Of a DNA stretch of 64,000 nt, positions 1 through 64,000 are shown one piece after another (positions within the stretch are counted from its first letter, which is position 1; the number at the start of each line of letters is the position of its first letter). The notes under the pieces are model-generated. The model did not search any database, was not told the origin of the DNA, and worked only from the letters and a program-made list of their open reading frames with translations. A program made the position numbers and the translations under genes. Source of the DNA: Eledone cirrhosa (lineage: Eukaryota); contig OZ024741.1 in assembly GCA_964016885.1 (NCBI GenBank), forward strand, positions 238,204,001-238,268,000, read 5' to 3'.

Positions 1-2028
1 AGATGTATCATTACTAACAAACAGTGTTAGTATGATAACAGTTGTTGCTGATTGAACTGGAGTACCACCATCTTTCACTATAAACTGTAGGTCATATGTT
101 CCTGCATCATTTTGGTAAACTGTCCGAGAGAAAGATAAGACACCAGTGTGGGAGTTGACTGTAAACAGGTTTTTATCATTAGATCTCAGTATTCCATATG
201 TGAGGAAAGCATTGTTTCCAGTGTCTTTGTCAGAGGCTTTCAGAATTGTGATGTCTTTCTTACTGTGTGGATGGTAGTGGACATCTAGATTGTAAGGGTC
301 ATTAATAGGAAAGGTAAAATAGGGAGCATTATCATTTTTATCTAGAATCTCAATAACAATATTGGCAGTGTCATTCAGAGAAGGTGTTCCATTATCTTTG
401 ACTAAAACCTGGAAATTATAGATGTCTTTTACTTCCCGATCTATTGATTGTGATGTAGAAATGAATCCATATTTTGTAAGTTGGAAAGGAATGTTATCAT
501 TGTTGTTATCATTGATGATAGAATATGTGAGTTGACCTCCATCTTCAAGATCAGGGTCTGTAGCATTGATGAAGCCAATAGGAAAGTCAACTTTCTGGTT
601 TTCATAGGTGAGGAATTGGAATGTATCTTTGGTAAAATGTGGCTGTACATCATTGACATCAGTTACTTTCACTGAGAAATATTTCTTAGTTTCTAGTTGA
701 GGTGATCCCATGTCATGACATGCAATAGATACTTTATAGTGGTCCTTTATTTCTCTATCAAGATGTCCCTTAATAATCATTTTATATTCTTTAAAATCTA
801 TTTTGACAAGTTTAAATTTATCATGTTTTAAGTCACAGCTAACCTCACCATTAGGTCCAACATCAGTGTCAGTGACCATAACATAAGCTATAAAACTATC
901 TAGTTCACTGTCTTCTGAAACTGTTGTGGAACTTTCTGTTAAAGGTGATACAAAATCTATATTTATCAATGGAGCATTATTCTGGTTATTGATTATGTAA
1001 ATATGAACTGTAGTTACAGAACTTAACGAGGGATTTCCTTGATCTTGTACTTCAATATATAAATTGTAAGTCTGTTTCCTGCCTAAAGTAAAACTATCTT
1101 TTAAATATATTTCCCCATTTGTTTCTTTCAATAAAAAATGTTTTAGTGAATGAATGGAAGTTTTATGGTTGAAATGATAAGAAATCTTTCCGTTGTTTCC
1201 AGAATCTAAATCCGTGGCTTTTAAAGTAAGAATTGGTAAATGTCTTTGATGTGAATTTTTTATAGATATGTTGTAGACTTTCTGTGAAAATACAGGTGTG
1301 TTATCATTAACATCTGTCACATCTATGAGTACCTTGAGTGTAGCTGTTTGGGGAGGGTCCCCTCCATCTTTAGCTTCAAGTGTCAACATATATGATTTCT
1401 TTAGTTCCCTGTCTAATTTATCTTTTAGACTCAGTCCTGGAATGAGGATGCCATCATGTCGTTTTGTCATATACAAAGAAAATGGGTTTCTTTCCTGTGT
1501 CACTATTCTATATGTAATTTGTGAATTTATGGTGGTAATATCTCTATCTATGGCAAATGGAATTATCTTTCTCGTTCCTTTAAAACTGTCCTCAGCAAAT
1601 TGAACAGTGATTTTGTCAACAGAAAACTCTGGGGAATGGTCATTGATGTCTTCAATGATTATCTTGAGTTTTAACATCTTCATAAATGTTTTTCCTTTCC
1701 TCACTGCTACTTTAACAATTCTGGAACATTCCTTGTTATATGTACACAGTGACTCAGCATCTAGTGTCTGTGTAGTATATAGTTTTCCTGTGTTGGTGAC
1801 ATTGAATAAGTTAGAACCACTTGACACCGTCCTTTGTAGTTGTGTAAATGTAATGAGAGTGTGTTGTTGATGTGTAAGAGAGTGTGTTAAGTTAGAATCA
1901 ACAGCAATGTCTCCTATATAGGTGTGAGGACTGTCATTTTCATTGACATGGTATGTAATGTCAGCAGATACTATAACAGACTGTTGTAAATATAGTAAAC
2001 ACACCAGGTAAATGATATTTCCACTCAT
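1..2028 (-). CDS. Protocadherin P1, large exon, 3'-truncated by window edge (signal peptide, EC1-EC6)
   Basis: ATG at 2028 (MSGNIIYLVCLLYLQQ). Colinear with P5 with no net indel (same 2027-nt offset to the matching base). Motifs LCTYNKEC, DINDHSP, LDRE and DVNDNTP are present. Absent from the ORF track because its stop lies outside the window. Confidence 0.93.
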   Translation of the reverse strand, partial: MSGNIIYLVCLLYLQQSVIVSADITYHVNENDSPHTYIGDIAVDSNLTHSLTHQQHTLITFTQLQRTVSSGSNLFNVTNTGKLYTTQTLDAESLCTYNKECSRIVKVAVRKGKTFMKMLKLKIIIEDINDHSPEFSVDKITVQFAEDSFKGTRKIIPFAIDRDITTINSQITYRIVTQERNPFSLYMTKRHDGILIPGLSLKDKLDRELKKSYMLTLEAKDGGDPPQTATLKVLIDVTDVNDNTPVFSQKVYNISIKNSHQRHLPILTLKATDLDSGNNGKISYHFNHKTSIHSLKHFLLKETNGEIYLKDSFTLGRKQTYNLYIEVQDQGNPSLSSVTTVHIYIINNQNNAPLINIDFVSPLTESSTTVSEDSELDSFIAYVMVTDTDVGPNGEVSCDLKHDKFKLVKIDFKEYKMIIKGHLDREIKDHYKVSIACHDMGSPQLETKKYFSVKVTDVNDVQPHFTKDTFQFLTYENQKVDFPIGFINATDPDLEDGGQLTYSIINDNNNDNIPFQLTKYGFISTSQSIDREVKDIYNFQVLVKDNGTPSLNDTANIVIEILDKNDNAPYFTFPINDPYNLDVHYHPHSKKDITILKASDKDTGNNAFLTYGILRSNDKNLFTVNSHTGVLSFSRTVYQNDAGTYDLQFIVKDGGTPVQSATTVIILTLFVSNDTS

Positions 2029-2339
2029 GGCTGCAACTCTTCCTTCCTCATTACTGAATATTCCTATAAGTATAATAGCAATGTTTTATTATAAGTAGAG
2101 TGAAGCCATTTCCATGAAAATTTATTTGAAATAATACTTATTCACCAAGATATGGATTAAAACAATTTAAATATATTTTATTACCAATTTAATATAAATA
2201 CATCTATATCAATAAAATATTTTTACGCGTAAAATCAACATAAATAATTTGACTTTAGAGTTATCTCCCCTAGACGTTTTATTACTGCAATATTTTGTCG
2301 TTAGTATTTTTCCCACTAACTGTAAATATTAATGTGTAT

Positions 2340-3170
2340 GTTTTATGTATAATAGCCGAAATTTCGATAGCTCTTAACTCTTTTCTAATAAAAACAAAAC
2401 ACACTATTAAAAGGGAACAAAAAGAGAACGAAAAAAAAAGAAAAAGAAAGAAGGATCAAGCAACAAAAGAAAGGGAGAGGGGGAGGGACAGACACTACAC
2501 CCCAATCTGAGCGGTACCTGAGGCACGCCCCGCTTACAATATGGCAAAAGCATTACTGTAGAGAATGGCCAGAGACAACCACTGCAACAGCCACCTCACG
2601 GGGCTCCCTCATAAAGCGGGCCGCCGTCTTTTCGACTGTACAGAGAAAATCAGCAGTGCAGGGACCAAGTACACCAAAAGTCAGGACACAGTATTTGGTT
2701 GGTCAGGCCACTGTATTTGACTATCTCTCTCTTCTGCATTGCAGGCTGCAGAGCCCAGGTTTGTGGCAAAAGCTACAAGGATAGAGACAGAGAACATGTT
2801 GCTGCATATCGCATCCCCAATTAGGGATTTGTCCCCCTCAAAAAAGAAGCGAGTTAATCCATCAGAGCACTTGCCATCACCATGGTCGAGGCCAGCTGGC
2901 TCCAATTGTGATGAGAGACCAGCTGTATTGAGGCTCCTTCTAATGATGTCGTTCAAAGCAGTATGAAGGGGGAGCTATCCTGCACTAAAACAGCTAGATA
3001 ATGGGTGCAAACCAAACTCGTCGACCACTGCACTAAAACGGCATTTGTGTGACTCACACACATGGAGACAGAGATACTGTGCCTCTCCAATGTGGATGCA
3101 GTTCACATCGAGAAGGGTAACGGTTGATGAAGAGGGCACCAAATGGAGCCAAGTTCCACTATTTGGTTGT
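2340..3170 (-). mobile_element. Decayed 3' end of a CRE-like (RLE) non-LTR retrotransposon
   Basis: Translation NDIIRRSL..LEPAGLDHGDGK.SDGLT and downstream WLLQWLSLAIL.SNA match the C-terminal restriction-like endonuclease region of CRE-type elements. Stops and frameshifts present. Confidence 0.6.
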
Positions 3171-5394
3171 GAGATGGAAAGTACACAGGTGAGACGGCAA
3201 TGGTATGAGGAAGAAAGTATTATTCCTAAGTTAGTAATTTTATATTTGAATAGGCAATTGAAATAAATTTATCTTGTAAAGCACACTCAATGAAATTTAC
3301 CTGTATTATATTTTTGATATTGAGTTCTATATTAGTTAGAGACAACTCTCTTTTTCTCACACTATATCCAATGCTCCAACTATACTCAGAGCAAATTTTC
3401 TTCAGAGAAATTCTATGTGAAGTGTAAACATAAAAATGGAGCCTTACATTCTGAATATGATCAATGGAAAAACTTCAATCACCTGAAACTATACTCACAA
3501 TTTCAAGAATGAAATTTCTTTTCGGAGCGTTCAGACCTCTTTTGTATCTATACACTTCATGAATTTTCACCTCTACCCATTGTTGACACACATAATCAGT
3601 GCATAAATTCTTTCCTCCTTCCTTTATATTTTTTGGAAGGTGGGAAGCAGTCGGTTAATAGACTCTGTACTTGACTGGTATTTTATTTACTGTATATACA
3701 CATATATAAGCCAAGAAATATGTCACAAAAAACAAATCAATGGTAAAATGGGGTTTGACATATATTCAAAATCAATATTTTGTTGATTATCACCAATTTA
3801 AAAATTCTACATAAATGAGGTGAATATTACGCCGGTTTCACTTTCAAAGTGAATTTTGTATTTCCTATTGTTTTTGATGTTTTGAATGAACATGACCTTC
3901 AAAATGGTCAGAAATTGTTAAAAAAAAAAATAATCATTACGTAATGGAGTTGTGAAACAAAAACTATACTCTGAATGACACTTACTTTTTAAATATTAAA
4001 ATATTAAAACTTCATAAATATATTTTACAGTCATGAGAATTTCAAAACCGCACCATCTAAATGCGATGTGTTGATTATCTGCCTCAGCTTTTAAATGGGG
4101 TTTGGATTATATTCGAGTATATATTGTAAGCAACCCTGGAAGGGTAAAAGGCAAAAGTAACCATGGCGGGATTTGAACTCTGAACTTAAAGATCCAGAAC
4201 AAATAGCAATAAAAATAATTAACAGCACTATCCATCGTTATGTCCATAGAACCCACATGTCTATCCTGGTTAATATTCCTAACACCTAATCATTCTTTCA
4301 ATAACTTACTGCTACATTTTTCAAGCAAGTAACTGTACACATCCCTAAAATACTATTTTAATAATTTCATCGCTACCCTTGCTGGACTGCCACATTCAAT
4401 ACACCACAATGTCTCTCTACAATGCATCACCACATCATTTCATAGAGTCTCATTTTAACTTTTGCCATCTTTTTTGTTTTACCCTACCTATCAATCTTTC
4501 ACAACAATCTCTAGCACTAATTAGATCAACTAGATAGCAGAAAATATAAACTACCTCAAGTGAGTCATCTGATCAGTTCAAGGGATCTTCCAGTATTAAC
4601 TACTCCTATAACATCAGTGATGGGATGCCAGCTTTTAAAACATCCTACCGACACTATCCATCAAAAGACACTATCCCGTCAAAAAATGTTTCATTTATAT
4701 GGCACCATTGCCAATGAGAAGACACTACCAATACAACGTTCTCATCAATTTCAACAATGTAGATTCTCTTAAATGTTAATGTTGAAATATATAAAGCAGG
4801 GGAGAACAGTTCTTTATCTCTAGCTTTAATATATATCTTACATAATGACTGTTTTAACAAATACTGATTTATAAGAGAAATCATTACAATTCTGTAATAT
4901 ATCGATGTTTTACATTTCAGAATACCTAAACCATGTGATGTATTCAAGTGCTAATGAAATATTGTACTGATTTTATGAATTTTACATAATAAGGCAGATG
5001 TGTAAATGTTTCAAGTTTAACAAAATATCTATCTAATATTTCCTCGTATTTACAAATCAAATAACTGTGTTGTTAAGAAGTTTACTTCACAACCATGTGC
5101 TTCCAGATTCGATTCTATGGTACAGCACCTTCAGCAAGTGTCTTCTACTATAGCCAAATGATCTTTTTGCTTTGTGGGTGGAATTTGGTATTGAGAAACT
5201 ACAGAAGTCACTTGCGAGTTCATGTGCATGAGGATGGGTGTATATGCATGTGTATGTGTCCATGCCTCTGTATATAGTTTAAAAACTGCTGTTGTTTATG
5301 TTTTGATACCTTATGTCTCATACGCAAGCAGTTTGAAAAATAAAGATTGATAAACTGATTGTGGTTAAAACCAGTAAAAGAATAAAACAATAAA

Positions 5395-6065
5395 TAATAC
5401 TGGTTTATAATTTAGGCTCAAGGACAGTCATTTGGAGGGAGAGTAAAATTGATTACATCAACTTGATTGGTACTTTATTCTCTCCTCTTTGAAAAGATGG
5501 AAAAGTTAACCTTGGTGGGATTTGAACTCAAAACGTAAAGAGTTGTAATTAAATATTGCAAAGCATGTTGTCTGGTGTAGAAATTCTGCCAATCCAACAC
5601 TTGAAGTAATAACAGTTTCTAATTTAGGCACTAGGCTAGCAATTTTATGGGAGAGAAAGTTGATTTAATTGACTAGGTATATGCTGGTAAATTATTTCAC
5701 TGAACCTGGAAGGATAAAGGGCAAAATTGACCTTGATGGAATTTGAATTCAAAATTTAAAGAGCCAGACAAAATGCTTGTTAGAGGGTTGGATATAATGT
5801 TTTGCAAACATTTTGTCCAACAGTCTTAGGATTTGGCCAATCAACTTGTATGATAATAATTTCTACTTAAGGCACAAAGCTAGTAATTTGAGAGGAAGGG
5901 CAAAGTTGATTAAAATGACCCCAGTAATTGACTGGTACTTTATATTGTTGAGCCCAGAAGGATGAAAGGCAAAGCTGACCACAGTGGAATTTGAATTCAA
6001 AACATAAAAGGTTGTAACTATATTCTGAAAAGCATTTTGTCTGATGTTCTACTTATATTATCGAT
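5395..6065 (-). repeat. Three tandem degenerate copies of a ~210-250 bp tRNA-derived CORE-like SINE
   Basis: The motif gaaaggatgaaaggcaaag..gacc..ggaatttgaa(c/t)tcaaaa repeats three times. Same family as 39222-39404. Further fragments near 3630-3690, 4130-4200 and 6490-6600. Confidence 0.7.
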
Positions 6066-7969
6066 TTACTTGCATAATAACATTCCCATATCAAAGATAG
6101 AATTAAAAGATACAAAATAATGAATTCTAGAAATAAATTAAAATGAAATATAAAATCCAAACACCAAGTTGCAATAACATAGAGTTATTGATGTGGTCGC
6201 TGTTGTTATTGTTGCAATGAAATAGTTATTGTTGTTGCAATAACAATGTTGTAATAACAGAGATATTGAGGTTGTTGGTGCAATGATTGTGTCAGCATGT
6301 TGTAATAACACAAGTTATTGATATTGTAGTTGTGGCAACATTTTTGTCTATACATTGACACTAAACAATTACTAACAATCATAAATATAAAACAAGAATT
6401 TTCATATATCAAAGAGGAACATTGAATACAGAACAATGATATTGTCACGTGTAGTCATTAAAACATGGTAAATTGAGCAAATTAAATGGCTCATAGTGTT
6501 TTTTCTGGTTCTCTGCACTATGAGTTCAAATCCCTCTATGATCTCTCATCTTTTCAGGGTTGATAAATAAAGTACCAGTCAAGAATGGTGGATTGACAGA
6601 TTTTTTTTTTAGAGCTACAAAGGAAATGCCTTGTGGTATTTGTTTCGGCACTGTGCATTCTAATCCAACACTCTATTATATAATGACATGCTAAGAGTGG
6701 GGCCCCTGTAAATAGCACACAAGAATCATCTGGATTGGTACCACAAGGGTTAAAGTATAATTAAAATTAAATATCAGTACCAGCAAAAATATAAGCTGAA
6801 GTGTTCACCAATTGACACTAAAAGGAGATAAGTCTCATGAAACAATGCCCATTAGAACATCATCCAAAATAATTTAATTCTTATAGGCAAGAAAATACAA
6901 CAGAAAATGGCACATAAAACATTGATTTATATCATATCATAAATTATTTCTTGTTTAATTTTCTATCATACACTGTGTTCCACCATTTTGTATGTAAATC
7001 TTTTTTTTATAATCAACTGTGGTGAAATGAGATATTTCTTCTTGTTGTTAAGGTTGTAATTCAACTATCCAATTTAATAATAATGTATCTATGGGGTTAT
7101 ATATTTATTTTCTTGAGCATAACCTTGTATAAAATCTCTCACTTGCTATTTATTTTTTCTTTCTCACTCTTATGACTTTAATAACAAATCTTCTCTCCTG
7201 TTCCTCATAGAAGCTCTGCTAAGAGAGAAAGAGACAGAAGGAGAAAGAGAAATGGACTGAACACGAGGGAGAGAGATAATGCATAATAGAATATGATTTT
7301 CATGACTAGCGAAAGAGAGAAAAGGGGAAGAGATAGATAAATAGACAGATAGATAGATAGAGAGAGGGAAGGAGACTAAAGAAAGAAGAGAAACAAAGAA
7401 AAAAAATATTAGAAAGGGAAATCGAGAGATATAGAGAAAGTGAGACACATATCCAGAGAGACAGAGAGAGATTCAGGGAAAGAGAATTAGAGTAAAAGAG
7501 GAACAGTGGAAATAATTCCCTAATGGTGTACATTTAGAAGGATTTCAATGATCAGTTAGTTATCCATCTATCTAGGAAACCTCTTCATGCTTCCACTTCA
7601 ATTCATCCTTTGGTGGGGCTTTAAATTTCATAGAATGTTTGGCTATTCCTTCATATAAGTGATGCACATATTTAATATATATGTAAATCACCATCAATTT
7701 TGATGGTACGGACTAGTTTGCATATATTGACCTATACAAAGAAGATTGTCTATTAAAGAAATCATATAAACCAATATATCAGAAACACAATCTTGAAACT
7801 TAAATATACACTACAGAAGATTAATAAATATTTTCCGAAATTAGAATTCTCTATTTAAACTACATTATAAAGATATTAATAAAATATTTTAGAACAATAT
7901 TTATAAGACATATATTGGTTGTTGACAATTTTGTGTGTTACATGGGGGTATAAAAATGTTTTAGAGGTA

Positions 7970-7973
7970 GCTG

Positions 7974-8005
<32 letters not shown>

Positions 8006-8008
8006 TTG

Positions 8009-8058
<50 letters not shown>

Positions 8059-8089
8059 CACACACACATACATACATACATATATATAG

Positions 8090-8122
<33 letters not shown>

Positions 8123-8268
8123 CACATATATATATACACACACACATAACATTTCAGACATTTTAGATATAACTTTACCCAGTGATTCTATACATATACA
8201 CAATATATATATATATATATATATATAGATAGATATATATATATATATAAATCTTAAAATGAAAATGG

Positions 8269-8305
<37 letters not shown>
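7970..8305. repeat. Compound microsatellite (TAC)n/(TA)n/(CA)n/(GA)n
   Basis: Directly visible simple repeats. Confidence 0.95.
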
Positions 8306-8308
<3 letters not shown>

Positions 8309-8315
8309 GACATAC

Positions 8316-8680
8316 CTGCATTGTTTAATCCTTTTCCGTAGTTGTGTGATGGATGATGCGTATCCAGTTGAAGTGTTCCACTGTAACTGCTGCTACTGTT
8401 ATGGTGGTGTTATAGTGAGTGTAACTGCTGCTACTTTTAGAGTGGTGTGGTAATGTAACTACTACTGAATAATTTTACTCTTACTGCTAATTTAGTATTG
8501 TTCCAATAACATTCCTGTTATGTAGTGTTCTAGTGTGACTGCTAATGCAGTAGTGTGACAGTAACTATATGTAGTAGGAGGTGGGATATAAGCCAGATGG
8601 TGTTGGGGTGATAGTTACAACACTATGTCTTCCACACACACAATAGTGTGTATCAGGAACAAAGAAAAAAGCTATCAGCC
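8316..8680 (-). other. Putative 5' leader exon of P1 (donor after 8316; splices to acceptor at 2063)
   Basis: Block conserved once per repeat unit, ending AACAATGCAG|GTATG. Acceptor cttatag|G lies 35 nt upstream of the P1 ATG. The 5' boundary is approximate. Confidence 0.7.
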
Positions 8681-8745
8681 TCACTTTGAATATTGAAAGA
8701 AATATATAAAATTTCTCTCATCCAATAGGAAATTACTGCAATGTT
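8671..8745 (-). promoter_or_regulatory. Conserved promoter-like block of P1 (CCAAT box plus TATA-like element)
   Basis: gctatcagcctcactttgaatattgaaagaaatatataaaa..ccaatag.aaattactgca is nearly invariant upstream of every leader exon. Confidence 0.6.
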
Positions 8746-9681
8746 GTCTATCACACAAACACATGGAATAATACAATTCATGTGAAAGTGAAGCAGCTTG
8801 ATAATTTACATATGGTAACATCATATGTAAATTATATTTAGTATTAATAAACAACTGATTTATATTTAAAAAATACAAACTTGAGAATTTTATTTTGTGT
8901 TATTAATAAATATATAACTCCTGTGCTATTTCTATTAGCAAAATTTAAAATTTAGTATAGATTGCTATTGTGTTTCATTATTGAAGGATATAAGTATATA
9001 TTATATAACAAAATAAACCAAATAAATTGTGAAAATAAAGATATCTAAAATGAAATTTAAAAAAAATAAATAAAGGGATTTTTGAAAACATTCTAATTTA
9101 ATGGCTATTGTGTTTAAAAAATATATAAATAAAAAAAGGGATTAAAAAAAACATTCTAATTTAATAACTATTATGAACTTCAGAAAGTATTAAACATCTG
9201 AATTTCCAAATTTAACAAAACAACTATCTTATTTTCAGTGCATTTACTTCTATACTGAAAGCTGTGAGAACCATCAATTATCCTTGATAAAATTAATTCT
9301 ACATTTAATGTAAAAGAGAAAGCAGTGGAAGTGGTAGCTAGTTAAATTGGTATCTCACTAAAAGTAAAACAATAAAAAGATGTTTATCGTAGAACTGGTA
9401 TTTAACTAAATGACAGCATAACCAATATTCTAAGACAACTGTGTTGTGGGAAATGTGTATAAAAACTTATAGTATAGTAACTATTTAATTCTATACAACT
9501 GTATATGTAATATCTAATGTATCAGATGTAAATTCAGGGTCATGATATATGTAATTGCAAATAAGTTTGTTGTGTGTGATGTTTAAAAGAAATACAGAGT
9601 TGATATTTTTATATCAATATAAATTATTCTATAACATTTGGTGTGTGAGAGAATCATTTAACAATAGTGATGAGACATCTA

Positions 9682-9761
9682 CTACGTTGGCTGTAGATAG
9701 GTATCTTGTACTTGTTGTCCCTTTTGTATTGTGACTGGAACTGGATTGTCATTGGTATATT
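9682..9761 (-). CDS. Protocadherin P2 terminal coding exon (EYTNDNPVPVTIQKGQQVQDTYLQPT*)
   Basis: Acceptor tattttccag|AA. Phase 1 matches the preceding exon. TAG at 9684-9682. Conserved in six copies. Confidence 0.8.
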
Positions 9762-9919
9762 CTGGAAAATATAAAATATAGAAATAGAATTATATTTCAA
9801 TATAACAACACTGTAAAGATATAAACATTGATGTTATATTACACTAACTATAACATTACATAATGTCTTACAGTAATTAAGGGAATTATATTTCTATGTT
9901 ATGTTTAGATAAAAGTTAC

Positions 9920-10067
9920 CTGGTTGTGCAGATATCTCTTCATATGGTTTAGTCTTGCCAATACTCTTGTAACCTTCTCTGCTTTTTTGTGATGTTAAGG
10001 TGTCACTGTTGTAGTTAGACATGCTGAGACTGCTGCGACCTTCATGACTATGGATTGAATCACATCT
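9920..10067 (-). CDS. Protocadherin P2 cytoplasmic exon, 148 nt (RCDSIHSHEG...KPYEEISAQP)
   Basis: atccacag|AGA acceptor and CCAG|GTAACT donor. Open in phase 0. Same length in all six complete copies. Confidence 0.85.
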
Positions 10068-10324
10068 CTGTGGATTATAAAAGGGGGATGATGATGAATA
10101 TAGAGTGATATTAACTAAATAATATTCTATATTTACTTTCTGGAGTATTCTTCCTAATAATGAAAAAATTACATCTCTAAAGATTGGAAAACAAGGCAGA
10201 ATGAATCATGATGTTAACTGGAATAAATCCTTAGTACGACACAAGAAATAAATTTAGGAATAGATGGTAATTATAGGATGAAAAGATAAAATCAATAACA
10301 GCAATATCAAAAAATAATATTTAC

Positions 10325-12724
10325 CTGTGGAACTGGTGGAAGTCTCCTTTGTGTTGTTGAGAATTTCCACTCGTCTGGTAGCTGTTCCATCTCTGGATAA
10401 AACTGACCTTTAGATTTTATTGTCTGAAGATTTCTGTTAAATATCTCTTCTGCATTTCTGGTTATTGCAACAGGATTGTTAGTTTGATACAATAATTGTC
10501 TCATCTCAGTCTGAGACAGAAAGTTTGGATTATCTGCTGTTGTAGGTGAGTTATTGGTGTGATTAATACATCTGAAAACACACAGTGTTATTGACACTAC
10601 AATAGCCACAGATATTATTACAGCTGCTGCTACAATGATAATTACCCAAGTCATATTGAGATCATTACCAGACTGTAAGTGGACAGCATTCAACATTGGA
10701 GATGTATCATTACTAACAAACAGTGTTAGTATGATAACAGTTGTTGCTGATTGAACTGGAGTACCACCATCTTTCACTATAAACTGTAGGTCATATGTTC
10801 CTGCATCATTTTGGTAAACTGTCCGAGAGAAAGATAAGACACCAGTATGGGAGTTGACTGTAAACAGGTTTTTATCATTAGATCTCAGTATTCCATATGT
10901 GAGGAAAGCATTGTTTCCAGTGTCTTTGTCAGAGGCTTTAAGAATGGTGATGTCTTTCTTACTGTGTGGATGGTAGTGGACATCTAGATTGTAAGGGTCA
11001 TTAATAGGAAAGGTAAAATAGGGAGCATTATCATTTTTATCTAGAATCTCAATAACAATATTGGCAGTGTCATTCAGAGAAGGTGTTCCATTATCTTTGA
11101 CTAAAACCTGGAAGTTATAGATGTCTTTTACTTCCCGGTCTATTGATTGTGATGTAGAAATAAATCCATATTTTGTAAGTTGGAAAGGAATAATATCATT
11201 GTTGTTATCATTGATGATAGAATATGTAAGTAGACCTCCATCTTCAAGATCAGGGTCTGTAGCATTGATGAAGCCAATAGGGAAGTCAACTTTCTGGTTT
11301 TCATAGGTGAGGAATTGGAATGTATCTTTGGTAAAATGTGGCTGTACATCATTGACATCAGTTACTTTCACTGAGAAATACTTCTTAGTTTCTAGTTGAG
11401 GTGATCCCATGTCATGACATGCAATAGATACTTTATAGTGGTCCTTTATTTCTCTATCAAGATGTCCCTTAACAATCATTTTATATTCTTTAGAATCTAT
11501 TTTGGTAAGTTTAAATTTATCATGTTTTAAATCACAGCTAACCTCACCATTAGGTCCAACATCAGTGTCAGTGACCATAACATAAGCTATAAAACTATCT
11601 ATTTCACTGTCTTCTGAAACTGCTGTGGAACTTTCTGTCAAAGGTGATACAAAATCTATATTTATCACTGGAGCATTATTCTGGTTATTAATTATGTAAA
11701 TATGAACTCTGGTAACAGACTTTAGGGGAGGTTTGCCCTCATCTTGTGCATCAATAAACAATTTATAAGATTGCATCTTGCTAACGTGAAAATTATCATG
11801 TAAATACAACTCTCCAGTTTTCTTATCTAATACAAAATATTTCTGGACATTTCGAGATGTTTTATGGTTGAAATGATAAGAAATCTTTCCATTGTCTCCA
11901 GAATCTAGATCTGTGGCTTTTAATGTAAGAATTGGTAAATGTCTTTGATGTGAATTATTTATAGATATGTTGTAGACTTTCTGTGAAAATACAGGTGTGT
12001 TATCATTAACATCTGTCACAGCTATGTGTACCTTGAGGGTAGCTGTCTGTGGAGGGTTCCCTCCATCTTTAGCTTCAAGTGTCAACATATATGAGTCTTT
12101 TATTTCCCTGTCTAATTTATCTTCTAAATTTAGGGCTGGTATGAAGACACCATCATCTTGTTTTGTGACAAAAAGAGAAAATGGTTCTTTCTTACTTTTT
12201 CTTATCATGTATGTAATTTGAGAATTCTTTATTGAAATATCTTGGTCAATGGCATTTGGAAGAAGATTTTTAGTCCCTTTACTATCTCTCTCTAGAAATT
12301 CAATTGTAACTTCATTCACTGGAAATTCTGGTGAATGATCATTGATGTCTTCTATAAATATTTTTATTTTAAGAATTTTCATGAAGGTTTTTCCCTTCCT
12401 CACTGCTACTTTAACAATTCTGGAACATTCCTTGTTATATGTACACAGAGACTCAGCATCCAGTGTCTGTGTAGTGTATAGTTTTCCTGTGTTGGTGACA
12501 TTGAATAAGTGAGAACCACTTGACACCGTCCTTTGCAGTTGTGTAAATGTTATGAGAGTGTGTTGTTGATGTGTAAGAGAGTGTGTTAAGTTAGAATCAA
12601 CAGCAATGTCTCCTATATAGGTGTGAAGACTGTCTTCTTCATTGACATGGTATGTAATGTCTATAGACAGTACAAGGTTTATCAATAAATGTAGTAGACA
12701 GAGTAGACCAATATATGTTGTCAT
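10325..12724 (-). CDS. Protocadherin P2 large exon (800 codons; SP, 6 EC, TM, proximal tail)
   Basis: Cadherin motifs DxNDxxP, LDRE and DxD; EC1 C-x5-C; TM WVIIIVAAAVIISVAIVVSITLCVF; donor CAG|GTAAAT after PVPQ. Confidence 0.96.
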
Positions 12725-14452
12725 GTCTGGAATTCTTCATCACACTTTAGCTGTAGAAATGTCTACAAAAGACAACTCAAATATTTAAATTCTATGTAAC
12801 AAATATAATATCAAATCATTTTAGAAACCATTTTAAAATGATGTTTCTATTACTAATTACACTCTGGCCTAAGCCCACATAATATTGCTGATATACCTCT
12901 AAAATATCTCAAATTTCAAGGAATTATTGTATTTCCCAGGAGTTTAAATTAGTGGGAACTATGCAAATTACTCATAATTATAAGACATAATTAATACATA
13001 ATGACTTAAAAATACATCTTCAGGAAAACATTGTTTTAATAAGGAAGTTATTAAAGAACAGTGATAAGTAAAGAAAACCAAAGTGTTCATAGAATTTTAG
13101 TTGACTCTAATCAGAACAGATATAATGGGTAGTCTTCAAGTGAAATTTAATCAAGGGAGTTTCAGATTCAGGACATGATAACTTGGATTTAGTCAATCAA
13201 TATATTCATCTAATAATTTATTTTAAACAAGAATTTCCATATTCTCTAGCCCTTCGCCAATTTCTTGTTACTTAATCTTGCTTTTAATTTTTTTTCATAT
13301 TTATGTAACCATCGATGATTTTTTAAGCCAACTTTGTGAATATTTATAATTGTGTTTACAAAATTATTGGAAATACTTTACAATAGTATTTTTTCTAAAT
13401 GATGATAAAATATTTCAGTGAATTTTGTTGTTGAAAAAAAATTATTATTTTAATAAAATATTTAAATTGTTTTATTAAATTAATTACAAGAAAAATAAAA
13501 ACAATTTTTATATATGATATGTAAAGTTTATATTATACTGCTACATTTAAAATAATTCCTGGTAAGATTTGTTACTAACAACTATAATGTAATATACCTC
13601 ATTTTTACAAACATCAATATTACTATTTCTTAACAAATTTATAATATACATCTATTATTGTTAGAATTAATATCTTTTAACAACACATAACAATATCCTC
13701 AGTTTATATATCACACTAAATATGGTAAAATACTTAGATTAAATTATATTTATCATTTTAATAAACAAAGAAATATATAATGTATATTTACTGAGATATA
13801 TAAGATAGTAATGATCTTGTAGACTTCATTAAAGCTAAAGAAGGATTAACATTTAATTACTGATTTATTACACAAAACAGCGATACAAATTTCACAACAT
13901 AGCTTATTAACATCCACTTTTACAGTCAATGTTTTCTCAGAGTTAAATAAAGCTATACACCATGTTTGAAATATATTATTCAAATATAGATTTCAATATA
14001 CAGTAGCAGTATATTTATAGATTAATATCTCTTGTACAATGTGTCTTGTGTGATTCTGACATTAAAATATGTAGTCTTTCTAGAATTGTACTAATACAAC
14101 TGCAGTTGTTTTCAATGATATAAATGATGATAAGATCTCTCTATCCTCTATTGTCTTCACCCTTTTAGATAAATATGATGATGATGACAACATGGCAAAC
14201 ATATTCAGCTTTGTTAGCTGCTGTATTAAATGGTGAAAAGGATAGTGAAATTTCTCTGTTTTCTACTGTCCCAGTCCCTATATAACTTGGGAGGCATGTT
14301 AGGTATTATCTTTGCTCTGTAATTCACTATAAATACATAATATATATGTTATAATGAATATGAAAATATAATACAGGTAGAGAAAGATGTAGATAGATAG
14401 ATAGTCAAATAGATAGATAGACCGAGAGAGAGACACAAACAGACAAATTTAC

Positions 14453-14790
14453 CTGCATTGTTTAATCCTGCACTGTAGTTGTGTGTGATGGATGATGTGT
14501 ATCCTGCTGTAGTATTCCAGTGTAACTGCTGCTACTGTCATGGTGGTGTTATTCCGTTACAGCTATTGTAGTAGCTTTCCAGTGTTACTACTACTATAGT
14601 AGTGATCCAGTGTAATAACTGCTGCTGTTGTTGTGTTCTAGTGTAACTGCTGATGTAGTAGTAAAATAGTGGCTGTGTGCAGTGGTGGTGGGATGTTAGC
14701 CAGATGGTGTTGGGGTGATAGTTACAACACTATGTCTTCCACACACACACAATTGTGTGTATCAGGAACAAAGAAAAAAGCTATCAGCCT
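14453..14790 (-). other. Putative 5' leader exon of P2 (splices to acceptor at 12762 or 12750)
   Basis: Conserved block ending ATGCAG|GTAAA; acceptor cttttgtag|AC. The 5' boundary is approximate. Confidence 0.7.
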
Positions 14791-14855
14791 CACTTTGAAT
14801 ATTGAAAGAAATATATAAAATCTCTCCCAGCCAATAAGAAATTACTGCAATGTTG
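14780..14855 (-). promoter_or_regulatory. Conserved promoter-like block of P2
   Basis: Same CCAAT/TATA-like block as 8671-8745. Confidence 0.6.
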
Positions 14856-15404
14856 TTTATGTAACAGAAACACATGAAATAGTTCAATTCATGGGAAAGT
14901 GAAGCAGCTTGATAATTTACATATGACAATATCACTGCATGACATATTCAGTATTAATAAATAAAAGATTTGTATTAAAAACTTAATATCTATATTTGAT
15001 CAATTATTATTAACTTCATTCAATCTTAATATGAGAGAATTATTCAATAACCATTTCTATCAGAAACAATTTTATGATAGAGAAGACAGTCAAGGTTTAT
15101 TACGTTAACATTACCAAAACAAAATGAATAATTTAAATATATTCTAGGATAGCTTAAATTTATTTATCTATATTTTGTAGAATGTACGCTAATATTCTTG
15201 TTAAAATAAATATGTATTTTGTTATAGAATAGGCTATTTAAAAAAAAATATATTATAAATCAGGGATTATAATAGAAGCCACTATAATGCAACTGTGTGA
15301 TGTGAGAAAGGAATATAAAGTTGATATTTCTATTTCAATATAAAGTATCCTATAACATTTGGTGTGTGTGAGAGAATCCTTTAACAAAAGTGATGGGACA
15401 TCTA

Positions 15405-15484
15405 CTATGTTGGCTGTAGATAGGTATCTTGTACTTGTTGTCCCTTTTGTATTGTGGCTGGAACTGGATTGTCATTGGTATATT
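15405..15484 (-). CDS. Protocadherin P3 terminal coding exon
   Basis: 80 nt, ttccag|AA acceptor, TAG stop; paralogous to 9682-9761. Confidence 0.8.
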
Positions 15485-15643
15485 CTGGAAAATATAAAAT
15501 ATAGAAACAGAAATTATATTTCAATATAACAACTCTGTAAAGATATAAACATTGTTGTTATATTACACTAAACATAACATTAAATATTGTCTTACAGTAA
15601 TAAAGAGACTTATATTTCTATGTTATGTTTAGATAAAAGTTAC

Positions 15644-15791
15644 CTGGCTGTGCAGATATCTCTTCATATGGTTTACCCTTGCCAATACTCTTGTAACCTT
15701 CTCTGCTTTTTTGTGATGTTAAGGTGTCACTGTTGTAGTTAGACAAGCTGAGACTGGTGCGACCTTCATGACTATGGATTGAATCACATCT
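15644..15791 (-). CDS. Protocadherin P3 148-nt cytoplasmic exon
   Basis: Canonical AG/GT; paralogous to 9920-10067. Confidence 0.85.
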
Positions 15792-16126
15792 CTGTGGATT
15801 ATGAAAAAAAAGCTGAGTTTATCATAATGTTAACTTGAATAGTTTTATAAATATTATCTAAGATTTTCTTGCTATGGCACAAGATAAAGATAGTATGGTA
15901 AGAATCATATCTAAACTAATACTCTAAAACTAAAGAGTCATATCAACAGGAATATTATAATGAACTATTTTCTCTGTTAATATAAATAATGTAAAGAATA
16001 AACAAAAACAGATTTACATGGTAAATGAAATATTTATGTGTAAATATTAATTTTAGTCAATTCTGTAAAATGTAAAATTTTGAAAAAGTTATTTTCTTTC
16101 ATCAACGTTCTTCATTTACAAATTTC

Positions 16127-18685
16127 TGGTGAGGAATGTACCTCCAAATATAACTTAGTTGTCAGCGACCTCATTGTCAGAACTAGATGAACTTGGAAAC
16201 AGAAGGCAACCTGAAGAAAGATATGGAAGCTGAAAGACCCCTCAGCCAGTAACAGATTTAAAAGGTATCTTACTCGATGCCTATGACAGTAAAGAAGAAC
16301 AGATAGAGACATTCAATGTAGAACAGCACTGGGAGTTCCTAAAAAATAACTTACTAAAGGCGACGGACGAGATCTGTGGTTGGAGCAAAACCATAGGGAG
16401 GAGGAGAGTGAGTTGGTGGTGGAACAATAATGTAGATGAGGCAATTAAGGCCAAGAGACAGGCATGGAAAGAATGGAAGAAGGGGGGAAGCAGGTACATT
16501 ACATAGAGACCAGGAGGGAAGCTAGGTGACAAGTATTCTTAGCTAGAAGGGAAGCAGAAGATAGAAAATTCAAGCATATTTTGCAGCGTGAGGACCAGAA
16601 ACAGGAGGTGTTCAGGATTGCGAGGCAGTGTGTTAGAGAGAATTGTGATGTCAGTGGAGAGAAGTGTGTCCGGAATGATAAAGGTGAGCTTGCCCTCACA
16701 AGTGCTGAGAAGAAAGATGTGTGGAAGAGTCATTATGAAAGATTACTAAATGAGGAGAATGCATGGGAGAAAGAGACCCTACACTAAGTAGACCCTATAG
16801 AGGGGCCAACAGTACAAGTCAGCAGCAGCGTAGTAAGTAAGGCAATTAAAGATATGAAGTCTGGGAAGGCAACCGGTCTATCGGGTATAGCTGCCGAGGT
16901 GCTGAAAGCATCTGGGTCGGTAGGTCACACCATAACCACACGTATTGTTAACCAGGTAATACAAGAGGGTATCATACCAAAGGATTGGTGCAGCAGCATC
17001 ATTGTCAACTGCTACAAGAGTAAAGGTGATGCACTATATAAAGCTGATGGACCAGGTCATGAAACTAATGGAAAGAGTTATAGCACAGTTGATTAGGGAC
17101 TGGGTAAAACTAGATGAGATGCCCTCTTTCTTGTGAAGCAGTTACAGGAAAAGTACCTAGCCGCTCTACCTGGCATTCGTCGATCTGGAAAAAGCCTTCG
17201 ACAGAGTTCCCCATGCTATAATCCGGTGGGCTCTTAGAAAACTAGGAGTAGATGAATGGCTTGTAAAAGCTGTATAGGGGAGCAGACAGCAAGGTTAGGG
17301 TTAACAATGACTATAGCGAGGAATTTAGCATGCAGGTCGGTGTCCACCAGGGCTCTGTTCTTAGTCCTCTCCTGTTCATCATAGTTTTGCAGGCAATAAC
17401 GGAGGAATTTAAGACCGGATGCCCATGAGAACTCCTATATGCGGATGATCCCGCACTTATAGCTGAATCTATGGTGGAACTAGAGAAGAAATTCCAAACA
17501 TGGAAGCAGGGACTAGAAAGAAAGGGTCTCAAAGTTAACCTGACAAAGACTAAGGTCCTCATAAGTAGACGAGAAAACAGAACCCAGATCCCCTCAGGGA
17601 AATGGCCTTGCTCAGTATGTAGGAACTCCATCCTCTGCCAAATGTAAACAATGGGTACACAAGAGATGTAGGGAGATCTCAGGAAGCTTAGCTAAGAATG
17701 TAGGCTTTACATGTAGCAGCTGTGCTGGGACAGCAAGCAGCAAACGGCCACAGGAAACAAGTGCCACTAAACTCTGGGAGGGCTCTGTAGAAACAGTGGA
17801 CAGCTTTTGCTACCTAGGTGACCGAATTAACAGTGGAGGTGGGTGTTCGGAAAGTCCAGTAACCAGGTTAAGAACGGGGTGGGAACTACTGCCACTGCTA
17901 GCTGCAAATGGCTTTTCCCTCAAAAATGAAAGGCAGACTGTATGATGCGTGTATACGAACAGCAATGTTACATGGTAGTGAGACCTGGGCATTGTCTGTG
18001 GAAGGCTTACGTAGATTAGAAAGAAATGAAGCCTGCATGCTCCGATGGATGTGTAATAGTAATATACGCGAACGGCAAAGCATAAATGAATTGAGAGAGA
18101 GACTGAGCATAAGAGGAATCAAATGCTGTGTGCAGGAGAGGAGGTTGCGTTGGTATGGACATGTGATGCGTATGAAGGATGACAGCTGCATAAAAAGGTG
18201 CAGGGCACTAAAAGTCGATGGAAGTTGTGGAGTAGGGAGACACAAGAAGACCTAGGATTAGGTGATAAAAGCCGACCTTACCCAATTGCACCTCTCAAAG
18301 GCGATGACACACGACTGTGATCTCTGGCGTCACGCAGTAATACAGAAGACTCGACTTCCCACGGGTACAAGCCGAAGCTGAAGCATATAGACAATATGCC
18401 ACCCCCGCAAAGTCGTTTTGGAGGTGCCATGGCCAAAAAGCACCCAGCCCACTCTGTAAAGTGGACGTGTAGGCGCCATGGAAAAAAAGCACCCAGCACC
18501 CACTGTAAATGAGGTTGGCGTTAGGAAGAGCATCCAGCTGTAGAAATCAAACCTGAATCAGTTCCAGTATGAGCAAGACAAGGTCAGCCGTCCAGACACT
18601 GCTCATAACAAGACAACCCGTCCTAACCCATGCTACCATGGAAGAATGGACGTAAAATGGTGAAAATGATGATGATGATGAACAA
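16127..18685 (+). mobile_element. 5'-truncated, decayed RTE-clade LINE in a P3 intron (antisense to the gene)
   Basis: End of endonuclease, RT motifs (AFVDLEKAFDRVP, VGVHQGSVLSPLLF, ELLYADD), WPCSVC..WVHKRC finger, RLRWYGHVMR, and an (ATG)n tail. Absent from the matching introns of P4 and P5. Multiple stops and frameshifts. Confidence 0.92.
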
Positions 18686-18777
18686 CATATAAATAAAACA
18701 AGATGTTTAAGATATCTTATGAAGCATGTCATGAAAAATTAATATTCAATACTTGATTTATTTCAAATAATATTTAC

Positions 18778-21177
18778 CTGAGGAACTGGTGGAAGTCTCC
18801 TTTGTGTTGTTGAGAATTTCCACTCATCTGGTAGCTGTTCCATCTCTGGATAAAACTGACTTTTAGATTTTATTGTCTGAAGATTTCTAGCAAATATATC
18901 TTCTGCATTTCTAGTTATTGCAACAGGATTGTTAGTCTGATACAATAATTGTCTCATCTCAGTCTGAGACAGAAAGTTTGGATTATCTGCTGTTGTAGGT
19001 GAGTTATTGGTGTGATTAATACATCTGAAAACACACAGTGTTATTGACACTACGATAGCCACAGATATTATTACAGCTGCTGCTACAATGATAATTACCC
19101 AAGTCATATTGAGGTCGTTACCAGTCTGTAAGTGGACAGCATTCAACATTGGAGATGTATCATTACTAACAAACAATGTTAGTATGATAACAGTTGTTGC
19201 TGATTGAACTGGAGTACCACCATCTTTCACTATAAACTGTAGGTCATATGTTCCTGCATCATTTTGGTAAACTGTCCGAGAGAAAGATAAGACACCAGTG
19301 TGGGAGTTGACTGTAAACAGGTTTTTATCATTAGATCTCAGTATTCCATATGTGAGGAAAGCATTGTTTCCAGTGTCTTTGTCAGAGGCTTTCAGAATGG
19401 TGATGTCTTTCTTACTGTGTGGATGGTAGTGGACATCTAGATTGTAAGGGTCATTAATAGGAAAGGTTAAATAGGGAGCATTATCATTTTTATCTAGAAT
19501 CTCAATAACAATATTGGCAGTGTCATTCAGAGAAGGTGTTCCATTATCTTTGACTAAAACCTGGAATTTATAGATGTCTTTCACTTCCCGATCTATTGAT
19601 TGTGATGTAGAAATAAATCCATATTTTGTAAGTTGGAAAGGAATGTTATCATTGTTGTTTTCATTGATGATAGAATATGTAAGTTGACCTCCATCTCCAA
19701 GATCAGGGTCAGTAGCATTGATGAAGCCAATAGGGAAGTCAACTTTCTGGTTTTCATAGGTGAGGAATTGGAATGTATCTTTGGTAAAATGTGGCTGTAC
19801 ATCATTGACATCAGTTACTTTCACTGAGAAATATTTCTTAGTTTCTAGCTGAGGTGATCCCATGTCATGACATACAATAGATACTTTATAGTGGTCCTTT
19901 ATTTCTCTATCAAGATGTCCTTTAATAATTAAATTATATTCTTTAGAATCTATTTTGGCAAGTTTAAATTTATCATGTTTTAAATCACAGCTAACCTCAC
20001 CATTAGGTCCAACATCAGTGTCAGTGACCATAACATAAGCTATAAAACTATCTAGTTCACTGTCTTCTGAAACTGCTGTGGAACTTTCTGTTAAAGGAGA
20101 TACAAAATCTATATTTATCACTGGAGCACTATTCTGGTTATTAATTATGTAAATATGAACTCTGGTAACAGACTTTAGGGGAGGTTTTCCTTCATCACGT
20201 GCATCAATAAATAATTTATAAGATTGCATCTTACTAAAGTTAAAATTATCATGTAAAAATATCTCTCCAGTTTTCTTATCTAATACAAAATATTTCAGGG
20301 CATTTCGTGATGTTTTATGGTTGAAATGATAAGAAATCTTTCCGTTGTGTCCAGAATCTAAATCTGTGGCTTTTAAAGTAAGAATTGGTAAATGTCTTTG
20401 ATGTGAATTATTTATAGATATGTTGTAGACTTTCTGTGAAAATACAGGTGTGTTATCATTAACATCTGTCACAGCTATGTGTACTTTGAGGGTAGCTGTT
20501 TTGGGAGGGTTCCCTCCATCTTTAGCTTCAAGCATTAAGATATATGAGTCTTTTAGTTCCCTATCTAATTTCTCTTTTAAATTTAGGGCAGGTATGAAGA
20601 CACCATCATCTTGTTTTGTGACAGAGAGAGAAAATGTTTCGCTCTGACTTTTCTTTAACATGTATGTAATTTGAGAATTCTTTTTTGAAACATCTTGATC
20701 AATGGCATTTGGAAGAGAGATTTTATCTCCTTTACTGTCTCTCTCAAAAAATTCAATTGTAACTTCATTCTCTGGAAATTCTGGTGAATGGTCATTGATG
20801 TCTTCTATAAATATTTTTATTTTGATAATTTTCATGAAAGTTTTTCCTTTCCTTACTGCTACTTTAACGATTCTGGAACATTCCTTGTTATATGTACACA
20901 GTGACTCAGCATCCAGTGTCTGTGTAGTGTATAGTTTTCCTGTGTTGGTGACATTGAATAAGTGAGAACCACTTGACACTGTCCTTTGTAGTTGTGTAAA
21001 TGTAATGAGAGTGTGTTGTTGATGTGTAAGAGAGTGTGTTAAGTTAGAATCAACAGCAATGTCTCCTATATAGGTGTGAGGACTGGCTTCTTCATTGACA
21101 TGATATGTAATGTCTATAGACAGTACAAGGTCTATCAGTAAATATAGTAGACAGAGTAGACCAATATATGTTGTCAT
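18778..21177 (-). CDS. Protocadherin P3 large exon
   Basis: Same motifs as P2; donor CAG|GTAAAT at 18778. Confidence 0.96.
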
Positions 21178-21359
21178 ATCTGCAATTCTTCATCACACTT
21201 CAGCAGTAGAAATTTCTACAAAAGATATCAGTAGTATTTAAAGTCAAAGGAAAATTACATTAAAATATCTGATAAATATAGAAAATATTGTATAAAATAT
21301 ATTCCTATTCCGAATTACACTTCATTAAAGTCAAATGAAGAATTCAAATTAAACCATTT

Positions 21360-21880
21360 GGGATTTGGCAATCCATAATACAGTATATAAGTGGAGATAT
21401 CTGCTTGGAATGAACCATCAACTATTGTGGAATGGGATTTTCATTACAGTTAAAGAATGGGTGGAATACTTACTCCTTCATATAAGTTTATAACCACCAC
21501 CTCGTCTTTGAGTACTTTTTTGCACATTTAGCAAAGTTCCATGTGTGAGGAGTGAAGAATCTAATGTCTTTTATCCGAGGGTGAAAAAGGGGAGGTGGTA
21601 GCTGAATTTGCTAGGTTGCAGATAAAGTGATATCTGTAGTTTCTCTATATACCTCATTCTCAGGTTGCAGATAAAGTTATATCTGTAGGTTCTCTATATA
21701 CCTCACTATCAGATGAAGAGCAAAGACCAGACACACGGAAATTAAACTAATTAAATTATTCTCAAAGTTCTTCTATTGACTAACACTAGCCTACAACAAA
21801 GACCATCATCAGTTTCTTCAGATTCTAGATTCCCAACTGTCTTTAATGGAGTCCCTTTTGTTGTAATTATTCTGATCAGG
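21360..21880. mobile_element. Degenerate repeat shared with 28200-28590, possibly a Penelope-like terminal repeat remnant
   Basis: Block present in the first introns of P3 and P4 but not P2. Contains an internal ~45-bp direct duplication and a CAGATGA...GAAA motif. Confidence 0.35.
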
Positions 21881-22262
21881 CCACATAATATTGTTAATAT
21901 ATCTTTTAAATATTTCCAATATGAGGGGATTATTGCATTTCCCAGGAGTTTCAATTCCTGGGAAGTAAGTAATTATGATTAAAATTAGTCATAATTATTA
22001 AACATAATAAATACATCATGACTTAAACATACATCTTCAGGAAAAAATTGTTTTATGAAGGAAGTTATTAAAGAACAGTGATAAGTAAGGAAAACCAAAG
22101 TGTTCATAGAATTTTAGTTGACTCTAATCAAAACAGAAATATTAGGTAGTCTTAAAGTAAAATTTAATTAAGGGAGTTTCAGATTCACGACATGACAACT
22201 TGGATTTAGTCAATCAATATATTCATCTAATAATTTATATTAAACTACAACCCACATTAGAA

Positions 22263-22740
22263 TTACTAGCAGAAACACCACCCGAAGGGTGGTTTTCTGC
22301 TGGCAGGTGTAATGCGCATATTGATATTATATGCATGTAGATATGATACATCAAATAAAATCGTAATTGATAATATACACAGAAATTGAACGAAGACTGT
22401 GTTACACTGTCTTATGTAATCAGTAACGTAATCCATGATACATTAAAAAAAGATGATATTATATATAAACCGCATTAGGAGAAAATTAGTGACGGAAATA
22501 AATGGATGTTTATTTAAGAGATCGCTAACAAGTGTCGACATTTGAAAATTTTAAAGAAGTGAATCTTAAAATAAGCCACAAAATTATTTATATTTAATCA
22601 AGAATAACGAAATTTAGTAGATAAATTATGTAATATTCATTCATTATTTATTCAAAGTAATCCAACTTATTTTACAAACGGGATAAAAAAACATATTCTG
22701 GACGCAGTCCCACACTCCTTACTTTATCATAGTTTAGATA
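22263..22740 (+). mobile_element. Non-autonomous Helentron/DINE-like element
   Basis: Begins ACTAGC plus hairpin agcagaaacaccacccgaagggtggttttctgct. Absent from the matching P2 intron. An inverted copy lies at 38530-39050. Confidence 0.55.
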
Positions 22741-23885
22741 GAAATTATTAAAATCTGACATAGTAGAATTACTAAGAAAAACAGAATAGTTTACAAAATT
22801 ATGTTGAAAAACCTTATAATTATATTTCTTCTAGATACAAAGATAAAATATTTTAGTGAATTTTGTTAATGAAAAAAAAATTATTTTAATAAAATATTTA
22901 AATTGTTTTATTAAATTAATGACAAGAAAAATAAAAACCATCTTTATATATGATATGTAAAGTTTATATGATACTGCTACATTTAAAATAATTCCTGGTA
23001 AGATTTGTTACTCACAACTATAATATACCTCATTTTTTACAAACAACATAATACTATATCTGAGCACTTCTTAACAAATATATAATATACATCTATTATT
23101 GTTAGAATTAAACACATAACAATATCCTCAGTTTATATATCACTAAATATGGTAAAATATATAGATTAATTTATAATTCATTGTTTTAATAAACAAAGAA
23201 ATATATAATGGATGTTTACTAAAATATATAGGATAGTAATGATCTTGTAGACTTTATTAAAGCTAAAGAAGGATTAACATTTAATTACTGATTTATTACT
23301 AAAAACAGATATAAACTTCATAACATAGCTTATTAACATCCACTTTTACAGTCAATGTTTTCTCATAGTTAAATAAAGCTATACACCATGTTTGAAATAT
23401 ATTATTCAAATATAGATTTCAATATACAGTAGCAATATATTTATAGATTAATAGCTCTTGTACAATGTGTCTTGTGTGATTCTGACATTAAAATATGTAG
23501 TCTTTCTAGAATTGTACTAATACAACTGCAGTTGTTTTCAATGATATAAATGATGATAAGATCTCTCTATCCTCTATTGTCTTCACCCTTTTAGATAAAT
23601 ATGATGATGATGACAACATGGCAGACATATTCAGCTATGTTAGCTGCTATATTAAATGGTGAAAGGGATTGTGAAATTTCTCTATTTTAGTCTCTATATA
23701 ACTTGGCAGGTATTTTAGGTATTATCTTTGCTCTGTAATTCACTATAAATACATAATATATATGTTATGAATATGAAAATATAATACAGGTAGAGAAAGA
23801 GGTAGATAGATAGATCGATAGACAGATTCAGAGAGAGGGAGAGAGACACAGACAGACTAAGAAAGAGGAAGTGGGAGAAATTTAC

Positions 23886-24222
23886 CTGCATTATTTAATC
23901 ATTCACTATAGTTGTGTATGATGGATGATGTGTATTCTGGTGTAGTATTCCAGTGTAACTCCTGCTACTGTCATGGTGGTGTTATTCTGTTACAGCTATT
24001 GTAGTAGCCTTCCAGTGTTACTACTACTATAGTAGTGATCCAGTGTAATAACTGCTGCTGTTGTTGTGTTCTAGTGTAACTGCTGATGTAGTAGTAAAAT
24101 AGTGGCTGTGTGCAGTGGTGGTGGGATGTTAGCCAGATGGTGTTGGGGTGATAGTTACAACACTATGTCTTCCACACACACACAATTGTGTGTATCAGGA
24201 ACAAAGAAAAAAGCTATCAGCC
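23886..24222 (-). other. Putative 5' leader exon of P3 (splices to 21215)
   Basis: ATGCAG|GTAAA donor; acceptor cttttgtag|AA. The 5' boundary is approximate. Confidence 0.7.
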
Positions 24223-24288
24223 TCACTTTGAATATTGAAAGAAATATATAAAATCTCTCCCAGCCAATAAGAAATTACTGCAATGTTG
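24213..24288 (-). promoter_or_regulatory. Conserved promoter-like block of P3
   Basis: Identical by eye to the P2 block. Confidence 0.6.
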
Positions 24289-24837
24289 TTTATGTAACAG
24301 AAACACATGAAATAGTTCAATTCATGGGAAAGTGAAGCAGCTTGATAATTTACATATGACAATATCACTGCATGACATATTCAGTATTAATAAATAAAAG
24401 ATTTGTATTAAAAACTTAATATCTATATTTGATCAATTATTATTAACTTCATTCAATCTTAATATGAGAGAATTATTCAATAACCATTTCTATCAGAAAC
24501 AATTTTATGATAGAGAAGACAGTCAAGGTTTATTACGTTAACATTACCAAAACAAAATGAATAATTTAAATATATTCTAGGATAGCTTAAATTTATTTAT
24601 CTATATTTTGTAGAATGTACGCTAATATTCTTGTTAAAATAAATATGTATTTTGTTATAGAATAGGCTATTTAAAAAAAAATATATTATAAATCAGGGAT
24701 TATAATAGAAGCCACTATAATGCAACTGTGTGATGTGAGAAAGGAATATAAAGTTGATATTTCTATTTCAATATAAAGTATCCTATAACATTTGGTGTGT
24801 GTGAGAGAATCCTTTAACAAAAGTGATGGGACATCTA

Positions 24838-24917
24838 CTATGTTGGCTGTAGATAGGTATCTTGTACTTGTTGTCCCTTTTGTATTGTGGCTGGAACTGG
24901 ATTGTCATTGGTATATT
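24838..24917 (-). CDS. Protocadherin P4 terminal coding exon
   Basis: 80 nt, AG acceptor, TAG stop. Confidence 0.8.
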
Positions 24918-25076
24918 CTGGAAAATATGAAACATAGAAACAGAAATTATATTTGAATATAACAACTCTGTAAAGATATAAACATTGTTGTTATATTACA
25001 CTAAAGATAACATTAAATATTGTCTTACAGTAATAAAGAGACTTATATTTCTATGTTATGTTTAGATAAAAGTTAC

Positions 25077-25224
25077 CTGGTTGTGCAGATATCTCTTCAT
25101 ATGGTTTACCCTTGCCAATACTTTTGTAACCTTCTCTGCTTTTTTGTGATGTTAAGGTGTCACTGTTGTAGTTAGACATGCTGAGACTGGTGCGACCTTC
25201 ATGACTATGGATTGAATCACATCT
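25077..25224 (-). CDS. Protocadherin P4 148-nt cytoplasmic exon
   Basis: Canonical AG/GT; paralogous exon. Confidence 0.85.
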
Positions 25225-25651
25225 CTGTGGATTAGAAAGGAGAACAGAATGAATCCTGATGTTAAGTTGAATAGATTTTTACATCTATAACCTAAGTTGC
25301 TCTTACTATGAAACAAAAAAGGAAATCAAAGTAAAAGGATAAATATATTATGGCAAGAGTCCTACCTAAACTAAGATACCTCTAAAACTAAAGAGCCATA
25401 TCAACTGGAATATTATAATGTCAAGAATAAATAAAAACAAATTTACTCGGTAAATGGAATATTTATGTGTAAATGTTAATTTTAGGCAATTCTGTAAAAT
25501 GTGAAATTTTGAAAAAGTTATTTTTCTCATCAACGTCCTTCATTTTAAAACTATAAAATGTAATGACTAAAACAAGATGTTTAAGATATCTTATGAGGCA
25601 TATCATGAAGGATTAGTATTCAATACTTGATTTATTTCAAATAATATTTAC

Positions 25652-28051
25652 CTGAGGAACTGGTGGAAGTCTCCTTTGTGTTGTTGAGAATTTCCACTCA
25701 TCTGGTAGCTGTTCCATCTCTGGATAAAACTGACTTTTAGATTTTATTGTCTGAAGATTTCTAGCAAATATATCTTCTGCATTTCTAGTTATTGCAACAG
25801 GATTGTTAGTCTGATACAATAATTGTCTCATCTCAGTCTGAGACAGAAAGTTTGGATTATCTGCTGTTGTAGGTGAGTTATTGGTGCGATTAATACATCT
25901 GAAAACACACAGTGTTATTGACACTACAATAGCCACAGATATTATTACAGCTGCTGCTACAATGATAATTACCCAAGTCATATTGAGGTCATTACCAGAC
26001 TGTAAGTGGACAGCATTCAACATTGGAGATGTATCATTACTAACAAACAGTGTTAGTATGATAACAGTTGTTGCTGATTGAACTGGAGTACCACCATCTT
26101 TCACTATGAACTGTAGGTCATATGTTCCTGCATCATTTTGGTAAACTGTCCGAGAGAAAGATAAGACACCAGTATGGGAGTTGACTGTAAACAGGTTTTT
26201 ATCATTAGATCTCAGTATTCCATATGTGAGGAAAGCATTGTTTCCAGTGTCTTTGTCAGAGGCTTTCAGAATTGTGATGTCTTTCTTACTGTGTGGATGG
26301 TAGTGGACATCTAGATTGTAAGGGTCATTAATAGGAAAAGTAAAATAGGGAGCATTATCATTTTTATCTAGAATCTCAATAACAATATTGGCAGTGTCAT
26401 TCAGAGAAGGTGCTCCATTATCTTTGACTAAAACCTGGAATTTATAGATGTCTTTCACTTCCCGATCTATTGATTGTGATGTAGAAATAAATCCATATTT
26501 TGTAAGTTGGAAAGGAATGTTATCATTGTTGTTATCATTGATGATAGAATATGTAAGTTGACCTCCATCATCAAGATCAGGGTCTGTAGCATTGATGAAG
26601 CCAATAGGGAAGTCAACTTTCTGGTTTTCATAGGTGAGGAATTGGAATGTATCTTTGGTAAAATGTGGCTGTACATCATTGACATCAATTACTTTGACAA
26701 AGAAATATTTCTTAGTTTCTAGTGGAGGTGATCCCATATCATGACATACAATAGATACTTTATAGTGGTCCTTTATTTCTCTATCAAGATGTCCCTTAAT
26801 AATTACATTATATTCTTTAGAATCTATTTTGGCAAGTTTAAATTTATCATGTTTTAAGTCACAGCTAACCTCACCATTAGGTCCAACATCAGTGTCAGTG
26901 ACCATAACATAAGCTATAAAACTATCTAGTTCACTGTCTTCTGAAACTGTTGTGGAACTTTCTGTTAAAGGAGATACAAAATCTATATTTATTACTGGAG
27001 CATTATTCTGGTTATTAATTATGTAAATATGAACTGTAGTAACAGACTTTAAGGGAGGTTTTCCTTCATCACGTGCATCAACGAATAATTTATAGGATTG
27101 CATCTTACTAAAGTGAAAATTATCATGTAAAAATATCTCTCCAGTTTTCTTATTTAATATAAAATATTTCAGTGCATTTCGAGATGTTTTATGGTTGAAA
27201 TGATAAGAAATCTTTTGATTGTCTCCAGAATCTAGATCTGTAGCTTTTAATGTAAGAATTGGTAAATGTCTTTGATGTGAATTATTTATAGATATGTTGT
27301 AGACCTTCTGTGAAAATACAGGTGTGTTATCATTAACATCTGTCACAGCTATGTGTACCTTGAGGGTAGTTGTTTTGGGAGGGTTCCCTCCATCTTTAGC
27401 TTCAAGTATTAACATATATGAGTCTTTTACTTCTCTGTCCAATTTGTCCCTTAAATTTAGCTCTGGTATGAAGACACCATCATGTTGTTTTGTGACAGAG
27501 AGAGAAAATGGTTCTCTCTTACTTTTCCTTATCATATATGTAATTTGAGAATTCTTTATTGAAACATCTTGATCAATGGCATTTGGAAGAGAGATTTTGG
27601 CTCCTCTACTAGCTATTTCAGAAAATTCAATTTTAACTTCACTGTTGGGAAATTCTGGTGAATGGTCATTGATGTCTTCTATAAATATATTTATCTTGAG
27701 AATTTTCATAAAGGCTTTTCCCTTCCTTACTGCTACTTTAAGAATTCTGGAACATTCCTTGCTATATGTACACAATAACTCAGCATCTAGTGTCTGTGTA
27801 GTGTATAGTTTTCCTGTGTTGGTGACATTAAATAAGTGAGAACCACTTGACACTGTCCTTTGTAGTTGTGTAAATGTAATGAGAGTGTGTTGTTGATGTG
27901 TAAGAGAGTGTGTTAAGTTAGACTCAACAGCAATGTCTCCTATATAGGTGTGAGGACTGTCTTCTTCATTGACATGGTATGTAATGTCTATAGACAGTAC
28001 AAGGGTCATCAGTAAATGTAGTAGACAGAGAAGACCAACATATGCTGTCAT
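25652..28051 (-). CDS. Protocadherin P4 large exon
   Basis: Same motifs as P2; donor at 25652. Confidence 0.96.
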
Positions 28052-29499
28052 GTCTGCAATTCTTCATCACACTTTAGCAGTAGAAATATCTACAAAGACA
28101 AAAGAAATATTTAAATTCTTAGTAACAAATAAAATATCTGATAATTATAGGAACCATTGTGAAAATTATATTTTAAGATTAATTACAGTCCATTAAAGCC
28201 AACTGAAGAATTCAAATTAAACCATAGCCCTTCATCTAAGTTTAATTACACCATCTGGCCCTTGAGTTCTTTTCTCACATTTAGCAAAGTTCCATGTGTG
28301 AGGAGTGAATGTCTTTTATCTGAGTGATGGAGAGAGAGAGAGAATTGTGCTTTAGCTGAATTGACTAGGTTGCAGATAAAGTTATATCTGTAGGTTCTCT
28401 ATATACCTCACTATCAGATGAAGAGCAAAGACCAGACACACGGAAATTAAACTAATTAAATTACTCTCAAAGTTCTTCTATTGACTAACAATAGCCTACA
28501 ACAAAGACCATCATCAGTTTCTTCAGATTCTAGATTCCCAACTGTCTTTAATGGAGTCCCTTTTGTTGTAATTATTCTGATCAGGTGTCTGATCTGAGGA
28601 TGACCTATATTTATGTGTTGCTCTTTTTACAGCAGCAACTCATGAATTATAGTATCTTCCTACCTATCCTCATCTCAGAAGCCTTGTAAAAGCACGTGGA
28701 ACACAACAGTTTGTCCTCTGATACTAAAGGGCAATCTGAAACACATCAGACATAAACCCTGTAACAATCAATTAAAAATGTTAACAAATACAATTAGGCA
28801 AACATTTGTTTCCAACAAAGTACAAAACAAGAAGTAAAACCCTATACAAAGTAATTAGTACCATCAATCAATTTATGACCCCATTAAATACCATAATAAT
28901 ATAAACACTTTTTCTTACCAACTGGAAAAAAACAACACAAAGAAGATAGTAATACTGAATACGAAGAAACTCAACACCTTCACCTCGACGTTTGACCTGA
29001 CTAATTTCTTTTAACAGACAACAGAAAATTAAAACAAAAACTGCAATGTCTTCTAAAGTCTAAAGGAATTATTGAATTTCCCAGGATTTTTAATTATTGG
29101 TAACTAAGTAAATTAATCATAATTATATGACAATATATAATACCTTAAAAGTACATCTTAAGGAAAAAAACTATTTTATAAAAGAAATCATTAAAGAAAA
29201 TTTAAAGAAAAATTTAAGAAAACCAAAGTGTTTATAGAATTTTAGTTCACTCTAATCAGAACAGAAATACTCAAAAAAAAAAAAGAAAAAAAAAAAGATA
29301 TGGTTTAGTTAACCAAAATCTTCATACAATAGTTTATATTAAGCTAGAATTCCCATATTAGAATTATAGAAATTAAAATCTAACAGTGGTGTTAGTAACA
29401 AAATTATGTGGAAATATTTTTCTAGATGATAAAATAGCTCACTAAATGTTGTTGAGGAAAAAAAATTATTATAATATTATTTTTGAGCACTTCTTAACA

Positions 29500-29945
29500 A
29501 ATCTACAACATTCATGTATTTCTCGAGTTTTATTTATTCATCAAATTTCAATTCGGTTACATAATGTTTGCAATAGCAAAAAGAAAAAGAAAGAGGGAAA
29601 AAAATTAAATAACGAAAGTAAGGAAAAGGTTTAGGGGAAGGGAAGGGAGAAAGGCAATGTTTAAATAAAAGAAGAGAGGAAAAACAACTGTGTGGAACTT
29701 AAGGAATACCAAACAGTACTAAAAAACAAACAAACCAAATCCTAATTTAAAACAGTAAAGAAAATGTAAAGGAAGGGGTGAACAACCGAGCCAACATCAG
29801 AGCAAAAGATAGCAGCGAGGGGTACTGGGCAACCTCTCTAATGACTTTTGAGGCCAGCCAGCACACTCGCAGCGTTGCTTCGGGTGATGGCGAGGCTAAT
29901 GCGCTGGAACAGCCAAGCGCCCTCGCGAGATTCGCCAGTTACCTC
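29500..29945 (-). mobile_element. 3' fragment of a CRE-like LINE
   Basis: Minus strand reads VTGESREGAWLFQRISLAITRSNAASVLAG, typical of the CRE RLE C-terminus. GC-rich patch interrupting a conserved intron. Confidence 0.55.
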
Positions 29946-30664
29946 TATTATTGTCAGAATTAATATATTTTAAAAACACATAACAATATCCTCACACTAA
30001 ATATGGCAAAATATCTAAATTAAATTATATTTAACAACATTTTAATAATAATAAATATTCTTAATTTATCATATACAAAGAAATATATAATGGATATAAA
30101 TGATATTGGAAACTTCATTAAAACTAGAGAATGATTAAAATATCATTACTGAATTATTACAAAGTAGAAATAAACTACATTACATACACTATTAACATCC
30201 AGTTTTATTGACTTTTAATCAACGCTTTCTGACTGTTAAATAAAGCTTTACACCAACATTGAACTATATTACACAAATATAATTTTCAATATGCAGTAGC
30301 AATATATATAGATAAATATCTCTTGTATAATGTGTCTTGTGTGATTCTGACATTAAAATATGTAGTCTTTCTAGAATTGTACAAATACAACTGCAGCTGT
30401 TGTTATTAATGTTAGAAATGATGGCGAAATCTCTCTATCATCCACTGTCTATGGCAGACATATTCAGCCAGTATGTTAGTGGTTGTATTAGATGGTGGAA
30501 GGGATTGTAAGATTTCTCTATTTTCCACTGTCCTTTAGAGATATGCTTACGCCCTGGAGAATATATAGATATATATATATTCTATAATAAAACAATAATG
30601 GTAGAGAAAGAGGTAGATAGATAGATAAATGGAGAGGGAGAAAGAGAGAAAGAAAGACTCTTAC

Positions 30665-31000
30665 CTGCATTGTTTAATCCTTCACTGTAGTTGTGTGTGA
30701 TGGATGATGTGTATCCTGCTGTAGTGTTCCATTGTAACTGCTGCTACCATAATAGTGGTGTTATATTGTTACTGCTGCAAATGTAGTGGTGTTCTAGTGG
30801 TTGCTGCTACAGTAATGGTGCACAAACCTAACTACTGCTGTAGTTGTGTTTCCGTATAACTGCTGATAAAGTGGTGTGACAGTAGTTATATACAGTGGGA
30901 GGTGAGACGTAAGCCAGATGGTGTTGGGGTGATAGTTACAACACTATGTCCTCCACACACACAATTGTGTGTATCAGGACAAAGAAAAAAGCTATCAGCC
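30665..31000 (-). other. Putative 5' leader exon of P4 (splices to 28089)
   Basis: ATGCAG|GTAAGA donor; acceptor tctttgtag|AT. The 5' boundary is approximate. Confidence 0.7.
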
Positions 31001-31066
31001 TCACTTTGAATATTGAAAGAAATATGTCAAATCTCTCTCATCCAATAGGAAATTACTGCCATGTTG
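30991..31066 (-). promoter_or_regulatory. Conserved promoter-like block of P4 (TATA-like element altered to atatgtcaa)
   Basis: Same block with CCAAT retained. Confidence 0.55.
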
Positions 31067-31605
31067 TCTGTGTCACACAAACACATGGAATAAGAGAATT
31101 TATGTGAAAATAAAGCAGCATCACTACATTACGTATCCAGTGTTAATAAACAAAAGATTTGTATTGAAAACGTAAAATTTATATTTATAGTTGTTTATAT
31201 TTGATTTGTTATTATTAACTTTGTTTAATCTAAATATGAGAGAACTATTGAACAACCATTTCTATGAAAAACAATTTAATGTTAGAGAAGACAGTCAAAG
31301 TTTATGAAGTTAACATTACTGAAATAAAACGAATAATTTGAATATTCTAGGATAGCTTAAATTTATTTATCGATATTTTGTAGAATGTATGCTAACATTC
31401 TTATTAAAATAAATATGTACTTATAGAATTGGCTATTTATAATATTTTATATATTATAAATCAGGGATTATAATAGAAGCCACTATTATGCAACTGTGTG
31501 ATGCAAGAAAGAAATGTAGAGTTGATATTTCTATATCAATATAAAGTATTCTATAACATTTGGTGTGTGTGAGAGAATCCTTTAACAATTGTGGTGGGAC
31601 ATCTA

Positions 31606-31685
31606 CTATGATGGCTGTAGATAGGTATCTTGTACTTGTTGTCCCTTTTGTATTGTGACTGGAACTGGATTATCATTGGTATATT
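31606..31685 (-). CDS. Protocadherin P5 terminal coding exon (ends YLQPS*)
   Basis: 80 nt, AG acceptor, TAG stop. Confidence 0.8.
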
Positions 31686-31784
31686 CTGGAAAATATAAAA
31701 TATAGACACAGAAATTATATTTCAACATAACAACTCTGTAAAGATATAAACATTTATGTTATATTATACTACCATAAGATTATA

Positions 31785-32760
31785 TACCAACTTAAAGAAT
31801 GACACAGTGCTGAAATACACAGATGACATCAAGCTGTAACTTGAGATGAAAAGGACAGATCCTGTATATTATAGATCTTTCCTGCAATCAGACCTGGACA
31901 CAATGTAGCAATGGATTATGCATTGGCAACTCAAGCTGGCTATAGACAAGTGTACCACCATGCATTTTGGGAGGAAAAACCCAGTGTTCACATACTCCCT
32001 CCATAGCACTAATCTCAAGAAGTTTTCTTGTGGAAGTGACCTGGGTATTACTGTCAGCAGCGATTTGTGTTGGACAAAGCACATTTCTAAAATTGTCAAA
32101 GAGGCTGAAGGTGACTTAGCATCACCCAGTAAGATCTTTGCCAGCTGCTCTCCAGCTATCTATTTAAAGTTGTATATAGCTATGGTGTGGCCATACTTAG
32201 AATTTGCATCACCAGTTGGAACCCCTATCTAGCTCAGAATATTGACCTCTTGAAAACTGGTCAGGGATGTGCAACTAAATGAATACCCTCTATTAGGCAT
32301 CTACCATAATCTGAATGCCTTCCTTCACTGGGCATGGATACATACTGGGATATGACTTGGTAAACACCCACAAAATTATTAACCATCTTACCAACAACAA
32401 ATTTGAGCACCATGTGTCTAACACCAATGGACATGTTTACAAAGTCAGAAAACAGCACAACTCCCATGACTTTCAGAAACACTTTTTCACATCAGAGTTG
32501 CTGAAGCATGGAACAAACTATCTGCATCGGTTGTTAGCTTTTGGGACACTGCATTCTTCAAAACTTCCATGCATTCTGAAATTTGCCAACACTACACCTG
32601 ATGTTCCCCATCCATACACCCACACACATGTATCCGTGTGTATATCATGACTCATACTCTGTTCACTTTCCAGAGATTTGTACATTTTTCTATGTACTAT
32701 ACATGCAACTTTGATGAGTTGTAGTGCATCTGAGCACGGTACACAATAATTTTCATTATT
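31785..32760 (+). mobile_element. 5'-truncated CR1/L2-group LINE in the last intron of P5
   Basis: Degenerate YTDD motif, WQLKLAIDKC, LEFASPV and an aataatttcattatt tail. Same family as 40650-41710 and 46205-48950. Confidence 0.88.
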
Positions 32761-32829
32761 GTTTTTATTTATTTGTATACAGTAATAGAAGGGAATTATA
32801 TTTCTATTTTATGGTTAGATAAAAGTTAC

Positions 32830-32977
32830 CTGGTTGTCCACGTATCTCTTCATATGGTTTAGTTTTGCCAATACTCTTGTAACCTTCTCTGCTTTTTTGT
32901 GATGTTAAGGTGTCACTGTTGTAGTTAGACATGCTGAGACTGGTGCGACCTTCATGACTATGGATTGAATCACATCT
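32830..32977 (-). CDS. Protocadherin P5 148-nt cytoplasmic exon (...PYEEIRGQP)
   Basis: Canonical AG/GT; visible within ORF 32804-33010. Confidence 0.85.
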
Positions 32978-33402
32978 CTGTGGATAAAAAAAAAAAGCTG
33001 AGTGAATCATGTTAACTTGAATAGAGTTTTATATATTATCTAAGTTTTTCTTGCTGTGGCACAAGATAAAGATAGTATGGTAAGAATCATATCTAAACTA
33101 AAACTACTCTAAAACTAAAGACTCATATCAACTGGAATATAATAATTAAGTATTTTCTCTGTTCATATAAATAATGTAAAGGATAAACAAAAACAAATTT
33201 ACTGGGTAAATGAAATATATATGTGTAAATATTAATTTTAGTCAAATCTGTAAAATGTAAAATAATGAAAAAGTTTTTTATTAACGTTCTCATTTACAAA
33301 TTTTTAAAATTTAATAAATAAAAATATATGTTTAAGATATCTTATGAAGCATATCATGATGAATTAGAATTCAAAACTAGAATTATTTCAAATAATATTT
33401 AC

Positions 33403-35805
33403 CTGAGGAACTGGTGGAAGTCTCCTTTGTGTTGTTGAGAATTTCCACTCATCTGGTAGCTGTTCCATCTCTGGATAAAACTGACTTTTAGATTTTATTG
33501 TCTGAAGATTTCTAGCAAATATATCTTCTGCATTTCTAGTTATTGCAACAGGATTGTTAGTCTGATACAGTAATTGTCTCATCTCAGTCTGAGACAGAAA
33601 GTTTGGATTATCTGCTGTTGTAGGTGAGTTATTGGTGTGATTAATACATCTGAAAACACACAGTGTTATTGACACTACAATAGCCACAGATATTATTACA
33701 GCTGCTGCTACAATGATAATTACCCAAGTCATATTGAGGTCATTACCAGACTGTAAGTGGACAGCATTCAACATTGGAGATGTATCATTACTAACAAACA
33801 ATGTTAGTATGATAACAGTTGTTGCTGATTGAACTGGAGTACCACCATCTTTCACTATAAACTGTAGGTCATATGTTCCTGCATCATTTTGGTAAACTGT
33901 CCGAGAGAAAGATAAGACACCAGTATGGGAGTTGACTGTAAACAGGTTTTTATCATTAGATCTCAGTATTCCATATGTGAGGAAAGCATTATTTCCAGTG
34001 TCTTTGTCAGAGGCTTTCAGAATTGTGATGTCTTTCTTACTGTGTGGATGGTAGTGGACATCTAGATTGTAAGGGTCATTAATAGGAAAAGTAAAATAGG
34101 GAGCATTATCATTTTTATCTAGAATCTCAATAACAATATTGGCAGTGTCATTCAGAGAAGGTGTTCCATTATCTTTGACTAAAACCTGGAAGTTATAGAT
34201 GTCTTTCACTTCCCGATCTATTGATTGTGATGTAGAAATAAATCCATATTTTGTAAGTTGGAAAGGAATGTTATCATTGTTGTTATCATTGATGATAGAA
34301 TATGTAAGTTGACCTCCATCATCAAGATCAGGGTCTGTAGCATTGATGAAGCCAATAGGGAAGTCAACTTTCTGGTTTTCATAAGTGAGGAATTGGAATG
34401 TATCTTTGGTAAAATGTGGCTGTACATCATTGACATCAGTTACTTTGACTGAGAAATATTTCTTAGTTTCTAGTTGAGGTGATCCCATGTCATGACATAC
34501 AATAGATACTTTATAGTGGTCCTTTATTTCTCTATCAAGATGGCCTTTAATAATCATTTTATATTCTTTAGAATCTATTTTGGCAAGTTTAAATTTATCA
34601 TGTTTTAAATCACAGCTAACCTCACCATTAGGTCCAACATCAGTGTCAGAGACTATAACATAAGCTATAAAACTATCTAGTTCACTGTCTTCTGAAACTG
34701 CTGTGGAACTTTCTGTTAAAGGTGATACAAAATCTATATTTATCACTGGAGCATTATTTTGGTTATTAATAATGTAAATATGAACTGTGGTTACAGAACT
34801 AAGTTGAGGATTCCCTCCATCGCGTGCTTCAAAAAACAATTTGTAGGACTGTTTTCCACCTAAATTAAAATTATCTTTCAAAAATATCTCTCCATTTTTC
34901 TCTTTCAATAGAAAATGTTTCTGGATACTTTGAGATGTTTTATGGTTGAAATGATAGAAAATCCTTCCATTGTTTCCAGAATCTAGATCTGTAGCTTTTA
35001 AAGTAAGAATTGGTAAATGTCTTTGATATAAATTATTTATAGATATATTGTAGACTTTCTGGGAAAATACAGGTGCATTATCATTAACATCTGTCACGGC
35101 AATGTATACCTTGAGGGTAGTTGTTTGGGGAGGGTTCCCTCCATCTTTAGCTTCAAGTGTCAACATATATGAGTCTTCTAGTTCTCTATCTAATTTCTTT
35201 TCTAAATTTAGGGCAGGTATGAAGACTCCATCATGTCGTCTTGTCATGTACAAAGAAAATGGTTCTCTTTCCTGTGTCACTATTTTATATGTAATTTGTG
35301 AATTTATGGTGGTAATATCTCTATCTATGGCATATGGTATTATCTTTCTGCTGCCTTTAAGGCTGTCTTCTGCAAATCTAACAGTGATTTTATCAACAAA
35401 AAATTCTGGAGAATTATCATTGATATCTTCAATGATTATCTTGAGTTTTAACATCTTCATAAAAGTTTTTCCTTTCCTCACTGCTACTTTAACAATTCTG
35501 GAACATTCCTTGTTATATATACACAGTGACTCAGCATCTAGTGTCTGTGTAGTGTATAGTTTTCCTGTGTTGGTGGCATTGAATAAGTGAGAACCACTTG
35601 ACACTGTCCTTTGTAGTTGTGTAAATGTAATGAGAGTGTGTTGTTGATGTGTGAGAGAGTGTGTTAAGTTAGAATCAATAGCAATGTCTCCTATATAGGT
35701 GTGAGGACTGTCTTCTTCATTGACATGGTATGTAATGTCTACAGACACTATAACCGACTGTTGTAAATATAATAAATACACCAGGTAAATGATATTTCCA
35801 CTCAT
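33403..35805 (-). CDS. Protocadherin P5 large exon
   Basis: Same motifs as P2; donor at 33403. Confidence 0.96.
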
Positions 35806-36374
35806 ATCTGTATTTCTTCATTACTCCTTAATATTGGACATTGCTAGAAATAAAATATGTAAAAATTACAATCACAAAATATATCTAATTGAATATATAT
35901 TTGTATGTAAAACTTGTTACAAACAACACAATTTTACTAAGGGATCAATTCTTGTAATACATAATAATGTCTAACTTATTTAAATGTTTAATTTATTCAA
36001 AATCTTTCTATTATTGTTTGCAATAAGCTTATATACATCCCTTGTGTCAACATATTTTCCTAACACTATATATTCCTTGTTACAATTTTGACTGGATTGG
36101 TCTAAAAATGTGCATATTCTATGGAATTCTTTGGTTGAGATTTTTTTTCGTTGCCTTTGAAACATCAAGCTAATATTTATTTTCTAATAAAATGTAAAGA
36201 AAATCATCTTGCCAAGAAACAATGTGTTGGTGTTTAACTTTGAACTTGTGACCAAGCGCAGGACAGAGTTATGAGAACATACCCTAGAGAGAATTTTAAA
36301 CATAAAGAGCAGTGTTCAAATATACATTGAGATGTTCTACCAATATCAGAAGAAAAAAAATGTTCAAGCTGCCT

Positions 36375-37005
36375 TCTATTACATGCTAATGTGGTACCCA
36401 GCTCTAGCCAAAAAAGAATATATCCACAGGCATGATAGAGTTAGGATCTTCATACACTGGAAATTATGCCAGCATTATGAAATACCAACCGAAAAAAGAA
36501 GGTACAAACACACACTCAAAAAATTTTTTAGAGAATGACAAAGCAACCATTCTCTGGGATATGTCAATACATACAGATAAGCCTACTGACCAGATATTAT
36601 AATCAAAGACCACAAAGAAAAAAATGCCCTCTAATAGATGTATCAATCCCCACAGACGACTATATATCTTCCAAGAAAATAGAGAAAGTCTCCAAATATA
36701 AAGATCTAGAGATAGAAATAACTTGAATGTGGAAAATGAAAACAGAAACAATACCTATAATAATACATGCTCTGGGAATGTTAAAAAAACACACAGACAA
36801 ATACATACCCCAAATCCAGGACTTACAAATATATACAGCATACAAAAAATAGCACTACTAGGCACTGCACACATATTACAAAAATTACTACCAATACGAT
36901 AGAAACAATACCAGCAAAAACTACACTGCTCATACCCAAGGTGCATAGAGCTGTGCTCAGTAAAGCAGTAATGATGTGCAATAAAAATAATAATAACAAC
37001 AATAA
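36375..37005 (+). mobile_element. 3' fragment of an R4/Dong-like RLE LINE
   Basis: LAKKEYIHRHDRV..IHWKLC, ILWD, PDIIIKD..LIDVSIP..EKVSKYKDLEIEI and an (AAT)n tail. Absent from the matching P7 intron. Confidence 0.8.
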
Positions 37006-37935
37006 TCTAAATATCTTTCTTACAGATTATATTTACAAGAATTAGGCAACAATGTAATTTTTTCTATAATCAACATTTACATTTTAATACAATTTTTCAT
37101 CCAAAGAGGAAAGGCATAAAGGCCACTGATGCACAATAATTAAAAAGAGAATGAATAAAAGAGTATTTAGGTCACAGAAATAATAGAGAGTTAAAGATTT
37201 AGTAATCAACTAAACTCTCACGAAATAATGTATTACTAGACAGAAGCTTCCAAAAAAATAAGATTCTTTATACAAGAAAACAGAAGTAAACATTTTTCAT
37301 GACTATTACAATAAAACTAAATATTGTAGAATTCCATGATTTCCACCATCTTGACTGTATAACACCACAAAGTTTCTAATATAATCAAATAGAAATTCAG
37401 ATACTTTTGAAAATTTTGATACAATATAATTTGTTTGAATGTAAACTCTTCAGATAGTAATTGTAACAGAAATACTTCATTAGATACCTTTATTTATACT
37501 ATTGGATATTGATATATATTTATTGAGACATACTACCGACAGTATAAACTAAAGTAGAATCATATGAAGATATAATCTTATTAGACATTTTATATATAAA
37601 GTATACCTTTATAATCAGACTTGTGAATTCTTGTGAGCTCCAACTGCTCTGTAAAATATTATTTTAAAATATTACTGTAGCTATTATTGTTTGTAATGGT
37701 GGAAATGATTGCTAGATCTCTCCAACCTCCACTATCCCAGTCCCTTATATACAACATGGTAGACATTTTAGATATTATCTTTACTCTGTGTATCGCTAGA
37801 AACACACACAATATGAATAAAAATGTTATAATGAACACAAAGAGACGAGAGAGAGAGTAAGAGAGAAAGAGTGAGAGAGATAGAGAGAGATAGGGATATA
37901 TATATATATAGAGAGAGAGAGGGAGAGAGACATAC

Positions 37936-38240
37936 CTGCATTGTTTAATCCTTCACTGTAGTTGTGTGTGATGGATGATGTGTATCCTGCTGTAGTATTC
38001 CCTTGTAACTGCTCCTACAGTCATGGTGTTACTGCTATTGTAGTGGCGTTCCAGTGTTACTACTACTATAGTAGTGTTCCAGTGTAATAACTGCTGCTGT
38101 TGTTGTGTTCTAGTGTAACTGCTGATATAGTGGTAAAATAGTGTGCAGTGGGAGGAGAGACTTAAGCTAGATGGTGGTTACAACATTGTTTTCCACACAC
38201 ACAATAGTGTGTATCAGGAACAAAGAAAAAAGCTATCAGC
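37936..38240 (-). other. Putative 5' leader exon of P5 (splices to 35843)
   Basis: ATGCAG|GTATG donor; acceptor tatttctag|CA. The 5' boundary is approximate. Confidence 0.7.
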
Positions 38241-38307
38241 CTCACTTTGAATATTGAAAGAAATATATAAAATCCCTCTTATCCAATAGGAAATTACTGC
38301 AATGTTG
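38232..38307 (-). promoter_or_regulatory. Conserved promoter-like block of P5
   Basis: Same CCAAT/TATA-like block. Confidence 0.6.
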
Positions 38308-38529
38308 TCCGTGTCACTCAAAACCATGAAATAATAGAATTCATGTGAAAGTGAAGCAGCTTGATAATTCACATATTATTGTGTTGATGAAATGTATATT
38401 TAATATTTAGTGATGAATATATTTAAAGTTTAAATGAGATTGTAAGATAGTTTAAATGTTGAAAATATTTTGTTTTTGGTGGAGATTATTAATAATTCTT
38501 GAAATGTTGAGGCCTCTGGGTAATGAGGA

Positions 38530-39050
38530 GAAATCATAATATAATAAAGGAAGGAGTGCAGGACTGCATCCAGAATATATTATTTTTACCCCGTTTGTAA
38601 AGTAGGTTGGATTACTTGGAATAAATAATGAATGAATATTACATAATTTATGTACTCAATTTTGTAACTCTTGATTAAATATAAATAATTTTATTGCTTA
38701 TTTCACGATTTTCTTCTTTAAAATTTTCAAATGTCAACACTTCCGGTTAGTGCCCGTTATATTATAACACCTATTACATCGCCTATATAAACGTTTATAT
38801 ATTTCCATCGCTAATTTTCTTCTAATGCAATTTATATATAATATTGTCTTTTTTAAATGTATCATGGATTACTTTACTGATTGCAGAAGACAGTGTAACA
38901 CAGTCTTTCTTCAATTTCTGTGCATATTCTCAATTACAATTTTATTTGACGTATCATATCTACATGCTTATATATTTGCGTATAATATCAATATGCACAC
39001 TACAGATGCTAGCAGGAAAACCACCTGGAGGGTGGTTTTTCTGCTAGTTA
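38530..39050 (-). mobile_element. Second copy of the Helentron/DINE-like element
   Basis: Reverse complement of 22263-22740, with terminal palindrome ctagcaggaaaaccacc-tgga-gggtggttttctgctag. Confidence 0.55.
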
Positions 39051-39221
39051 GTACAATAATGTCAAGAACGTTGCAATAACAAGTCCAAAGACCCAAAACT
39101 TTTGCTTATATAACAAACTAATAATCTTAAGACCATTTTTATTAAAGATTTTAGTTACATAAAAAAAGCCTTTTAAAATTAATTCATTAAAGTTTATGCA
39201 TTATTATTTATAGGTATCTCA

Positions 39222-39404
39222 GCGGTGGATTGGCAGTATCAGTAGAGGGTCGGACGCCATGCTTTCCAGCATAGTTACGTCCCTTTACGATCTGAGTTCA
39301 AATCCCGCCGAGGTTGACTTTGCCTTTCATCCTTACGGGGTCGATAAAATAAAGTGCCAGTAATGCACTGGGTAATTGCTGGCCTTGTGCCAAAAGTAGA
39401 AACA
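39222..39404 (+). mobile_element. tRNA-derived CORE-like SINE with 19-bp target-site duplication
   Basis: Box B-like gagttcaaatcc. TSD attatttataggtatctca at 39203-39221 and 39405-39423. Confidence 0.85.
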
Positions 39405-39975
39405 ATTATTTATAGGTATCTCATTTATTGTAATATAACAAACATATAGCTTTTAGACCTGTTAGTAGCAGAAAGGAATGATGGTTTAAGTCAGAATTTC
39501 TGCCAACACTTAATATAACTTCAAAGATTATATTTTATAATGTCGTATTCCAAATCACATTGACATAAAAGAAGGAATTTTCCAGAAGTAATTTTTTTCA
39601 TGTTATATGAAAGTAATGTCACTAACCTCTCATGTTATGGATCTTATAATTATGACATTTGAGAGAATCTTAATATCAAGAAAATTTGTTAAATGATAAA
39701 ACATAAATAATTTGCAATTGTCCTAAAATTGGGACTTAACAAATGAAATAAAACCTAGAATGAACATAAAATTTCTATAATAAAATACAAAATGTTTGCA
39801 ATATGCAAATTAATGGAAAGGTAAATTAGTGGTCATAATACATGCCATTTTGTGTAAGCTTTTATATATTACTAACAGAAATATAGATGTTATAGAATAC
39901 TTCTTATTCAATATGAAATATTCTACAACATTTGGTGTGTGAGGGGACCATTTAACAATAGTGATGGGACATCTA

Positions 39976-40055
39976 CTATGTTGGCTGTAGATAGGTATCT
40001 TGTACTTGTTGTCCCTTTTGTATTGTGGCTGGAACTGGATTGTCATTGGTATATT
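39976..40055 (-). CDS. Protocadherin P6 terminal coding exon
   Basis: 80 nt, AG acceptor, TAG stop. Confidence 0.8.
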
Positions 40056-40213
40056 CTGGAAATATAAAATATAGAAAAAGAAATTATATTTCAATATAAC
40101 AACTCTGTAAAGAGATAAACATTGATGTTATATTACACTAACCATAACAATATATATTGTCTTACAGTAATAAAGGGAATTACATTTCTATGTTATGTTT
40201 AGATAAAAGTTAC

Positions 40214-40361
40214 CTGGTTGTGAAGGTATCTCTTCATATGGTTTAGTCTTGCCAATACTTTTGTAACCTTCTCTGCTTTTTTGTGATGTTAAGGTGTCAC
40301 TGTTGTAGTTAGACATGCTGAGACTGGTGCGACCTTCATGACTATGGATTGAATCACATCT
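40214..40361 (-). CDS. Protocadherin P6 148-nt cytoplasmic exon (...PYEEIPSQP)
   Basis: Canonical AG/GT. Confidence 0.85.
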
Positions 40362-40649
40362 CTGTGGATTATAAAAGATATCAGAGTGAAATAAGAGTTT
40401 TAACTAGAATAAATCTTTACATATATATTTTAGATCATCCATTGACAGATTTAAGAATACAAGTAGAATACAACAGCAATTAAATAATTTCAATAAATCT
40501 GTGATTAATCACAATAAACCACTTATCTGTATATGTATTAAACTGAATTGACTTAAATATTTTACTCAAGAGATTTTATTGTCACTAAAATGACAATGGA
40601 AAACAGTGATATCAAGAGTAATGAAATCAGAATAAAAGAAGACATTTTT

Positions 40650-41710
40650 TGACTGAATACTTTAGTTTTGTTTCTTGCATATATTAATGACACATATGCT
40701 AACTTAAAGAATGCCATAGTGCGAAAATATGCAGATGATATCAAGTTGTACCTTGAGATAAAAAGGACAGATTCTGAACACTATAGATCTTTCTTGCAAT
40801 CTGATCTGGACACAATGCAGCAATGGATCAAGGACTGGCAACTCAAGCTGGCTGTGGACAAGTGTACCACCATGTATTTTGGGAGAAAAAACCCAGTGTT
40901 CACATACTCCCTCCACAATACTAATCTCAAGAAGACTTCTTGTGAATATGACCTGGGTATTATTGTCAGTAGTGATTTGCATTGGACAAAACACATCTCT
41001 AAAATTGTCAAGAAGGCCGAGGGTGTCTTAGCATCACTCAGCAAGACCTTTGTCAGCCGCTCTCCAGCTATCTATTTAAAGCTGTATATAGCTATGGTGT
41101 GGCCACACTTAGAATTTGCATCACCAGTCTGGAACCCCTATCTTGCTCAAAATATTGACCACTTGGAAACTGTTCAGAGACGTGCAACCAAGCATATACC
41201 CTCCATCAGGCATCTACCATACTCCTCTGAATGCCTTGCTTCCCTGGGCATGGATACATTGAAACTCCGCCGTCTAGCAACTGACTTGGTAAACACCTAA
41301 ATATTATTAACCATCTTGCCAACAACAACCCTGAACACCTTTTTGAATTCCATGAGTCTAACACTCGTGGGCATGCCTACAAAGTCAGAAAACGGCACAA
41401 CTCCCATGACTTTTGGAAACATTCATTTACGCTCAGAGTTGCTGAAGCATGGAACAAACTACCTGCATCGGTTGTTAGCTGTCAGGAAATTACATCCTTC
41501 AAAACTTCCACGCTTCCGGAAATTTACTAACACTACACCTGATATTCCACCTCCATATACATGCATGCATGTATCTGTGTGTATATCATGACTGTTCACT
41601 TTCCTGACATTTGTACATTATTCTATGTACTATACATGCACCTTTGATGAATTGTAATACACCTGAGCACTGTTCACAATAATTTCATTATTATTATTAT
41701 TATTACTATA
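40650..41710 (+). mobile_element. 5'-truncated CR1/L2-group LINE in a P6 intron
   Basis: YINDT..KYADDIKL, LEFASPVWNPYL..ETVQRRATK and an (ATT)n tail. Confidence 0.9.
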
Positions 41711-42369
41711 AATATTTAGAATAAAACATGATAATTGTTTTTCATTCACATATTCAATGTCTTAAATATTCATTTACTTTCAATTACTGTTGAATAGAGT
41801 GAGAAATAAACTTGTTATTTATAATCTTATTAGTGTGCATAAATGTTGAAGCACAAACATAAAGAGAGCAAATCTTGATATAAGAAGAACTGAGATCTAG
41901 TGGGTAAGAAGAAACAATGTATAGGTATTGAAAGGTAATGTGAATGGATGATGATCATTAGATGAAGAATGCCAGAAGTTCCAAGTGGAAGGAAGATTTG
42001 GTAGAAGGAGGCTGAGGAATAGATGGGCAAAGATCGTGAAAGCTGATCTTAGGATACTAAGCTCCACAAATGAGATGACACAGCTAATCCATGCATGCTT
42101 GGAAATTGATGTAAATTGATGTAAATGATGATGATTTTATTGGTGTAAATAGAAACACGTTCATGGGTTAAATTAAATATCTATATCTACATATTAGATC
42201 TAGTTAATTATATAAAAATATTTTCTTCCAGTAAAGAAACGTTTTTGTTAATAAAATCCTACAATGTGTGACATATTAGAATGCCAATTAAATTGAAAAT
42301 ATTAAAATATGTTTCTAAAATGTTATCAAAGGTTGATCAATACTAGAATTGTTGAAAGCAAATATTTAC

Positions 42370-44772
42370 CTGAGGAACTGGTGGAAGTCTCCTTTGTGTT
42401 GTTGAGAATTTCCACTCATCTGGTAGCTGTTCCATCTCTGGATAAAACTGACTTTTAGATTTTATTGTCTGAAGATTTCTAGCAAATATATCTTCTGCAT
42501 TTCTCGTTATTGCAACAGGATTGTTAGTCTGATACAGTAATTGTCTCATCTCAGTTTGAGACAGAAAGTTTGGATTATCTGCTGTTGTAGGTGAGTTATT
42601 GGTGTGATTAATACATCTGAAAACACACAGTGTTATTGACACTACAATAGCCACAGATATTATTACAGCTGCTGCTACAATGATAATTACCCAAGTCATA
42701 TTGAGGTCGTTACCAGACTGTAAGTGGACAGCATTCAACATTGGAGATGTATCATTACTAACAAACAGTGTTAGTATGATAACAGTTGTTCCTGATTGAA
42801 CTGGAGTACCACCATCTTTCACTATAAACTGTAGGTCATATGTTCCTGCATCATTTTGGTAAACTGTCCGAGAGAAAGATAAGACACCAGTATGAGAGTT
42901 GACTGTAAACAGGTTTTTATCATTAGATCTCAGTATTCCATATGTGAGGAAAGCATTGTTTCCAGTGTCTTTGTCAGAGGCTTTCAGAATTGTGATGTCT
43001 TTCTTACTGTGAGGATGGTAGTGGACATCTAGATTGTAAGGGTCATTAATAGGAAAGGTAAAATAGGGAGCATTATCATTTTTATCTAGAATCTCAATAA
43101 CTATATTGGCAGTGTCATTCAGAGAAGGTGTTCCATTATCTTTGACTAAAACCTGGAATTTATAGATGTCTTTCACTTCCCGATCTATTGATTGTGATGT
43201 AGAAATAAATCCATATTTTGTAAGTTGGAAAGGAATGTTATCATTGTTGTTATCATTGATGATAGAATATGTAAGTTGACCTCCATCTCCAAGATCAGGG
43301 TCTGTAGCATTGATGAAGCCAATAGGGAAGTCAACTTTCTGGTTTTCATAGGTGAGGAATTGGAATGTATCTTTGGTAAAATGTGGCTGTACATCATTGA
43401 CATCAGTTACTTTGACAGAGAAATATTTCTTAGTCTTTAACTGAGGTGATCCCATGTCATGACATAGAATTGATACTTTATAGTGGTCCTTTATTTCTCT
43501 ATCAAGATGTCCTTTAATAATCATTTTATATTCTTTAGAATCTATTTTGGCAAGTTTAAATTTATCATGTTTTAAATCACAGCTAACCTCACCATTAGGT
43601 CCAACATCAGTGTCAGAGACTATAACATAAGCTATAAAACTATCTATTTCACTGTCTTCTGAAACTGCTGTGGAACTTTCTGTTAAAGGTGATACAAAAT
43701 CTATATTTATCACTGGAGCATTATTCTGGTCATTAATTATGTGAATTCGAACTGTGGTTACAGAACGTAAGGAGGGACTTCCTTCATCCCGTGCTTCAAT
43801 AAATAATTTGTAAGTTTGTTTCTCTCCAAAACTAAAATTATCTTTTAAATATATCTCTCCATTTTTTTCTTTCAATACAAAATGTTTCTGGGCATTTTGA
43901 GATGTTTTATGGTTGAAATGATAAGTAATCTTCCCATTGTTTCCAGAATCTAGATCTGTGGCTTTTAAAGTAAGAATTGGTAAATGTCTTTGATGTGAAT
44001 TATTTATAGATATGTTGTAGATTTTCTGTGAAAATATAGGTTTGTTATCATTGACATCTGTCACAGCTATGAGTACCTTGAGTGTAGCTGTTTGGGGAGG
44101 GTTCCCTCCATCTTTAGCTTCAAGTGTCAACATATATGAGTTCTCCAGTTCCCTGTCTAATTTCTTTTCCAGAGTAAGTTCTGGTGTGAAGACACCATCA
44201 TTTTGTTTTACCATATACAAAGAAAATGGTGCTCTATTACTGTTCATTATTTTATAAGTGATTTGTGAATTTATGGTGGTAATATCTCTGTCTATAGCAT
44301 ATGGAATTATCTTTCTTGTTCCTTTAAAACTGTCCTCAGCAAATTGAACAGTGATTTTGTCAACAGAAAACTCTGGTAAATGGTCATTGATGTCTTTAAT
44401 GATTATCTTGAGTTTTAACATCTTCATAAAAGTATTTCCTTTCCTCACTGCTACTTTAACAATTCTGGAACATTCCTTGTTATATGTACACAGAGACTCA
44501 GCATCCAGTGTCTGTGTAGTGTATAGTTTTCCTGTGTTGGTGACATTAAATAAGTGAGAACCACTTGACACCGTCCTTTGTAGTTGTGTAAATGTAATGA
44601 GAGTGTGTTGTTGATGTGTAAGAGAGTGTGTTAAGTTAGAATCAACAGCAATGTCTCCTATATAGGTGTGAGGACTGTCTTCTTCATTGACATGATATGT
44701 AATGTCTACAGACACTATAACCGACTGTTGTAAATATAGTAAACACACCAGGTAAATGATATTTCCACTCAT
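42370..44772 (-). CDS. Protocadherin P6 large exon
   Basis: Same motifs as P2; donor at 42370. Confidence 0.96.
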
Positions 44773-45816
44773 GACTGCAACTCTTCATTTGCATTATTGA
44801 ATATTTCTGCAAGTATAGAGCATTATACAATCAAATACATTTTAAAATTATTTATCTAATTGAAATTATTGCAACCAATACATTTTTTATATGTAAATAT
44901 CAAGGTAAACAAATATAGTTCGTGAATATTTCAAACCTGCCAACTCTTCCTGTCTAATGGGGAGATCTCCCACCCACTTTTTCATTATGTAAAATCTTCC
45001 CATTTTGTCTCATTTCTCCTCGTTATGAGGCACCTTTTTCATGGTACTCCCGTTTTGGTTTTTAGAGATAGGCAAGCCTGATATTTGTTTAATTGTAGTG
45101 TTGAAAGACAAGATGGAGTAAACAGAATAAGACCAGAAAGAAGAGGAAACACAAAGAAGAACAAATAGTGAATGAGGATGCCATAGAATGTGTGACGAAA
45201 GAGCTTTGACGAAATAACAAACAAACAATAACTAATAATAAGAAAACTGAAGTGAAAGTCAAATAGTACGTGTCATTTTATTGGCCAAATTGGCAACATG
45301 ACCATCTAAAAATGACAAATTTTAATTGTACTTTAGAGTTATCTCCCCTAGACGTAATCTTAACTTAACAGAACTGTATAAAGTGTTTAAACAAGTCTTG
45401 TGTGTTAGCAGCGTGGAAATGGTTCTACGAATTTAAATATTTTAGTTACTTCTATGGGAAGATAGGAGAGAAGAATTCGTGATGGTCATATGAAAACATA
45501 TTAAAAAAACAACAACAAAAACAACTGCAAACGCTTTACATATAAACCCATAGAACTGGACCTCATACAGGAAGGGTTTTATAATTTGTTTTACTATCTC
45601 CTAAAAGTTCGCAATTTTAGTCATTTTTGAACAGATGTCAAATGAAATACGTTTATTTTTTTTAAGGAAACGTTGAATGAGACAAGCTTGCACTATGTTT
45701 TTAATATTCAATTATTTTAATAATTAAGGACTTGCATAAAATAATAGGACTCTTCTAAATCCTTTTCTCTCTCTGTGGTATTGGTGTGCATGTGCATGTG
45801 CGTGTGTGTGTGTGTG

Positions 45817-46084
45817 CAGCGCCGGATTTAATGGGGGGGGGGGGGAAATGCTCCAGATCCCCTGCAGTGGGGGGCACCACCAGCGACGCCCGTAGCAATT
45901 TATTTGTGCCCACAGCTGGGTTTTTTTAGTTTTAAGATGGTGAGAATTTTTCAATTTAATACCTGTATGTATAACTTTTCATTTTCAATTGCCAAGCTAA
46001 CTTGGATATGTAAAATGGAGGGGGTGGTGGGTGTATTTTAATTTTGTGTATGTGAGGCGCCCTCCAAGTCTAAATCCAACCCTG
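45817..46084. mobile_element. MITE with hAT-like terminal inverted repeats
   Basis: Left end CAGCGCCGGATTTA and right end taaatccaaccctg (reverse complement CAGGGTTGGATTTA). TSD unclear. Confidence 0.5.
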
Positions 46085-46204
46085 TGTATATGTGCAGGCA
46101 CACACAAACATATATATCTATTCCGTTTTTCCTCTTCTTACGTCTGTCTTCCTATTTTTTTCTATTGCTCATTCTATCTTCCAATGAATGACTAACGCCT
46201 AAAA

Positions 46205-48955
46205 TATAATAATAATAATAATGAAATTATTGTGTACAGTGCTCAGGTGCACTACAACTCATCAAAGGTGCATGTATAGTACATAGAATAATATACAAAT
46301 GTCAGGGAAGTGGATAGTGTATGAGTCAAGATATACATGTGTATGGAGGGGGAATATTAGGTGTAGTGTTGGTGAATCTCAGGAAGCATGGAGGTTTTAA
46401 AGGATGCAGTGTCTCGACAGCTAACAACTGATGCAGGTAGTTTGTTCCATGCTTCAGCAACTCTGAGTGTAAATGAATCTTTCCGAAAGTCATGGGAGCT
46501 GTGCTGTTTTCTGACTTTGTGGGCATGTCCACATGTGTTAGACACATGGAAATCAAAGAGGTACTCAGGGTTGTTGTTGGCAAGATGGTTAATAATTTTG
46601 TGGGTGTTTACCAAGTCAGTTGCCAGACGTCGGAGCTTCAATGTATCCATGCCCAGTGAAGCAAGGCATTCAGAGTATGGTAGATGCCTGATGGAGAGTA
46701 TTCGCTTAGATGCCTGATGGAGTGTTTTCGCTTGCTGAGTGATGCTAAGACACCCTCAGGCTTCTTGACAATTTTAGAGATGTACTTCGTCCAACACAAA
46801 TCGCTGCTGACCGTAATGCCCAGGTCACGTTCACAAGAAGACTTCTTGATATTAGTGTTGTGCAGGGAGTATGTGGACGTCGGGTTTTTCCTCCCAAAAT
46901 GCATGGTGGTACACTTGTCTATAGCCAGCTTGAGTTGCCAGTCTGTGATACATTGTTGCATTGTGTCCAGGTTAGATTGCAGGCAAGATCTATAGTGTTC
47001 AGGATCTGTCCTTTTTATCTCAAAGTACAGCTTGATGTCATCTGCATATTTCAGTACTGTGGCATTCTTTAAGTTGACATCTATGTCATTAATATATGCC
47101 ACAAACAAAAGGGAGCGAAGAACAGATCCCTGTGGTACACCTGATGACATCTCATGTGGTGAGGAATGCTGTCCTAGAACCGTAACTACCTCTCTTCGAC
47201 TGAGAATGAAGGACTTCAACCAGTTAAAAAGATCATCCTTCACACCCATTGCAGAGAGTTTTGCCATAAGTCTTTTGTGTGGCACAGAATTGAAAGCTTT
47301 AGCAAAGTCAAGGTAAACAACATTCACCCATGAGCCGCCATCAGTGATCCGGGTGATGTCTTCAAGAAACTCGATAAGTTGATCACAGTAGCTGGAGTTA
47401 GGGATAAATCCAAATTGCGAGGGCCGGATAAGACTGTGAGAGTTCCAGAAGTTCTAAAGCGTTTCTCTGACACAGGATTCCATCAGTTTGGCAATGCAGC
47501 TAGTAAGACTGACTGGATGATAGTTCACAGGTGATGTGCGGTCATCTTTTTTGAACAGAGGAATGACACTGGCAGTTTTCCACTGTTCTGGAGTAGTACC
47601 GTTGTTCAGACAGAATTGGAAGAAGCGTGAAAGCTGGTGCAGAAGGAAGTACCCACCACGTTTGAGAAGCAGGTACGTAACACCATCAGGACCAGGAGAG
47701 GCATGGTTGCATTTATTATTAAGGTGACGTCACAGCATTGCCGGTTTAAATTCTATAGTTGTAATAGAATCCAATGTCAGAGGTGGTGGAGACGGTACAC
47801 TCTGGTCTTCAATAGTGAAAATGCCTGCATAGCATTCAGCAATGAGTTCTGCGCATTCCTTGGGGTCGTCAGTAACCTGGCTTGTGTGGAGATTGCGAAG
47901 AGGACAAACTGGAGAGTGAGGCCTCTGCTTTGAGTGAACATACTTCCAGAACACCTTACTATCAGGGCTGGTTGCTATGCGCTGCTCTAATTGAAGCACT
48001 GCCTTTTTTGTCACCTGTTTGAGATGGTTGGATGATTTATTTCGCTTTTTCCTATTGATATCTGATTTATGCAGCACGTTCAGCGTTACAACGTTCTTTT
48101 CTGGCAAGACGGACTGCTGCAGTCTCCCAAATTGCACTTTTGGGATGTTTTTTCTGCTTACGTGGCACCGATGCTGCACATGCTGACCATATTGAGTTCA
48201 GGATGTTCTGGAGTACAATGTTGACATCTCCAGAGTCGTAGAACTCAAGCCAGTTTGGACGTTGAAGCTCGGTGCAGTAACAGTTCCAGTCTGCTTTATT
48301 CCAGTCAAAGTGAGCAGTTTGGAGATGGTTGTGCCAGTCTATTCCATGAGGGATAGACTGGCAAGCAATGATCATAGCATGATCAGAGTCACCTAAAGGT
48401 TCCTCAGTAGTAACACTAATAACTGTTTCAGGAGTAGTGGTGAAGAGTAGATCCAAAGTGCTGTCACCTCTTGTTGGGGAGGTGACTACTTGGGACCAGT
48501 TCGAGTCCAGCACTAGCTCAAGGAAGTCATTTGCCCTTTGTGGCCAACAAAAAGTTTCCCAGTCAATCTCAGGGTAATTGAAGTCCCCTGCAATAAAAAC
48601 ATAAGTGGCTGTTTTCCTGGCAGCAACTCTGAGGATATCACAAAGTTGAGTGTCCTGATGGTAATTTGGGGGATGGTAAACGACTCCAAGTAGCAGTGTT
48701 GACATGGTCATACGTATATCGCAGAAAAATACTTCTTGTTGCGATTGGTTTAAATCAACACAAGGAATTGCCGAAAAATTTGACCGAACATAGACCATTA
48801 CACCACCGCCACCACGATTAATGCGGTCTTTACGAAACAAGTTGTAGCCAGATATGCTGAAAACCCCATCACAGAGTAAGGAATGTGCCCATGTTTCTGT
48901 GACTGTAATGAAGTCAGGGTCGTTACTTTTGACGTAGGAGTCAAGTTTTGACTAC
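46205..48955 (-). mobile_element. CR1/L2-group LINE ORF2 (APE + RT), decayed
   Basis: APE motifs (VTETW, RKDR..GGGVMVY, GDFN, LDL, SDH), RT motifs (YLDFAKAFNSVPH, GVPQGSVL, YADD) and an (ATT)n tail. Frameshifts and a small internal deletion. Confidence 0.93.
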
Positions 48956-49634
48956 AAGCATTTAATGACAACAATTTGTACCTTGATTTCAGTTTATGAT
49001 GATGTGCAGGGGATGGCAGGTTGTTCTGATTTAGTTTCCCAGAGTTTTTTCAGTTTTTTTATTGTCAGTTGTTGTGGGATGTAGTGATTTACTTATTTAT
49101 TTTTATTTTTTTCCCCATTCATGTCCACACGTGGTTTGTTGGCGAAAATCAAATATACTTTGTTAAAGTAATTTTATGTTGAAACTGGTACTAGTAGTCA
49201 GGGAACAGTCAAAGTATTTGTAATAATGAATATTGTAATCCATCTGACATGTGTTAAAAGGGCAGTTTTTGGTGATAATATTATATTTACCTACTATATC
49301 AAGCATTAAACAAATACATATTGTCATTGTACTCTACTTTTGTCCCATGTTGATTTGCTTAGTTGACTTTTCACATATATGTGTGTGTGTATGTGAACAT
49401 GTGTAGTTTGGCAAAGAGTATCCAAAGTTGGGTAAACACTCAATCTGTGAAAAGAGTTTGTATATAGATATTTACTACAATAACTCATCTCATATTCAAG
49501 GCAGTAGTTCAGCAAAACAATTGTAGCTAAAGGATATCTTAAGTTAGTGTAACAAATCTCTCTTTTCCTCTTTCTCTCTCCACACATATAAGTGGTGTGT
49601 GTGTGTGTGTGTGTGCGCGTGTGCGTGTGAATAT

Positions 49635-49790
49635 AGGCAGTGAATTGGCAGAGTCATAAGAACATCAGCTTGAATACTTTGCAGTATTTATTCCAACTCT
49701 CAGTGCTCTGTGTTCAAATCCCAGAGAGGTCAACTTTGTCTTTCATCCCTTTGATGTAGATAAAACAAATACCAGTTCAGTATTGTGGTT
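49635..49790 (+). repeat. Degenerate CORE-like SINE
   Basis: gttcaaatccc..aggtcaactttgtctttcatcc matches 39222-39404. Confidence 0.6.
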
Positions 49791-49956
49791 GATTCTTTCT
49801 CAATATCTCTTTTTCTCTGGAAGATATAGGCTGTGTTTAGACCTGGAGAGGAAATAGGCTCTGCCAGGTTTAAAAAATACTCAAGACATCATGACAATAT
49901 GTCACTACAGTGACGCTATGGCTCCATACATACATATATGAATATTTATATACATA

Positions 49957-50822
49957 CGAGGTATATCAGAAAAATATCAGGGCATAGTGTACTGAGCTAT
50001 GAGTGGGGTAGGTATTAGCAAGTTGCGCCACCATGTGATGTAATATCTAGGATGTATATAGCTACAATCTCAAATCTCAAATCTATTTTATGTTTTTTCA
50101 TGTGCTTTTGTTAATAGCTCCTCAATTTTAGGCCATTGAGTGATGGGCACAGAGCAACGAACCAACCTGCAGTTTCTGGTCTGGTTGGGAAAACTCCAGC
50201 CAGAAGCACTCGGAATAATGCAGCAAGTGTACGGAGATGAGACGGTTTTTTGCTCATGGGATTTCGAGTGGCACAAAAGATTCAAAGAGGGACTTGAGGA
50301 CATGGACGATGACCCCAGGAGCTGAAAGCTTAAATGAGCAGGACTGACATCAACGTTGAATGTGTGAGGCAGGTGGTGCATGACGATTGTTGGCTGACAG
50401 TTCAACTGATTCTGCAGCGATTGCTTCAGTCAGTGCGCAAGAAGAGACGTGAGTTATGGCAGGACAACTTGTGGCTGCTTCACCATGACAATGCACCGTT
50501 TCACAATGCCCTGAGCATCCAGCAGTTCCTGGCTGAGAAGAACATTACCATGCTAGAGCAACCTCCCTGGCTCTGTGTGATTTTTCCTTTTCTCCAAGCT
50601 CAAGAGGGTCATCAAGGAGACCCATTTTCTGGATGTGGAAGACATCAAAGGGCTGTGAAAATGGAGTTGCAGAGAATCCCGGGAGAGTCCTACCAGGAGT
50701 GCATGGAGATGTGGTGGAGAAGGATGGGAATGAAGAGGAATTATATTGAAAGGGAAAACTTGTAGTTTGGATTTGAAATATTTTTTGTGACTGCAGTCCT
50801 GTTTCTTTTCTGACACACCTCG
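49957..50822 (+). mobile_element. Internally deleted mariner-type DNA transposon
   Basis: TA-flanked imperfect TIRs (CGAGGTATATCAGAAAA / ttttctgacacacctcg). HTH region EQRTNLQF..QVYGDE..FEWHKRFKEG and catalytic remnant LLHHDNAP..QFLAEKNI..LEQPP. Confidence 0.88.
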
Positions 50823-50866
<44 letters not shown>

Positions 50867-51229
50867 TATATTCATACAGAGAAAGTGGATGTTAAATGAT
50901 GAAGGTGATGATGATGACATACTAGATTCTGTGTTATCTCACAAAAGAAATGTCTCCAGATTCAGTCAGCTGGCAACATGCTGTACTACAGTGGAGTGAA
51001 ATGCAAGGAGAGAAGTGTAATCACATTTTTAATGGTCCAGATGACCCTTTCTTCATTATCTCTCCATCCCCACTACCAAATCTTCCTTCGCATTTACAGC
51101 ACTGATTTCTGCTCCCTCCTCCAACCCATACCAGTATGGAAAACAGACCCCGACCCCTACAATGTACAGCCAGACACCACTTATTCTTTTCTAGGCTACT
51201 TCCCTCTCTAACTTTTCCCTTGGCAAGCA

Positions 51230-52880
51230 ATATGTAGCTTCACTCTCACCTGCCTTCAAAGCCTAGGTGAGGATGATAAAATGTGCACTCTACTGTAGGA
51301 GAGCGATAGTGCTGGAGATACAACAAATGCACTCAAGTCACACTGAATAGTGGCCGAGCTGGTGCTATGATGGAGATCACCCAGTAAGGTGGTAGTGTCG
51401 GAGTGATGATAACATGCGCCTATTACATTCTGTTAAGTAGTTGGCATTAGAAAGAACATCCAGCTGTAAAAACCGAGTCAAAAGTGGATTGTACAAACAA
51501 GATGTGGGCATATGACCTTATTAGCCCCAGTACATGACAATATGTGTAATCCATGCAAGCATGCAAAATAGATTTTAAATGGTGATGCTAATGATGGTGA
51601 TATATGTATGTATGTAAGTATATATATATATATATATATCTTCATCTCATCATCATCATCGTTTAACGTCCATCTTCCATGCTAGCATGGGTTGGACGGG
51701 TTTGTCCCACTTGAGGCAAGATTGGTCAGGTGACTGTGTCTCAATCGTACAAAACTGTTTCTGGCAGGCTTTCTATGGCTGGAGGTCCCTCTTAACACCA
51801 ACCACATTTACAGTGTGGACTGGGAGTCCATTTTTACCATGTCTCTTACATGACCACTTTACAGTGTGGACTGGGTGCTTTTTGTCGTGTCACCTACACG
51901 ACCACTTTACAGTGGATGGAAGTGGGAGGATGGAGTAGGGGATGTGAGGTGGTAGTGCATATTGGATTAAGAGGTGCCTACTGACTGTAGGATTAAGTGT
52001 GTTTGTAAGGGAAGGCGGGTCTTCTGTATAACTGCATGGCGCTAAAGATCACAATCCAGTGACATTGTCTTAGAGAGTTGTAAGTGAGCAAGGTCTTTTT
52101 ATCACCTCGTCCCAGGTTTTTCTTGGTCTACCCACTCTGAAGCTCCCATCAATTTTGATCGCTCTGCATTTTTTTATACATATATATATATATATATATA
52201 TGTCTGGGGCATGAAACCTCTAGCGTTAGTAGACTACATAATAAATGTTCCCAGAACACTCTGTAAAATACTTGGTGATAAGAAGGGCATTTAGCCATAG
52301 AGAACCTGCCAAACAAAGAATTGGGAAGACTCTTAAGGCATGACAACTTCCCTTATGTTAATACCAAGATAAAATGCACTTTCTGGAGTATAGGATTGTA
52401 TGTTAGGCCCCTGATCCACATGGAAGTCAGTGGCACCGCTTAAATATTGATCAGTGTGTGATGACATGTCCAACTCTTGCAAGCAGGCAAAACAGACATT
52501 AAAAGATAACGATAAAGATGATACACACATACATATATATATGCATGCACCCCCCCGCCCCGAATCATCATCACCATCGCTGTTTTATGTCCATTCTTCC
52601 ATGCTAGCATGAGTTAGACGGGTTGTTCTGCTGTGGGCAATGTTAAGTCGGGTAACTTTGTCCTGCTCATACGGGAGCTGATTCTGGCTTGATTTCTACA
52701 GCTGGATGCCCTTCCTAACACCAACCTCATTTACAGTGAATGCTGGGTGCTTTATCTCCGTGGCGCCTACACGACCACTTTACAGGGTGGGCTGGGTGTT
52801 TTTTATCGTGATACCTCCACGACCACTTTGCAGTAGGAGTGGATGGGGGCATATTGTCTATATGCTTCAGCTTCGGCTCC
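51230..52880. repeat. Cluster of RTE-tailed SINE/LINE 3' fragments in both orientations, with microsatellites
   Basis: Repeated ggc.ttaggaagggcatccagctgta..aacccatgc(a/t)agcatggaa..(atg)n. Segment 52565-52880 is the reverse complement of the RTE 3' UTR at 18370-18680. Confidence 0.75.
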
Positions 52881-53434
52881 CATATATATACACACACACA
52901 TACAAATATATATATATAATATATAAATATATATACTCACCCTGCATCATACAATGTAACGAGTACAATTCAGATATGTGGTTTTCCTGGTCCTCGTACT
53001 GCAGATTAACAATATACCTATATATAAAGTTCCTGTCTATTTGTTTGTTTGTTCACGAACTCCTCCTATGGTTTGGGAGATAGACCCCCATAACCATATA
53101 TATTCTGAAACTACATTGCCCAGGGTACTAGAATAAGTATATTTCATTTTAAGCAAAGGGTTCCCCAGGGGCACAAACCTCCGCTGAAAGTTTTTTCCCT
53201 TCGATTTATATGAAATTTAAACCATTGGTAAATGACAAGATATGATGCCTATTCATAAACTTTCAGCAAATTTCAATAAACTCCCTATAGTGAAAATTTT
53301 GGGAGCCCAAATAAAATAATGCTTTACACAAAAATGAAATGATCAAGTTTTGAATTGATATTTTGAAAAAAAGAAACAAAATAAGAAAAAGATTCAATAA
53401 TGTAATTTTGATTTGATATATTACAAAAAATAAT

Positions 53435-53610
53435 TGTTTCTACTTTTGGCACAAGGCCAGCAATTATCCCAGTGTATTACTGATACTTTATTTTATCGAC
53501 CCCGTAAGGATGAAAGGCAAAGTTAACCTTGGCGGGATTTGAACTCAGTCCGTAAAGGGATGTAACTGTGCTGGAAAGCATGGCGTCCGACCCTCTACCG
53601 ATACTGCCAA
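53435..53610 (-). repeat. CORE-like SINE, close relative of 39222-39404
   Basis: Near reverse complement of the 39222 copy. Confidence 0.8.
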
Positions 53611-53734
53611 TAATGTTTTTCAATTTTTCATGCATTACATTTTACATTGAGTAATATTAAAATGAAGAGTTTCTCTCCATAAATTATATCACTGATTTAA
53701 AATCAATCATCTAAAGAGACTTATATCATAACAT

Positions 53735-54142
53735 TGACGACCTGTCTAACCCATGCAAGCATGGAAAGACAGATGTTAAACATTTGGCGTTAGGAAGGGC
53801 AGCCTACAGCAGTTGTAAAAACCCACCCAAAACACCACCCCACTATGAGCAAGGTACAGTGTGGCCAACTAGTCAGACCTCCCTCATAATAGAGACCACT
53901 CAGGTCCCCAAATAATATGGTTCCACTATGAGCAGACCCTCCTCATAATGGGACCACCCAGTTCCACACTGTAAACATGGTTGGTGTTAGGGAGAGCATC
54001 CAGCTGTAAAAAAAACAGCCAAAACACGGTTTCATATGAGAAAGGTATGGCACGGTCAACTGGCCAGACTTGCTTCATAGCATGGACAACACGTCTAACC
54101 CATGCAAGCATGGAAAAATAGACTTTAAATGGTGATGATGAT
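53735..54142 (+). repeat. RTE-tail SINE fragments
   Basis: ctaacccatgcaagcatggaaa occurs twice, followed by an (atg)n tail. Confidence 0.65.
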
Positions 54143-55386
54143 ATATATATATTTATATACATACAAAGAGATTCCTTCTGTTGAGTTAAATTACTTCATT
54201 AAATGAAGTTGTGAACTCTTAGAGTTAAAATAGAATTTAGTACTGCTAGTAACTGAAGAAGCTGGTTTCAAATGATGTGAACTATCAACAAACTACAGGA
54301 GACATATTTTCTTAAGCATTTTGCACCACATTTCTATTAACATACACTGTATTTCAAATAATTAATTAAAATATTGGAGGGATTTACTAAAATTATTTTC
54401 ATTATGAAGATGGTATTTGCTACATAATTTAACAAATGGCTTTGATATAAAATTATATTGGAAGGTTTTAAGAAAGAAGGAAACCTTTAAAGTGGGTACT
54501 TTCATTTCACAGAACTAGAGGTATTTGGGTGTAAATTGGTACCAAAACAGTTCAAGAATAATGACAAAAATATAAGCTGAACGGTTCACCAATGGATACT
54601 AAAAGGTCTTATGAAACAATGCACAGTAGGATATCATCCAAAATCATTCAGTTCTTATAGGAAAGAAAATATAACAGAAAATGGAACATTAAACATTCAT
54701 TTACATTGTATCACAAATTATTTCTAGTTTAATTTTCTATCATCCATTGAGTTCCACCATCTTGAATATAAATCTTTTCTTTACAATCTTTCGTTTATAA
54801 TGAACTGTGGAGAAATGAGATATTTCATGTAGTTGTTATATTTCAACTATCTAAATCTATTCACCTATACAAGGAAGAAGAAATGATATAAACCAATTTA
54901 TCAGAAACATATTCTTGAAACTTAACTATATACTTCTATAAATATTTTCTGACATAAGTAAAAATTAATTCTCTATTTTAACTACATTACACAAATATTA
55001 TACATAAAATATATTATATCAATATATATAAGACTTTATATAATTAAATAGATAAGTTGGTTGATTGTTGAGTGTGGTTCTAATTGCAATGGGTGTAGAT
55101 ATATTTCAGAGGTAATGGTACTACTTCTACACCTATTCTTGACTTTAATGGTGGAAGTAGTGGCTAGATCTCTCTATCTACCAGTGTACAGCGTCACTGC
55201 TTGTGCATGCATGTATGTATATATATATATATATATATGTATACACTCATATAACAGGGTATACGTTTTAAATATCATCCTTATTCTGTGTTTCACTATA
55301 AACAAATATAATATAAATGTTATGATGATTCTGAAAAATAAGAGAAGGGGAGATAGATAGATAGAGAAAGAGAGAGAGAGACTTAC

Positions 55387-55730
55387 CTTCATTGTTTAAT
55401 ACATCACTGTAGTTGGTTGTGAGGGATGTGTATCCTGCTGTAGTGCTCCAGTATAACTGCTGCAGCTATTGTAGTGATGTTCCATTGTGATTGCTGCTGT
55501 TATAGCCGTGTTCCAGTGTAACTGTTGATGTAGTGGTGTTCCAGTGTTGTTATTGTAGTGATGTTCAACGATTACTGCAGTTGAGCATTATTCTAGTGTA
55601 ACTGGTATTTTAGAAATTTAACAGGGGTTGAATGTAGTAGTAGATGAGTTGTTAGCCAAATGGTGGTGAGACTATGTCTTCCACATACACAAAACATGTA
55701 TCATGAACAAAGAAAAAAAGCTAACGGCCT
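55387..55730 (-). other. Putative 5' leader exon of P6 (splices to 44806 across a 10.6-kb intron)
   Basis: Diverged copy ending ATGAAG|GTAAGT; acceptor tacttgcag|AA. The 5' boundary is approximate. Confidence 0.65.
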
Positions 55731-55997
55731 CACTTTGAATATTAAAAAAAATAAAATTTCTCCCATCCAATAGGAAATTACTGCAGCTGCTGTGATGTTC
55801 CAGTGTAACTGCTGGTGTGACAGTAGCTGGTGTGGCAGTAGGAGATGGGATGTTAGCTAGATAGTGGTGGAGTGATAGTTACAACACTATGTCCTCCACT
55901 CACACAATACTGTGTATCATGAACAAAGAAAAATGTTATAAGGCTCACTTTGAATATTGAAAAAAATAACATCTCTCTCATCCATTACTGAAATGTT
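55720..55997 (-). promoter_or_regulatory. Tandemly duplicated promoter-like block of P6
   Basis: ctcactttgaatatt occurs at ~55729 (CCAAT retained) and ~55944 (CCAAT lost). Confidence 0.55.
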
Positions 55998-56547
55998 GCT
56001 TGTGTAATACAAACATGAAACAATATACTTCATGTTTAAGCAGAAGCAGTATGAATATATTTTATGATTGATAATCAAATTATGTATTTAGTTTTGCTAT
56101 TGTTCATCACTAAATATATTATATTAGTTTATACTAATAAAAGTATTCTTTATTTCATTATGATAATCAATCCATATAAACTTCATGTTCAAGCAGAAAA
56201 TTGTATGATGACAAAATTAAGATATTATTGTTTAGAATATAGCAAAAGCATTTGAAAACACCAGCCCTTGGCTAACATAACAGAGCTAAAAATATTAACT
56301 AAAAATTATGCTAAATGGCTTTAGTGGTATAAAATCTATTTTCAGTTATGATTCATTAGATTAATGTAATATTCTATTTGTATTGCTAGAGAAGAAACAA
56401 TAACCCTATATATTAAATGGGGAAATATATATATATATATATATGATTTTACGAAAGGCATATAATTGATATTCTTATATCAATATAATGTATTCTATAA
56501 CATTTGGTGTGTGAGAGAATCATTTAACAAATGTGATGGGACATCTA

Positions 56548-56627
56548 CTATGTTGGCTGTAGATAGGTATCTTGTACTTGTTGACCCTTTTGTATTGTGG
56601 CTGGAACTGGATTGTCATTGGTATATT
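56548..56627 (-). CDS. Protocadherin P7 terminal coding exon
   Basis: 80 nt, ttctag|AA acceptor, TAG stop. Confidence 0.8.
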
Positions 56628-56777
56628 CTAGAAAATATAAAATATAGAAATGGAAATTATATTTCAATATAACAACTATGTAAAGATATAAACATTGATG
56701 TTTTGATGTTATATCACACTAACTATAACATTATATATTGTCTGACAGTAACAAAGAGAATTATATTTCTATGTTAT

Positions 56778-57114
56778 CATCATCATCATCATTTTACGTC
56801 CGCTTTTCCCTGCTTGCAAGGGTGGGACGGGAACTGATTCTGGCTTGATTTCTACAGCTGGATGCCCTTCCTAACGCCAACCTCATTTACAGTGAGTGCT
56901 GGGTGCTTTTTTGCCGTGGCACCTCCACGACCACTTTGCAGTGGAATGATATGGACCCCAGTCCCTATCATATCATTTCTACAGCTGAGTAAACTGGAGC
57001 AATGTGAAATAAAGTGTCTTGCTCAAGGAAACAACACATCACCCGGTCTAAGAATTGAACTCACAACCTTTCGATTGCAAGGCCAATGCTCTAACCACTA
57101 AGCCATGTGCCTCC
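56778..57114 (-). mobile_element. Full-length tRNA-derived SINE with RTE-type 3' tail
   Basis: Head GGAGGCACATGGCTTAGTGGTTAGAGC with box B GAGTTCAATTC. Tail shared with the RTE at 18500-18680, ending (ATG)n. TSD ATGTTAT at 56771-56777 and 57115-57121. The site is empty in P2, P3, P4 and P6. Confidence 0.9.
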
Positions 57115-57138
57115 ATGTTATGTTTAAATAAAAGTTAC

Positions 57139-57286
57139 CTGGTTGTGCAGATATCTCTTCATATGGTTTAGTCTTGCCAATACTCTTGTAACCTTCTCTG
57201 CTTTTTTGTGATGTTAAGGTGTCACTGTTATAGTTAGACATGCTGAGACTGGTGCGACCTTCATGACTATGGATTGAATCACATCT
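57139..57286 (-). CDS. Protocadherin P7 148-nt cytoplasmic exon
   Basis: Canonical AG/GT. Confidence 0.85.
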
Positions 57287-57969
57287 CTGTGGATTATAAA
57301 AGAGGGATGATGATGAATATATGTAATATCTAATGTATCAGAGATGTAAATTCAGGGTCATGATATATGTAATTGCAAATAAGCTTGTTGTGTGTGATGT
57401 TTAAAAGAAATACAGAGTCAAAGTTTATTATAATGTTAACTTGAATAGACCGTCAATAACACAAGAAAATCATTTTATGTAGAATAAATCAATCAATTAT
57501 TTATCTTTTACTTATTCTAGCTAGTGGGTTGTGACCATACTGTGGTTTCTAGTTGTTTAAAATCATATCAAGAAATATTGAATGATCAGCTGGAAACAGT
57601 AAAACAGAGAATCAACAGTGTATAATCTAAGTAAAATAAATAAATAAATAAATATAATCCTTTATGTATTTATTATATTAGAGTACCAACAGAAAGCCTG
57701 TCTTGCAACGTGAGGACCAGAAACAGCAGGTGTTCAAGATTGGGAGGCAGTGTGTCAAAGGGAATTGAGATGTCATTGGAGAGAAGCTGTAGAAATCAAG
57801 CCAGAACCAGTTCCCATATGAGTAAAACACAACAGGACTACCTGTCTAACCCATGCTAGTGTGGAAGAACGGACGTAAAACGGTGATGATGATGATGATG
57901 ATACACACACACGTGTGTGTGTGTGTATCATCATCATCATCATCACCGTTTTACGTCCGTTCTTCCACA

Positions 57970-58303
57970 TATCATCATCATCATTTCATTTTACGTCCGC
58001 TTTTCCCTGCTTGCAAGGGTGGGACGGGAACTGATTCTGGCTTGATTTCTACAGCTGGATGCCCTTCCTAACACCAACCTCATTTACAGTGAGTGCTGGG
58101 TGTTTTTTGCCGTGGTACCTCCACGACCACTTTGCAGTGGAATGATAGGGATCCCAGTCCCTATCATCTCATTTCTACAGCTGAGTAAAATGTGAAATAA
58201 AGTGTCTTGCTCAAGGAAACAACAAATCACCCGGTCTGAGAATTGAACTCACAACCTTTCGATTGCAAGGCCAATGCTCTAACCACTAAGCCATGTGCCT
58301 CCA
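57970..58303 (-). mobile_element. Second copy of the RTE-tailed tRNA SINE
   Basis: Near-identical to 56778-57114. Confidence 0.88.
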
Positions 58304-58311
58304 CTTATATG

Positions 58312-58380
<69 letters not shown>

Positions 58381-58387
58381 GATATAC

Positions 58388-59120
58388 ACACACATATATA
58401 TAGAGAGACTAGCATTAAAGCCCGGCGCTGCTCGGGGCATTAAGTTATCAAAGTTAGGTTGCACCACCCATTTTATGGCAGCACTTTTTTGTCTGCCAGG
58501 CACTGGGTGAATGAATTGCAGACCTGGAAGCAGGAGCTGCGCCAGCAGTGACAATTGTAGTTTTGCCTATGGATATTATCTCTGTGCAAAAAAGTGTTGG
58601 AATTTAATTGTTTCACAGTACTTGCGCAACACACGCGTAGACGATGCCAGCCGAACAACAGAGCTGCGATGGAGTTGTTCTGCATGGTTGTCTGTGTGTT
58701 TTCTAAATTTAAGACAGTAGGGAGGGGTGTGATATGGGGGAGAGTTAGCTGCTGTTTCTAGCAGGTTTAGTAACCTCATAGAGGATATGTGTTTTCTAAA
58801 TTTAAGACAGTAGGGAGTGGTGTGAACGGACAGTATCACCATCAAGCTTGGAAAGAGAAAGTAGCAGAAAGTATGAAGTTGTATAGATTTTGAATGGTAG
58901 TGGAAAGAGTTTAGCAGTTTAAATGACAGAGAAAAGTCGTAAAATATTGAGTTTTATCTATTTTTTGCGTAATTGTGGGTGAAATTGAAAAAATTATCTG
59001 CGTCAAGACGCAATCGAAATTGTTTCGGATTCTGAGTGGTAAATTTCAATTGAAGAAATTCTATATTGTAAATTTCTATAACGAAGGAGCTTGACCACAC
59101 ACTGAGCTTTATAGATTATG
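58388..59120 (+). mobile_element. Non-autonomous Helentron/DINE-like element
   Basis: Starts ACTAGC plus hairpin cccggcgctgctcggg and ends gagctttatagattatgat. Internal direct repeat tgtgttttctaaatttaagacagtaggga. Inserted in microsatellite. Confidence 0.5.
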
Positions 59121-59556
59121 ATATACACACACATCATCATCATCATCATCATCATTTTACGTCCGCTTTTCCCTGCTTGCATACATACATAACATCCTGC
59201 TTGTATACATACATAACATCCAGCTGTAGCAATCAAGCCAGAATCAGTTACTGTATGAGCAAGACAAGGCCAGCCGACTGGACACTGCCCACAACAGGAC
59301 AACTCATCTAACCCATGCTAGCATGGAAGAACGGACATAAAACGATGATGATGATGATGATGATACATAAATATATATATAGCCGTCGAAACGGCTTGAG
59401 CTCTGCCGTCAGGATTAAACATTTTCCTATATATATATATATATATATGTATATGATGATGATGATGATATATATAAAACGAAGGACGTGTGGGAAGGAA
59501 CCAGGTGGACCATAACGCACAAGAGTACTCAATACTTTGCGTAGTAGAGTAGGTAA

Positions 59557-59636
59557 TAGGAAAAGGTTCAGGATCCCGACGGCAGAGCTCAAGCCGTTTA
59601 GACGGCTATTTCCGGACAGTCCTGAACCTTTTCCTA
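59557..59636. mobile_element. ~80-bp MITE with TIR TAGGAAAAGGTTCAGGA; partial inverted copy at 59380-59429
   Basis: taggaaaaggttcagga...tcctgaaccttttccta; TA-flanked. Confidence 0.6.
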
Positions 59637-59712
59637 TATATATATATATCAACACAGGTCATTAAACTTATGTCCACCTCAAAGCCATCATGAGATCTAA
59701 AATTATATTTAC

Positions 59713-62112
59713 CTGTGGAACTGGTGGAAGTCTCCTTTGTGTTGTTGAGAATTTCCACTCATCTGGTAGCTGTTCCATCTCTGGATAAAACTGACTTTTA
59801 GATTTTATTGTCTGGAGATTTCTAGCAAATATATCTTCTGCATTTCTCGTTATTGCAACAGGATTGTTAGTCTGCGACAATAATTGTCTCATCTCAGTCT
59901 GAGACAGAAAGTTTGGATTATCTGCTGTTGTAGGTGAGTTATTGGTGTGATTAATACATCTGAAAACACACAGTGTTATTGACACTACAATAGCCACAGA
60001 TATTATTACAGCTGCTGCTACAATGATAATTACCCAAGTCATATTGAGGTTGTTACCAGTCTGTAAGTGGACAGCATTCAACATTGGAGATGTATCATTA
60101 CTAACAAACAGTGTTAGTATGATAACAGTTGTTGCTGATTGAACTGGAGTACCACCATCTTTCGCTATAAACTGTAGGTCATATGTTCCTGCATCATTTT
60201 GGTAAACTGTCCGAGAGAAAGATAAGACACCAGTGTGGGAGTTGACTGTAAACAGGTTTTTATCATTAGATCTCAGTATTCCATATGTGAGGAAAGCATT
60301 GTTTCCAGTGTCTTTGTCAGAGGCTTTCAGAATTGTGATGTCTTTCTTACTGTGTGGATGGTAGTGGACATCTAGATTGTAAGGGTCATTAATAGGAAAG
60401 GTTAAATAGGGAGCATTATCATTTTTATCTAGAATCTCAATAACAATATTGGCAGTGTCATTCAGAGAAGGTGTTCCATTATCTTTGACTAAAGCCTGGA
60501 ATTTATAGATGTCTTTCACTTCCCGATCTATTGATTGTGATGTAGAAATAAATCCATATTTTGTAAGTTGGAAAGGAATGTTATCTTTGTTGTTATTGAT
60601 GATAGAATATGTAAGTTGACCTCCATCTCCAAGATCAGGGTCTGTAGCATTGATGAAGCCAATAGGGAAGTCAACTTTCTGGTTTTCATAAGTGAGGAAT
60701 TGGAATGTATCTTTGGTAAAATGTGGCTGTACATCATTGACATCAGTTACTTTCACTGAGAAATATTTCTTAGTTTCTAGTTGAGGTGATCCCATGTCAT
60801 GACATACAATAGATACTTTATAGTGGTCATTTATTTCTCTATCAAGATGGCCTTTAATAATCATTTTATATTCTTTAGAATCTATTTTGGTAAGTTTAAA
60901 TTTATCATGTTTTAAATCACAGCTAACCTCACCATTAGGTCCAACATCAGTGTCAGTGACCATAACATAAGCTATAAAACTATCTAGTTCACTGTCTTCT
61001 GAAACTGCTGTGGAACTTTCTGTTAAAGGTGATACATAGTCTATATTTATCACTGGAGCATTATTTTGGTTATTAATAATGTAAATATGAACTGTGGTTA
61101 CAGAACTAAGTTGAGGATTCCCTCCATCGCGTGCTTCAATAAACAATTTGTAGGACTGTTTTCCACCAAAAATAAAATTATCTTTCAAAAATATCTCTCC
61201 ATTTTTTTCTTTCAATAGAAAATGTTTCTGGATATTTCGAGATGTTTTATGGTTGAAATGATAGAAAATCTTTCCGTTGTTTTCAGAATCTAGATCTGTA
61301 GCTTTTAAAGTAAGAATTGGTAAATGTCTTTGATGTGAATTATTTATAGATATGTTGTAGACTTTCTGTGAAAATACAGGGGCATTATCATTAATATCTG
61401 TCACAACTATGTGTACCTTGAGGGTGGCAGTTTGGGGAGGGTGCCCTCCATCTTTAGCTTCAAGTGTCAATATATATGAGTCTTCTAGTTCTCTGTCTAA
61501 TTTTCTTTCTAAATTTAGGGCAGGTATGAAGACTCCATCATGCCGTTTTGTCATGTACAAAGAAAATGGGTCTCTTTCCTGTGTCATTATCTTATAAGTA
61601 ATTTGTGAATTTATGATAGTAATATCTCTGTCTATGGCATATGGAATTATCTTTCTGGTACCTTTCCAACTCTCTTCAGAATATTTAACAGTGATTTTAT
61701 CAACAAAAAATTCTGGAGAATTATCATTGATATCTTCAATGATTATCTTGAGTTTTAACATCTTCATAAAAGTTTTTCCTTTCCTCACTGCTACTTTAAC
61801 AATTCTGGAACATTCCTTGTTATATGTACACAGTGACTCAGCATCTAGTGTCTGTGTAGTATATAGTTTTCCTGTGTTGGTGACATTGAATAAGTGAGAA
61901 CCACTTGACACTGTCCTTTGTAGTTGTGTAAATGTAATGAGAGTGTGTTGTTGATGTGTAAGAGAGTGTGTTAAGTTAGAATCAATAGCAATGTCTCCTA
62001 TATAGGTGTGAGGACTGTCTTCTTCATTGACATGATATGTAATGTCTACAGACACTATAACCGACTGTTGTAAATATAATAAACACACCAGGTAAATGAT
62101 ATTTCCACTCAT
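59713..62112 (-). CDS. Protocadherin P7 large exon
   Basis: Same motifs as P2; donor CAG|GTAAAT at 59713; one-codon deletion in the EC5 Asn run. Confidence 0.96.
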
Positions 62113-63604
62113 ATCTGTATTTCTTCATTACTCCTTAATATTGGACATTGCTAGAAATAAAATATGTAAAAATTACAAACACAAAAAAAATCAAATTGAA
62201 TATATATTTGTAAGTGAAACTTGTTACAAACAACACAACTTTACTAAAAGATAAATTCTTGTAATATATAATAATGTCTAACATATTTAAATGTTCAATT
62301 TATTCAAATTTTTCTAATTATTGTAAGCAATAAGCTTATATACCAGAATTTAGGTTAGAAGTAGAGGTTTACTCTCTGAGGTACATCTCTGGTGTAAATA
62401 CATTTTCCTTAACGCTACATACTCTTCGTTACGATTTAGACTGACTTGGATTGGTTTTAAAATTTGCATATTCTAAGGAATTCATTGGTAGATATTTTGT
62501 TTGATTTTCTTTGGAAAGTCAACCCAATATTTATTTTCTGGTAAAATGACAAAAAACAAGCATCTTTCCAAGAAACATGTTGGTGATTAACTTTGAACTC
62601 CTGACCTAATCAGTACATCAGACGGATGGTTGAAACATGCAAGAAAGAGTTAAGAGAATTTTAAATATAAAGGGCAGTGTTCAAATATACATTGAGTTGT
62701 TCTACCAATATCAGAAAAATAATATATGTGTTCAAGCTGCTTTCTGATATGATATATCAATATGGTGACACTGACTATTTATATATGCCAACCACCACCA
62801 TGTTATACATATAGTATATAATTTCTTTATAGAGGGAAATGATTATCTCTAAACTGTCAGAAGTACTACTACTACTAGCACCACTACCACCACTACTACT
62901 ACTAACAACTATAATAATGTAAATATCTTTCTTACAGATTAGACAACAACATAATTTTCTCTATAATCAACATTTATATTACAATATAATTTTCCATCCA
63001 AAGAGGAAAGGCATAAAGGCCACTGATGCACAATATTTAAAAAGAGAATGAATAAAAGAGTATTTAGGTCACAGAAATAATAGAGTGTTAAAGATTTAGT
63101 AATCAACTAAACTCTCACGAAATAATGTATTACTAGACAGAAGCTTCCAAAAGAATAAGACTCTTATATTATACAAGGAAACAAAAGTAAACATTTTTCA
63201 TGACTATTACAATAAAACCAAATATTGTAGAATTCCATGATTTCCACCATCTTGACTGTATAACACGACAAAGTTTCTAATATAATCAAATAGAAATTCA
63301 GATATTTTTGAAAATTTTGATACAATACAATTTGTTTGAATGTTGAATGTTAATAACTCATCAGAGAGTAATTGTAACAGAAATACTTCATTAGATACCT
63401 TTATTTATACTATTGGATATTGATATATATTTATTGAGACATACTACCAACAGTATAAACTAAAGTAGAATCATATGAAGATAAAATCTGATTAGACATT
63501 CTATATATAATAAAGTAGACCTTTATAATCAGACTGAGCCTTGTGAACTCCAACTGCTCTGTAAAATATTATTTTAAAATATTACTCCAGCTATTGTTGT
63601 TGTT

Positions 63605-63653
63605 TATAATGATAATAATGAAATTATTGTGTACAGTGCTCAGGTGCACTACA
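63605..63653 (-). repeat. Extreme 3' tail of the CR1-like LINE
   Basis: ataataatgaaattattgtgtacagtgctcaggtgcactaca is identical to ~46215-46256 and absent in the matching P5 intron. Confidence 0.75.
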
Positions 63654-63842
63654 CTGTAATGGTGGAAATGATTGCTAGATCACTCTAACCTCCACTATCC
63701 CAGTCCCTTATATAGAAATACACAACATGGTAGACATTTTAGATATTATACTTACTCTGTGATACTCTAAAAACACACACAATATGAATATAAATGTTAT
63801 AATGAATACAAAGAGATAAGAGAGAGAGAGAGAGAGATAGTG

Positions 63843-63876
<34 letters not shown>

Positions 63877-63881
63877 CATAC

Positions 63882-64000
63882 CTGCATTGTTTAATCCTGC
63901 ACTGTAGTTGTGTGTGATGGATGATGTGTATCCTGCTGTAGTATTCCAGTGTAACTGCTGCTACTGGCATGGTGGTGTTATGGTGTTACTGCTATTGTAG
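63882..64000 (-). other. 3' part of the putative 5' leader exon of P7 (splices to 62150)
   Basis: ATGCAG|GTATG donor; conserved block cut by the window edge. Confidence 0.7.

Follow-up and report, generated by a model that had tools for sequence, protein, structure and literature searches.

An array of protocadherin (Pcdh) genes in the octopod Eledone cirrhosa raises two questions: how most of the protein is kept constant in genes that have no common constant exons, and whether the part that varies, the EC2 and EC3 repeats, serves neuronal recognition. The window, i.e., the whole stretch of DNA analysed here, comprises 64,000 nucleotides (assembly GCA_964016885.1, contig OZ024741.1, positions 238,204,001 to 238,268,000). 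Our main reading is that in an octopod array of about 50 genes conversion copies most of EC1 and the region from EC5 to the transmembrane segment (EC5-TM), that selection rejects conversion of EC2-EC3, and that EC2-EC3 form a neuronal recognition module. We give this reading a probability of roughly 0.6. If it is true, octopods would have a vertebrate-like neuronal identity code, as far as sequences can indicate this.

The accessible parts of earlier papers provide the following frame. The protocadherin expansion in octopods and other coleoids was independent of that in vertebrates (PMC9068888, PMC4978886). In vertebrate clusters EC2-EC3 are likewise spared from homogenisation: the identities among mouse alpha isoforms are 96% in EC1, 69% in EC2, 59% in EC3, 85% in EC4, 98% in EC5, and 84% in EC6 (PMC4978886, Table 1). 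Neurons of O. vulgaris express 21 protocadherins on average (PMC9712504). Octopus single-cell data show some protocadherins to be broadly expressed and others to be cell-type specific, and the accessible text reports no stochastic choice.

Organization of the array

The window contains seven large protocadherin exons, all on the minus strand. We name the genes P1-P7 in the order of transcription; the numbering of a preliminary description of this window was apparently opposite. The predicted protein has a signal peptide (SP), six EC repeats with a Pcdh-type EC1, and one TM, which is the layout of the protocadherin family. Both large exons scanned against Pfam gave five Cadherin domains (PF00028) and one Cadherin_2 domain (PF08266), and matches to Pcdh EC1-6 structures are full-length and colinear.

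Each gene consists of a non-coding leader exon, a large exon, and two tail exons (exons 3 and 4). The P1 leader exon enters the window with its 3' part (63882-64000, donor GCAG/GTATG at 63882); the conserved non-coding block upstream of it lies outside, at about 64184-64339. The P1 large exon (59713-62150, ATG at 62112) encodes the signal peptide, EC1-EC6, the TM, and a juxtamembrane tail. It is followed by exon 3 of 148 nt (57139-57286) and by the coding part of exon 4 up to the stop (56548-56627). P2 has two partial copies of the conserved block together with its leader exon (55387-56049, donor at 55387), a large exon at 42370-44806 (ATG at 44772), and tail exons within 39976-40361 (exon 3, 40361-40214; exon 4, 40055-39976). 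In P3, which serves as the reference for domain numbering, the block and leader exon occupy 37936-38364 (donor at 37936), the large exon 33403-35843 (ATG at 35805), and the tail exons 31606-32977 (32977-32830 and 31685-31606). The intron that separates these two exons carries a LINE fragment. The block and leader exon of P4 (30665-31119, donor at 30665) are linked to the large exon (25652-28089, ATG at 28051) by a relative's contig, and its tail exons (25224-25077 and 24917-24838, within 24838-25224) are joined by a contig of run X4. P5 comprises the block with ATTGG at 24268 and the leader exon (23886-24345, donor at 23886), the large exon (18778-21215, ATG at 21177), and tail exons within 15405-15791 (15791-15644 and 15484-15405). 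The corresponding parts of P6 are at 14453-14912 (donor at 14453), 10325-12762 (ATG at 12724), and 9682-10067 (10067-9920 and 9761-9682). P7 has its block and leader exon at 8316-8801 (donor at 8316); its large exon (1-2063, ATG at 2028) is truncated by the window edge, beyond which lie the rest of it and its own tail exons.

The preliminary description had credited each of the seven paralogs with its own leader exon, and this holds: a leader donor and an acceptor 34-38 nt upstream of the ATG are present in 7/7 genes. Own tail exons, also claimed there, were found within the window for six genes and just beyond it for the seventh, all with AG/GT ends. The claimed promoter block is likewise present in six genes, with the seventh just past the edge; its role as a promoter is putative. 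Most of this block is crossed by a relative's contig (run X18, RNA by guess), and part of it may therefore be 5' UTR.

The window genes belong to a 51-copy array (48 intact and three broken copies) that extends over 560 kb on a single strand. The intact copies comprise 26 genes of subfamily A, 20 of subfamily B, and two singletons. Own tail exons were located for 26/26 A genes, both singletons, and 20/20 B genes (for B as blast matches). The gene models show no shared constant exons in the array, with limited contig support for the splicing; a minor splice form joining a large exon to a distant tail is possible. One gene, g21, was considered a possible chimera with an A-type tail 27.5 kb away, and this was dropped when its own tail was located.

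The genes are head-to-tail, multi-exon full genes orthologous to the clusters of Octopus and Argonauta, as in octopod clustered protocadherins. The best protein matches of the array, annotated 'protocadherin beta-15-like' in these two genera, are 78-86% identical to it. Both subfamilies and both singletons have counterparts in other octopods (Argonauta, Octopus). Existing annotations of such loci include fused models of 1,484-5,758 aa.

Divergence along the genes

Among the window genes (21 pairs) dS differs from domain to domain: 0.51 in SP, 0.17 in EC1, 0.46 in EC2, 0.34 in EC3, 0.09 in EC4, 0.05 in EC5, 0.045 in EC6, 0.014 in TM, and 0.05 in the tail exons. The amino-acid identities for EC1-EC6 are 94/70/79/94/97/99%; in subfamily A, for comparison with the mouse alpha values above, they are 94, 70, 77, 91, 98, and 99%. 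Residues 113-345 had been said to hold nearly all replacements outside the signal peptide. The concentration is real, and its extent is smaller: this 30% of the length contains 1240 of 1602 pairwise replacements (77%) and 112 of 160 variable columns.

The comparison of subfamilies A and B (520 pairs) gives dS of 1.78 in SP, 0.245 in EC1, 1.39 in EC2, 1.27 in EC3, 0.43 in EC4, 0.043 in EC5, 0.059 in EC6, and 0.002 in TM. For the tail exons A-vs-B dS is 1.37 (26 A genes × those 10 of the 20 B genes whose tails were reliably modelled). Thus, of the segments described as near-identical, EC5-TM fully deserves this (EC5-6 are 96-98% identical array-wide); homogenisation of EC1 is limited to codons ~31-105, and that of EC4 and the tail does not cross the subfamily boundary, the separate 148-nt and 80-nt tail exons being 96% identical within A.

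In P3, the first homogenised tract (codons ~31-105, EC1) lies at 35491-35715; it is present in every copy, with an A-vs-B nucleotide difference of 0.02-0.08. The second (codons ~451-730: end of EC4, EC5, EC6, TM) lies at 33616-34455 and shows a difference of 0.00-0.08 and dS of 0.002-0.10. Between them is the variable EC2-EC3 region (codons 132-351, 34753-35412), where dS reaches 0.37-0.50 within A and 1.27-1.39 between the subfamilies.

Evidence for gene conversion

The longest identical tract is 125-139 nt in the three A-B pairs tested, against maxima of 62-70 nt when the sequences were shuffled 1000 times; these tracts are not due to chance. The outlying gene g0 is diverged in every domain (dS of 0.9-3.1 or saturated); synonymous sites of EC5-6 are therefore free to change. 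In EC2/EC3, a gene is closer to its own subfamily in Argonauta (64/69% identity) than to the other subfamily of the same genome (50/46%); in EC5/EC6 the relation is reversed (90.5/91% vs 96/96%). Within Argonauta, the A-vs-B identity of EC5/EC6 is 97/98%.

Trees that include Argonauta and Octopus proteins are grouped by subfamily for EC2-3 and by species for EC5-TM. With 74 rows, the EC2-3 tree requires one subfamily change and 10 species changes; the EC5-TM tree requires two species changes (the minimum) and nine subfamily changes. AU tests of this conflict (28 rows) gave p of 4e-62 and 3e-5.

The pattern recurs in two further, closely packed arrays. One, at 239.9-240.1 Mb (19 genes), has dS of 0.62 in EC2, 0.47 in EC3, 0.04 in EC5, and 0.03 in EC6. 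The other, at 252.3-252.5 Mb (18 genes), has 0.28-0.37 in EC1-3 and 0.04-0.05 in EC5-6; here EC1 is as variable as EC2, so the statement that only EC2-3 vary is not general. Nineteen widely spaced protocadherin genes have dS of at least 1.5 in all domains and no homogenisation pattern. Regional conversion sparing EC2-EC3, known from vertebrate clustered Pcdh, thus appears to have arisen again independently, in three arrays, and this recurrence points to a shared functional constraint.

Taken from sequence comparison, homogenisation by gene conversion is strongly supported against recent duplication and assembly collapse. That the copies are recent full duplicates with EC2-EC3 made fast by positive selection, and conversion unnecessary, would agree with the published expansion of one octopod cluster ('beta'), dated to 8-14 Ma from whole-gene distances in the accessible part of PMC9795677, and a few pairs in the array are indeed recent duplicates. 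This explanation is largely refuted and very improbable: divergence in EC2-3 is accompanied by divergence at synonymous sites and in the signal peptides, tail exons, and flanking introns, both subfamilies exist in Argonauta and Octopus, and the AU tests reject a single history. Even less credible is an assembly or polishing artefact. The appearance of g41-g46 as a repeated two-gene unit would fit it, and run X1 is possibly the source sample and so does not count as independent. Against it, contigs match copy-specific flanks with 0-2 differences (7/8 of the X1 pieces listed), none of 1081 pairs is identical over EC5-TM, and the pattern is repeated in proteins of Argonauta and O. sinensis, whose assemblies are separate. 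The earlier proposal that constancy comes from conversion and not from exon sharing is therefore upheld by the dS profile, the tree conflict, and the own tail exons.

GC-biased conversion was also considered and rejected: GC3 seemed raised in the converted tracts relative to g0, but it was not raised relative to the 19 widely spaced genes (0.23-0.30).

Variability of EC2-EC3 and the EC3-EC4 linker

The preliminary description expected low dS outside EC2-3 and high dN inside. The dS is indeed non-uniform and low outside, while dN/dS in EC2-EC3 is 0.30-0.41, and Nei-Gojobori counts detected no positive selection there. At the 30 most variable sites dN/dS is ~0.9; when the top 30 sites are picked in Argonauta, subfamily A has a dN of 0.47 and a dS of 0.52, and B has 0.27 and 0.36. 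Variability falls on the same EC2-3 columns in A as in B and also in other species (rho of 0.37-0.66). Variable columns 125 and 133 align by hand with positions 116/117 and 125 of the mouse trans interface (positions from PMC8901172); others are scattered beyond the mapped interface positions.

A feature that the preliminary description had missed is a loss of calcium motifs between EC3 and EC4. In P3 the linker at 34747-34767 has no DxND, and EC3 also has no PE and DRE motifs. DxND is absent from this linker in all octopod protocadherins checked (0/49, 0/56, and 0/117 sequences; 0/222 altogether), and PE and DRE for this junction are missing in every octopod sequence checked as well. The EC2-3 and EC4-5 linkers retain DxND in 56/56 and 117/117 sequences. 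Canonical calcium motifs at all EC-EC linkers, a trait of vertebrate clustered Pcdh and of the solved vertebrate structures, are thus not found here. A calcium site on which the vertebrate proteins probably depend is missing here. Mouse alphaC1 similarly has no calcium-coordinating residues in its EC3-EC4 linker and is the sole clustered isoform that does not mediate cell aggregation (PMC8901172, PMC7339444); what is a lone exception among vertebrate clustered isoforms is the state of all 222 octopod sequences. A coelacanth alphaC1-like protein has the same defect. Our literature search found no description of this loss in octopods. Vertebrate clustered Pcdh bind in trans strictly homophilically, through antiparallel EC1-EC4. 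With an EC3-EC4 linker of the octopod kind, the geometry is probably unlike this rigid vertebrate dimer, and the vertebrate binding model is less readily carried over to octopods; the generality of the loss predicts a structure unlike vertebrate protocadherins.

The AlphaFold monomer (pLDDT 83, pTM 0.54) superposes on vertebrate structures at 7-8 Å for EC3-6, 26 Å for EC1-3, and 50 Å for EC1-4. The model suggests a fold-back at EC2-EC3, to which we give no weight, as it may reflect contacts of a dimer made inside a single chain.

Comparison with known systems

The 3' parts of Pcdh-beta genes are homogenised by conversion. Pcdh-beta proteins remain strictly homophilic even between beta6 and beta8, which are 92% identical. 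Like the octopod genes, mammalian Pcdh-beta genes are self-contained and have no constant exons (PMC7811963); they differ in that each consists of one exon, has a short tail, and shares no cytoplasmic domain with the others, whereas the octopod genes have four exons with separate near-identical tail exons. As in vertebrate alpha/gamma clusters, a single large exon of the octopod genes encodes SP, EC1-6, and TM, each isoform has its own promoter (putative in the octopod), and diversity is highest in EC2-EC3. Vertebrate alpha/gamma variable exons are spliced to constant exons, while the octopod genes have own tail exons and, on their side only, a separate non-coding leader exon; the identity is ~30% and the origin independent. 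In vertebrate clusters promoters are chosen stochastically by way of CTCF sites and a distal enhancer. A CTCF-like pattern, from which the octopod motif may differ, showed no enrichment here, with four matches in 570 kb vs 1-6 in 10 shuffles.

The published coleoid arrays of Octopus sinensis, O. vulgaris, and Argonauta hians (PMC9068888; PMC9795677; PMC6339937) belong to the same family and include the orthologous array. They are likewise multi-exonic, head-to-tail, full-gene duplicates, for which the accessible part of PMC9068888 proposes conversion at the gene level. Here conversion is assigned to two tracts, nested by subfamily, with EC2-EC3 spared. The idea is accordingly less new than it was first presented, given the vertebrate sparing of EC2-EC3 (PMC4978886, accessible part), Pcdh-beta without constant exons, and the coleoid proposal. 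In the accessible cephalopod literature we found no domain-level demonstration, although Albertin 2015 and Wang and Ragsdale 2017 may already describe the pattern. Our search found no binding study of cephalopod protocadherins.

Proposed mechanism and alternatives

In the proposed mechanism every gene has its own leader, large, and two tail exons, as its sequence shows. Codons ~31-105 and ~451-730 are exchanged array-wide, including between subfamilies that predate the separation of Argonauta and Octopus, and EC4 and the cytoplasmic tail within a subfamily only. This nesting appears in dS and in the tree conflict, and the process behind it is very probably gene conversion. Shared EC5-EC6 and tails might then permit cis pairing among all isoforms and a common signal, in the role of the vertebrate constant exons, by analogy with vertebrate cis-dimer data; the 96-98% identity of EC5-6 is compatible with promiscuous cis dimers. 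Finally, the differing surfaces of EC2-EC3 may make trans binding selective for the isoform, and most likely homophilic, by way of an EC2:EC3 contact; for this we see about an even chance.

Conversion could be real and EC2-EC3 could simply have escaped it by over-divergence, drifting now under relaxed constraint, so that the array would provide dosage or cell-type expression differences and no binding code. The dN/dS that never exceeds ~1, the mostly lineage-specific turnover within subfamilies in EC2-3 trees, and pairs nearly identical in EC2-3 speak for this. Nevertheless, we consider it unlikely: EC2-EC3 fall within the spared region in three arrays here, in Argonauta, and in vertebrates, and within A these repeats are diverse (dS of 0.37-0.50) between flanking tracts with dS of ~0.04 each, which a simple polarity gradient would not yield. 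EC2-EC3 might also specify binding without a vertebrate-type homophilic dimer, if the ectodomain is bent at the calcium-poor hinge and the proteins bind heterophilically (to paralogs or some other ligand) or by way of a different interface. The universal loss of the EC3-EC4 motifs and the alphaC1 precedent favour this, as does the asymmetry for an EC1:EC4 contact (EC1 near-constant across subfamilies, EC4 subfamily-specific). We find it quite unlikely, since variable columns 125 and 133 coincide with positions of the homophilic interface in vertebrates and the AlphaFold fit of EC3-EC6 reveals no sharp bend, though such models judge calcium-free hinges poorly.

A bolder form of our main reading is tentative and rather doubtful. 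It would combine converted EC1 and EC5-TM as a 'virtual constant region', specificity in EC2-EC3 only, a calcium-free EC3-EC4 hinge with a geometry unlike solved protocadherin dimers, and an 8-14 Ma 'burst' that is partly a conversion artefact. The present array presumably is the 'beta' cluster dated in PMC9795677. Whole-gene distances misdate such expansions: the A-vs-B distance is 0.55 in EC2-3, 0.025 in EC5-TM, and 0.21 overall. Reads and annotations at these loci are unreliable because the segments are near-identical. The array itself is a natural swap series of 48 proteins near-identical in EC5-TM and most of EC1 and differing mainly in EC2-EC3. Near-twins in EC2-3 occur among neighbours: g43 and g45 differ by two residues and g44 and g46 by four. 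The genes g41-g46 resemble a repeated two-gene unit.

Organization of the array

The window lies at G000:C2:238204001-238268000 (contig C2 of the analyzed genome) and contains seven minus-strand protocadherin large exons. A region of 864 kb around it holds 49 large exons in intact form, 49/49 on the minus strand. Apart from the outlier g0 at 238.64 Mb, the intact genes span 238.027-238.573 Mb; these 48 comprise subfamily B (g1-20), the singleton g21, subfamily A (g22-47) and the terminal singleton g48. The window genes P1-P7 are g25-31 of subfamily A, and their closest public proteins come from Octopus sinensis, O. vulgaris and Argonauta hians (identity up to 86%). Some public models (P0127, P0137, P0148, P0152, P0155, P0170, P0172; 1,484-5,758 aa) merge adjacent genes of the orthologous array and bear the names Fat4-like, cadherin-23-like or uncharacterized.

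In each window gene a conserved non-coding block (presumably a promoter) and a non-coding leader exon are accompanied by the large exon and two tail exons, exon 3 of 148 nt and the short exon 4. The preliminary description was right to give each paralog its own leader exon, and its constant part without exon sharing is borne out by the gene-specific tail exons (3 and 4), with canonical splice sites in 26/26 A genes. Shared constant exons are not required by this structure. The tail of B genes is distinct from that of A genes (37% identity), and g21 and g48 each have their own. One contig from sequencing run X4 spans the exon 3-exon 4 junction, and one from run X18, of a relative, links the block/leader region with the large exon; for neither run is the library type certain.

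Several irregularities were observed. The upstream block of P2 consists of two partial copies (window 55776-56049), and its leader intron reaches 10.6 kb because of presumed LINE-type fragments. Intronic fragments at window 48951-46641 (-), 40653-41710 and 31782-32779 (+) are, judging by their motifs, presumably LINE-type endonuclease and reverse transcriptase. Three broken large-exon copies lie inside the array (G000:C2 238155-238157, 238445-238448 and 238582-238585 kb), and there is a 200-N gap at G000:C2 238591985. At G000:C2:238296369-238299200 (L023-L024), orphaned tail exons of the A type, together with a block and leader and preceded by a 160-bp large-exon remnant, are the trace of a deleted gene that headed subfamily A. 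In g41-g46 (G000:C2 238053-238113 kb) a two-gene unit is repeated about three times, with g43 and g45 differing by 0.4% across the exon; this is either a recent duplication or a haplotype artefact.

Probable gene conversion of the common domains

In the window genes dS and dN are both maximal at codons 101-350. The domains differ in dS: it is 0.17 in EC1, 0.46 in EC2 and 0.34 in EC3, and falls to 0.01-0.09 from EC4 through TM and in the tail. The near-identity at synonymous sites previously ascribed to EC1, EC4-EC6, TM and tail holds in the window genes from EC4 onwards, and in EC1 over codons ~31-105 only. Similarly, aa 113-345 carry a majority, but not nearly all, of the replacements outside the signal peptide (1240/1602 pairwise replacements, 112/160 variable columns). 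The non-coding flanks of subfamily A are diverged (JC 0.36-0.88, depending on the alignment), with the exception of the short intron 3 (JC 0.08 in 18/26 genes, those without insertions).

Comparison of subfamilies A and B (520 pairs) gives a dS of 1.78 for the signal peptide, 0.245 for EC1, 1.39 for EC2, 1.27 for EC3, 0.43 for EC4, 0.043 for EC5, 0.059 for EC6 and 0.002 for TM; for the tail exons it is 1.37 (10/20 B tails used). In g0 dS is at least 0.9 in all domains, therefore low dS is not inherent to those codons. Two tracts are common array-wide (codons ~31-105 and ~451-730), and the old singleton g21 also has converted EC1 and EC5 segments.

For cross-species comparison we picked 50 near-full-length proteins: 30 from Argonauta, 10 from O. 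sinensis, 6 from O. vulgaris and 4 from O. bimaculoides. They were taken from the 120 matches and the members listed; fragmentary, fused and distantly paralogous sequences were set aside. Argonauta and Octopus each have both subfamilies. In the signal peptide, EC2, EC3, EC4 and tail, members of the same subfamily from different species are closer, whereas in EC5, EC6 and TM members of different subfamilies from the same species are. Trees of 74 rows (the 50 proteins and 24/49 G000 genes) require a single change of subfamily and 10 of species for EC2-3, versus 9 and 2, respectively, for EC5-TM. In AU tests on 28 rows the species clade is rejected for EC2-3 (p 4e-62) and the subfamily clade for EC5-TM (p 3e-5). 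The interdomain contrast in dS and this tree conflict support the earlier proposal that gene conversion homogenizes the common parts, to which we assign a probability of about 0.9. Assembly collapse is rejected because 0/1081 pairs are identical across EC5-TM and other assemblies show the same EC2-3 versus EC5-TM pattern.

The B and A versions of EC1 are 91% identical in this genome and 76% in Argonauta, where EC1 of B is diverse (our B genes lie at G000:C2 238.35-238.57 Mb). Judging from these sequences, spread of the EC1 tract across subfamilies appears limited to this lineage.

The conversion profile is repeated in two other tight arrays: G000:C2 239.91-240.23 Mb (L081-L100; 19 genes from 200 kb, 239.9-240.1 Mb) and 252.32-252.52 Mb (L101-L120; 18 genes), the latter with EC1 as variable as EC2. 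In widely spaced protocadherin genes (19 of 20 fetched) dS is at least 1.5 in every domain. Additional dispersed genes are located on C2 (331-340 Mb) and C7.

Relation to known systems

The array is real and belongs to the octopod protocadherin clusters already described. Two papers attribute coleoid diversity to full-gene duplication and suggest homogenization by conversion (PMC9068888, PMC6339937); the second describes adhesion specificity as unknown. Others date one octopod cluster to 8-14 Ma from whole-gene distances (PMC9795677) and mention 21 protocadherins per neuron (PMC9712504). The array does not belong to the vertebrate alpha/gamma system, yet its mode of evolution is similar: vertebrate conversion is described as sparing EC2-EC3 (PMC4978886, citing Noonan 2004). 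Pcdh-beta is described as having no constant exons (PMC7811963). Our literature search on cephalopod protocadherins found no domain-level conversion analysis, binding assay or remark on the EC3-EC4 linker, though Albertin 2015 and Wang and Ragsdale 2017 may bear on these points.

A candidate recognition code

EC2-EC3 may be the basis of a recognition set, most likely homophilic, with conversion providing the parts common to all isoforms. We regard such a code as a candidate with about even odds; the barcode half of the original idea is plausible, the evolutionary half well supported. The EC2-3 columns that vary coincide between the two subfamilies and also among species (rho 0.37-0.66). The highly variable mature positions 125 and 133 correspond to mouse 116/117 and 125 in a by-hand alignment, with numbering possibly off by one or two; these are listed among trans-interface mutants in PMC8901172. 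Numerous other variable columns fall outside mapped interface positions. Variable EC2-3 and common EC5-6 fit the vertebrate division into trans binding via EC1-4 and cis binding via EC5-6, as outlined in PMC8901172 and PMC5106212. The dN/dS ratio is 0.30-0.41 in EC2-3 and ~0.9 at the 30 most variable sites in Argonauta A; selection is relaxed or balanced, and positive selection is unproven.

Loss of calcium motifs counts against direct transfer of the vertebrate binding model. DxND is present in the EC3-EC4 linker of 0/49, 0/56 and 0/117 octopod protocadherins (222 sequences), and EC3 in these sequences has neither PE nor DRE (motif names as generally used for cadherins). The linker lies at window 34747-34767 in P3, and its equivalents in all copies and in L081-L140 are alike. 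The EC2-3 and EC4-5 linkers keep DxND in all sequences checked. EC3-EC4 is partly degenerate in two bivalve (Tegillarca) protocadherin units of one fused model; of the lungfish and ray units listed, 6/6 retain DxND. Mouse alphaC1 has the same linker defect and is presented as the sole clustered isoform without cell aggregation (PMC8901172, PMC7339444).

The AlphaFold monomer m43a2d218abfe (window 33793-35739) seems folded back at EC2-EC3, a predicted shape that possibly reflects dimer contacts in the paralog alignment.

Follow-up and report, generated by a model that had tools for sequence, protein, structure and literature searches.

Docking of a Src-family kinase at two points has been described for cytosolic proteins. 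In FAK, the SH3 ligand RALPSIP (residues 368–374) ends 23 residues before the phosphotyrosine pY397 (PMC6528292), and the Src-binding domain of p130Cas contains RPLPSPP together with YDYV (PMC8542790, PMC2956669). RXLPPXP is the class I consensus bound by Src-family SH3 domains (PMC9221966), pYEEI is tabulated as the Lck/Src SH2 consensus (PMC2271153, Table 1) and pYEEIP has been termed optimal for Src-family SH2 domains (PMC4140816, PMC7337045); SH3 ligands are able to activate these kinases by themselves (PMC4140816). As for protocadherins, vertebrate Pcdh-alpha (CNR) is quoted as having been reported to bind Fyn (PMC6339937), and alpha and gamma Pcdh have been linked to Pyk2 and FAK (PMC7339444). 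PMC6339937 reports no recognised intracellular motif in the 150–290 cephalopod protocadherins and describes their partners as unexplored. The coleoid motif lists given there comprise EC, TM and a PP1 pattern only, with no vertebrate-like tail motifs; the SH2/SH3-type motifs and the CM1-like block described below are absent from these lists, and the motif table as quoted from Albertin 2015 contains no SH2/SH3-type tail motif. Our literature search, the scope of which did not include Albertin 2015 and Wang and Ragsdale 2017 themselves, retrieved no paper linking cephalopod protocadherins to Src or to tyrosine motifs.

The window analysed here is a stretch of 64,000 nucleotides from Eledone cirrhosa (GCA_964016885.1 OZ024741.1:238204001-238268000). 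It contains an array of six complete octopod protocadherin genes and a seventh truncated at the window start, all on the minus strand. The six complete genes share a single layout of three exons, in which a large first exon, coding for the signal peptide, the six cadherin repeats, the TM helix and 83 tail residues, is followed by an exon of 148 nt and a short terminal one. In the gene at 12724–9682, the product of which is 875 aa long, exon 1 occupies positions 10325..12724 (open reading frame of 2400 nt, phase 0, GT donor). Pfam recognises five Cadherin domains and one Cadherin_2 domain in it, and the TM helix corresponds to the hydrophobic run in the translation at approximately residues 693–717 (10574..10648). 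The remainder of the gene consists of intron 1 (10068..10324; 257 nt, GT..AG), exon 2 (9920..10067; 148 nt, AG/GT), intron 2 (9762..9919; 158 nt, GT..AG, phase 1) and exon 3 up to the stop codon (9682..9761). The five complete paralogues are located, also on the minus strand, at 15405..21177 (exons 21177–18778, 15791–15644 and 15484–15405), 24838..28051 (exons 28051–25652, 25224–25077 and 24917–24838), 31606..35805 (exons 35805–33403, 32977–32830 and 31685–31606), 39976..44772 (exons 44772–42370, 40361–40214 and 40055–39976) and 56548..62112 (exons 62112–59713, 57286–57139 and 56627–56548). Each of the six has its own exons 2 and 3, and the array is composed of tandem whole-gene copies in the same direction with no shared constant exons. 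All 49 matches to a query comprising the TM helix and the exon-1 tail were from Octopus or Argonauta, with identity over this region reaching 95% (to O. vulgaris/sinensis). Six cadherin repeats and a TM helix within one large exon are a published feature of coleoid clustered protocadherins (PMC10084454), and tandem duplication of whole genes without shared constant exons has also been published for coleoid protocadherins (PMC9068888). By the large exon, the tandem copies and the cephalopod relatives alike, the window genes are coleoid clustered protocadherins; their closest known counterparts are the arrays on chromosome 14 of O. bimaculoides and the proteins of Octopus and Argonauta named 'protocadherin beta-15-like'.

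The six paralogues are not uniformly similar to one another: DNA identity is approximately 0.98 in EC4–6 and the tail, 0.84 in EC2–3 and 0.91 in EC1. A homogenised membrane-proximal half next to diversified recognition domains is the pattern expected from gene conversion, which has been proposed for coleoid protocadherin clusters (PMC9068888). In the tail the six copies are 97–98% identical in DNA and 92% invariant in protein (146 of 158 columns, 114 of 155 4-mers and 89 of 152 7-mers). The original prediction had stressed that the two motifs of interest, RRLPPVP and YEEI, are invariant in the copies even though the residues following YEEI vary (SAQ, RGQ or PSQ). This is true; its value as evidence is lost, and we set it aside because nearly the whole tail is invariant. 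The near-identity of the copies and the proposed gene conversion would also suit the view that the motifs are chance look-alikes without a partner, kept alike by recent duplication and conversion, and one clade of relatives does manage without YEEI. However, exons are kept far better than intron ends and UTR (0.97 versus 0.68–0.79, except that the final 60 nt of intron 2 reach 0.93), and YEE[IL]P persists between lineages whose tails are about 30% identical and in which the neighbouring columns are not conserved, so that look-alikes of this kind seem to us highly improbable. Broken pieces of LINE-type retroelements (RVT_1, endonuclease) are found in the array at 46638–48951 (minus strand) and at 40653–41300 (plus strand), the latter inside intron 1 of the gene at 44772. 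In addition, about 100 nt located 3' of the stop codon of the gene at 12724–9682 (9502–9600) are 97% identical to 57318–57418, a stretch of the first intron of the gene at 62112 that lies shortly upstream of exon 2.

The prediction had placed RRLPPVPQ at the end of the large exon and KPYEEI about 42 residues further on, in the 148-nt exon, and the coordinates confirm this arrangement. Splicing was checked with Logan contigs from four of the 24 listed runs, which represent related organisms or paralogues and the RNA status of which is guessed. Intron 2 (9762–9919) was skipped exactly in all four runs and intron 1 (10068–10324) in three of them; in the fourth run position 10039 was joined to 10325 with 19 other letters in between, corresponding to a diverged start of exon 2. 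The joins in the contigs end in CT..AC on the plus strand, i.e., GT..AG on the minus strand, and bins lying entirely within introns had zero depth in all four runs. A single 497-nt contig of run X24 spans exons 2 and 3, and the joint table assigns it 88 letters on the side of exon 1. Models of Octopus and Argonauta orthologues in GenBank/RefSeq share the same exon joins, in agreement with the contigs that the 148-nt exon is spliced in. Because intron-free contigs join exon 1 to exon 2 and exon 2 to exon 3, RRLPPVP and YEEI belong to one tail. The contigs support the exon structure, not the expression of this particular gene copy. Two database models, P0006 and P0018, display either eight additional residues before exon 2 or a doubled exon 2 with two YDEI sites, reflecting an alternative acceptor, exon duplication or an error in the model.

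RRLPPVP (10328..10348) and YEEI (9933..9944) are both encoded in all six complete genes. The motifs are real and correctly placed, and they fit the published consensus sequences, RXLPPXP (PMC9221966) and pYEEI (PMC2271153), respectively. The Tyr of YEEI lies 43 residues beyond the last Pro of RRLPPVP, with 42 residues in between, and the spacing is 42 or 43 residues in 22 of the 24 relatives that possess both motifs. The tail is predicted to be disordered (FoldIndex −0.107); a Pfam search with eight relatives and exon 2 (E-values up to 1) revealed no credible family on any tail, and a search of the PDB with exon 2 returned no matches. When the window tail was shuffled 100000 times, YEEI arose in 146 shuffles and RxLPPxP in 17, although the patterns were chosen after the fact and shuffles ignore shared descent. 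The last exon adds YTN (9751..9759) and YLQP (9688..9699), both conserved at the level of the clade only, with [ST]YLxP in 41 of the 49 homologues. The presence of YLQP, which the original prediction had listed as a YxxP site, is thus verified, but its informativeness is not, given that YxxP arose in 45075 of the 100000 shuffles (YxN in 48083). YLQP and YTN, which chance readily produces and which are weakly kept between lineages, were rejected as independent evidence.

The pattern YxxPhi, a tyrosine-based sorting signal for clathrin adaptors, is likewise present in the cytosolic tail and is near-universal by chance. YEEI might therefore act unphosphorylated, as a YxxPhi signal for endocytosis or lysosomal traffic, with the proline motif bound by an endocytic SH3 protein. 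YEEI, YEEL, YETL and YQEI all fit YxxPhi, and the best hit of an ESM Atlas search with an orthologue tail (score 0.79, below the reliable level) points to a cadherin Y-type LIR region. However, YxxPhi appeared in 76216 of the 100000 tail shuffles, and a sorting signal of this type does not need the conserved acidic residues at +1/+2 and the Pro at +4 that are found here. We consider this explanation improbable.

Conservation was assessed at two depths. Among the 49 homologues, the SH3 motif R[RK]xP[PS]xP and the tyrosine motif Y[DE]E[IVL] occur together in 23, the former alone in 20 and the latter alone in six, while none lacks both. Exact YEEI occurs in seven homologues and YDEI in 22; YDEI is the form found in the direct orthologues from O. 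vulgaris, O. sinensis and Argonauta, and distant paralogues carry YEEIP. Since 26 of the 49 homologues have one motif only, the SH3+SH2 tandem is clade-specific rather than a rule of the family, with joint conservation holding only inside the orthologous clade. At the greater depth, a profile-free HMMER search with the window TM helix and exon-1 tail yielded 16 representatives; of the ten clusters checked, eight were octopod and one had a Sepia member. From 111 octopod sequences, ten were dropped because no TM helix was found and 12 because they were short or intron-like, and the tails of the remaining 89 formed 11 clusters at 60% tail identity. Y[DE]E[IVL] is present in six of the 11 representatives of these tail lineages (shuffle mean 0.09, maximum 2 in 2000), and [RK]xLPxxP in four.

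Across 12 hand-picked octopod lineages with a mean tail identity of 30%, the Y, E, E and I of YEEI are the majority residue in 9, 9, 8 and 8 lineages, respectively, forming the sole four-column conserved run beyond exon 1 and ranking 8th of 155 4-mers. Because exon 2 was absent from the search queries, its conservation is not an artefact of selection; the values for exon 1 are inflated, since the exon-1 tail served as the query. RRLPPVP ranks 51st of 152, a mild degree of conservation in which only R, L and the first P are widely kept (10, 8 and 9 of 12 lineages), as for an older RxLP core extended in one clade, and YLQP and YTN rank 85th of 155 and 148th of 156, respectively. Y-[ED]-E-[IL] is the block of the distal tail that these lineages have kept best. 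A second conserved tyrosine is found in exon 1, in YPEM (10388..10399); the Tyr of its YPE (10391–10399, minus strand) is the most conserved residue of the tail, kept in 11 of the 12 lineages, and a membrane-near block, EM[RK]QL[LI]YQTNNP, is also well kept.

In an ectodomain tree of 30 rows, built by a quick method without bootstrap and rooted at the midpoint, with deep forks uncertain, all 11 rows with RxLPPxP in exon 1 fall into one clade (SH-aLRT 100). Within this clade the sub-clade of the window gene has the tyrosine site, which is missing from the sister sub-clade and from P0043; seven octopod rows that branch outside the clade carry YEE[IL]P but no SH3 motif. By parsimony, which is the only guide to gain versus loss in this tree, the tyrosine site is probably old, and the SH3 ligand would be specific to the clade, part of which later lost the tyrosine site. 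The expectation that the motifs extend to wider cephalopod tails was therefore borne out for the tyrosine motif (12 lineages of ~30% identity) and failed for RxLPPxP, which is confined to one clade, and for the pairing (23/49). Where YEEI stands in other tails, the sister clade (P0024–P0040, P0042, P0043 and P0061) has EYSNY and PNIPP or PEVPPKP, possibly a different SH2/SH3 kit; P0061 contains three tandem PxxPPKP repeats.

Our tentative reading, to which we assign slightly less than an even chance, is that the spliced tail is a dock for a Src-family kinase, with phospho-YEEI as the SH2 ligand and a class I SH3 ligand added upstream in one clade. Homophilic clustering of the receptor would recruit the kinase via the SH3 site, for which no phosphate is needed, and the recruited kinase would phosphorylate YEEI. 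Binding of the SH2 domain to phospho-YEEI would then lock the kinase open, as on FAK or p130Cas, and the opened kinase might go on to phosphorylate the tyrosines of YTN and YLQP, creating sites for downstream adaptors. Phosphorylation, the identity of the partner and activation of the kinase are inferred, whereas the exon structure, the motifs and the pattern of their conservation are observed; the Src link is credible but unproven. Among the findings against it are the separability of the motifs, as seen in the homologues with one of them only, the YDEI of 22 homologues, which deviates at +1 from the tabulated Src consensus, the mild conservation of RRLPPVP as a whole and the spacing, about twice that in FAK.

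SH2 and SH3 consensus motifs are common to several domain families, and the two motifs could serve different partners, the phosphotyrosine being bound by another SH2 protein (candidates include Nck/Dock, or Fer and Syk/Shark-type kinases) and RxLPPxP by another SH3 protein; the tail would then be a mix-and-match scaffold and not a two-point Src dock. Such a scaffold would be in line with the separate histories of the two motifs, each gained and lost without the other, and with the strings that replace YEEI in the sister clade, and YDEI, which falls between the Src and Nck consensus sequences, is one residue off the Nck consensus pYDE[PDV] (PMC2271153). One possible example is the PI3K regulatory subunit, binding at RxLPPxP with YPEM as its SH2 site: YxxM is present in 29 of the 49 homologues, all 29 of which also possess the SH3 motif. 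However, YxxM is absent from the other 20, including all ten closest O. vulgaris/sinensis matches, and YPEM, with Pro at +1, departs there from the tabulated p85 consensus, while Ile at +3 and Pro at +4 of the distal site are a Src-family signature and the ancestral-looking state. On balance we regard separate partners as rather unlikely. Neither tabulated alternative consensus is matched: pYDE[PDV] of the Nck SH2 domain fits neither YEEI in the window nor YDEI in the orthologues, and pY[MLI]XM of the p85 SH2 domain does not fit YPEM.

The putative Src dock resembles FAK and p130Cas in that a class I SH3 ligand precedes an SH2-type tyrosine, in the same order as in FAK, within a segment that in the octopod tail is predicted to be unstructured. 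It differs from FAK in the distance from the SH3 site to the tyrosine (43 versus 23 residues), and from both proteins in being positioned on a receptor tail instead of a cytosolic kinase or scaffold, in sharing no sequence homology with them, in being known by sequence only and in the restriction of the motif pair to one clade. Because joint conservation does not hold across the family, we do not class the octopod tail as a Src-binding module of the FAK/Cas type. Vertebrate Pcdh-alpha and Fyn provide another parallel, a protocadherin tail tied to a non-receptor tyrosine kinase, the tie being putative in the octopod case; however, the octopod expansion is independent and without shared constant exons, and the likeness would be due to convergence. 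The WIRS motif was found in none of the 49 homologues. A conserved Src-family site would give the expanded cephalopod protocadherins a named class of partner and a testable signalling route, and the patchy distribution of the motifs suggests that sub-clusters may differ in signalling output, beyond the ectodomain code.

Cuttlefish-like relatives were collected as the best 120 of 4782 matches to the ectodomain of a protein from the Sepia-containing cluster, a few of them named Sepia pharaonis. Together with the query these make 121 proteins, for 119 of which tails were obtained; 17 tails are long and not intron-like, and 102 are shorter. At the position of the octopod tyrosine site the cuttlefish-like tails are degenerate (HSEEVP, PCEKVL). 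Y[DEQR]EI, mostly as YQEI, is present in nine of the 17 long tails across the junction of exons 1 and 2 (shuffle mean 0.06), a pattern that was widened after the data had been seen. In P0122, P0127, P0147, P0154, P0155, P0184, P0208, P0217 and others, Y[QER]EI is completed only when exons 1 and 2 are spliced together. In 36 of the 102 shorter, unspliced-looking tails exon 1 ends in Y[QE], which is followed by V; intron retention would remove the junction site, and many unspliced-looking forms do end in Y[QE]V. Class I SH3 ligands occur in two of the 17 long tails, within the range of the shuffles (maximum 3), and as single cases at unrelated places: RQLPSTP in P0055, after YEEIP, RKLPLIP in P0208 and RPLPPLP at the end of P0249. 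GIYPG-like strings are found in cuttlefish-like tails at a place similar to that of the octopod YPE. No gastropod or bivalve tails were recovered among the listed search matches.

The relatives also bear on the ancestry of the tail. DSG[RH]GWSE is present in three of the 17 long cuttlefish-like tails (shuffle mean 0.01) and a looser W[SNK]x[GED][DE] block in nine; carriers of the former are P0119, P0131 and P0161 together with their cluster members. We take the DSGxGxSE strings of zebrafish and oyster to be CM1 of delta-protocadherins and the zebrafish string GHSDRCWMP to be CM2; a literature search for the CM1/CM2 strings found no paper. DSG[RH]GWSE also fits the DSGxxxS beta-TrCP degron pattern. 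It matches the zebrafish and oyster strings, DSGHGDSE (followed by the GHSDRCWMP block) and DSGRGGSE, respectively (PMC6339937 supplement), at seven of eight positions, the CM1 label being our assumption. Via octopod RGWSEGD and WSE, the CM1-like block aligns to the stretch directly before YEEI, and 9957..9986 (minus strand) is probably the decayed counterpart of its GWSE part in the window gene. Compared with delta-protocadherins, several octopod lineages retain no more of the block than GWSE, and the window gene has lost it. CM1 is absent from the gene at 12724–9682, and neither the CM2 string nor that of CM3 (RRVTF, delta-1) occurs in the six translated window tails. The original prediction had described the tail as unrelated to delta-Pcdh and without its CM motifs, which holds for the window gene and does not hold for the family. 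A search for relatives of the P0119 tail recovered only P0119 itself among 22 candidates. The statement in PMC6339937 is that O. vulgaris has no CM motifs; contrary to it, the CM1-like block would link coleoid tails to an ancestral delta-type protocadherin.

The O. vulgaris protein QBA31128 (P0054) differs from its genome-based twin P0080 at one of 852 residues, namely residue 843, where the Tyr of YEEL is replaced by Cys. No genome contig is listed for the QBA31128 record, which is probably transcript-derived. Such a difference would be expected from A-to-I editing, a widespread process in coleoids (PMC9068888), or from an allele, and a change from Tyr to Cys could switch off the phospho-site. 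On a still broader reading, the expanded coleoid protocadherins would have the docking of Src-family kinases as their shared signalling output. An ancestral YEE[IL]P located behind a CM1 relic would have been re-formed in the cuttlefish line at the junction of exons 1 and 2, where splicing itself makes the site; in the octopus clade that expanded, it would have become a two-point activator of Src, with A-to-I editing of the Tyr codon as a switch. We hold this broader reading to be unlikely; if true, it would parallel Pcdh-alpha and Fyn by convergence. Another Tyr/Cys pair, located in the exon-1 tail, is seen when P0119 is compared with P0235 and P0239.

Follow-up and report, generated by a model that had tools for sequence, protein, structure and literature searches.

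When upstream open reading frames (uORFs) overlap a main start, they are described as typically repressive, the main ORF then being reached via leaky scanning (PMC10275272, in the accessible part of the text). A spliced case is known from mouse Adipoq, where, according to the portion of the source available to us, an overlapping uORF runs from exon 1 to exon 2 and its loss raised reporter output approximately threefold (PMC10501164). Genome-wide, uORF starts are reported to be constrained and uORF coding regions to be neutral (PMC7889888, available text). Fully duplicated multi-exon protocadherin genes with conversion are, as far as the accessible sections of the literature go, a known cephalopod layout (PMC9068888, PMC9795677, PMC6339937), and octopod protocadherin arrays have undergone bursts, some of them dated to 8–14 Ma (PMC9795677), as well as conversion (PMC9068888). 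These three papers, in the parts accessible to us, describe copy number and arrangement rather than leaders and mention neither 5' non-coding exons nor uORFs. A literature search, with most subscription journals outside its scope, found no report on octopus protocadherin uORFs. Cephalopods have to set the dose of well over a hundred fully duplicated protocadherins.

The window analysed here, a stretch of 64,000 nt from Eledone cirrhosa (GCA_964016885.1 OZ024741.1:238204001-238268000), contains seven tandem protocadherin genes, P1–P7, all on the minus strand (Table 1). They are full, multi-exon gene copies in the same direction without common constant exons, the 3' part of P1 extending beyond the window start. 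For every gene whose 3' end lies inside the window (6 of 6), homologues match a large coding exon together with the small cytoplasmic exons A and B. The P2 protein contains the Pfam domains PF00028 (cadherin repeats) and PF08266 (Cadherin_2, N-terminal) and shares 87% identity with a protocadherin of Octopus sinensis and 85% with one of Argonauta hians. By its cadherin-repeat ectodomain, Cadherin_2 domain and close octopod homologues, the array belongs with the octopod tandem protocadherins.

Table 1. Positions of observed and predicted features in the window, counted from its first nucleotide.
Feature	Position	Strand	Basis or remark
CCAAT box, putative promoter element	14831..14835	+	ATTGG when read along the gene; lies upstream of the P2 leader; same place in P1–P6
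Invariant 15-nt block by putative transcription start	14789..14803	-	7/7 aligned copies (P1–P6 and a P6 duplicate)
P2 predicted non-coding first exon, ~350 nt	14453..14804	-	5' end estimated, 3' end = donor
P2 uATG at -127	14539..14541	-	34-codon uORF ending at -25 once spliced; same position in P3, P5, P7; nearby in P4, P6
P2 ATTAAA directly before uATG, A-rich start context	14461..14466	-	invariant 7/7
P2 uATG (14458) and second codon; predicted uORF codons 1–2, phase-0 junction	14453..14458	-	end of first exon
P2 predicted intron 1, 1690 nt, GT..AG	12763..14452	-	no internal donor at >=8 of 9 consensus positions
P2 exon-2 5' UTR, 38 nt, predicted uORF codons 3–15	12725..12762	-	acceptor reading; alternative AG gives 26 nt
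P2 second uATG at -16, 33-codon out-of-frame ORF ending at +83	12639..12740	-	conserved in P2–P7
P2 ATGA, main start (12724) overlapping predicted uORF stop	12721..12724	-	sequence
P2 main coding exon, encoding signal peptide, cadherin repeats and transmembrane segment	10325..12724	-	Pfam, homologue identity; signal peptide and membrane segment by eye
P2 cytoplasmic coding exon A	9920..10067	-	tblastn with homologue C-terminus
P2 last coding exon B, stop codon included	9682..9761	-	tblastn with homologue C-terminus
P1 predicted uORF span	2025..8321	-	uATG 8321, intron 8315-2064, 35-nt UTR, main ATG 2028; 14 codons, stop +1
P3 predicted uORF span	21174..23891	-	uATG 23891, intron 23885-21216, 38-nt UTR, main ATG 21177
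P4 predicted uORF span	28048..30670	-	uATG 30670, intron 30664-28090, 38-nt UTR, main ATG 28051
P5 predicted uORF span	35802..37941	-	uATG 37941, intron 37935-35844, 38-nt UTR, main ATG 35805
P6 predicted uORF span, exception	44684..55392	-	uATG 55392, intron 55386-44807, 34-nt UTR, main ATG 44772
P7 predicted uORF span	62109..63887	-	uATG 63887, intron 63881-62151, 38-nt UTR, main ATG 62112

Between 1.7 and 10.6 kb upstream of each main exon lies a leader block that ends in ATG-CAG|GT, or in ATG-AAG|GT in P6. This ending, pointed out in the first-pass annotation of the window, is borne out in the DNA of all seven copies; the splice itself is predicted. In every copy, the donor adjoining the upstream ATG (uATG) matches MAG|GTRAGT better (8–9 of 9 positions) than the 30–66 other GT sites within 400 nt on each side (just 119 nt on the upstream side of P7), and in P2 and P3 its nonamer is identical to a homologue-supported coding donor. 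The copies differ at this donor solely within the consensus, and it marks the edge of conservation: the predicted first exon is 74–97% identical across P1–P6, and the alignment of the leaders collapses into a microsatellite right past the donor and recovers at the acceptor. ATG is depleted in the first exon (observed/expected 0.56, versus 0.79 antisense and 0.90 in the intron; six non-independent copies), which fits a genuine 5' UTR. About 350–380 nt upstream, the invariant 15-nt block is found together with what we take to be a CCAAT motif, presumably part of the promoter; within the block, TTCAAAG is, we assume, TCF/LEF-like. An Rfam scan of the window returned no match, which speaks against the leader being a known RNA, and no tandem array was found inside the P2 leader exon. 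The donor, the pattern of conservation, the CCAAT box and invariant block, the ATG depletion and the separate AATAAA of each upstream gene (see below) provide decent, indirect support for a gene model in which the leader is predicted to be joined to exon 2.

On this model, the best acceptors lie 38 nt (P2–P5, P7), 35 nt (P1) and 34 nt (P6) before the main ATG. The former two distances agree with the first-pass annotation, as does the alternative acceptor at 26 nt, which occurs in P2 only and preserves the uORF frame. The uORF peptides listed there for P1–P5 and P7 were likewise all reproduced, and the ATGA overlap claimed for six of seven paralogs holds: in these six genes the predicted uORF comprises 14–15 codons and ends at +1 of the main ATG, its stop being the TGA of ATGA. 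In P6, the exception, the predicted uORF is frame-shifted, has 42 codons and ends inside the coding region at +86. All seven predicted mRNAs consequently contain an out-of-frame uORF spanning the main start, as defines an overlapping uORF (oORF); this is the common feature of the predicted leaders, the 4-nt overlap representing one of its forms. An A is found at -3 of the uATG in 7/7 copies.

Other readings of the same exons were considered. A protocadherin N-terminal extension beginning at the uATG was rejected, as six of seven copies have stops that close the main frame and P1 has no upstream in-frame ATG. Use of an acceptor just 2 nt from the main ATG (CAG in 7/7), with which every gene including P6 would have a uORF of 3 codons that ends at ATGA, is unlikely because the preceding 15 nt contain 2–6 pyrimidines compared with 9–13 at the chosen acceptor. 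A hidden exon in intron 1 was also discarded: an AG after the microsatellite is common to the copies but is not accompanied by a conserved donor, and intron donors at 8 or more of 9 positions occur in the P1 and P6 introns only and are not common to both. A protein search for junction-spanning models, with the leader translated in the main frame, gave no match among longer proteins, a blank of little weight as evidence. Neither did the overlapping frame of P6 match any longer protein in the databases, in a search that also missed the P0012-type model (see below). The -127 frame of the leader produced one weak match (E 2e-4, 20 residues) to a 1874-residue protein with 33 repeated stretches, which is uninformative on the junction.

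The leaders contain further uATGs (3, 3, 4, 4, 5 and 9 per leader in P1–P6, respectively), among them those at -16 and -127, which are absent from the first-pass annotation. The ATG at -16, present in P2–P7 (6/7), opens an out-of-frame ORF of 33–34 codons that ends at +83 or +86. The O. sinensis model P0012 starts with this frame, with 26 of 33 residues identical, so the -16 ATG and the ATGA are common to both species; together with the presence of this overlapping uATG in six of seven copies, the model also indicates that ORFs overlapping the start are tolerated at other lengths too. In addition, each of the seven leaders has at least one uORF that terminates before the main start, at -25 or earlier, at varying places and with varying lengths (2–34 codons).

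The reading we favour, and to which we give an even chance, is that translation is dampened by the out-of-frame uORF over the main start, which would capture scanning ribosomes. The donor, acceptor, uATG, frames and stops on which it builds are present in the DNA of all seven copies. Transcription would begin near the CCAAT block, and leader and main exon would be spliced together. The uATG, with its A at -3 in 7/7, would then initiate, and ribosomes terminating past the main ATG, at +1 in six genes and at +86 in P6, would mostly be lost. The protocadherin would then probably be the product of ribosomes that bypass the uORF. The main ATG could be reached via leaky scanning; alternatively, translation of a farther-upstream uORF, after which scanning resumes and passes the ATGs at -44 and -16, might provide access in an ATF4-like manner. 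The ATGA ending is likely a by-product of the frame: with a second codon that begins with A, ATGA necessarily ends every uORF in this frame, and the overlap needs just 12 stop-free codons. Seven stop-free UTRs slightly exceed what a pure by-product would lead one to expect.

The uORF peptide appears to evolve neutrally, as judged from ten pairwise comparisons among five copies over 13 codons, a data set of low power: between classes pN (0.26–0.41) is about the same as pS (0.25–0.42), and substitutions are spread over the three codon positions as 11/11/8. Hence it does not behave as a conserved-peptide uORF. The 'EE-x-Q' end, noted as kept in the first-pass annotation, is better read as the nucleotide motifs GAAGA and CAG than as peptide conservation, given the similar pN and pS and the retention of the same nucleotides in P6, where the uATG is in a different frame. 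GAAGA presumably resembles a purine-rich splicing enhancer, and CAG at -5..-3 would, we assume, put a purine three bases ahead of the main start. In the block that contains the uATG, 10 of 11 columns do not vary, compared with a background of 47% (P 0.003 as a site-specific test; P 0.21 without a preset place, the best other window having 9 of 11), and this block adjoins the splice donor. A largely invariant uATG block combined with a neutral peptide fits the genome-wide pattern in the accessible text of PMC7889888.

Of the alternatives to damping, the one that survives best is an inherited accident, which we regard as improbable: the donor-side ATG and the open frame would be ancestral and spread by tandem duplication and conversion with little effect, the conserved bases serving splicing and the context of the main start. 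The first-pass annotation cautioned that the copies share ancestry and are not independent; the exon-2 UTRs form three sequence classes only (P2–P4, 87–92% alike; P5 and P7, identical; P1 and P6, 82%) with 60–68% identity between classes. Both the bursts at 8–14 Ma and the conversion described for such arrays in the accessible parts of PMC9795677 and PMC9068888 speak for such an origin. So does the arithmetic of an open frame: once present, it would stay open with a probability of about 0.16 through some 30 parsimony substitutions, 5–10% (roughly 6%) of which create stops. The layout itself would arise by chance in one ancestral gene with a probability near 0.045, from 1/3 for the frame, about 0.4 for an A at +4 and 0.335 for twelve codons free of stops. 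Of the two indel events, that in P1 (3 nt) kept the frame and that in P6 broke it, and P6 has nonetheless retained GAAGA and the CAG at -5..-3. In 20,000 column shuffles of the exon-2 UTRs under each of four schemes, a stop-free uORF frame in all seven copies had P 0.016–0.046, in the six copies other than P6 P 0.035–0.091, and in any one frame P 0.07–0.14; the excess over chance is modest and post hoc. Against an accident stands the retention of the uATG and its A-rich context in 7/7 copies while other ATGs in the exon are depleted. Moreover, one would hardly expect a uATG in good context, 41–44 nt from the start, to be silent.

It is unlikely, too, that the functional mRNA differs from the one modelled, either because a donor-like GT at 14793 or a downstream transcription start skips the uATG, or because the block ending in ATTAAA is the 3' end of the upstream gene. 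The first version could draw on AAA|GTGAGG, which matches the consensus at 7 of 9 positions, is the second-best donor match in P1–P6 and lies within the invariant 15-nt block, the most conserved of all. For the second, ATTAAA does not vary among the copies, and GT/CT-rich sequence comes after it; we take ATTAAA to be a poly(A)-signal variant as well. The duplication unit crosses gene boundaries, so phylogeny cannot allot this block to one gene. Nevertheless, the donor at the uATG beats every nearby GT in 7/7 copies, varies within the consensus and bounds the conservation, and all six upstream genes have an AATAAA of their own 241–790 nt past the stop. The main exon furthermore requires an exon upstream of it, and alignment of the introns shows no other block that has a conserved donor.

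We consider a selected coupling quite improbable. Here, ribosomes terminating on the uORF would slip back by one base at ATGA and reinitiate, so that the uORF would supply the main start with ribosomes and correct splicing would set the output. The uORF frame of the exon-2 UTR is open in 7/7 copies with the low shuffle probabilities given above, the P1 indel comprises 3 nt, and the alternative P2 acceptor preserves the frame. Among homologues with an intact signal peptide (a condition that excluded 21 of 45 close and 8 of 75 distant ones, 29 of 120 altogether), an A opens the second codon of 21 out of 24 close but of 16 out of 67 distant sequences, 5 of the 91 being ambiguous, and this A at +4 persists through Thr, Ser, Asn and Ile changes in the close homologues. 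The bias leans towards selection on ATGA, though close homologues share ancestry. Stop and start overlap in 6/7 copies, in keeping with TURBS systems, whose stop and start overlap or are at most about 20 nt apart. The motif UGGGA, which we take to be the 18S-complementary motif 1 of TURBS, is however absent from the last 100 nt (0/7) and from the whole modelled leader (0/7), and folding upstream of the overlap revealed no stable structure in any copy (0/7; z -0.54 to +0.75 versus 100 shuffles each). The P6 frame is broken despite an intact main ORF of 809 codons, and the uATG at -16 is equally conserved and does not fit. A viral precedent for a short uORF exists in the Borna disease virus X/P mRNA (PMC2766071, accessible text); reinitiation after short uORFs is otherwise described, in the available parts of the sources, as requiring a downstream start at some distance (PMC10275272, PMC5972666). 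Of the translational control suggested at first pass, damping thus remains plausible, whereas termination–reinitiation coupled to ATGA is not supported, given the P6 frame break, the lack of UGGGA and structure, and the rival -16 uATG. A complete TURBS-free cellular termination–reinitiation switch in a neural recognition gene family, in which a uORF formed only on splicing from the downstream donor would hand ribosomes over at ATGA, the invariant upstream donor would give a uORF-free leader and donor choice would set the surface dose of each paralogue, is very improbable.

If true, ordinary damping by the overlapping uORF would be a small addition to what is known, while TURBS-free coupling at a cellular AUGA would be of importance for research on translation; P1 and P6 form a natural pair for testing it. 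In either case, the common promoter block, the predicted non-coding first exon and the overlapping uORF of each copy offer concrete handles on dose.

Leaders that combine an upstream uORF with an overlapping inhibitory one are known from ATF4. A uORF ending upstream of the main start and another overlapping it are also predicted in 7/7 copies here, a layout reminiscent of the ATF4-type leader (PMC5972666, available part). In contrast to ATF4, the upstream uORFs of the octopus copies vary in place and length (2–34 codons), with short spacing and no sign of a fixed design. As a gene array, the locus resembles the octopod tandem arrays of the accessible literature in its head-to-tail, multi-exon, fully duplicated copies of mosaic ancestry (PMC9068888, PMC9795677, PMC6339937). 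The AUGA stop–start overlap is common to the six genes and the TURBS of caliciviruses and influenza B (PMC10275272, in part). The upstream ORF of the octopus genes, however, has 14–15 codons and is not a long gene, UGGGA and structure are missing, and one paralogue lacks the overlap. The Borna disease virus X/P mRNA likewise has a short uORF, with a stop that overlaps the start codon downstream of it (PMC2766071, accessible text); it is viral, with 8 codons and UGAUG, and was tested by mutation, whereas the octopus arrangement is cellular and intron-split, uses AUGA and is known from sequence. Each of two classes fails on a defining property, so that the predicted leaders are of the oORF type and neither conserved-peptide uORFs nor TURBS; a different form of coupling in them is improbable. 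The Adipoq leader, as described in the accessible part of PMC10501164, shares with them a uATG in exon 1, a stop in exon 2, an out-of-frame course over the start of a signal-peptide protein and a peptide that is not conserved; the octopus genes differ from it in that the predicted overlap is just 4 nt in six of them and the uATG lies six bases from the donor.

A 15-nt block in the putative promoter region is identical in all seven copies aligned, namely those of the protocadherin genes P1 to P6 and a second, partial promoter and leader copy at P6. A CCAAT box lies 30 nt upstream of the block, which contains a donor-like GTGAG and a TCF/LEF-like motif, TTCAAAG. In the distal copy of the P6 duplication the CCAAT box has been lost and the 15-nt block retained. 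The block is a candidate for a promoter element common to this protocadherin subfamily.

Features of the putative protocadherin promoters and of the introns (window coordinates)
Feature	Position	Strand	Location or remark
15-nt block	14789-14803	-	invariant in aligned copies
Paralogous 15-nt blocks	near 8684, 24226, 31004, 38245, 55733		
Partial tandem duplicate	about 55750-56050	-	P6, promoter and leader start
Microsatellite stretch	14300-14452		intron 1, P2 example
GC-richer insert (42-46%)	about 16130-18690		intron after P3 large exon
Reverse-transcriptase fragment (PF00078)	40653-41300	+	intron after P6 large exon
LINE-type element	46638-48951	-	P6 intron 1, Pfam domains

The A/C-rich first exon of P2 (14460-14700, minus strand) appears by eye to be composed of degenerate short repeats, and Tandem Repeats Finder reported no tandem array in this interval. 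Directly after the leader donor, within the first 150 nt of intron 1, CT and AT microsatellites are present in 7/7 copies; past these the copies share an AG, after which no conserved donor follows. The LINE-type element, situated within the 10.6-kb intron 1 of P6, carries endonuclease (PF03372/PF14529) and reverse-transcriptase (PF00078) matches in different frames, and the reverse-transcriptase fragment in the intron that follows the large exon of P6 is antisense to the gene. Parts of the P3-intron insert, which looks like a decayed retroelement, match repeats at 51.6-59.4 kb.

The end of the P7 first exon is 96% identical to that of P2 (63882-64000 vs 14453-14571), whereas its exon-2 UTR, the segment between acceptor and main ATG, is identical to that of P5 (35806-35843). 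This combination suggests a mosaic ancestry of P7 through conversion or unequal crossover among paralogues.

Only in P1 is the main frame stop-free throughout the exon-2 UTR (2029-2063, minus strand), and the modelled leader of this gene (8316 upstream, minus strand) contains no upstream ATG in that frame. P2 to P7 carry a second conserved, out-of-frame ATG at -16. In three homologous protein models of a sister subfamily (P0021, P0040, and P0041), the Met-Thr that aligns with the start of the present subfamily is preceded by an extra Met 5 or 6 residues ahead, corresponding to an in-frame ATG at -15 or -18. As read from protein sequences only, the -16 ATG may thus be an older feature whose frame has wandered.
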